This document shows, one piece after another, positions 1 to 32,000 of a DNA stretch of 32,000 nucleotides. Position 1 is the first letter of the stretch, and every line of letters starts with the position of its first letter. A program made the position numbers and the translations under genes. The notes under the pieces were generated by a model that worked only from the letters and a program-made list of their open reading frames with translations, searched no databases and was not told where the DNA came from. Source of the DNA: Geobacter metallireducens GS-15 (GTDB lineage: Bacteria; Desulfobacterota; Desulfuromonadia; Geobacterales; Geobacteraceae); the NCBI RefSeq assembly GCF_000012925.1, contig NC_007517.1, forward strand, positions 3,630,001 to 3,662,000. The letters run 5' to 3'.

Positions 1-566
1 TTGTATGCGCTGACTCCCTTCTCAAAGAGGGTCTGCTCGTTCTCTCCCCCCTTGCGCGTGGCCGGAGAGGGAGAAACGGCCTTTGACGCCGGCACCTCGG
101 ACGCCCTAGGTGGCGAGGAGGGACGGGTCGTAGCCGCAGGCAACTTGACCACCGGCTTTGCCTCCTTTGAAGCAGGGGTCACCGCCTGATGCTTTCTGGC
201 ACCCTTCCGCTTCTCTGCAGGCTTGGCACGGCGTGTCGGCGCCGCGGTTTCCTCGCCGTGACCGGGAGGCAGGGGAACCAGGAGTTTATGGCCCGCATAG
301 ATCAGGTTGGGGTTCGCAATCTCGTTAAAGAGCAGAATCTGGGAGAAGTAGGTTCCCTTGCCGCTGTATTTCCGCGACAGGCCATACAGGGTATCTCCCT
401 TTTCGATGGTGATGCGCTCGACAAGAACCCCCTCCTCGGGGCCCGCCAGTGGTTTGCCATCCGATGGTTCCGGAGCGTAGCGGAGATACTCCGCGCCACT
501 GGCTGAGGAAAGCGACGCAAGGGAGAGGACAAGAGACGACGCGACAAGTCTGAGAGTGCCGTTCAT
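1..566 (-). CDS. LysM-domain secreted protein, N-terminal part (C-terminus lies beyond the window start)
   Basis: Not in the supplied ORF track (no stop inside the window). My reverse-complement translation from ATG 566..564 gives MNGTLRLVASSLVLSLASLSSASG (signal-peptide-like), then ...VERITIEKGDTLYGLSRKYSGKGTYFSQILLFNEIANPNLIYAGHKLLVP (LysM signature). A P/A/K-rich linker follows, then ...ENEQTLFEKGVSAY, open to nt 3. The ATG lies 1 nt after the TGA (570..568) of the upstream gene. Confidence 0.75.
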   Translation of the reverse strand, partial: MNGTLRLVASSLVLSLASLSSASGAEYLRYAPEPSDGKPLAGPEEGVLVERITIEKGDTLYGLSRKYSGKGTYFSQILLFNEIANPNLIYAGHKLLVPLPPGHGEETAAPTRRAKPAEKRKGARKHQAVTPASKEAKPVVKLPAATTRPSSPPRASEVPASKAVSPSPATRKGGENEQTLFEKGVSAY

Positions 567-567
567 A

Positions 568-3558
568 TCAGTACCTGTTCCCGAGTTGATCCTGGTAGTT
601 CAGGACGTTCTTCACCTGGATGCTCCTGCCAACCGCGGTTCCCGCCTTGACCCTGAAGGTCACCTTGATGACCCGCTTCTCTCCAGCCCCCAGCTCGTCA
701 AACTTCCAGATGTAATCGCCGTTTTTCGCTCGACCGAAAGAAGGATCCGATGCGACCAGTTCCAGGTCTTCAGGGAGAACGCTCTGGAGTTCCACAGCCT
801 TGGCCATGCTCGAACCCCGGTTGGTGAAATTAAGCTCGAAGGAGGACACCTCGCCCGGCTTGAGCCTTCCCCCCTTGCCACTCATGGCCAGTTCAACCAC
901 AGGTCTAGCGTAGACCAACCGCAGGTTCGCGGTGACGCTTTTTGCCTTGTCGCTTTCCGGCTCGAAGGCCATGGAAACGGTGGCGGCTGTCCCGTCGCTC
1001 TCGGCGGCCGGCGTGGAGAGATCGAGGATCACGTAGGACTCCTCCTTAGGCGCCAGCGGCCCAACGTGGTTAATGATCGGCTCGTTCGTCTGGCGGATGC
1101 CGTCGCGGTTGAGGTCCTGATAGAAGGTATAGGTGACGTTGGGAGGAAGTTGCGGCTTGATGAGGAAATCCTCCCGCACGTTGCCGGTGTTGGTAACGAT
1201 AAGGGGCACGGCTATTGACTGGCCGGGAATCACGACCAGCTTGTCGCTGTTGGTCCTGACGGCGACGCCGCTCACTGGCTTCACGAAGGAAGAGGCCGAG
1301 ATGAAGGAATCCCGGGTCTGGAGTTCAGTATTGACCACGTCTGCCCGCAGGAAGAGCTCTTGTTGAGCGATTGCCTCATCCTTCAGCTGGAAGGCCACAT
1401 CGAATTCCCTGCTCTCTCCCGATGCGAGACGTATGGCGTCAAGCACCAGCGCCGCCTTCATCTCTTGCTTGAGGCCGGTCCCCACCGGGCTTACCGGTTC
1501 GTACTGGGGCGGATAGTTAAGCCGCAGGCTTACCCCCTGGGCAGTGGCGGTACCGATGTTGAGGAGCGTCACCCGATAGGCGACCTTCTCTCCGGGAAGA
1601 ATCTGACCCTTGTCGGTCTTGACCACGGCGCGGAGAAGCGGCGCCGAGGCGGCAAACATGATATCCCGGGCCTGGGTGGCATCCCTGTCCATACGCGAGG
1701 CAATCTTGATGGGATAGATCATCTTCTGGCCATCGATGTACTCGCGCGGAACGGTAACGGAGACCACACCGTTGAAACGTTCCCCGGGAGCGATGGGCGG
1801 CGTCATGTTGACGGGGATTTCCTTCCTGGCTGCATCGGCGAACTGGGCTCCGAACTCGGCAGGAAAGCCCGATTCGAGATAGAAACTGTCGGTGCCGTTA
1901 CCCCTGTTGGCCACTTCAAAGGGAATGTCGTGCCGCTTGCCGACCTCCAGGCTTTGGGAGACCGGGGCAACCGTCAGGTCCGCATCGGCAAACTGACCCA
2001 CCTCCAGAGAGAGGATCTGGGCGTTCTTTTCGGAAGGTGCCGGCTTCGACGCCACGGCGGCGGTACCGGGAACCGGATAGACAATGCCGAGATCCTTCAG
2101 CTTGGCCGTCGCTGTTGCCGCGGCCCTGGTCCCCGGGAAACGGTCGATGAGCGACTTGTATTCGCCGATGGCCTTTTCCCTGAGAGTTGCACGTTTGCTG
2201 GCCTCCGCCTTTTCCGCAGTCAGTTTTTCCGCTGCGGCCCGTTCCCTTGTGGCCTTCTCGGCTGCGAGACGATCAGCCTCGGCCTTCTCCCGGGCCTTCT
2301 GTTCGGCAAGCCGGAGCTCCGCAGCCGCCTTCTCTGCAGCCACTTTTTCGGCGGCAAGGCGTTCGGCAGCACGCTTCTCGGCTTCCGCCTTCTCTCGGGC
2401 CGCCTGCTCAGCCGCCGACTTCTCCCTGGCAGCCTTCTCCGCGGCGATCCGCTCGGCAGCGGCCCGGTCAGCGGCGAGCGTTTCTGCAGCAGCGCGCTCG
2501 ACAGCAGCCTTTTCGTCAGCCGCCTTCAACGCGGCAAGGCGCTCAGCCTCGACCTTCTCCCTGGCCGTTTTTTCCGCCGCCAGACGCTCGGCTTCCGCCT
2601 TTTCCCGCGCAAACTTCTCCGCTGCCAGGCGTTCCGCAGCAGCCCGCTCCGCAGCGGCTTTCTCGACTGCGGCACGTTCCGCAGCGGCTTTTTCCGCAGC
2701 CGCCTTTTCCAGGGCCAAGCGCTCAGCCTCGGCCTTCTCCTTGGCGGCCTTCTCCGAGGCCAGTCGCTCAGCCTCAGCCTTCTCCTTCGCAAGCTTCTCC
2801 GCTGCCAGGCGCTCAGCCTCAGCCCGTTCCGCTGCGGCCTTTTCCGCAGCCGCACGCTCTGCGGCCGCCTTCTCGGCCGTTGCCTTCGCCAGGGCCATGC
2901 GCTCGGCTTCCGCCTTCTCCCGGGCAGCCTTCTCCGCTGCCATACGTTCGGCGGCAACCCGTTCCGCCGCAGCCTTCTCTGCAGCGGCCCGCTCTGCCGC
3001 AACCTTTTCCGCAGCAGCCTTCTCCGCCGCAAGGCGCTCGGCCTCGGACACGGTGCGCGCAGCCTGCTCCGCGGCCTGCTTTGCCGCCGCAGTCTTTTCC
3101 GCCAGCGCCTTCCGTTCCGGCGCCGGAGCAGCGGCAACCGTCGCGGATGCCGGACGCTTAGCCGTAACGGGAAGCTGCTCCCCCTTGTCGAAGCGCGCCA
3201 CAAGCCCAAGAAGCTCATCCTCGACGGTTCCCTTGAGAGGGCTGTCGGGATACTCCTTCATGAACTGGGACATGTACCGTGCCGCGTCCCGCTCGAACCC
3301 CGCCTTGAAATTGGCCCGGGCAAGCCAGAAGATGGCCATGTCGCGCAAGGGAGTGTCGGGGTATTTCTCAAGGACCGTCTTCATCCGCTCGATGGCGGTC
3401 TGGTAGTCCTTTTTCTGGTAGGCGTTGAAACCTGCGATGAATACCTGGGAATCGTCGGAGTTGACAGCATAGACGGGAGTGGAAAGGAGCGACGCGATTA
3501 TGAGACATCCGGTCAGGCACCGGAAAGCGGCAGTGCGGAAATATTTCATAAAATCCAC
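568..3558 (-). CDS. Large envelope protein: signal peptide + YbgF/BamD-like TPR + TolA-domain-II-like Ala/Glu/Lys helical spacer + four DUF11/CARDB-like beta-sandwich modules
   Basis: 996-aa ORF with GTG start at 3558 (SD-like GAAAGG 8 nt upstream; alternative ATG at 3549). N-terminus KYFRTAAFRCLTGCLIIASLLSTPVYA is signal-peptide-like. TPR-like segment: FNAYQKKDYQTAIERMKTVLEKYPDTPLRDMAIFWLARANF. Residues 151-455 are Ala/Glu/Lys-Arg pentads. The C-terminal ~490 aa contain four modules with the x-N-x-G signature (EVANRGNG, TLLNIGTA, IVTNTGNV, NFTNRGSS); the last one (GDYIWKFDELGAGEKRVIKVTFRVKAG) looks like the DUF11 conserved repeat. Confidence 0.85.
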   Translation of the reverse strand: MDFMKYFRTAAFRCLTGCLIIASLLSTPVYAVNSDDSQVFIAGFNAYQKKDYQTAIERMKTVLEKYPDTPLRDMAIFWLARANFKAGFERDAARYMSQFMKEYPDSPLKGTVEDELLGLVARFDKGEQLPVTAKRPASATVAAAPAPERKALAEKTAAAKQAAEQAARTVSEAERLAAEKAAAEKVAAERAAAEKAAAERVAAERMAAEKAAREKAEAERMALAKATAEKAAAERAAAEKAAAERAEAERLAAEKLAKEKAEAERLASEKAAKEKAEAERLALEKAAAEKAAAERAAVEKAAAERAAAERLAAEKFAREKAEAERLAAEKTAREKVEAERLAALKAADEKAAVERAAAETLAADRAAAERIAAEKAAREKSAAEQAAREKAEAEKRAAERLAAEKVAAEKAAAELRLAEQKAREKAEADRLAAEKATRERAAAEKLTAEKAEASKRATLREKAIGEYKSLIDRFPGTRAAATATAKLKDLGIVYPVPGTAAVASKPAPSEKNAQILSLEVGQFADADLTVAPVSQSLEVGKRHDIPFEVANRGNGTDSFYLESGFPAEFGAQFADAARKEIPVNMTPPIAPGERFNGVVSVTVPREYIDGQKMIYPIKIASRMDRDATQARDIMFAASAPLLRAVVKTDKGQILPGEKVAYRVTLLNIGTATAQGVSLRLNYPPQYEPVSPVGTGLKQEMKAALVLDAIRLASGESREFDVAFQLKDEAIAQQELFLRADVVNTELQTRDSFISASSFVKPVSGVAVRTNSDKLVVIPGQSIAVPLIVTNTGNVREDFLIKPQLPPNVTYTFYQDLNRDGIRQTNEPIINHVGPLAPKEESYVILDLSTPAAESDGTAATVSMAFEPESDKAKSVTANLRLVYARPVVELAMSGKGGRLKPGEVSSFELNFTNRGSSMAKAVELQSVLPEDLELVASDPSFGRAKNGDYIWKFDELGAGEKRVIKVTFRVKAGTAVGRSIQVKNVLNYQDQLGNRY
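2194..3108 (-). repeat. In-frame 15-nt (pentapeptide x-A-A-E-K/R) tandem repeat, ~61 consecutive units with a 45-nt (15-aa) super-repeat EKAEAERLAxEKxAx
   Basis: Protein residues 151-455 read in blocks of five: LAAEK AAAEK VAAER AAAEK AAAER VAAER MAAEK AAREK AEAER ... No indel breaks the register. On the + strand this appears as gccttctccgc-type 15-mers. Confidence 0.9.
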
Positions 3559-3755
3559 GGGCTTGACCTTTCCCTTCGTGAGGGCAAAGAAATTAAGGTA
3601 ATTAGATTCAGTTACATAGCATCATAACACCCGCTTGTCAACGATGAATGCCGGCGCGAGGCCCCGTAACTACGCGAAAAACGGCCATACAAAACTTTGA
3701 ATTCCGGGGTCCCGACCCTCTTTTCAACGGAGCCCTCACTCGGTATACTGGCCCC

Positions 3756-5600
3756 ATGTTCGACAAATCTCGCCTGAACACCCTCCCCGAATCCCCCGGC
3801 GTCTACCTCATGAAAGGGTCAGACGGCACCATCCTCTACGTGGGGAAGGCCAAGAGCCTCAGGAAACGGGTTCGCTCCTACTTCGGCGCTGCCGGTGAAT
3901 CCCGCTACCACATCCGGTTCCTCGTGGCCCGGGTGGCGGAAGTGGAGGTCATTGTCACCGACACCGAGAAAGAGGCTCTCATCCTCGAGAACACTCTCAT
4001 CAAGAAGCATCGCCCCCGTTATAACCTGGACCTGCGGGACGACAAGACCTACTTCTCGCTCCGCATGGACATGAACGAGGAGTTCCCCCGACTCACCATC
4101 ATCCGGAAGGTGCGCCAGGACGGAGCCCGCTATTTCGGCCCCTATTCATCGGCCGCTTCGGCCCGCGAAGCCCTTAAGCAGCTCTACCGGCTCTTTCCCC
4201 TGCGCCACTACCCCCTTGAAACCTGCCGCCGGCGCCGGCGCCCCTGCCTCTTCTACCAGCTTAGGCAGTGCTCGGCTCCGTGTCACGGCCTCATCTCACC
4301 CGAGGAATACCAGGGCCTCGTCCAGGGGGCCGCCCTCTTTCTGGACGGGAAGAACCGTGACCTTCTGAAGACCTACCGGGAACGGATGGCATCCGCGGCA
4401 GCGAACGAGCGCTACGAGGAGGCGGCCCGCTACCGGGACCTCATCCGCGCCATCGAGGTAACGGTGGAAAAACAGAAAATGGTGACCACGGGAGGAGATG
4501 CCGACGTTCTCGGCATACACCGGGAAGGGAGCTCCCTCTCCCTCGCCCTCCTCTTCATCAGGGGAGGGCGTCTCATCGGCAGCCGCAGCTACCTTCTCGC
4601 CTGGGAACTGGAGGACGAGGAGGCCGTTTCGTCATTCCTCAACGACTACTACAGCCGGGAGGTCTTCATCCCCGACGAGGTGCTTGTTCCGCTGCCCGTG
4701 GCCGACAGCGCGGCACTGGCGGAACTTCTCTCCGAGCGGCGGGGCAAGCGGACAAGCGTAGCGCACCCCCAACGGGGAACAAAGGCCGGTCTGGTCAAAC
4801 TCGCGGGGAAGAACGCCGAGGCGGCCCTTCGGGAGAAGCAGAAACGGGAGGAAGGAGCGGAAGCGGTCCTGACGGAACTGAAGGAACGGCTCCACCTGCG
4901 GAACCTCCCCCGCTGCATCGAGTGCTATGACATATCGAACATCCAGGGGACCTACCCAGTGGGAAGCAGGGTCTCGTTCCGTGACGGCAAGGCGGACAAG
5001 GGAGGCTATCGCCACTACCGGATCAAGACGGTCGCCGGCGCCGACGACTTCGCCATGATGCACGAGGTCCTCTCACGCCGGTTCAGGGACAGCCCGGCCA
5101 AGGACGAACATCCCGACCTGATTGTGGTTGACGGCGGCATCGGACAGTTGAACATCCTGACCGCCGTTCTCCGGGAGTTGCAGGTGGAGGATGTGGATGC
5201 CGCCTCCTTGGCCAAGAGCCGGGTGGAACGGGACATGGCGGCGGAAGAGCTGACACGGAGCACCGAGCGGGTCTTCCTCCCGGGCCGCAAAAACCCGGTG
5301 ATCCTCCGCCAGAACAGCGCGCCACTCCTCCTCCTGGCACGGATCCGCGACGAGGCCCACCGCTTCGCCATCACCTACCACCAGAAACTGCGGGGAAAAG
5401 ACACCATCCGGTCGATCCTCGACACCATTCCAGGAATCGGGCCGAAACGGCGGAAGGAACTTCTGCGGCAATTCGGAAGCCTGCGGCGAATACGGGAAGC
5501 GAGTCGGGATGAGCTGGCCGCCACCCCGACCATTCCGCCGACCCTAGCCGAGAGCATCTGGAAATCTCTCCACGAAAACGACGAAGGCGACACCCCCTGA
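3756..5600 (+). CDS. uvrC: Excinuclease ABC subunit C
   Basis: [43 protein letters not shown] is the GIY-YIG N-terminus. A UvrBC-interaction region, an RNase H-like endonuclease domain and a C-terminal (HhH)2 ([18 protein letters not shown]) follow. Start set at ATG 3756; the track's 36-aa upstream extension from 3648 is not UvrC-like. Confidence 0.95.
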
Positions 5601-5639
5601 AAGGGATGCCGCCTTCGGGCGCTCCAGTGGAAACTCCCC

Positions 5640-6161
5640 CTATTTTTCGGCCAGGAGCTTCTTGATGAGGGTTTCCATGTTCTTGAGGGTGGCGTCCGAA
5701 CCTCCCATGAACCTGTCGGCCACATTTCCCCTCTTGTCGATGACGTACACCGTGGGGAGGGACCGGAGACCGTAATCGGTCTGGACATCCTGGCCGGCAA
5801 GGGCCACGGGATAGACTATCCGCTTGCTGGCGATGAAGTCCTTGACTGCCCCCTCATCGCCATCGTCAAGCGAGAGCCCCAGGACCTGGAGTCCCTGCCT
5901 GCCGTACTTCCTGCTGATGCCATTCAGATGCGGAATAGCCTCTCTGCAGGGGGGGCACCAGGTGGCGAAAAAATCGATGACCAACACATACCCCTTGTAA
6001 TTGGCGAGACTTATCTGCTGCCCGGAGGTGCTTACCACCTTGAGGGGCGGGGCAGGCTGCCCTTTCTGGGGGATGGCAAGCGACGGCGAGGCAACCGCCA
6101 TCGTAAAACCGGCCGCCGCAACAAAAGCTCTCAAAACAGGGACTATCCGCATAAGAGGCAC
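5640..6161 (-). CDS. Periplasmic thiol:disulfide oxidoreductase, TlpA/ResA/redoxin family
   Basis: Signal peptide MPLMRIVPVLRAFVAAAGFTMAVASPSLA. Thioredoxin-fold active site FFATWCPPCREAIPHL. 173 aa. Confidence 0.85.
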   Translation of the reverse strand: MPLMRIVPVLRAFVAAAGFTMAVASPSLAIPQKGQPAPPLKVVSTSGQQISLANYKGYVLVIDFFATWCPPCREAIPHLNGISRKYGRQGLQVLGLSLDDGDEGAVKDFIASKRIVYPVALAGQDVQTDYGLRSLPTVYVIDKRGNVADRFMGGSDATLKNMETLIKKLLAEK

Positions 6162-6181
6162 AACTCCTGAGTTAGTTCGAG

Positions 6182-6511
6182 CTAGAGCGCCTTCTTGATG
6201 AGGGCCTCAAGCTGAGCCTTGGGAACAGCCCCTACGACCTGGTCGACAACCTTGCCGTCCTTGAAGAGGATGACCGTAGGGATGCCGCGTACGCCATACT
6301 TGCCGGGGGTGCCGGGGTTGTCGTCCACGTTTACCTTGCCGACCTTCACCTTGCCGTCGTACTCGTCGGCAATGGCGTCGATGACCGGGGCGATGGCCTT
6401 GCAGGGGGCGCACCAGGTGGCCCAGAAATCCACAAGGACCGGAACGGTAGCCTTGAGCACATCGGTATCGAAGTTATCATCACTGAACGTCAGCACCTTT
6501 TCACTGGCCAT
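6182..6511 (-). CDS. trxA: Thioredoxin
   Basis: [51 protein letters not shown]...[14 protein letters not shown]. The active site is WCAPC rather than the canonical WCGPC. Start set at ATG 6511, preceded by AAGGAGG (6 nt spacing); the track's start at 6532 adds 7 aa. Confidence 0.93.
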
Positions 6512-6545
6512 GGAAGCCTCCTTGTCAAACAAATTGTACTTTTAG

Positions 6546-6574
6546 AATATAGACGAGCTTCCCCGAAACATCAA
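6546..6574 (-). promoter_or_regulatory. Candidate sigma70-type promoter for trxA
   Basis: On the minus strand, TTGATG (6574..6569), a 17-nt spacer, then TATATT (6551..6546), about 35 nt upstream of the trxA ATG. Hexamer match only. Confidence 0.3.
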
Positions 6575-6671
6575 GGAGGAAAACGGCACCGTTTCCCCTC
6601 CCCTTGGCAATCGGCCTGAAATCTGGTACACACACATATCGTTACTTACCCTAGCGAAACTACCGGATTCC

Positions 6672-7346
6672 ATGTCCCAATTCCCCGTAAACCTGAACCT
6701 TCGCGAGCGGAATGCCGTCATCGTCGGCGGCGGTGCCGTTGCCGCACGCAAGTGCCTTCTCCTTATGGAAGCGGGAGCGCGGGTCACCGTGATCGCTCCC
6801 CGCCTCGATCCCCGCCTGGAAGAACTTCGGAGGGAAGGCTGGATCATCTGCCACGCCCGCCAGTACGGGGAGGGGGACCTTGCAGATGCCTTTCTCGCCT
6901 TCGCAGCCACGGACAACCCCGCCGTGAACCTGCACGTGGCCAGGGACGCGGCTGCCCTCGGCATCCTTGTGGACATCACCGGTGCGCCGGAGCACGGAAG
7001 TTTTACAACTCCGGCGCACTTCCGCAGGGGAGATCTTCTGGTCGCCGTCTCCACGGGAGGGAAGAGCCCGGCCCTGGCTCAGAGCATCTGTAACGATCTG
7101 GCACAACGATTCGGCCCCGAATACGCTGAAACCGTTGCGATACTTGGCGCAGTCCGTGAAAAGCTGTTGACTGTCCGCGGCAACCGCACCTACAATAAGG
7201 CGGTTTTACGCACCCTTGCCGATGCCGACCTCCCCGGCCTGATCCGGCGGGGGGAATACGAAACGATCGACCGCCTCCTCGTGACCCACGCCGGCCCCGG
7301 TTTTACCCTGGCCTCGCTGGGAACGAGGACCGAGGACCCCGCATGA
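6672..7346 (+). CDS. Siroheme synthase N-terminal-domain protein (precorrin-2 dehydrogenase / sirohydrochlorin ferrochelatase, SirC/Met8-like)
   Basis: VNLNLRERNAVIVGGGAVAARKCLLLMEAGARVTVIAP is a Rossmann NAD motif typical of CysG-N/Met8. 224 aa. The stop overlaps the next ATG (ATGA at 7343..7346). Confidence 0.85.
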   Translation: MSQFPVNLNLRERNAVIVGGGAVAARKCLLLMEAGARVTVIAPRLDPRLEELRREGWIICHARQYGEGDLADAFLAFAATDNPAVNLHVARDAAALGILVDITGAPEHGSFTTPAHFRRGDLLVAVSTGGKSPALAQSICNDLAQRFGPEYAETVAILGAVREKLLTVRGNRTYNKAVLRTLADADLPGLIRRGEYETIDRLLVTHAGPGFTLASLGTRTEDPA

Positions 7347-8158
7347 ACGCCCTGTTCTTCAAACTGACCCTGGCCATCTACTTCGCAGCCACCATTGCCT
7401 ACCTGGCTTACCTCGTCAAACCCCGGGAAGTACTCGGCAAGGTTTCCTGCTGGATTCTCTCGGCGGGGTTCGTGGCTCACTGTGCCTACACGGTCGACCG
7501 GTACCTGGAGGCGGGACACACTCCCATCACCAACCTCCACGAGTCCCTCTCCTTCTTCAGTCTTGCCGTTGTAGGCATCTACATCCTCTTCGAGCGGAAA
7601 TACCGGATCTTCATCCTCGGCTCCTTCGTCACCCCTGTGGCATTCCTGCTCATGGCGGCCTCCACCGGCTTTCCCTCGGCCATCATGCCGTTGAATCCGG
7701 CCCTCAAGAGCAAATGGCTCATGGTCCACACGGTCATGGCGTTCCTGAGTTACGCCGCCTTCTCCGTTGCCTTTGGCGCCGCCATCATGTACCTGATCCA
7801 GCAGCATTTCCTCAAGAGCAAGAAGCTGGGCCCCATGTACCAGAAGCTTCCTTCCCTGGACATACTGGACGAGATCAACTATCGCTGCCTCACCATCGGG
7901 TTCCCGCTTCTCACCTTCGCCATCATCTCGGGTGCCATCTGGGCTGAATCCGCGTGGGGAACCTACTGGAGCTGGGACCCGAAGGAAACCTGGTCCCTCA
8001 TCACCTGGTTCGTCTACGCGGCGCTGCTCCACGGCAGGCTAACCACCGGATGGAGGGGAAAGAAGGCCGCCATTCTCGCCATTGTCGGCTTCTTCGTCCT
8101 CCTGTTCACCTTCCTCGGCGTGAACCTGTTCCTGTCGGGGCTGCACAGTTACAAATAA
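7343..8158 (+). CDS. Cytochrome c assembly family membrane protein (CcsA/HemX-like)
   Basis: Polytopic hydrophobic protein with the Trp-rich motif [25 protein letters not shown] (WWD-type heme-handling signature). Its position upstream of hemA matches hemAX-type operons. Confidence 0.85.
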
Positions 8159-8174
8159 GAAGTCAGAGGATCCC

Positions 8175-9479
8175 ATGAACATTGTGGTTGTGGGGCTGTC
8201 ACACAAGACCGCCTCCGTCGATATACGGGAAAAAGTCGCCTTCGCACCGACACAGATGGAAAAGCCGCTGCGGGCGCTATTGGCCATCGAGGACATTGCC
8301 GAAGCGGTCATCGTTTCCACCTGCAATCGGGTGGAAGTATACATCTCCACCCGCGACATCGCCGGCGGGATGGCGCGGATCAAGCGTTTTCTGGCCGACT
8401 ACCACGGCATCTCCCCCGAAATCCTCGAACCTCACCTTTACGCCCACCACGGCGAGGCAGCCATCCGGCACGTCTTCCGGGTCGCTTCAAGCCTCGACTC
8501 CATGGTGGTGGGAGAGCCCCAGATCCTGGGCCAGATCAAGACCGCCTACGGTTACGCCGCCGAGTTCAAGACCAGCGGCATCATCCTCAACCGCTTCCTC
8601 CACAAGGCTTTCTCCGTGGCCAAGCGGGTGCGGACCGAAACGAAGATCGCCTCGTCGGCCGTCTCCGTCTCCTTTGCCGCGGTGGAACTGGCCCGAAAGA
8701 TTTTCGGCAATCTCTCGGACAAGACGGTCATGCTCATCGGCGCCGGCGAGATGTGCGAACTGGCAGCCAAGCACTTCATCAACAACGGGGTGCGGGGGGT
8801 CATGGTCACCAACCGGACCTACGAACGGGCCGTGAAGCTGGCCGAGGAGTTCGAGGGGAAACCGGTCTCCTTCGACGACCTCTTCGACCAGCTCCATAAG
8901 GCCGACATCGTTCTCTCCTCCACCGGCGCCACCCAATTCATCATCAAACCCAAGGACGTGGAGGAGGTGATCCGGCGCCGGAAGCTGAAGCCCATGTTCT
9001 TCATCGACATCGCGGTGCCTCGGGACATCGATCCCAAGGTGAACGACGTGGAGAACGTCTACCTCTATGACATGGACGACCTCCAGGGGGTCGTCGCCTC
9101 CAACCTGCAGCAGCGGGCCGAGGAGGCGAAAAAGGCCGAGGCGATTATCGACGAGGAAATCGGCCAGTTCCACAAGTGGCTCTCCAACCTGGAGGTGACG
9201 CCGACCATCGTGGCGCTCCGGTCGAAATTCGAGGAGACGCGGAAGGCCGAGTTGGAAAAGACCCTCGCCTCCTGGAAGGACCTCCCCCCCGACGGGGCCA
9301 AGCGGCTGGAGGCCCTCACCACCGCCATCGTCAACAAGCTCCTCCACCCCCCTACCGCAACCCTCAAGCGGGTGGGCCAGGGAGGGCGGACCGACCTCTA
9401 CGTGGATGCCCTCCGTACCCTCTTCGAGCTCCAGACCGGCGAGTCTGAGGCGGAGGAACTTGGAGAGCTGGAAGAGTAA
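8175..9479 (+). CDS. hemA: Glutamyl-tRNA reductase
   Basis: [23 protein letters not shown]...[10 protein letters not shown] (catalytic Cys motif), [10 protein letters not shown], and NADPH site [16 protein letters not shown]. 434 aa. Confidence 0.95.
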
Positions 9480-9529
9480 GACCCCTCAAAGCATTCCGCT
9501 GTTTTCATAGATAAAAAAAGGAGACTGCA

Positions 9530-10486
9530 ATGGCACCGAAGCAGCTGAGAATAGGAACCCGGGCGAGCCAGCTTGCCCTCTGGCAGGCCAACTGGGTGAA
9601 GGGTGAGCTGGAAAAGCGCTACCCCGGCATGGCCGTGGAACTCGTCAAGATCAAGACCATGGGGGACAAGATCCTCGACGTCCCCCTGGCCCAGGTGGGG
9701 GGCAAGGGGCTCTTTGTCAAGGAGATTGAAGAGGCGATGCTCCGGGGCGAGATCGATATCGCGGTCCACAGCATGAAGGACGTCCCCACCGAATTCCCCG
9801 AGGGGCTCGGCCTCTACTGCATCACCGAGCGGGAGGACCCGCGCGATGCCGTCATCTCCCGGGGGGTGAAATTCGCCGACCTTCCCCAGGGGGCTCGTAT
9901 CGGCACCTCGGCCCTGCGCCGCCAGGCCCAGATCCTCAAGGTGCGCCCCGACCTCCAGATGGTGGTCATCCGCGGCAACGTGGAGACCCGCATCCGCAAG
10001 CTCACCGACGAGAACCTGGATGCGGTCATTCTGGCCGCTGCCGGCCTGAACCGCCTCGGCTTCGCCGACCAGGTCTCCGAGTACCTGCCGGTGGAGCTGT
10101 CGCTCCCGGCCATCGGCCAGGGGGCCCTCGGCATCGAGTGCCGCCTCGATGACGAAACCATCAAGGATACCATCGCCTTCTTCAACCACCCCGACACCGC
10201 CCACGCGGTCCGGGCCGAGCGGGCGCTTCTGTGGCGCTGCGAAGGCGGCTGCCAGGTCCCCATAGCCGCCCACGGCCAGGTTTCCGGCGACACCCTCACC
10301 CTCACCGGCTTCGTCGCCTCGGTGGATGGCACCCGCTCGGTGAAGGACACCATCTCCGGACCGGTGACGGAGTGCGAGAAGCTCGGCATTGCCCTGGCGG
10401 AGAAGCTCCTGGCCGACGGCGCCCACGAGATCCTCGCTGAGGTCTACCAGCGGGAAGTGGCGCGGGAGAAGGAAATCCCGGTCTAG
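9530..10486 (+). CDS. hemC: Hydroxymethylbilane synthase (porphobilinogen deaminase)
   Basis: LRIGTRASQLALWQANWV...GGKGLFVKEIEEA...AVHSMKDVPT...GTSALRRQAQ...RGNVETRIRKL...EGGCQVPIA. AGGAG SD 6 nt upstream of the ATG. Confidence 0.95.
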   Translation: MAPKQLRIGTRASQLALWQANWVKGELEKRYPGMAVELVKIKTMGDKILDVPLAQVGGKGLFVKEIEEAMLRGEIDIAVHSMKDVPTEFPEGLGLYCITEREDPRDAVISRGVKFADLPQGARIGTSALRRQAQILKVRPDLQMVVIRGNVETRIRKLTDENLDAVILAAAGLNRLGFADQVSEYLPVELSLPAIGQGALGIECRLDDETIKDTIAFFNHPDTAHAVRAERALLWRCEGGCQVPIAAHGQVSGDTLTLTGFVASVDGTRSVKDTISGPVTECEKLGIALAEKLLADGAHEILAEVYQREVAREKEIPV

Positions 10487-10495
10487 TCGCACCCC

Positions 10496-12037
10496 ATGCC
10501 CGATAAATCCCTCAAAAAACCGTTCGTCCACCTCATCGGTGCCGGCCCCGGCGACCCGGGGCTCATCACCGTCAAGGGTCGGGAGTCCCTGGGAAGAGCC
10601 GACGTGGTCATCTACGACTACCTGGCCAATGACGACCTCCTCCGCTTCGCACGGCCCGACGCCGAGCTGATCTACGCCGGCAAGATCGGCGGGCACCACA
10701 ACCGCGAGCAGTGGCAGATCAACGCGCTCCTGGTGGAAAAGGCCCTGGCGGGGAATGTGGTGGCACGACTCAAGGGGGGTGACTCCTTTGTCTTCGGCCG
10801 GGGGGGTGAGGAGTGCGAGGCCCTTGTGGCGGCGGGAATCCCCTTTGAGATCGTCCCCGGCGTCACGGCCGGGATCGGCGTCACTGCCTACGCCGGCATC
10901 CCCCTCACTCACCGGGGGGTGACCACTTCCGTCACCTTCGTCACCGGCCATGAGGGGCACGACAAGGAGGTCTCCCAGATCGACTGGGAGGGTCTCTCCC
11001 TGGGGAGCGGCACCGTAGTCTTCTACATGGGGATCAAGAACCTCCCCCAGATAACGGCAAACCTCATGGCCCACGGCAGGCCGCCGGAGACCCCGGTCGC
11101 CCTCATCCGCTGGGGGACTCGGCCCGAGCAGGAAGTACTCACCGGCACCCTGGCCGACATCGCCGAGCAGGCACGGCGGACCGGCTTCCGGGCCCCGGCC
11201 ATCACCGTGGTGGGAGAGGTGGTGCGCCTGCGGGAGAAGCTCCGCTGGTTCGACAACCGTCCCCTCTTCGGCACAAGCATCCTCGTTACCCGTGCCGCGG
11301 ACCAGGCAGGCGAGTTCGGTGCCATGCTCGGGGCACTGGGGGCCCGGGTCCTGGAGTGCCCCACCATTGCCATTGTCCCCCCCGAAAGCTGGGACAACCT
11401 CGACGCAGCCATCGCCTCTCTGGATCGGTTCCACTGGGCCGTCTTCACGTCGGTCAACGCGGTCCGTTTCTTCTTTGAGCGACTCGCCGCAGCCGGAAAG
11501 GACTCCCGCGCCCTGGGGAACTGCCGCGTCTGCGCCGTGGGGCCCAAGACGGCAGCAGCCCTGGCCCCCTTCGGCATCCGACCGGACCTCATTCCGGCCG
11601 ACTACAAGGGTGAAGGGGTGGTGGAGGTGTTCCGCTCGGAGGAGATTGCAGGGAAACGGATCATCTTCCCCAAGGGAGACCGGGCCAGGGACGTGATCCC
11701 CCAGGGCCTCGCGGAGCTGGGGGGAGAGGTGACCGCGCCGGTCGCCTACCGCAACGTGACGCCCGACTCCCTTCCCGCCGGCGTCATCGCCGAGCTGGAA
11801 GAACGGCGCATCACCTGCGTCACCTTCACCTCGTCATCCACCGTGGAGAACCTGGCCGCCATCCTCGGGGAGAACCGCTTCCTCCACCTCCTGAAGGGGG
11901 TGACGATCGCCGCCATCGGCCCAATCACCGCCAGAACCTGCCGGGAACTGGGGCTTGAGGTTCACGTGGAGCCCTCGAAGTACACCCTCGCTGCCATGAC
12001 GGACGCCCTCGTCGACTTTTTTTCACGGTCGAAGTAG
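10496..12037 (+). CDS. cobA-hemD: Bifunctional uroporphyrinogen-III C-methyltransferase / uroporphyrinogen-III synthase
   Basis: The N-terminal ~250 aa is SUMT (LIGAGPGDPGLITVKG...VARLKGGDSFVFGRGGEE...VPGVTAGIG). The C-terminal ~255 aa is HemD-like (GTSILVTRAADQAGEF...WAVFTSVNAV...ITCVTFTSSSTV). Confidence 0.9.
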   Translation: MPDKSLKKPFVHLIGAGPGDPGLITVKGRESLGRADVVIYDYLANDDLLRFARPDAELIYAGKIGGHHNREQWQINALLVEKALAGNVVARLKGGDSFVFGRGGEECEALVAAGIPFEIVPGVTAGIGVTAYAGIPLTHRGVTTSVTFVTGHEGHDKEVSQIDWEGLSLGSGTVVFYMGIKNLPQITANLMAHGRPPETPVALIRWGTRPEQEVLTGTLADIAEQARRTGFRAPAITVVGEVVRLREKLRWFDNRPLFGTSILVTRAADQAGEFGAMLGALGARVLECPTIAIVPPESWDNLDAAIASLDRFHWAVFTSVNAVRFFFERLAAAGKDSRALGNCRVCAVGPKTAAALAPFGIRPDLIPADYKGEGVVEVFRSEEIAGKRIIFPKGDRARDVIPQGLAELGGEVTAPVAYRNVTPDSLPAGVIAELEERRITCVTFTSSSTVENLAAILGENRFLHLLKGVTIAAIGPITARTCRELGLEVHVEPSKYTLAAMTDALVDFFSRSK

Positions 12038-12089
12038 ATACGCCTCTCCTTCACCCCTCGCCCCTGCAACCGGAGTGTGGAGCGCCCCG

Positions 12090-12848
12090 ATGCTCACCGA
12101 CACCCACTGCCACCTGGATGACCCGACCCTCAGCTCGCGCCTCGGCGAGGTCATGGCCGCCGCGCGACAGGCCGGGGTCGGACGGATCATCGTTCCGGGG
12201 ATCGCTCCGGGTGGATGGGAGCGGATCGCCTCCCTGGCACGGGAGCAGGAGGGAATCTTTCCCGCCTTCGGCATCTATCCCCAGACGGCGGGCCAGGCCG
12301 ACGACGGCGCCCTGGCGCGGCTCGCCACCCTCAGTGGCACAGCCGTTGCCGTGGGGGAGATCGGGCTCGACCATCTGCTTTCCACCGTTCCCCACGAAAC
12401 CCAGGAGGCGGCGTTCCGGAAGCAACTCCGGATCGCGGTGGTAGCGGGGCTTCCGGTCATCATTCATTGCCGCCGGGCCTTCGAGCCCCTTCTCCGCATC
12501 CTCAGAGAGGAAAGTGTCTCCCGGGTTGGCGGGGTCATGCACGCCTTCTCCGGTAGCGTGGAGATTGCCCGGGAATGCATCAGGCTCGGCCTCTTCATCT
12601 CCGTCGCGGGGACCGTTACCTACCGTAACGCCGTGAGACCCGTGACCGTAGCCCGGGAGATCCCCCTGGAACACCTCCTCATCGAGACCGACGCCCCCGA
12701 CATGACCCCCGAGCCTTTCCGCGGCGCACCCAACGAGCCGGCATTTCTCGCGGTGACGGCACACCGCCTGGCGGAGCTGAAGGGGGTGACGCCGGAGGAG
12801 GTGGCCCGGGCTACGAGCGAGAATGCTGTGCGGCTCTTTCGTTTATAA
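12090..12848 (+). CDS. tatD: TatD-family metal-dependent hydrolase/DNase
   Basis: MLTDTHCHLDD (HxH motif), GEIGLDH, VIIHCRRA, GVMHAFSG, LLIETDAPDM. Start set at ATG 12090; GTG 12075 would add 5 aa. Confidence 0.85.
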   Translation: MLTDTHCHLDDPTLSSRLGEVMAAARQAGVGRIIVPGIAPGGWERIASLAREQEGIFPAFGIYPQTAGQADDGALARLATLSGTAVAVGEIGLDHLLSTVPHETQEAAFRKQLRIAVVAGLPVIIHCRRAFEPLLRILREESVSRVGGVMHAFSGSVEIARECIRLGLFISVAGTVTYRNAVRPVTVAREIPLEHLLIETDAPDMTPEPFRGAPNEPAFLAVTAHRLAELKGVTPEEVARATSENAVRLFRL

Positions 12849-12867
12849 TTCTTTGCAAAATCAATGC

Positions 12868-13021
12868 AATAACACGGGGCAACGGAGCACACGGAGAAAA
12901 GCAAGATCCGATTTGTTCATCGCTATGATATTCAGGAGATTCCGGTTCAAAGGCTATAATCAGACCATAACACTTCGAACTTCTACGTCTTTCCCCGTGT
13001 GCTCCGTCTCTCCGTGTTATT
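12868..13021 (+). repeat. Hairpin element copy A (inverted-repeat arms 12868..12901 and 12989..13021, 86-87-nt AT-rich spacer)
   Basis: Left arm AATAACACGGGGCAACGGAGCACACGGAGAAAAG. Reverse complement of the right arm AATAACACGGAGAGACGGAGCACACGGGGAAAG. About 4 substitutions plus 1 indel between arms. Lies between tatD and tcdA. Confidence 0.85.
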
Positions 13022-13064
13022 CAATCAGCCGTTTTCAGGATATTTTTTGAAACGAGGTATTTCC

Positions 13065-13832
13065 ATGTCACCACTTCACCGCTTTTCCCGCACCGAGATC
13101 CTCATCGGCCCCGAGAAGCTCCAGCGGCTCCGCGAGTCGACCGTGGCCATCTTCGGCCTGGGAGGGGTCGGGAGCTTTGCTGCCGAGGCCCTCTGTCGGG
13201 CCGGGGTCGGTCGGCTCGTCCTCGTGGATTTCGACGACATCTGCCTCACCAACGTAAACCGTCAGCTCCACGCCATGGACGGCACGGTGGGGAAGGCCAA
13301 GGTGCAGGTCATGGCCGAGCGGCTCCGCCTCATCAACCCCGATGCGGACATCGTCCCCCACAAGGATTTCTACGAAGCCGGCAACAGCGACTTCCTCCTC
13401 TCGGGGGGATACAACTACGTGGTGGACGCCATCGATCACATCACGAGCAAGCTCCACCTGATCCGCAGCTGCCGGGAGCGGGAACTGCGGATCATCTCCA
13501 GCATGGGGGCCGCCAACAAGCTGGACCCCACGAAGATCCGCGTGGCCGACATCTCCAAGACAAGCGTCTGCGGCCTGGCCAGGGTGGTCCGCAAGCAGTT
13601 GCGCAGGCAAGGGATCAAGAGCGGCGTCACCGTGGTCTACTCCACCGAGGAGCCCCGGGAACAGGCCATTGCCGATGCCGGCTGCCGCTCCAACTGCATC
13701 TGCCCCAACAAGGAGGAACAGCGCTTTTCCTGTGAGCACCGCCGGAACATCCTCGGGAGCATCTCCTTCATCCCGAGCATTTTCGGGCTCACCATGGCGG
13801 GGGTCGTGGTGAACGATCTGGCGAAGGATTGA
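13065..13832 (+). CDS. tcdA: ThiF/MoeB-family E1-like protein, tRNA threonylcarbamoyladenosine dehydratase-like
   Basis: RFSRTEILIGPEKLQRLRESTVAIFGLGGVGSFAAEALCRAGVGRLVLVDFDDICLTNVNRQ is the nucleotide-binding fold of the TcdA/CsdL subgroup. Start set at ATG 13065; the track's 12999 start reads through the right arm of element A. Confidence 0.8.
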   Translation: MSPLHRFSRTEILIGPEKLQRLRESTVAIFGLGGVGSFAAEALCRAGVGRLVLVDFDDICLTNVNRQLHAMDGTVGKAKVQVMAERLRLINPDADIVPHKDFYEAGNSDFLLSGGYNYVVDAIDHITSKLHLIRSCRERELRIISSMGAANKLDPTKIRVADISKTSVCGLARVVRKQLRRQGIKSGVTVVYSTEEPREQAIADAGCRSNCICPNKEEQRFSCEHRRNILGSISFIPSIFGLTMAGVVVNDLAKD

Positions 13833-13839
13833 CACCCGG

Positions 13840-13867
13840 TTGAAGGTCAACAATTTGCCGCTATACT
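13840..13867 (+). promoter_or_regulatory. Candidate sigma70-type promoter for the diiron-protein gene
   Basis: TTGAAG (13840..13845), a 16-nt spacer, then TATACT (13862..13867), 43 nt upstream of ATG 13911, which has an AAAGGAGG SD. Hexamer match only. Confidence 0.35.
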
Positions 13868-13910
13868 TTCAACCAGACGCCATCGAATGGGATGAAAGGA
13901 GGATACCCGT

Positions 13911-14408
13911 ATGACGAGGGAGTATTCGGTTCAGGAGGCCCTGAAGCTCGCCATCAAGGGCGAAAAGGACAGCATGGACTTTTACCGCAAGGCCGCTTTG
14001 GTGACCAGGAATGAACGAGCGCAGAAGGTCTTCGATCTTCTGGCCAACGAGGAGGTGGGACACCTCAAGGCATTCTTCGACCACTACAAGGGAGGAGAAT
14101 TCGGCAGCGTGGCCGACTACATGGCACAGCCCCCGGACACCAAGAACCCCACGTACGTTGCCCTCATGAAGGCGGTCAACGAGGAGACCCCCGAGCAGCA
14201 GGCCCTCGAACTGGCCCTCAGGGAGGAGAAGTCCTGCATCGACCAGTACACGGTCCTTGCCAGGGACCTCATCGATCCCCTTGTCAGATCCATCTTCGAG
14301 CAGGTCATCAAGGAGACCGAAAAGCACCTGGCAATGATCGAAGAGGAGTACCGCCACGTCATGACCATGGTCCACGAGTCGGATCAGGACATCTACGTGC
14401 GGGAGTGA
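13911..14408 (+). CDS. Ferritin-like/rubrerythrin-type diiron four-helix-bundle protein (no rubredoxin domain)
   Basis: Two E...ExxH half-sites: IKGEKDSMDFY ... NEEVGHLKAF and LREEKSCIDQY ... KETEKHLAMIEEEY. Paralogous to 17420..17872. Confidence 0.8.
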   Translation: MTREYSVQEALKLAIKGEKDSMDFYRKAALVTRNERAQKVFDLLANEEVGHLKAFFDHYKGGEFGSVADYMAQPPDTKNPTYVALMKAVNEETPEQQALELALREEKSCIDQYTVLARDLIDPLVRSIFEQVIKETEKHLAMIEEEYRHVMTMVHESDQDIYVRE

Positions 14409-14441
14409 GGGAGAACATGGCCGCAGTGGGGGCATAAAAAA

Positions 14442-14468
14442 GGGCGGTCCGGAAAATTCCGGCCGCCC
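14442..14468. terminator. Bidirectional intrinsic terminator between convergent genes
   Basis: GGGCGGTCCGG-aaaatt-CCGGCCGCCC stem-loop, flanked by an A-run (14436..14441) and by TTTCT. On the minus strand (hppA transcript) the stem is followed by TTTTTTAT. Confidence 0.7.
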
Positions 14469-14495
14469 TTTCTGCGTCAAAAACTGCTTGTCACG

Positions 14496-16550
14496 TTACC
14501 CCAGCTTGGCGAGCAGCGGCACGATGAGGAGCGACACGATGTTGATGATCTTGATCATCGGGTTGACGGCCGGGCCGGCGGTATCCTTGTAGGGGTCGCC
14601 GACGGTGTCGCCAGTGACGGCGGCCTTGTGGGCGTCGCCACCCTTGCCGCCGTGGTAGCCGTCCTCGATGTACTTCTTGGCGTTATCCCAGGCGCCGCCG
14701 CCGGTGGTCATGGAGATGGCCACGAAGATACCGGTGACGATGGTGCCGACGATGACCCCGCCCAGGGCCTTGGGGCCGAGGGTGAAACCGATGATGATCG
14801 GAGCGGCGATGGGGATGATGCCGGGAATGACCATCTCCTTAAGCGCCGTCCTGGTCACGATGTCGACGCAGGAGGCGTAGTCCGGCTTGCCGGTCCCTTC
14901 CATGATTCCCTTGATTTCACGGAACTGGCGACGGACTTCCTCAACGACCGACCCGCCCGCCTTGCCAACCGCCTCCATGCAGAGGGCGGCGAAGTAGTAG
15001 GGGAGCATCCCGCCGAGGAACAGACCGACGATGATGTAGGGATCGGCCAGGTTGAAGTCAATAATCTTGCCGGCCAGCTTCAGCTCATCTACGTAGGAGG
15101 TGAAGAGGATGACCGCGGCAAGGCCGGCGGAGCCAATGGCGTACCCCTTGGTGACCGCCTTGGTGGTGTTCCCCACGGCGTCCAGGGGGTCGGTGACGGC
15201 GCGGACCGAGTCGTCCAGCTCGGCCATCTCGGCGATGCCACCGGCGTTGTCGGTGATGGGGCCGTAGGCGTCCATGGCGACGACGATGCCGGTCAGCGAC
15301 AGCATGGAGACGGCGGCAATGGCGATGCCGTAGACTCCGGCGCACTGGAAGGCGACGATGATGCCGGCGGCGATGACGATGACCGGCATGGCGGTGGACT
15401 TCATGGAGACGCCGAGGCCGGCGATGATGTTGGTGGCGTGGCCGGTGGTGGAGGCCTGGGCGATGTGCTTAACCGGCCCGTACTCGGTGGCGGTGTAGTA
15501 TTCGGTGATCCAGAAGATGGCACCGGTGACCACGAGGCCCACGATGGCGGAGATGAAGAGGTTGGTGGCCGAATAGGTCACCCCGGCGGCAGTGGTCAGC
15601 CCCTGGGGGAACATCTGGGCGGTCACCACATAGAAGGCGATGCAGGCCAGGACGCCGGAAGCGATGAGCCCCTTGTAGAGTGCGGGCATGATCTTCTGGT
15701 TGCCGCCCAGCTTCACGAAGAAGGTGCCGATGATGGAGGCGACGATGGAGATGCCGCCGAGGATCAGCGGATAGTTGACGGCGGCGACATTGCCGGTGAA
15801 GGCGATGGCGCCGAGGAGCATGGCGGCGATGAGGGTCACGGCGTAGGTCTCGAACAGGTCGGCGGCCATGCCGGCGCAGTCACCCACGTTGTCCCCCACG
15901 TTGTCGGCGATGACCGCCGGGTTGCGGGGGTCGTCCTCGGGGATGCCGGCCTCCACCTTACCCACCAGGTCGGCGCCCACGTCGGCACCCTTGGTGAAGA
16001 TGCCGCCGCCGAGACGGGCGAAGATGGAGATGAGCGAGCCGCCGAAGCCGAGGCCCACAAGCTGGCTGACCACCTCTTTCACCGGGGCGCCCGGCATGAC
16101 CTGCTGGAGGATGAAGTAGTAACCGGCAACACCCAGGAGCCCCAGACCCACCACCAGCATGCCGGTAATGGCGCCCCCCTTGAAGGCCACGTTGAGGGCC
16201 TTGTGGATGCCGGATTTGGCCGCTTCCGTGGTGCGGATGTTGGCGCGGACCGAAACGAACATGCCGATGAAGCCGGTCAGTCCCGAGAAGAGGGCGCCGA
16301 TGGCGAAGCCGATGGCGGTTTTCATCCCCAGGGTAGCGAACAGGGCGATGAACATGATCACCCCGACGACGGCGATGATGGTGTACTGGCGCTTCATGTA
16401 GGCGCCGGCACCCTCCTGGATGGCTGCCGCAATCTGGCGCATCCGGTCGTTGCCCTGGGGGAGCCCCAGAATCCACTGGGCCGAAACGAGGCCGTAGGCG
16501 ACGGCCGCCACGGCACAGGCCAGGGCGAAATAAACTGCATACTGTTCCAT
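14496..16550 (-). CDS. hppA: Membrane-bound proton-translocating pyrophosphatase, K+-independent type
   Basis: 684-aa polytopic protein with GGG(I/L)[52 protein letters not shown] and [13 protein letters not shown] motifs. AGGAGG SD 7 nt upstream of ATG 16550. Confidence 0.95.
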
Positions 16551-16743
16551 TTACCAACCTCCTGACAAAATAGCCTGCGAAAGGCTTTGAACCTGCTCGA
16601 ACCAGACAATGCTCCAAGAGAGCAAAAAACGTAACATTGTTATAGAACGTCTGAAGTTTTGTCAATGTTAAATTACCGGATCCCGACCGTCACTCTCAAG
16701 TAGTCGAGGCGGAAACAGGACCTTCATCAACAGGGGAATCCAC

Positions 16744-16772
16744 TTGACTAGCGGCATCGATTGCAATAAAGT
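16744..16772 (+). promoter_or_regulatory. Candidate sigma70-type promoter for the Fur/PerR-like gene, overlapping an 8-bp palindrome
   Basis: TTGACT (16744..16749), a 17-nt spacer, then TAAAGT (16767..16772). The palindrome ATTGCAAT (16760..16767) overlaps the -10. The ATG at 16784 is only 11 nt downstream with no SD, so the mRNA may be near-leaderless. Confidence 0.3.
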
Positions 16773-16783
16773 ACCAACCTAGT

Positions 16784-17230
16784 ATGGATTGTCCTCTTGC
16801 ATTCAAAAAGGAAAAACTCCGCCACCTTGAAGACGGCTGCCGCCAAAACGGCCTCGCCATGACCGTCCAGCGCCGCGTCGTCCTGGACGCCCTTGCGGAG
16901 CGCACGGACCACCCATCCGCCGACCAGCTCTACGATGCGGTCCGCGGAAGGCTCCGGGGAATTTCCCGCACCACCGTCTATCGGGTTCTGGAAACCCTCG
17001 TGGGAATCGGCGTTGTCCAGAAGATCAGCAACCCCGAGTCCAAGGCCCGGTATGATGCCAATACGGTGCGCCATCACCACATCCACTGCATTCGCTGCGA
17101 AAAGATCGAGGACATGCACACCCCGGCCCTTCACCTCGCGCAGCAGGTGCCCATCGCCACGGAAAGCGGCTTTACCATCGTCGACTATTCCATCAACTTC
17201 AGCGGGATCTGCCCCGACTGTCGTTCATGA
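16784..17230 (+). CDS. Fur-family transcriptional regulator, PerR-like by context
   Basis: GLAMTVQRRVVLDAL (winged-helix start), RTTVYRVLETLV (recognition helix), HHHIHCIRCEKIED and CPDC (structural Zn Cys pairs). Located immediately upstream of rubredoxin-type, diiron and flavodiiron genes. Confidence 0.85.
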   Translation: MDCPLAFKKEKLRHLEDGCRQNGLAMTVQRRVVLDALAERTDHPSADQLYDAVRGRLRGISRTTVYRVLETLVGIGVVQKISNPESKARYDANTVRHHHIHCIRCEKIEDMHTPALHLAQQVPIATESGFTIVDYSINFSGICPDCRS

Positions 17231-17254
17231 CCCATCACGCGAAAGGAGGACAGG

Positions 17255-17365
17255 ATGAAAAAATGGAGATGCGTTGTCTGTGATTACATTCACGAGGGAC
17301 CGGAGCCGCCCGAGATCTGTCCCGTTTGCGGAGTCGGCAGGGACCAGTTCGAGGAAGTTGAATAG
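17255..17365 (+). CDS. Stand-alone 36-aa rubredoxin-type Fe(Cys)4 protein (rubrerythrin C-terminal-domain-like)
   Basis: Not in the ORF track (too short). ATG 17255 is preceded by AAAGGAGGA. Translation: [36 protein letters not shown], with two CxxC pairs spaced as in the rubredoxin-like domain of rubrerythrins. Stop TAG 17363..17365. Confidence 0.75.
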
Positions 17366-17419
17366 ATTTGTTTGTCTGCAATGAACGAGAACTCAAACCT
17401 GCCAGGGAGGGGAGACAGC

Positions 17420-17872
17420 ATGGAATTCAAGACCCTTGACGATATCATCAAATTCGCCGTTGAGCGGGAAGAAAACGCCTACCAGCTCTACAAGACCGCT
17501 GCCCAGAAGGCCACCAGCATCTCGGCCCGCAAGATGTTCGAGGAGATGGCGAACGAAGAGGCAGGCCACAAGACCGCCTTCGAAAGACTGGACATCGAGG
17601 GGGCTGAAAAGTACTCTCTCGCCGACCGCCCTGACATGAAGATCGCCGAGTACATGGTGGAGATGCCCTTCCGGGACGACATGAGCTACCCCGAAATCCT
17701 CCGCTACGCCATGAAGACTGAAGAGAATGCGTACAAACTCTATACGGCCGCGGCCGAGTTGACCGACGACCCCAAGTTCAAGCGGATGCTCTTGGTGCTC
17801 GCCGACATCGAGAAGGGGCACAAACAGAAGATAGAGGCGGTTTACGACGAACGGGTCCTTACCGAGATGTAA
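17420..17872 (+). CDS. Ferritin-like/rubrerythrin-type diiron protein (no rubredoxin domain)
   Basis: Start set at MEFKTLDDIIKFAVEREENAYQLYK with a GGGAGGGGAG SD upstream. Half-sites: EREENAYQLY ... NEEAGHKTAF and KTEENAYKLY ... DIEKGHKQKIE. Confidence 0.8.
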   Translation: MEFKTLDDIIKFAVEREENAYQLYKTAAQKATSISARKMFEEMANEEAGHKTAFERLDIEGAEKYSLADRPDMKIAEYMVEMPFRDDMSYPEILRYAMKTEENAYKLYTAAAELTDDPKFKRMLLVLADIEKGHKQKIEAVYDERVLTEM

Positions 17873-17892
17873 CTCTTCAGGCTACTGACAAC

Positions 17893-17925
17893 GGGGGCGC
17901 CGAGGCGCTCCCGCTCTCGTTTTAC
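17893..17925 (+). terminator. Weak terminator/attenuator-like hairpin between the diiron-protein and flavodiiron genes
   Basis: GGGGGCGC-cgag-GCGCTCCC (7 of 8 paired), followed after 5 nt by TCGTTTTA. The T-tract is short and displaced. Confidence 0.3.
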
Positions 17926-17974
17926 CCGCCGGAAGGCATGCCGACGGCAACCAAACACCATATAACAGGAGGAT

Positions 17975-19195
17975 ATGCCAGTGAAGGCTGTTGAGATAAA
18001 GAAAGATATTTACTGGGTCGGCGCCGTCGACTGGGCAGTGCGTGATTTCCACGGCTACGAGACCCCCCGGGGCACCACCTATAACAACTACCTGATCATG
18101 GACGACGAGATCACCCTCATCGACACGGTCAAGTATGATTTTGCCACCTACACCCTCAAGAACATCAGCGGGGTGGTGGACCCGGCACGGATCAAGAACG
18201 TTATCATCAACCACATCGAAAACGACCACGTCACGAGCCTCGACTGTGTCATGGATCTGGCCCCCAACGCCACCATCTACATCTCGGAAAAGGGGAAAAA
18301 GGGGCTTGAGCGCTTCTTCGACCTCTCCCGCTGGAACGTGAAGACGGTCAAGACGGGGGACACCCTCACCATCGGCAAGCGGACCCTCGAATTCCTCGAA
18401 ACCCCCATGCTCCACTGGCCCGACTCCATGGTGACCTATGCCCGTGAAGACAAGATCCTCTTCACCCAGGACGCCTTTGGCCAGCACGTGGCCTCGGCAA
18501 ACCGCTTCGATGACGAGTACGAGATTTCCAACTCCCCGGTCGAACTGGAAGACGCGGTCGTCGACTACTACGCCAACATCCTCATGCCCTTCGGCCAGAT
18601 GATCAAGACCAAGATTGCCGAGATCCAGGCAAAGGGATTCGAGATCGACATAATCGCTCCGGATCACGGCCTCATCTGGCGCAAAGACCCCGGCAAGGTC
18701 CTCGGCATGTACCTGGACATGGCCAACGGCAAGGCCCGGGAATCGGTGGCGATCATCTACGACACCATGTGGCAGAGCACCGAGAAGATGGCGGGCCCCA
18801 TCGCCGAAGGGGTCAGGGCCGAGGGTCTCAACTGCCAGATCATCAAGCTGCGGGCCACCCCCACCAGCGTCGCCATCAAGGAATTCTGGAAGTGCCGTGG
18901 CGCCCTCATCGGCTCACCGACCCTCAACAACATCCTCTTCCCGAGCGTGGCCGAATTCCTCACCCACCTGCGGGGCCTGCGCCCAAAAAACCGGATCGTC
19001 GGGGCCTTCGGCAGCTTCGGCTGGGGGGGCGGCGCCGTGAAGGAGTCCTACGAGGTGTTCAAACAGATGGGGCTCCAGACCGTGGAACCGGGAATCCAAC
19101 TCGCCTACCGTCCTTCCCTGGCCGACGAGGAGGCCTGCTTCGAATTCGGCCGCACCTTCGCCCGCCAGGTATCCGAGTACCACAAGGGGTTCTGA
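17975..19195 (+). CDS. Flavodiiron protein (FprA / rubredoxin:oxygen oxidoreductase family)
   Basis: Metallo-beta-lactamase-like domain with the diiron motif NHIENDHVTS (HxExDH). C-terminal flavodoxin domain (VAIIYDTMWQSTEKMA ... GSPTLNN ... FGSFGWGGGA). AGGAGG SD upstream. 406 aa. Confidence 0.92.
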   Translation: MPVKAVEIKKDIYWVGAVDWAVRDFHGYETPRGTTYNNYLIMDDEITLIDTVKYDFATYTLKNISGVVDPARIKNVIINHIENDHVTSLDCVMDLAPNATIYISEKGKKGLERFFDLSRWNVKTVKTGDTLTIGKRTLEFLETPMLHWPDSMVTYAREDKILFTQDAFGQHVASANRFDDEYEISNSPVELEDAVVDYYANILMPFGQMIKTKIAEIQAKGFEIDIIAPDHGLIWRKDPGKVLGMYLDMANGKARESVAIIYDTMWQSTEKMAGPIAEGVRAEGLNCQIIKLRATPTSVAIKEFWKCRGALIGSPTLNNILFPSVAEFLTHLRGLRPKNRIVGAFGSFGWGGGAVKESYEVFKQMGLQTVEPGIQLAYRPSLADEEACFEFGRTFARQVSEYHKGF

Positions 19196-19201
19196 TCCCC
19201 C

Positions 19202-20464
19202 ATGGACCTGCACTACGGCGACACCTCATTCACCCTGACGCTTCCCCCGGAGCGGCTTCTCGGCGTCATCCGCCCGGAAATCGGCGTACCGGTCGACAGG
19301 CCCGAAACGATCATCGCGGCCGCCCTCGACCGGTGCGCCGAAACGATCGGCACCTTCCGGCCCGGGGAGCGGGTCGTCATCGTCACCTCGGATATCACCC
19401 GCTACACCGGGAGTGAGCTCTACCTGCCGCTTCTCGTGGAACGACTGGTGGCCACCGGCATCCGGGAGCGGGACATGGAAATCCTCGTGGCCCTCGGCAT
19501 CCACCGGAAGCAGACGGAGCATGAGCACCAAAAGATCGCCGGCCCCCTCCACGGCCGGATCCGGATCGTGGACCACGACTGCGACGACCCGGGGCAGTTG
19601 GCCTTCATCGGCCGCACCTCCAACGGCATCGAGGTGACCGTGAACCGCCGGGTGGTGGAGGCGGACCGGGTCATCCTCACCGGCACCATCGGTTTCCACT
19701 ACTTCGCCGGTTTCGGTGGGGGGAGAAAGAGCATCCTCCCCGGCGTGGCGTCCCGGGCAACGTGCATGGCCAGCCACTTCGCCGTCCTGAACCCCGGCGA
19801 GGGGACCGGCAAGAACCCCCTGGCCGTTACCGGCAACCTGGAGGGGAACCCGGTCCACGGCGCCATGGTGGAGGCGTGCGCCATGGTGGAGCCCGACTTC
19901 ATCCTGAACACGGTCCTCTCCCCGGACAAGCGGATCATGGCCGCCTTTGCCGGCCCTTGGCGGGAGGCCCACGAAGAGGGGTGCCGCTTCTACGCCGAGC
20001 GGTTCGCCTGGCCGCTCCGGGAGAAGGCGGATCTCGTCGTGGTCTCCTGCGGCGGCTTCCCCAAGGACATCAACGTCATCCAGTCCCACAAGGCCATGGA
20101 GTACGGTAGCCAGGCACTGAAGGAGGGGGGGGTCATGGTCCTCCTGGCCCAGTGCCGGGACGGCTACGGCAACGCCACCTTCTTCGACTGGTTCCGGTTC
20201 AGGGATCTGGGCGCCTTTGAGACGCGGCTCCGGAGCCACTACGAGATCAACGGCCAGACCGCCTACTCCCTGCTCCAAAAAGCGCAGAAATTCCGCGTCA
20301 TCCTCGTCTCGGAGCTTCCGCCGGAGGAAGTCCGCACCATGGGAATGACTCCAGCAAGGAGCCTCGACGAGGCCATGGCACAGGCGGCGGAGTTCCTCCC
20401 GGCCGACTACACCGCCTACGTCATCCCCGAGGGGGGAACGGTGCTGCCGGTAATAAAACCATGA
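19202..20464 (+). CDS. larA: LarA-family nickel-pincer-dependent 2-hydroxyacid racemase/epimerase (lactate racemase-like, DUF2088)
   Basis: VIVTSDITR, ALGIHRKQT and TGTIGFHYFAGFGGGRKSILPG match LarA-family conserved His and Lys positions as I remember them. 420 aa. The ATG lies 6 nt after the flavodiiron stop. Confidence 0.85.
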   Translation: MDLHYGDTSFTLTLPPERLLGVIRPEIGVPVDRPETIIAAALDRCAETIGTFRPGERVVIVTSDITRYTGSELYLPLLVERLVATGIRERDMEILVALGIHRKQTEHEHQKIAGPLHGRIRIVDHDCDDPGQLAFIGRTSNGIEVTVNRRVVEADRVILTGTIGFHYFAGFGGGRKSILPGVASRATCMASHFAVLNPGEGTGKNPLAVTGNLEGNPVHGAMVEACAMVEPDFILNTVLSPDKRIMAAFAGPWREAHEEGCRFYAERFAWPLREKADLVVVSCGGFPKDINVIQSHKAMEYGSQALKEGGVMVLLAQCRDGYGNATFFDWFRFRDLGAFETRLRSHYEINGQTAYSLLQKAQKFRVILVSELPPEEVRTMGMTPARSLDEAMAQAAEFLPADYTAYVIPEGGTVLPVIKP

Positions 20465-20573
20465 AATAACACAGAGCAACTGAGCAACAGAGTTGAAAAT
20501 CACAAGACAAGTTCTTTGAACGTTTTGTATTTTAGCTTTTGATTTCTCAGTTGCTCTGTTGCTCTGTGTTATT
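20465..20573 (+). repeat. Hairpin element copy B (arms 20465..20492 and 20546..20573, 53-nt spacer), GCAAC-type variant
   Basis: Left arm AATAACACAGAGCAACTGAGCAACAGAG. Reverse complement of the right arm AATAACACAGAGCAACAGAGCAACTGAG (26/28). It begins on the nucleotide after the larA TGA and ends 16 nt before the glcD-like ATG. Confidence 0.85.
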
Positions 20574-20589
20574 CAAGAACAGAGGTAAC

Positions 20590-21969
20590 ATGCTCGACAA
20601 CCGCATCATCGATGAACTGAAAACCATCGTCGGCGCCGACAACGTGGCCACCGACCGCCAGGACCTGATCTGCTACGGCTACGACGCCACCCAGATGGAA
20701 TTCCTCCCCGACGCCGTGGTTCACCCCGGCAGCCCCGACGAGGTTTCCGCGGTGCTGAAGCTGGCCAACCGAGAGCAGTTCCCGGTCTATCCCCGGGGGG
20801 CCGGCAGCGGCTTCACCGGCGGGGCGCTCCCCAAGGGGGGCGGTATTGTCCTCGTCGTCACGCGGCTTAACCGCATCCTCCGCATCGACACCGAGAACCT
20901 CATCGCCGAGGTGGAGCCCGGCGTAGTCACCGAGCAGTTCCAACTGGAGGTGGAAAAGCTGGGGCTCTTCTACCCGCCGGACCCCGCATCCCTCAAGTTC
21001 TCCACCCTGGGGGGAAACGTGGCCGAGAACGCCGGCGGTCCCCGCTGCGTGAAGTACGGTGTCACCCGGGACTTCGTCATGGGGCTCGAAGTGGTCCTTC
21101 CCTCCGGCGAGATCATCCGCACCGGGGGCGAGACCTACAAGGGGGTGGTGGGGTACGACCTAACCCGGCTCCTCTGCGGCTCCGAGGGGACCCTCGGCGT
21201 CATCACCAAGATCATCTTCAAGCTCCTGCCGTTGCCAGAGGCGAAGAAGACCATGATGACCATCTTCGACTCCATCGACGGCGCCGCCAAGGCGGTCTCC
21301 ACCATCATCGGCAACAAGATCATCCCCACGACCCTGGAGTTCATGGATCACGCCACACTCCAGTGCGTGGAGAAGCGCTTCAACCTGGGGATTCCGGCCA
21401 GCGGCCGAGCCGTCCTCATTATCGAAGTGGACGGCGACCGGGACCTGATCGAGAAACAGGCGGCCCGCATCCAGGAATTGATCAAACCGCTGGGATTGGT
21501 TGAGTGCAAGATCGCCAAGGACGCCGCCGAATCCGAGGCCCTCTGGAAGGTGCGGCGGCTGGTGTCGCCGTCCCTTCGGGACGTGAACCCGGACAAGTTC
21601 AACGAAGACATCGTGGTCCCCCGCTCGAAGGTGCCCGACGTTATCCGGGTGATCGAGAAGATTCAGCAGAAGTACGCGATCCCCATCGTCAACTTCGGCC
21701 ATGCCGGCGACGGCAACATCCACGTCAACATCATGATCGACAAGTCCGTGGCCGGACAGGAAGAGAAGGCCCACGAGGCCATCGCCGAGGTGTTCCAGGC
21801 GGCCCTTGACCTGAACGGCACCATGTCCGGCGAGCACGGCGTGGGGCTCGCCAAGCAGCCCTACATCCACCTGGAGCTGAAACCGGCCCAGGTGGCGACC
21901 ATGCAGGCCATCAAGAAGGCCCTGGACCCCAACAACATCCTCAATCCGGGGAAGATGTTCCCGGTGTAA
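20590..21969 (+). CDS. glcD: FAD-linked oxidase, GlcD / D-lactate dehydrogenase family
   Basis: FAD-binding PCMH domain (VYPRGAGSGFTGGALP) and C-terminal GTMSGEHGVGLAK. Start set at MLDNRIIDELKTIVG (ATG 20590, AGAGG SD); the track's 20539 start reads through the right arm of element B. Confidence 0.9.
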   Translation: MLDNRIIDELKTIVGADNVATDRQDLICYGYDATQMEFLPDAVVHPGSPDEVSAVLKLANREQFPVYPRGAGSGFTGGALPKGGGIVLVVTRLNRILRIDTENLIAEVEPGVVTEQFQLEVEKLGLFYPPDPASLKFSTLGGNVAENAGGPRCVKYGVTRDFVMGLEVVLPSGEIIRTGGETYKGVVGYDLTRLLCGSEGTLGVITKIIFKLLPLPEAKKTMMTIFDSIDGAAKAVSTIIGNKIIPTTLEFMDHATLQCVEKRFNLGIPASGRAVLIIEVDGDRDLIEKQAARIQELIKPLGLVECKIAKDAAESEALWKVRRLVSPSLRDVNPDKFNEDIVVPRSKVPDVIRVIEKIQQKYAIPIVNFGHAGDGNIHVNIMIDKSVAGQEEKAHEAIAEVFQAALDLNGTMSGEHGVGLAKQPYIHLELKPAQVATMQAIKKALDPNNILNPGKMFPV

Positions 21970-21992
21970 GTAGCTGCAAGACCAACTTCATT

Positions 21993-22151
21993 AATAACAC
22001 GGAGAGACGGAGAGCACGGAGTTCCAGTACTATCAGGAAATTAGATTCACAAATGATTTCCTCATAATTCGACGATCAGCTGGACTTCTCAAAACACTTC
22101 TTCTTTTTAGTTACGAGCTTTTCTCCGTGCCCTCCGTCTCTCCGTGTTATT
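21993..22151 (+). repeat. Hairpin element copy C (arms 21993..22021 and 22123..22151, ~101-nt AT-rich spacer)
   Basis: Left arm AATAACACGGAGAGACGGAGAGCACGGAG. Reverse complement of the right arm AATAACACGGAGAGACGGAGGGCACGGAG (28/29). The spacer holds an inner 7-bp hairpin AGGAAAT...ATTTCCT. Confidence 0.88.
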
Positions 22152-22166
22152 CAAAAAGGTTTTCCC

Positions 22167-23432
22167 GTGGATCCTCTCAAACGAGTCGAAAACGAACTGA
22201 AAAAATGCGTGAAGTGCGGCGCCTGCCGGGCCCACTGCCCCGCTTTCGCCACCTTCGGCAAGGAGCCGGCCGTGGCCCGGGGGAAGGTGGCCCTGGCCCA
22301 GCACCTCCTCAAGGGGGACATCGAGCTGGACGACGCCACCTACGCCGCCATGTCCAAGTGCCTCCTCTGCGGAAGCTGCGTGGAAAAGTGTCCCAACGAC
22401 GTCCCCACGGACGAGATCGTCGTGGTGGCCCGGGAGGCCCTCTCGGGCCAGCGGGGACTCACCACCTTCCACGCGGCGGTGGGGCGGGTGATCAGGAATC
22501 GCTCTCTCATGAAATTTGGCGCCGCGGCGGCCCGGATTCTCGGTCCCCTCTTTTTCCGCAAGGTGCCGGAGACCTCGGGGCTGCGGCTCCGCTTCCCGCT
22601 CCCCTTTTTGGGGGGGAAGCGCCACATCCCCTCCATCGCGAAAAAGCCGTTCCTGGACCGCCACCCCGAAGTGATTCCAGGGGAACCGGGAAAGCCGCGC
22701 ATCGTCTACTTCGTCGGCTGCATGACCAACTTCTGCTACCCCCAGGTGGGGGAGGCGGCCCTGGCCCTGTTCCGGCACCTGGGGTGCACGGTTATCATCC
22801 CCAAGAACCAGCAGTGCTGCGGCCTGCCGGGAATGTCCGGCGGCGACCTGGACACGGTGCGCGGGTTGGCCGAGAAGAACCTGGCCGAGTTGGAGCGGTA
22901 CGAGGCCGACTACATCATGACCGCCTGCGCCACCTGCGGCGGCGCCCTCCACAAGTTCTACCCCAACCTGGTAGGTAAGCGGCACCCGGAACTGGCGGCC
23001 CGCCTCAAGGCCATCGCCGAGAAGACCGTGGACGCGGCCCAGCTCCTGCAAAAACTGGGGCTCAATCCCGAGGAAACCGGCGCCGGCAGCGACATCCGCG
23101 TCACCTACCACGACCCGTGCCACCTGAGAACCCGCGCCATCACCCGTCAGCCCCGGGAACTGCTGCAGGGGACCCCGGGCGTGGAACTGGCCGAGATGGA
23201 GGGCGCCGACAAGTGTTGCGGCCTCGGCGGCACCTTCAACGTCTACCACTACGAGAGTTCCCTGGCCATCAACAAGATGAAGAGCGCCGCCATCATCAAC
23301 ACTGGCGCCGATGCGGTGGTCACCGGCTGCCCCGGCTGCATGATGCAACTCTCCGACGGGCTCAAGCAGCAACGCAACCGGACCCGCGTCCTGCATACCC
23401 TCGAGATCCTCGCCCGTTCCATCCGCCCGTAA
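22167..23432 (+). CDS. glcF: (Fe-S)-binding CCG-domain oxidoreductase subunit, GlcF-like
   Basis: GTG start. Two ferredoxin-type motifs, CVKCGACRAHCP and CLLCGSCVEKCP. Two CCG-type Cys-rich domains (QQCCGLPG, DKCCGLGG, TGCPGC). 421 aa. Confidence 0.88.
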   Translation: MDPLKRVENELKKCVKCGACRAHCPAFATFGKEPAVARGKVALAQHLLKGDIELDDATYAAMSKCLLCGSCVEKCPNDVPTDEIVVVAREALSGQRGLTTFHAAVGRVIRNRSLMKFGAAAARILGPLFFRKVPETSGLRLRFPLPFLGGKRHIPSIAKKPFLDRHPEVIPGEPGKPRIVYFVGCMTNFCYPQVGEAALALFRHLGCTVIIPKNQQCCGLPGMSGGDLDTVRGLAEKNLAELERYEADYIMTACATCGGALHKFYPNLVGKRHPELAARLKAIAEKTVDAAQLLQKLGLNPEETGAGSDIRVTYHDPCHLRTRAITRQPRELLQGTPGVELAEMEGADKCCGLGGTFNVYHYESSLAINKMKSAAIINTGADAVVTGCPGCMMQLSDGLKQQRNRTRVLHTLEILARSIRP

Positions 23433-23437
23433 TCCGG

Positions 23438-23485
23438 CGAGTCGGCGGGACGGGGTTTCCATCCCTCTCCCGCCGACTCGTTTTT
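23438..23485 (+). terminator. Rho-independent terminator after the glcF-like gene
   Basis: Perfect 13-bp stem CGAGTCGGCGGGA ... TCCCGCCGACTCG (17-nt loop), followed directly by TTTTT (23481..23485). Confidence 0.78.
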
Positions 23486-23597
23486 CCCCTCTGGAAAAAT
23501 CGTTCTATAGTCTCCTCAATGACGGTATCCATCTCTCCCTCCCCGCTCCAATCCCCCGTCTATTCTGACAAATTAAGTCAAGATAAAAATTATTTTA

Positions 23598-23627
23598 TTG
23601 ACAGTACAAACCACTTTAGGGTATGTA
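23598..23627 (+). promoter_or_regulatory. Candidate sigma70-type promoter for the XRE-cupin regulator in an AT-rich stretch
   Basis: TTGACA (23598..23603), an 18-nt spacer, then TATGTA (23622..23627), about 48 nt upstream of ATG 23676. Hexamer match only. Confidence 0.3.
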
Positions 23628-23675
23628 AATGCTGAATAAAAACCAGTTTTATTTCTTTCTTCAACGGGGTAGCGG

Positions 23676-24239
23676 ATGTCCGAATACAACATCGGGGCCA
23701 AGATCAAAAAGCTCCGTCTGGCCAAGAAGCTGACTCTCCAGGCGGTCGCCCGAGAAACAGGCTTTTCCCCCGCCCTCATATCCCAGATCGAGAACAACAA
23801 CGTCTCCCCTCCCATCGCGACCTTGTCCAAGATCGCAAAATTCTTCGACGTTAAGATCAGCCTCTTCTTCTCCGAGGATGAAGAGGAATACCGCTATGAG
23901 GTGGTTCGCCGGGGCGAGCGCAAGGTGATCCCCCGGGTCATCTCCCGGGCCGGCACCAGCCAGGGGTACTCCTACGAGTCACTCTCCTTCCGCAAGCAGA
24001 ACAAGAAGATGGAACCCTTCCTCCTCACCGTCACCGAAAAGGCCGCCGAGGAGAACACCTACAGCCATGATGGCGAAGAGTTCCTCTTTGTCATGAAAGG
24101 GACTGCGGAGCTACTGCTCGAAGACGAACGGATCGCCCTCGAAGAGGGGGATTGCGTCTACTTCGACTCGTCCCTCAGACACCGACTCCTCTCCAGGGAC
24201 GGAAACGAAGTCCAAGTGCTGGCGGTGGTTACCCGCTAA
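23676..24239 (+). CDS. XRE-family HTH transcriptional regulator with C-terminal cupin domain
   Basis: IGAKIKKLRLAKKLTLQAVARETGFSPALISQIENNNVSP (HTH_3). Cupin: HDGEEFLFVMKGTAELLLEDERIALEEGDCVYFDSSLRHRL. Confidence 0.85.
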   Translation: MSEYNIGAKIKKLRLAKKLTLQAVARETGFSPALISQIENNNVSPPIATLSKIAKFFDVKISLFFSEDEEEYRYEVVRRGERKVIPRVISRAGTSQGYSYESLSFRKQNKKMEPFLLTVTEKAAEENTYSHDGEEFLFVMKGTAELLLEDERIALEEGDCVYFDSSLRHRLLSRDGNEVQVLAVVTR

Positions 24240-24368
24240 ACCGACACCCCCCTCAGACAACCCGTTTTTTTATGCAGAATCGTATACATAATCACCTTTA
24301 AACGTGCACGGAACTCAACAGGAGGGATTTCGCAATGCGACTGTTGAAAAAATCTACCAACCGGAAGG

Positions 24369-26102
24369 ATGGCCGCGATGTCTAAGAATGCAATCAAACC
24401 GCAACTCAAGAACCCGTTTGACCCCCCCGAGAAAGTAGAATTTACCATCCCTGGCGAAATCTCTCGGACGACCGGCCCCTACGAGGAGGCGATACAGGAG
24501 GGATACGACCTCATCCAGCGCCCCATCAAGTCGGTCAAGATCGACCAGATCGAGAAACAGCACTTCAAGAAGCGGATGACCGTGTGGGAACGCCTCAAGG
24601 TCCTCTCCGACCAGGCTCCCAACGTCCTGTACCAGAACTGGGGCAAGAACCTGGACGGTGCCTCCCTGGTGACCGCCATCATGAATATCGGCGGCCGCGA
24701 CGTTGCGGTCTACGGCCATGACTTCACTGTCCGGGCCGGCTCCATCGATGCCACCAACGGGAGCAAGCTGGCCAAGCTTTTCAACCTGGCCGGCGAGAAG
24801 GGGATTCCCCTCATCGGCATGAACGACTCCGCGGGCGCCTTCGTGCCGGCCGGGGTCGGCGGCCTCGACGGCTACGCCGAGGCATTCACGGCCCTGCGCA
24901 AGATCAGCGGCGTGGTCCCCTCCATCATGTGCATGTTCGGCTTCAACGCCGGCGGCGGCTCCTACCTGCCGCGGCAGGGGAGCTTCGTCATCCAGCCCAA
25001 CGAGACCTTCTTCGGCCTCACCGGCCCCGGCGTCGTCAAGTCGGTCCTCGGCGAGGACATCACCCCCGACGAGCTGGGGGGGCCCAAGGTCCACGGCAGA
25101 TCGGGCGTAGCCGACCTGACCGTTTCCGATGAACTTGCCGCCCTCCGCACGGCGGTCCGCCTCCTCTCCTACATTCCCGACAACAACAGCGTGGGGGCTC
25201 CATTCCAGAAGACCAGCGATCCCCTGGACCGCAAGACCTGGGAGATCAACACGCTCCTGAAAAAAGCCTTCAACTCCCCCACCGGCTTCAACACGCCGTT
25301 CGACGTCTCCATCATCATCCAGCAGATCTGCGACCACGGCGACTACTTCGAGCTCCAGCCCGAGCGGGCCAAGGAAGCGGTCACCGCCTTCGGCCGCCTC
25401 GGGGGCCAGGTGGTCGGCTTCGTGGCCAACAACTCGGCGGTGGCCTCGGGACAGATCGACTGCGACTCGGCGGTGAAGATCGCCCGTTTCGTCCGGTTCT
25501 GCAACATCTACAACATACCCATCATCTTCATGGAAGACACCACCGGCTTCCTGCCGGGGCGCGAACAGGAGAGCCGCGGCATCGTCCAGGCGGGCCGCTC
25601 CATGCTCGACGCCATCGTCGACGTCCGGACCCCGCGGATCCTCCTCATCCTCCGCAACGCCTTCGGCGGCGCCTACGCGTCCTACAACAACTACCCCACC
25701 GGCGCCGACCTGGTGCTAGCGCTTCCCACCACCCGCCTCGCCGTCATGGGGCCCGCCGGCAAGGAATTCGTCTACAAGGACGAACTGCGCAAGATTCGCG
25801 GAACCGTGGCCGAGATGGTCAAGAAGGGGACCGAGGAGCGGATCTGTGCCGGCACGGAAGCCGCGGCAGCCAAACGGGATGCCGAGAAGGAAGCCGCCGA
25901 GTGGCTCAAAGGCCAGGAAGCGACCCTGAACCAGCGGTACGAAAAAGAACTGATGAACCCGAAGGAAGGTCTAGCCCTGGGCTCCATCTCCTCCATCGTC
26001 ATGCCAACCGACCTGCGCCAGGTCCTGGGCGAAAACATCGCCTTCCTGATGCGGCACTACAAGCCGTCGCCCATGTGCGGCCCGCAGCGCGAGTTCCACT
26101 AG
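24369..26102 (+). CDS. Acyl-CoA carboxylase carboxyltransferase subunit (propionyl-CoA carboxylase beta / methylmalonyl-CoA decarboxylase alpha / GcdA-like)
   Basis: Two crotonase-like CT halves ([20 protein letters not shown] ... GMNDSAGA ... [10 protein letters not shown]; [10 protein letters not shown] ... [11 protein letters not shown] ... [11 protein letters not shown]). The ~70-aa C-terminal extension resembles the long GcdA/MmdA forms. Alternative start at ATG 24378. Confidence 0.9.
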
Positions 26103-26109
26103 ATTATTG

Positions 26110-26232
26110 AATAACACAGAGACACGGAGGACACGGAGAAAAACCTCTTGAACGGTTTCACCTGCTGTGCCGAGGCTTACCCCAATTAATGGTTTTAGCC
26201 GTTCTCCGTGCCCTCAGTCTCTCCGTGTTATT
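26110..26232 (+). repeat. Hairpin element copy D (arms 26110..26140 and 26202..26232, 61-nt spacer)
   Basis: Left arm AATAACACAGAGACACGGAGGACACGGAGAA. Reverse complement of the right arm AATAACACGGAGAGACTGAGGGCACGGAGAA (27/31). Lies between the carboxyltransferase and biotin carboxylase genes. Confidence 0.85.
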
Positions 26233-26274
26233 GATCAGGCATTTTTCATTCTAATGAATTGGAGATAGAGACCA

Positions 26275-29154
26275 ATGACCGACCTGTACATGAACAACCC
26301 CTTGATTCACCGGGACCGTCGTCTCGGCGCGTCCGATTCCGAGTGGGTGCGCTCCTTTGCCTGCGAGGACCTGAAGCCGCTCATCGTCTGCCGCGGCCCC
26401 ATCCGCAAGGAGGCCATGGATGTCTATGAGGAGATGGGGATCACCCACTACGGTATCCTCCTCTCCGAGAAGGACTCCATCGTCTACGCCAACGCCCTGG
26501 CTCCGGAACTGCGCCAGCTGACCGATTCCAACCGGGTCCACCGGGTGCCTGACTACACCGGCGCCTCCAAGGAGGAGCGGGTCGAGCGGATCGGCCAGAT
26601 CATCCAGATCGCCAAGGACAACGGGTACGACGCCATCTTCGCCGGCTACGGCTTCATGGCCGAGGACGAGGAGTTTGTCGCCGCCATCGAGAACGCCGGC
26701 CTGTCGTTCATGGGCCCCAACTCCCGCACCCAGGCCGACGCCGGCAAGAAGGACGAGGCCAAGCGGACCGCCCTCCAAGTGGGGGTCAGCGTCACCCCGG
26801 GCATCAACAACGTCACGGCCCGGACCCTGGTCAAAAAGCACCAGACCCGCGAGGCGCTCCTGGCCCTCGTGCCGGCCCAGGGGCTCGACGTGGACGCCAA
26901 GGTCCTGAAAGACACCAAACTCTCCCTTGAGGAGTTGGCCGACGCCATCCTCTACGCCTCCTACGCCAAGGGTATCGACCTCTACTCCATTGAGGAGCTC
27001 TCCGCCCAGGTGCAGGTGGAAGTGGCGAACATGTTCACCGAGTACCCCGGCAGCCGGATCCGCCTCAAGGCCATTGGTGGCGGCGGCGGCAAGGGGCAAC
27101 GGATCCTCGGCGCGTCGCTGCTGAACACCAAGAAGCCGACCGAGGCCCAGGTCAGGGAAGCGGCCGCCGAGGCCCCCGGCCTGGTCCGGGAGGTCCTCAA
27201 CGAGGTCAAGGCCAACGGCGTGGGGGACAACAAGAACGTCCTCATCGAGCTCAACATCGAGCAGACCCGCCACAACGAGATCCAGCTCCTGGGCAACGGC
27301 GAGTGGTGCATCTCCATGGGGGGTCGCGACTGCTCCCTCCAGATGCACGAGCAGAAGCTCCTTGAAATCTCCGTCACCCAGGAAGGGCTTGCCCTGGCCA
27401 TCGACAAGGCCAAGGCTGCCGGGCGCAAGGCCGAGGTGAAGGCCCTGGAGAGCGACCTCAAGGTGCTCAAGCGGATGGAGGAAGATGCCGCCAAGTTCGG
27501 CGCCGCCGTGGGGCTCGACTCCGCTTCCACCTTCGAGTGCATCGTGGACCGGGACCGTTACTACTTCATGGAAGTGAACACCCGCATCCAGGTGGAGCAC
27601 CGGGTCTCCGAGCTCTGCTACTCCCTCAAGTTCACCAATCCCAAGGACAAGAACGATTTCTTTATCGTCGAGTCCCTGGTGGAGGCCATGGCCCTGCTGG
27701 TGAAGCACAAGAAGCGGCTCCCCAAGCCGGAGCGGATTGCCCGGTTCGCGGCCGGCGCCGAGGCCCGCCTCAACGCCACCGACGCCTCCCTCTCCCCCCA
27801 TGCCGGCGGCATGATACGGTACTGGTCGGATCCCATTGAAGGAGAAATCCGCGATGACCAGGGAATCTGCCTGGTCAACCCCGACACCGGCATGTTCATG
27901 CGCTACAAGGTGGCGGGCGCCTACGACTCCAACATCGCCCTGCTCCTCACCAAGGGAGAGGACCGCCTCGACAGCTACCTGAAGCTTTCCGAAGTTCTGG
28001 GCAAAACCATCCTGCGCGGCACCGACCTGGCCACCAACCTGGAGTTCCACTACGGCCTCGTCAACTGGTTCCTTGGCCAGAACGTCATGGCCAAACCGAC
28101 TACCCGTTTCGTGGTCCCCTACCTGACTCTGGTGGGGCAGCTGAAGGAAGAGGCCAACAAGCTCGACACGGTCTTCGCCTTCATCCAGATGAAGAAGGCC
28201 TACGCCAGGAAGGTGGCCGCCCAGTTCCCCGACGACCCGAAGATCGCCAAGGAGATGTCCGCCATCCTCGACCGAAAGGGAACCCTGGTCACCCGCCCCA
28301 TGGACCGGCTCCTGGCCGACCCGCACCTCCTCTCGGGGTGGCTCTCCATCAACCGCAGGAACTTCACCATGGAAAACGGGAAGGTAATCTGGCACGACAA
28401 CCCCTTTGTGATCCTGGCAGACACCTACGAGTATCTGAACATGTCCTACGACCCGGCGGCACCGGCAGCCGACGTGATCTGGGACCATGACAACGACCTG
28501 CTCCAGAAGGGACTCCGCTTCTACACGACCCTGGCCGGCCATTTCAAGCTGGGGCTCCACGAGTTCGACGCCCTTTCGGCCATCCTCGTCAAGGAGAAGC
28601 CCCAAGGCGGGTTCTCCGACGAACGGTGGCTCGAAATCCAGTCCGCCCACATGGGCTTCGAGGCCGGGCTTGAACTCCTCGGCATGCTCTTCATCATCGC
28701 CGATACCGTCAAGTTCTGGGACTTCAAGGTTGAGGACGACCTGGAAGTCACCATCCCCGACTACCTGAACGATCCGGAGCTGCAGGCCAGGATGAAGAAG
28801 ATTCTCGTTCCTCCCCCCGCCACCAAGGCCGACGAGATCGTCGCCATGTGCGGCGGCATGTACTACGGCCAGGAGGCGCCGGGCATGCCCGCCTTCGTGT
28901 ACGAGGGGATGCACTTCGAGAAGGGGCAGGCTCTCTACATCATCGAAGTCATGAAGATGTTCAATACCGTGCGAGCCACCTTCTCAGGCACCATCGACAA
29001 GATCATTATGCAGGGCGCCGACGGGAGCATCGTCCAGAAGGGGCAGCCCCTCTTCAAGGTCACGCCCGACGAGAAATTCGTCGAAGTGAACCCGGAAGAG
29101 GTGGAACAGCTCAAACGGGAGCGGACCGCGGCCTATCTCAAGGCCGTTCTCTAG
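26275..29154 (+). CDS. Atypical long biotin carboxylase (ATP-grasp) fused to a C-terminal biotin carboxyl carrier domain
   Basis: BC motifs KAIGGGGGKGQR, RDCSLQMHEQK and EVNTRIQVEHRVSE. C-terminal biotinyl domain with EVMKMFNTV (biotin-Lys motif). 959 aa, with insertions inside the ATP-grasp and a ~300-aa central region I cannot assign. Confidence 0.88.
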   Translation: MTDLYMNNPLIHRDRRLGASDSEWVRSFACEDLKPLIVCRGPIRKEAMDVYEEMGITHYGILLSEKDSIVYANALAPELRQLTDSNRVHRVPDYTGASKEERVERIGQIIQIAKDNGYDAIFAGYGFMAEDEEFVAAIENAGLSFMGPNSRTQADAGKKDEAKRTALQVGVSVTPGINNVTARTLVKKHQTREALLALVPAQGLDVDAKVLKDTKLSLEELADAILYASYAKGIDLYSIEELSAQVQVEVANMFTEYPGSRIRLKAIGGGGGKGQRILGASLLNTKKPTEAQVREAAAEAPGLVREVLNEVKANGVGDNKNVLIELNIEQTRHNEIQLLGNGEWCISMGGRDCSLQMHEQKLLEISVTQEGLALAIDKAKAAGRKAEVKALESDLKVLKRMEEDAAKFGAAVGLDSASTFECIVDRDRYYFMEVNTRIQVEHRVSELCYSLKFTNPKDKNDFFIVESLVEAMALLVKHKKRLPKPERIARFAAGAEARLNATDASLSPHAGGMIRYWSDPIEGEIRDDQGICLVNPDTGMFMRYKVAGAYDSNIALLLTKGEDRLDSYLKLSEVLGKTILRGTDLATNLEFHYGLVNWFLGQNVMAKPTTRFVVPYLTLVGQLKEEANKLDTVFAFIQMKKAYARKVAAQFPDDPKIAKEMSAILDRKGTLVTRPMDRLLADPHLLSGWLSINRRNFTMENGKVIWHDNPFVILADTYEYLNMSYDPAAPAADVIWDHDNDLLQKGLRFYTTLAGHFKLGLHEFDALSAILVKEKPQGGFSDERWLEIQSAHMGFEAGLELLGMLFIIADTVKFWDFKVEDDLEVTIPDYLNDPELQARMKKILVPPPATKADEIVAMCGGMYYGQEAPGMPAFVYEGMHFEKGQALYIIEVMKMFNTVRATFSGTIDKIIMQGADGSIVQKGQPLFKVTPDEKFVEVNPEEVEQLKRERTAAYLKAVL

Positions 29155-29173
29155 CAGGCCCTGCCCGCATCCG

Positions 29174-29206
29174 CCGGCCCCGCCCGGAAAGGCGGGGTCG
29201 GTTTTT
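29174..29206 (+). terminator. Rho-independent terminator after the BC-BCCP gene
   Basis: CCGGCCCCGCC-cggaaa-GGCGGGGTCGG (10 of 11 paired), followed by TTTTT (29202..29206). Confidence 0.7.
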
Positions 29207-29260
29207 ATGGGCCGGCCGAATTGCCTTGCCTGAACTAACACCAACATTCGGGAGGATACC

Positions 29261-29896
29261 GTGAGAAAAGGAAAACTTATCGTCATTGAGGGAATCAGCG
29301 GCTCGGGCCAGCAGGTCAAGGCGGCCATCGTGGGGCTGCACAAGGCGCTGACAGGAATGAAATACGACGTGGTCGAATGCGCCAACCCCGATTCCGGCCG
29401 GGCAAAGGAACTCGGGATCGACAATCTTCTCAACTGGCCCTTCGGCAGGACCCCCCGGGCCGACTTCATGTTCGAGGCCGCGGTCCGGACCGAGGTCTTC
29501 AAGAACATCGTCGAGCCGGCGCTCCAGGATGACAAGATCGTCCTGTGCAAGCAATCGAGCATCTCTTCCCTGGCAAACGCCTGGGTCAGCGGTTACACCA
29601 AGCATTTCGACGTGCTGCGCCATATCGAAAAGCTTTCCCGGGGATTTCTCTTCGAGGATGAGATCTATCCGGACCTGACCCTCTTCATCGACGTGCCGGC
29701 CCAGGAGGCCTTCGAGCGGATCGAGGATGTCCTGCAGATCCACCACGAAGGGGGCATCGAATACTATGAGAAGATGCGGGAGTTCTATCTCAAGGAGATT
29801 TCCCGCTGGCATGGCGCCAGCATCGCCGCTGGAGCCGACAGGTCGGAAGAGGAGATAAACGCCGACATCTGGGCCAAGGTTCAAACCATCCTCTAG
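29261..29896 (+). CDS. Thymidylate-kinase-fold protein with degenerate P-loop (likely not a bona fide dTMP kinase)
   Basis: GTG start with a [24 protein letters not shown] aligns to the Tmk motif KFIVIEGxxGAGKTT, and PDLTLFIDV aligns to PDLTxYLDV. The Walker-A Lys-Thr is Gln-Gln, and the DR(Y/H) motif position reads CKQ. Confidence 0.7.
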
Positions 29897-29988
29897 CCGC
29901 ACAACCCACCGACGCGCCCCTGCTGAACACCACGGCGGGGGCCGTTTTCATTTTCAGGACACGAATTATCCACCGGAAGGAGAACACC

Positions 29989-31647
29989 ATGAGCATCAGC
30001 GACAAGAAACAGGCCTGGCAGGACACTGTCGTGGCCAAGAGCATCGCCAGATCCCCGGAGCGGAAGCCCGAATTCCGCACCACTTCCAATATCGAGATGG
30101 AGCGCTGCTTCACTCCCGGCTTCGACGACTATCCGGGCTACGAAGAGGAGCTCGGCTTCCCGGGCCAGTACCCCTTCACCCGCGGCGTCCAGCCCACCAT
30201 GTACCGGGGCCGCTTCTGGACCATGCGCCAGTACGCCGGTTTCGGCACGGCCAAGGAATCCAACGAGCGCTACAAATATCTGCTTCAGGCGGGTCAGACC
30301 GGCCTTTCCGTCGCCTTCGACCTCCCCACCCAGATGGGGTACGACTCCGACGCCGCCATGGCCCAGGGCGAAGTTGGTAAAGTAGGGGTCGCCATCGACT
30401 CCCTGGCCGACATGGAGATCCTCTTCGACGGCATCCCCCTGGACAAGGTCTCCACCTCCATGACCATCAACTCCACCGCCGCTATCCTCCTAGCCATGTA
30501 CATCGCCGTGGCCGAGAAGCAGGGTGTCTCGCCGGAGAAGATTTCCGGCACCATCCAAAACGACATCCTCAAAGAATACATGGCCCGGGGGACTTACATC
30601 TACCCCCCCCAGGAGTCGATGCGGATCATCACCGACATCTTCGCCTACTGCAAAGACAACGTCCCCAAGTGGAACACCATCTCCATCTCCGGCTACCACA
30701 TCCGCGAGGCGGGCTCCAGCGCCGTGCAGGAAGTGGCCTTCACCCTGGCCGACGGCATCGCCTACGTGGAAGCCGCCATCAAGGCTGGCCTCAACGTGGA
30801 TGAATTCGCCCCCCGGCTCGCCTTCTTCTTCAACGCCCACAACAACCTCTTGGAGGAAGTCGCCAAGTTCCGGGCCGCCCGCCGCATGTGGGCCACCATC
30901 ATGAAAGAGCGGTTCGGGGCCAAGGATCCCAAGTCCCTCATGCTCCGCTTCCACACCCAGACCGCCGGCTGCACCCTCACCGCCCAGCAGCCCGACAACA
31001 ACATCATGCGGGTCACCATCCAGGCCCTGGCCGCCGTTCTCGGCGGCACCCAGTCGCTCCACACCAACTCCCGCGACGAGGCCCTGGCGCTCCCCACCGA
31101 AGACTCGGTCCGGATAGCGCTCCGCACCCAGCAGGTCATCGCCTACGAATCGGGCGTGGCCGACTCCATCGACCCCCTGGCCGGCAGCTTCCTCGTGGAA
31201 TCCCTCACCGACCAGATCGAAATGGCCGCCACCGAGTACATCAACAAGATCGACTCCCTCGGCGGCGCCGTCGAAGCCATCTCCCGCGGCTTCCAGCAGA
31301 AGGAAATCCAGGACTCCGCCTACGCCTACCAGCGGGCCATCGAAACCGACGACCTGATCATCGTCGGGGTCAACAAGTTCACCGTCACCGGCGAGCCGGC
31401 CCCCGAGCTTCTCAAGATCAAGGAAGAGGTCGAAATCGCCCAGAAGAAGTCCCTCGGCGACATGAAGGCCAAACGCGACGACGCAAGGGTCAAGGAAACC
31501 CTCGCCGCCCTCGCCGCCGCCGCCAAGGGAACCGACAACCTCATGCCGCCGATCCTCAACGCTGTCAAGGCCTACGCCACCCTCGGCGAAATCGCCAACG
31601 TCCTCCGCGACGTCTTCGGTGTCCACCGGGAGACGGTGGTGCTGTAA
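29989..31647 (+). CDS. Methylmalonyl-CoA mutase-type acyl-CoA mutase, catalytic (substrate-binding TIM barrel) subunit without B12-binding domain
   Basis: [93 protein letters not shown]. It ends in the linker region, and no DxHxxG cobalamin domain is present. Confidence 0.93.
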
Positions 31648-31651
31648 TTTT

Positions 31652-32000
31652 ATGGGAATAACACGGAGAGACGGAGAAACGGAGAAAAAGCTCTTAGAAT
31701 CAGAATTGACCGACCTGATTATTGGCAAAGCCATTGTTGTCCACAGTACGCTCGGTCCAGGGCTTCTCGAATCAGTTTATGAAGCCTGCCTTGCCTATGA
31801 ATTATCAGAAGCCGGCTTACACGTAGAACGTCAAAAGGTTTTGCCGGTACGATACAAGAACATCAACCTTGATGATGGACTCCGCATGGATCTGGTTGTC
31901 GAAAACAGGATCATTCTCGAATTGAAGTGCGTTGACACCATTCTCCCGGTCCACGAAGCACAGCTTCAGACCTATTTGAAGCTTTCAGGATTGAGAGTTG
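31652..32000 (+). CDS. GxxExxY protein (PD-(D/E)XK nuclease-like superfamily), C-terminus beyond window end
   Basis: Not in the ORF track (no stop in the window). My translation from ATG 31652: MGITRRDGETEKKLLESELTDLIIGKAIVVHSTLGPGLLESVYEACLAYELSEAGLHVERQKVLPVRYKNINLDDGLRMDLVVENRIILELKCVDTILPVHEAQLQTYLKLSGLRV. It contains G-L-L-E-S-V-Y (GxxExxY) and a D...ExK-like pattern (MDLVV...ELK). About 47% GC over 31701..32000 by hand count, against about 67% in a mutase sample. Confidence 0.8.
   Translation, partial: MGITRRDGETEKKLLESELTDLIIGKAIVVHSTLGPGLLESVYEACLAYELSEAGLHVERQKVLPVRYKNINLDDGLRMDLVVENRIILELKCVDTILPVHEAQLQTYLKLSGLRV
31657..31690 (+). repeat. Hairpin element copy E, left arm only (partner arm expected beyond the window end)
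   Basis: AATAACACGGAGAGACGGAGAAACGGAGAAAAAG. The first 20 nt are identical to the left arm of copy C. It lies inside codons 2-13 of the GxxExxY ORF. Confidence 0.85.

Follow-up and report, generated by a model that had tools for sequence, protein, structure and literature searches.

Intergenic hairpins of Geobacter metallireducens and an enclosed GxxExxY nuclease gene: a candidate REPIN/RAYT-like foldback repeat system

We analyzed a 32,000-nt stretch of the Geobacter metallireducens GS-15 genome (the window) that carries five intergenic hairpin elements, copies A to E, and we favor, by a modest degree, the explanation that they belong to a REPIN/RAYT-like foldback repeat system of the Geobacteraceae that employs a different enzyme. 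Copy E, at 439 bp, is the complete form: a small RecB/Cas4-like PD-(D/E)XK nuclease gene of the GxxExxY family lies between two inverted arms, which consist of some three NNACNGAG units in tandem and end in an AATAACAC cap. In the short copies A–D (109–159 nt) such arms enclose a loop that is AT-rich and non-coding. Beyond an earlier catalogue of these sites, the nuclease cargo of copy E, the protein-arm association, the dispersal and turnover of the repeats and the constraint on their arms are new.

The five elements and their published annotation

The features of the window are as follows; arm lengths and spacings of copies A–D are from a repeat finder, and the arms of copy E from direct inspection.

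12868..13021, no strand: copy A (Gmet_I216A/B), 154-nt gene-less hairpin between tatD and a ThiF/YgdL-family gene
12868-12899 and 12990-13021: arms of copy A, 32 nt, 88%, 90 nt between
20465..20573, no strand: copy B (Gmet_I122A/B), 109-nt hairpin with class 1 units GCAACNGAG; arms 28 nt, 93%, 53 nt between
21993..22151, no strand: copy C (Gmet_I217A/B), 159-nt hairpin in the glcD-like / glcF-like spacer; arms 36 nt, 89%, 101 nt between
26102..26233, no strand: copy D (Gmet_I218A/B), hairpin proper 26110-26232; arms 31 nt, 87%, 61 nt between
31657..32000, no strand: copy E (Gmet_I219A/B), full-length form, cut by the window end
31657-31689: left arm of copy E; the right arm lies in L001 at 9940-9972
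31652..32000, + strand: Gmet_3252, GxxExxY / PDDEXK_3 nuclease gene, cut by the window end, 136 aa as called

Direct inspection found all five copies where a preliminary description of this DNA had placed them. The inverted arms that it reported were directly visible, each with three tandem NNACNGAG units of 7–9 nt and the AATAACAC cap, and the repeat finder measured them at 28–36 nt and 87–93%; in some subfamilies the homology reaches about 20 nt outside the AATAAC cap. Allowing up to two mismatches, AATAACACNGAG matched the window 10 times compared to 3.1 expected, a count reached by none of 100 shuffles, and nine of the 10 matches are the arms of copies A–D and the left arm of E. The spacers of 53–101 nt are AT-rich as described, with a loop G+C of 26–49% against 62% for the window. 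Single-strand folds of the copies were far better than those of shuffled sequences, both as RNA (z -4.6 to -8.7; copy A, MFE -57.9, z -6.4; copy C, MFE -67.4, z -8.7) and as DNA (z -5.2 to -7.9), in keeping with the hairpin description, and the whole copy E unit, which spans 439 bp in the genome with a window-equivalent end at 32095, folded with its arms paired (z -4.9).

The copies begin 0–23 nt past a stop codon and end 15–43 nt ahead of the next start, and the flanking genes are all on the + strand, distances and strands that agree with the preliminary description. Copy B begins right at the larA stop codon, with 16 nt from its end to the glcD-like start, and the right end of copy C lies 3 nt short of the native ribosome-binding region (AAAGG) of glcF. 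As the arms are near-palindromic, a common orientation of all copies cannot be demonstrated; the one mark of polarity is the TTTTAG sequence of B, C and D, which is absent from A and is not family-wide. The remark that the window holds no transposase overlooked the nuclease gene enclosed by copy E, which runs from 31652 past the window end.

The heptanucleotide-repeat sites of Geobacter that the preliminary description mentioned as putative regulator sites are indeed these elements. In Aklujkar et al. 2009 (PMC2700814), sites Gmet_I1xx / Gmet_I2xx are listed as "predicted global regulator (IHF/HU) binding sites", and their unit consensus, opposite-strand pairing and variable spacing all match our elements. 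Copies A, C, D and E are among the class 2 paired sites (TCTCCGTS[Y] x3), and copy B is a class 1 paired site (GTTGCTYN) (PMC2700814). There are 45 pairs in the G. metallireducens genome (PMC2700814), from which 0.21 would be expected in the 18.8 kb beside the cassette that holds five (P 3e-6). In our reading of the class-2 table of that paper, 16 pairs lie between co-directional genes, five between convergent genes and none between divergent ones. The IS110-family element ISGme8 adjoins at least 13 of the 24 class-1 pairs, and ISGme8 or ISGme9 at least 14 of 24 (PMC2700814 table); copy B is a class-1 site without an inserted IS, and REPs are known IS110 targets. [quoted passage not shown]

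The published proposal makes the hairpins sites for a host global regulator or nucleoid protein, IHF/HU (PMC2700814). On this reading they would bend DNA and tune the neighboring operons, and the nuclease gene of copy E would be incidental. Short units in tandem and loops rich in A+T would be well suited to protein arrays, and the arm sequence is conserved beyond its pairing. The E. coli BIMEs, which carry IHF sites, are a precedent. However, the IHF consensus WATCAANNNNTTR occurs in 0/5 elements, its sole match in the window being at 26295, outside them; no site lies in a divergent promoter region; and the authors themselves call the match of their IHF/HU genes to these sites unknown (PMC2700814). 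Together with the protein association and turnover presented below, these results make a host-protein role very unlikely.

The nuclease gene and its association with the arms

Gmet_3252 matches TIGR04256 (E 3.8e-44) and PF13366 (E 1.6e-43), its D..ExK..QxxxY motifs are intact, and its invariant residues are E40, D80, E90, K92, Q104 and Y108. The AF2 model (pLDDT 89) has Cas4, lambda exonuclease and Hjc as its nearest folds, along with a weak Foldseek match to I-Bth0305I. The ATG of the gene lies 5 nt ahead of the left arm, with an alternative start, TTG, at 31706; the left arm is translated as an N-terminal extension, GITRRDGETEKK, which is predicted to be disordered (pLDDT < 50 for residues 1-14). 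Cassette ORFs have a pN of 0.11–0.21 against a saturated pS of 0.72–0.88, showing that the GxxExxY nuclease is under purifying selection.

The association between protein and arms was evaluated in 80 metagenome loci picked by protein similarity alone, with the arms unused, of which 73 were testable. Flanking inverted repeats with a score of at least 20 were found at 48 of the 73 GxxExxY loci; among 167 shifted controls, five reached this score (Fisher p 4e-26). The arm units are lineage-specific and of heptamer type (CACGGAG, CGCAAAG, CACGAAG, CGCCGAG and others), and the gene with inverted unit-array arms also occurs in Bacteroidota; the gene-plus-arms architecture is general for the GxxExxY family across phyla. 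That the arm architecture travels with this gene argues against host IHF/HU sites. A scan of 40 GxxExxY loci found none inside an rRNA gene.

Dispersal, turnover and constraint

A scan with the arm pattern recovered at least 120 stretches, mostly from Geobacteraceae and Desulfuromonadales, among the matches listed, where G. metallireducens itself was absent. The spacing between partner arms clusters at 70–180 nt, and further pairs group at 438-439 bp. Many Geobacteraceae genomes contain scattered hairpins that have these arms and no gene, and in a given genome such hairpins have their cap and units in common with the cassette. In one subfamily the homology covers arms, loop and outer stem across seven genomes, and in one genome it joins two loci whose flanks are unrelated. 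A comparison of short-copy loops with the interior of the cassette gave no similarity (z at most 1.6), and the short form is hence not recognizable as a deletion derivative. The resolved contexts of the hairpins were 18 co-directional, five convergent and 0 divergent.

Orthologous sites differ between relatives. In the relative L213, whose mutase gene is 91.7% identical at the nucleotide level, a clean 132-nt indel that corresponds exactly to 26102-26233 leaves site D empty: the empty site reads CACTA followed directly by ATCAATTTT, and the filled site reads CACTA, then GATTATTG, the element and a G, then ATCAGGCATTTTT. No target-site duplication is visible at site D, the one clean empty/filled pair, which counts against a mobile reading. 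Sites B and C of L213 hold shorter degenerate elements, and the cassette is absent there, with no intact cap in 19 kb. In G. pickeringii the spacer orthologous to that of copy B is empty and measures just 31 nt. Hairpin elements fill the spacer that precedes the glcF orthologue in L016, L078 and L105, whereas the one in L088 is decayed and G. sulfurreducens has none. The short copies are dispersed repeats whose presence and form vary between close relatives. A conserved regulatory role by IHF/HU is hard to reconcile with sites that are gained, lost and decayed while the flanking operons are unchanged. The further copies, the position bias and the differences between relatives all favor the preliminary description, whose interpretation is partly supported: of the three roles that it offered, our results best support the miniature mobile element, and a binding array for a repeat-recognizing protein is compatible with it.

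The arms are 96–100% identical between G. metallireducens and L216, compared to 57% for third codon positions of the enclosed ORF. The cassette of L214 combines a class-1 left arm with a class-2 right arm, which argues that the unit array is kept and not the pairing. The conservation of the arm sequence far exceeds that of neutral sites, also in arms that have lost their pairing.

These observations bear on a role at the RNA level, in which the 28–36-bp stems would be kept because they are processed by RNase III or protect 3' ends and in this way set relative cistron levels, comparable to REP stabilizers or to the hairpin intervening sequences excised from 23S rRNA. All five copies lie between co-directional genes with no terminators found, the resolved contexts are never divergent, the predicted RNA stems are very stable, and the nuclease ORF embedded in its hairpin appears translationally coupled to the upstream gene. 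However, the arm sequence is conserved and not co-varying, the mismatched hybrid cassette of L214 persists, and copies decay or vanish in relatives that have the same operon. Sense-strand arm mismatches (A.C 19 vs G.U 10) are opposite to selection for sense-RNA pairing (p 0.14, not significant), copy D folds better as the antisense, and the elements have no Rfam family. With the scanned loci also outside rRNA genes, we consider an RNA function unlikely to be the reason for their retention.

All of the 438-439-bp cassettes found in Geobacteraceae are at one same mutase/epimerase junction, in at least eight genomes, which gives the nuclease gene itself the look of a resident and counts against a hopping gene. 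It could alternatively be a free-standing homing-endonuclease-like gene for that junction, with hairpins that are unrelated or only historically related and arms shared, for example, by gene conversion. The junction is without a cassette in the interleaved relatives L213, G. sulfurreducens, G. pickeringii and G. uraniireducens, and PD-(D/E)XK homing endonucleases exist; the weak match to I-Bth0305I also speaks for this alternative. The third-codon divergence of the ORF, 2–4 times that of the flanking genes in close relatives, would fit allele replacement, although it may just reflect weak codon bias. Such a gene would leave unexplained the heptamer-array arms in two thirds of the family, across unrelated lineages and contexts, the cap and units common to gene-less hairpins and the cassette of the same genome, and the clustering of short copies around the cassette; we regard it as improbable. 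G. pickeringii, with a related element at glcD-glcF yet no cassette at the junction, counts against the foldback repeat system that we favor.

Proposed mechanism and comparison with known systems

We infer that the nuclease binds or mobilizes the arms. In the REPIN/RAYT-like system the arms would be the binding array of the element-encoded nuclease, which would make or maintain copies in trans, as RAYT transposases do for REPINs, by cutting the hairpin or cruciform, after which copying or repair would take place. The nuclease would have no promoter of its own, its translation probably being coupled to that of the gene ahead of it through a TAATG overlap or an ATG right after the arm. We propose that the elements are tolerated only in the interval from the stop codon of one co-transcribed gene to the ribosome-binding site of the next, which would explain their position there. 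Each copy would form a 28–36-bp stem on the operon mRNA, and any effect on processing or stability would be a by-product and not the selected function.

Integron attC sites were also considered, as they are imperfect inverted repeats of 60–140 nt after the stops of co-directional genes with AAC...GTT ends. The core sites misfit (GAATAAC vs RYYYAAC and GTTATTC vs GTTRRRY), the window has no integrase gene or attI, and the flanks are conserved syntenic housekeeping genes and not cassettes. Hairpin intervening sequences of 23S rRNA share a stem of inverted ends and an optional small ORF inside a transcribed unit, whereas our elements lie between protein-coding genes, with 0/40 related loci in an rRNA gene.

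Like MITEs and foldback transposons, the elements have terminal inverted repeats, small and mostly non-coding copies and insertion polymorphism; the eukaryotic FB elements have inverted termini of tandem short repeats and an occasional coding insert. Unlike these, they show no target-site duplication at the one clean empty/filled pair, the short-copy interior is not derived from the coding element, and the putative enzyme is no known transposase.

The RAYT is a single-copy, vertically inherited, IS200/IS605-type tyrosine transposase that serves REP doublets. It is an HUH enzyme, whereas the protein here is a PD-(D/E)XK (RecB/Cas4-like) nuclease of roughly 125 aa; the arms are tandem arrays of 7–9-nt units and not a single REP palindrome, and REPIN-like mobilization would apply here by analogy. 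The likeness lies in short inverted doublets that fold into hairpins and are scattered through intergenic DNA, in a protein gene at a conserved locus, flanked by the same repeats and under purifying selection, in a genome-specific repeat flavor with repeats that degenerate where the gene is absent, and in repeats that serve as targets for IS110-family elements.

Hairpin elements of the window and the published catalogue

The preliminary description had reported five intergenic hairpin elements (copies A to E), and we found each of them at its reported position. They are listed here with their counterparts among the paired sites tabulated by Aklujkar 2009 (PMC2700814).

Hairpin elements of the window: position, context and catalogued site
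12868-13021, copy A, between tatD and the YgdL (ThiF-family) gene; site I216
20465-20573, copy B, between Gmet_3244 and Gmet_3245; site I122, a class-1 site without an IS
21993-22151, copy C; site I217
26110-26232, copy D; site I218
left end from 31657, copy E, adjoining Gmet_3252 and Gmet_3253; site I219

A repeat finder ranked pairs A-D as the four top inverted repeats of the window, with arms of 28-36 nt, 87-93% complementarity and a spacing of 53-101 nt. The arms of A-E share a layout in which an AATAAC cap (containing TAA in one frame) is followed by AC-GGAG, NNAC-NGAG and N(2-3)AC-GGAG. The unit sequence was CTCCGTG/CTCCGTC in the arms of A, C, D and E, and GTTGCTCT/GTTGCTCA in copy B. 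The 12-mer AATAACACNGAG, with up to 2 mismatches, matched the window 10 times against 3.1 expected, a count reached by none of 100 shuffles, and nine of the ten matches were element arms. The spacers proved AT-rich as claimed, with a loop G+C of 26-49% compared to 62% for the window. A TTTTAG motif noted 5' of the right arm was present in B, C and D and in the orthologous elements L016 and L078, but was not general among the elements and failed as a polarity marker of the whole family. The neighboring genes of A-E all lie on the + strand and comprise tatD, a ThiF-family gene, larA, glcD-like and glcF-like genes, a carboxyltransferase gene, a biotin carboxylase fusion (959 aa) and methylmalonyl-CoA mutase. 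Elsewhere in the window two long ORFs overlap: one at 568-3558 (-), of 996 aa, which matched DUF11 and TPR and had the more favorable codon score, and one at 1360-3627 (+), of 755 aa. The minus-strand ORF is probably the true gene, because the plus-strand ORF has no Pfam match.

Folded as single strands, the elements were far more stable than shuffles, with z-scores of -4.6 to -8.7 for RNA and -5.2 to -7.9 for DNA. An excess of G.U pairs, indicative of selection on a sense RNA, was not found in the arms, whose sense-strand mismatches were 19 A.C versus 10 G.U, and the antisense strand of copy D folded better than the sense strand. The elements had no Rfam match at the gathering threshold; permissive settings returned only plant-miRNA hairpin models, far below the cut-off. 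The earlier view that they are not canonical intrinsic terminators was upheld, as a scan for a G+C-rich stem with a T-tract found no site at any element and listed sites elsewhere, at 29173 and 29916. Embedded in the carboxylase-mutase cluster, a thymidylate-kinase-like gene (29261-29896) has one of these two terminators on either side (29173-29202 and 29916-29942); that gene is missing from a Desulfuromonadales MAG in which a 118-nt hairpin element (L110, 1036-1153) lies between carboxylase and mutase. The exclusion of CRISPR also held, the repeats being inverted pairs kilobases apart and not regularly interspaced direct repeats. Integron attC sites were rejected on their cores, RYYYAAC/GTTRRRY versus element termini of GAATAAC/GTTATTC, and on the absence of an integrase among the window proteins; the flanking genes are syntenic housekeeping genes.

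The repeat family is real and was catalogued before. Its classes 1 and 2 are built from GTTGCTYN units (24 pairs) and from TCTCCGTS[Y] units, three to each sequence (47 sequences, 21 pairs), respectively; both occur mainly as pairs on opposite strands with variable spacing, and 45 pairs were counted in the G. metallireducens genome (all pair counts from PMC2700814). By unit sequence and opposite-strand pairing, A, C, D and E fit class 2 and B fits class 1, and the gene order of the window, by Pfam, agreed with the neighbors tabulated for I216, I122, I217, I218 and I219; the mutase of the window shows 100% identity to its G. metallireducens counterpart. The match of the site tables to A-E means that the elements were already known as sequence features, and the preliminary suggestion of catalogued Geobacter multicopy repeats was correct. 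The authors proposed that combinations of IHF/HU proteins may recognize class 1 and class 2 sites, with the correspondence of protein to site unknown, and considered that such sites would set regulation in G. metallireducens far apart from that in G. sulfurreducens (PMC2700814). This IHF/HU function found no support here. The IHF consensus WATCAANNNNTTR was absent from all five elements; the window contains a single match, at 26295-26307, which lies outside them.

Copy E and its nuclease gene

The full-length member of the family carries a GxxExxY nuclease gene. Copy E is complete in L001, a contig that agrees fully with the right-hand part of the window, where it spans 439 bp (9534-9972) with a 136-aa ORF between its arms; the gene inside I219 was entered in the catalogue only as a conserved hypothetical protein (PMC2700814). 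The ORF matched TIGR04256 "GxxExxY protein" (E 3.8e-44, 149.8 bits, cut-off 35) and PF13366 PDDEXK_3 (E 1.6e-43, 148.2 bits, cut-off 22). Neither a transposase nor an integrase was found among the window proteins, in line with the preliminary statement on transposases; the description, made from the sequence alone, had missed the nuclease gene that is seen in L001. In an alignment of 35 relatives, E40, D80, E90, K92, Q104 and Y108 were invariant, forming a D..ExK plus QxxxY signature. The AlphaFold model had a pLDDT of 89.2, with the first 14 residues, encoded by the left arm, predicted to be disordered. Among solved structures, Cas4 SSO0001, lambda exonuclease and Hjc resolvases came closest in fold, with TM-scores of a modest 0.4-0.55; PADLOC returned a weak similarity to Cas4, and sequence searches of the PDB and PHROGs gave no match. 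The GxxExxY family is very large, comprising no fewer than 7,979 cluster representatives (E <= 1e-5), and its function was unknown in a 2012 superfamily survey. The family is hardly mentioned in the papers searched; a search on GxxExxY, PF13366 and TIGR04256 yielded no paper tying it to repeats, and papers outside the searched set may exist.

To examine how general the association of gene and arms is, we selected 80 metagenome loci by protein alone (41-77% identity) and aligned, for each gene, its 160-nt 5' flank to the reverse complement of its 215-nt 3' flank. A flanking inverted repeat scoring at least 20 was present at 48 of the 73 loci with sufficient flank, compared to 5 of 167 control windows shifted by 0.9-2.4 kb at the same loci (Fisher p 4e-26). 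The arms at the metagenome loci consist of 3-4 tandem 7-9-nt units that vary with lineage (CACGGAG, CACGAAG, CGCGGAG, CGCAAAG, CGCAGAG, CGCCGAG, CACAAAG, GCCAAG), and Bacteroidota loci found through the DNA pattern showed the same arrangement. These results establish the gene-plus-arm architecture as general for the GxxExxY protein family. At one Bacteroidia MAG locus (L040, 5530-5765) the right arm occurs three times in tandem downstream of the gene, each time in a unit of about 100 nt made of arm and spacer. Many GxxExxY gene calls begin upstream of the arm, so that the arm is translated (ITRRDGETEK, NKTQRHGGTEK, KHRGTETQR); in other genes the ATG follows immediately after the arm. In three Geobacteraceae cassettes the nuclease start codon and the mutase stop codon share a base (TAATG), which suggests translational coupling of nuclease and mutase there. 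A 23S rRNA intervening sequence, which sits in a 23S helix and is cut out by RNase III, was also considered and rejected on location; the elements lie between protein genes, no rRNA match was found in the window, and none of 40 related GxxExxY loci was in an rRNA gene.

All Geobacteraceae cassettes found occupy the same mutase/epimerase junction, in at least 8 genomes: G. metallireducens and the loci L214, L216, L060, L109, L110, L055 (a pseudogene) and L128. The cassette is missing from interleaved relatives. Its ORFs are under purifying selection (pN 0.11-0.21; pS 0.72-0.88, saturated), and the arm sequence is constrained as well, with arm identities between G. metallireducens and L216 of 100% and 96% versus 57% at third positions of the enclosed ORF. 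Third-codon identity among close relatives (L001 versus L216 and L214) was 0.83-0.90 for the mutase, 0.75-0.80 for the epimerase and 0.57-0.61 for the nuclease ORF, the low value of the last reflecting either a faster neutral rate or a separate cassette history. The L214 cassette (4009-4447), in surroundings about 93% identical to G. metallireducens, has a left arm of class-1 units (ACAGAGCAACAGAGCAACTGAG) and a right arm of class-2 units. This looks like patch-wise arm conversion; the hybrid therefore suggests that arms are replaced in patches and that the unit array persists while the pairing does not. The flavor of the arms (CAAC versus AGAC/AGCAC spacers) tends to be genome-specific and, in the few genomes where both were sampled, was common to the cassette and the short copies.

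Dispersal and turnover of the short copies

Both dispersal and polymorphism were evident among the short copies. Scanning with the arm pattern recovered at least 120 stretches, mostly from Geobacteraceae and Desulfuromonadales; the matches listed include G. hydrogenophilus, G. argillaceus and Pelotalea chapellei, and G. metallireducens itself is absent from them. Among the matches listed, 84 of 147 arm hits had a reverse-complement partner, with distances clustering at 70-180 nt, and four elements measured 438-439 bp, all four carrying the nuclease gene. In one subfamily, found in seven genomes and at two loci of a single genome, the homology covers the arms, the loop and some 20 nt of outer stem and does not continue past the element ends. 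Other repeats are nested in the loops of the hairpin elements L019 (1748-2039) and L024 (2728-3082), namely a GTAGGCCGGTTCAAGCG palindrome and a CCCTCCC/GGGAGGG element. A simple codon-usage gene caller, which resolved about half of the contexts in other genomes, placed 18 elements between co-directional, 5 between convergent and 0 between divergent genes, and our own reading of the class-2 list of PMC2700814 gave 16 co-directional and 5 convergent pairs, with none divergent. Beside the cassette, 5 pairs lie in 18.8 kb compared to 0.21 expected (P 3e-6).

Orthologous sites differed in the presence of elements. The clearest case is site D in the close relative L213, whose mutase is 91.7% identical in nucleotide sequence to that of G. 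metallireducens. The site is empty in L213 (CACTA|ATCAATTTT) and filled in G. metallireducens (CACTA[132 nt]ATCAGGCATTTTT), and the indel breaks inside the carboxyltransferase stop codon (26100-26102), which reads TAA in the empty and TAG in the filled state. At this sole clean pair of empty and filled sites no target-site duplication was seen; a possible 7-nt repeat at the L123 element is a single case. L213 also lacks the cassette, has shorter degenerate elements with other arms at sites B and C, and shows no intact cap in 19 kb, whereas the matching stretch of G. metallireducens has four copies. Across the sampled relatives without a cassette at the mutase/epimerase junction, hairpins were degenerate or absent. 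The last three larA codons (20450-20464), beside the differing elements, differ between G. metallireducens and L213.

The spacers of the glc operon showed similar turnover. Between larA and glcD, the G. pickeringii spacer (31 nt) is empty, that of a metagenome relative holds a single CGCAAAG-type arm, and that of G. sulfurreducens (L207, about 3436-3495) is filled by a palindromic repeat, GTAGGGGCG...CGCCCCTAC, unrelated to the hairpin family. This palindrome also fills the mutase-epimerase spacer of L213 (about 11668-11705); in G. metallireducens, copy B and the cassette occupy these two sites. For several repeat families, the spacers of the operon are hot spots. L016, L078 and L105 carry hairpin elements before the glcF orthologue, in the place of copy C, as compared through the glcF-side flank, which alone matched the window; the element in L088 is decayed, and none was found upstream of glcF in G. 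sulfurreducens. The AAAGG after the right arm of copy C was considered as an element-borne ribosome-binding site and assigned to glcF as its native site, since it is also present in G. sulfurreducens, where there is no element. The G. pickeringii glcD-glcF spacer (L209, about 4880-5060) has an element without the AATAAC cap, with about 8 tandem CTCTGTG-type units in its right arm and 3 in its left, suggesting that unit number can expand.

Terminal inverted repeats and presence/absence polymorphism liken the hairpin elements to MITEs, in which case the short copies might be internal-deletion derivatives of the cassette. This derivation was rejected: a similarity of loop and cassette seen by eye was not borne out, alignments of the loops with the cassette interior scoring no better than those of shuffles.

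Interpretation and comparison with REPIN-RAYT systems

The earlier interpretation stands in part; the evidence favors a repeat system that is selfish or domesticated over IHF/HU sites. By analogy with the RAYTs of REPINs, the nuclease may recognize the unit arrays and create or maintain the hairpins, a proposal for which we consider the chances about evenly divided. In its favor we count the crowding of five copies next to the cassette, the decay or absence of hairpins in the sampled relatives lacking a junction cassette, and the insertion sequences beside class-1 pairs, which recall IS110 elements at REPs. Against it we count the single resident locus of the nuclease gene, the lack of a target-site duplication at site D and loops unrelated to the cassette interior. 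The insertion sequences lie at a fixed distance from class-1 sites (PMC2700814); of the 24 class-1 pairs, at least 13 have the transposase gene of ISGme8 (IS110 family) beside an arm, a figure that rises to at least 14 when ISGme9 (IS481 family) is counted as well (PMC2700814 supplementary file 5). IS110 elements target REPs, and the parallel suggests that the hairpin or loop of class-1 sites may be a target of the IS110 (bridge-RNA) element.

More broadly, and with somewhat less confidence, we propose that GxxExxY nucleases and inverted heptamer-type arrays might together form an undescribed, phylum-spanning class of foldback mobile or domesticated elements parallel to REPIN-RAYT, with a RecB/Cas4-like nuclease in the role of the HUH transposase. 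The nuclease would recognize the arrays and generate or maintain the gene-less hairpins, which in Geobacter would have been mistaken for global regulator sites. What is new here is the link between the GxxExxY nuclease and REP/REPIN-like foldback repeats, which gives a large orphan family a concrete proposed context, that of a small nuclease paired with its own array of short DNA units. Should this nuclease act on the arms, it would represent a second, mechanistically different route to the REPIN-RAYT lifestyle and a possible source of compact, sequence-array-specific DNA-binding nucleases, and would account for assembly breaks and intergenic variation in Geobacteraceae operons.

The hairpin elements resemble REPINs in being inverted doublets that form hairpins and occur in many dispersed intergenic copies. 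RAYT genes are single-copy, vertically inherited and flanked by their repeats; the cassette gene is flanked by arms, sits at one conserved junction (at least 8 genomes) under purifying selection, and is missing in interleaved relatives. RAYTs are IS200/IS605-like HUH tyrosine transposases, whereas the protein described here belongs to TIGR04256/PF13366 and has the PD-(D/E)XK fold. The system is therefore REPIN-RAYT-like without being a member, because a PD-(D/E)XK nuclease takes the place of the defining transposase.
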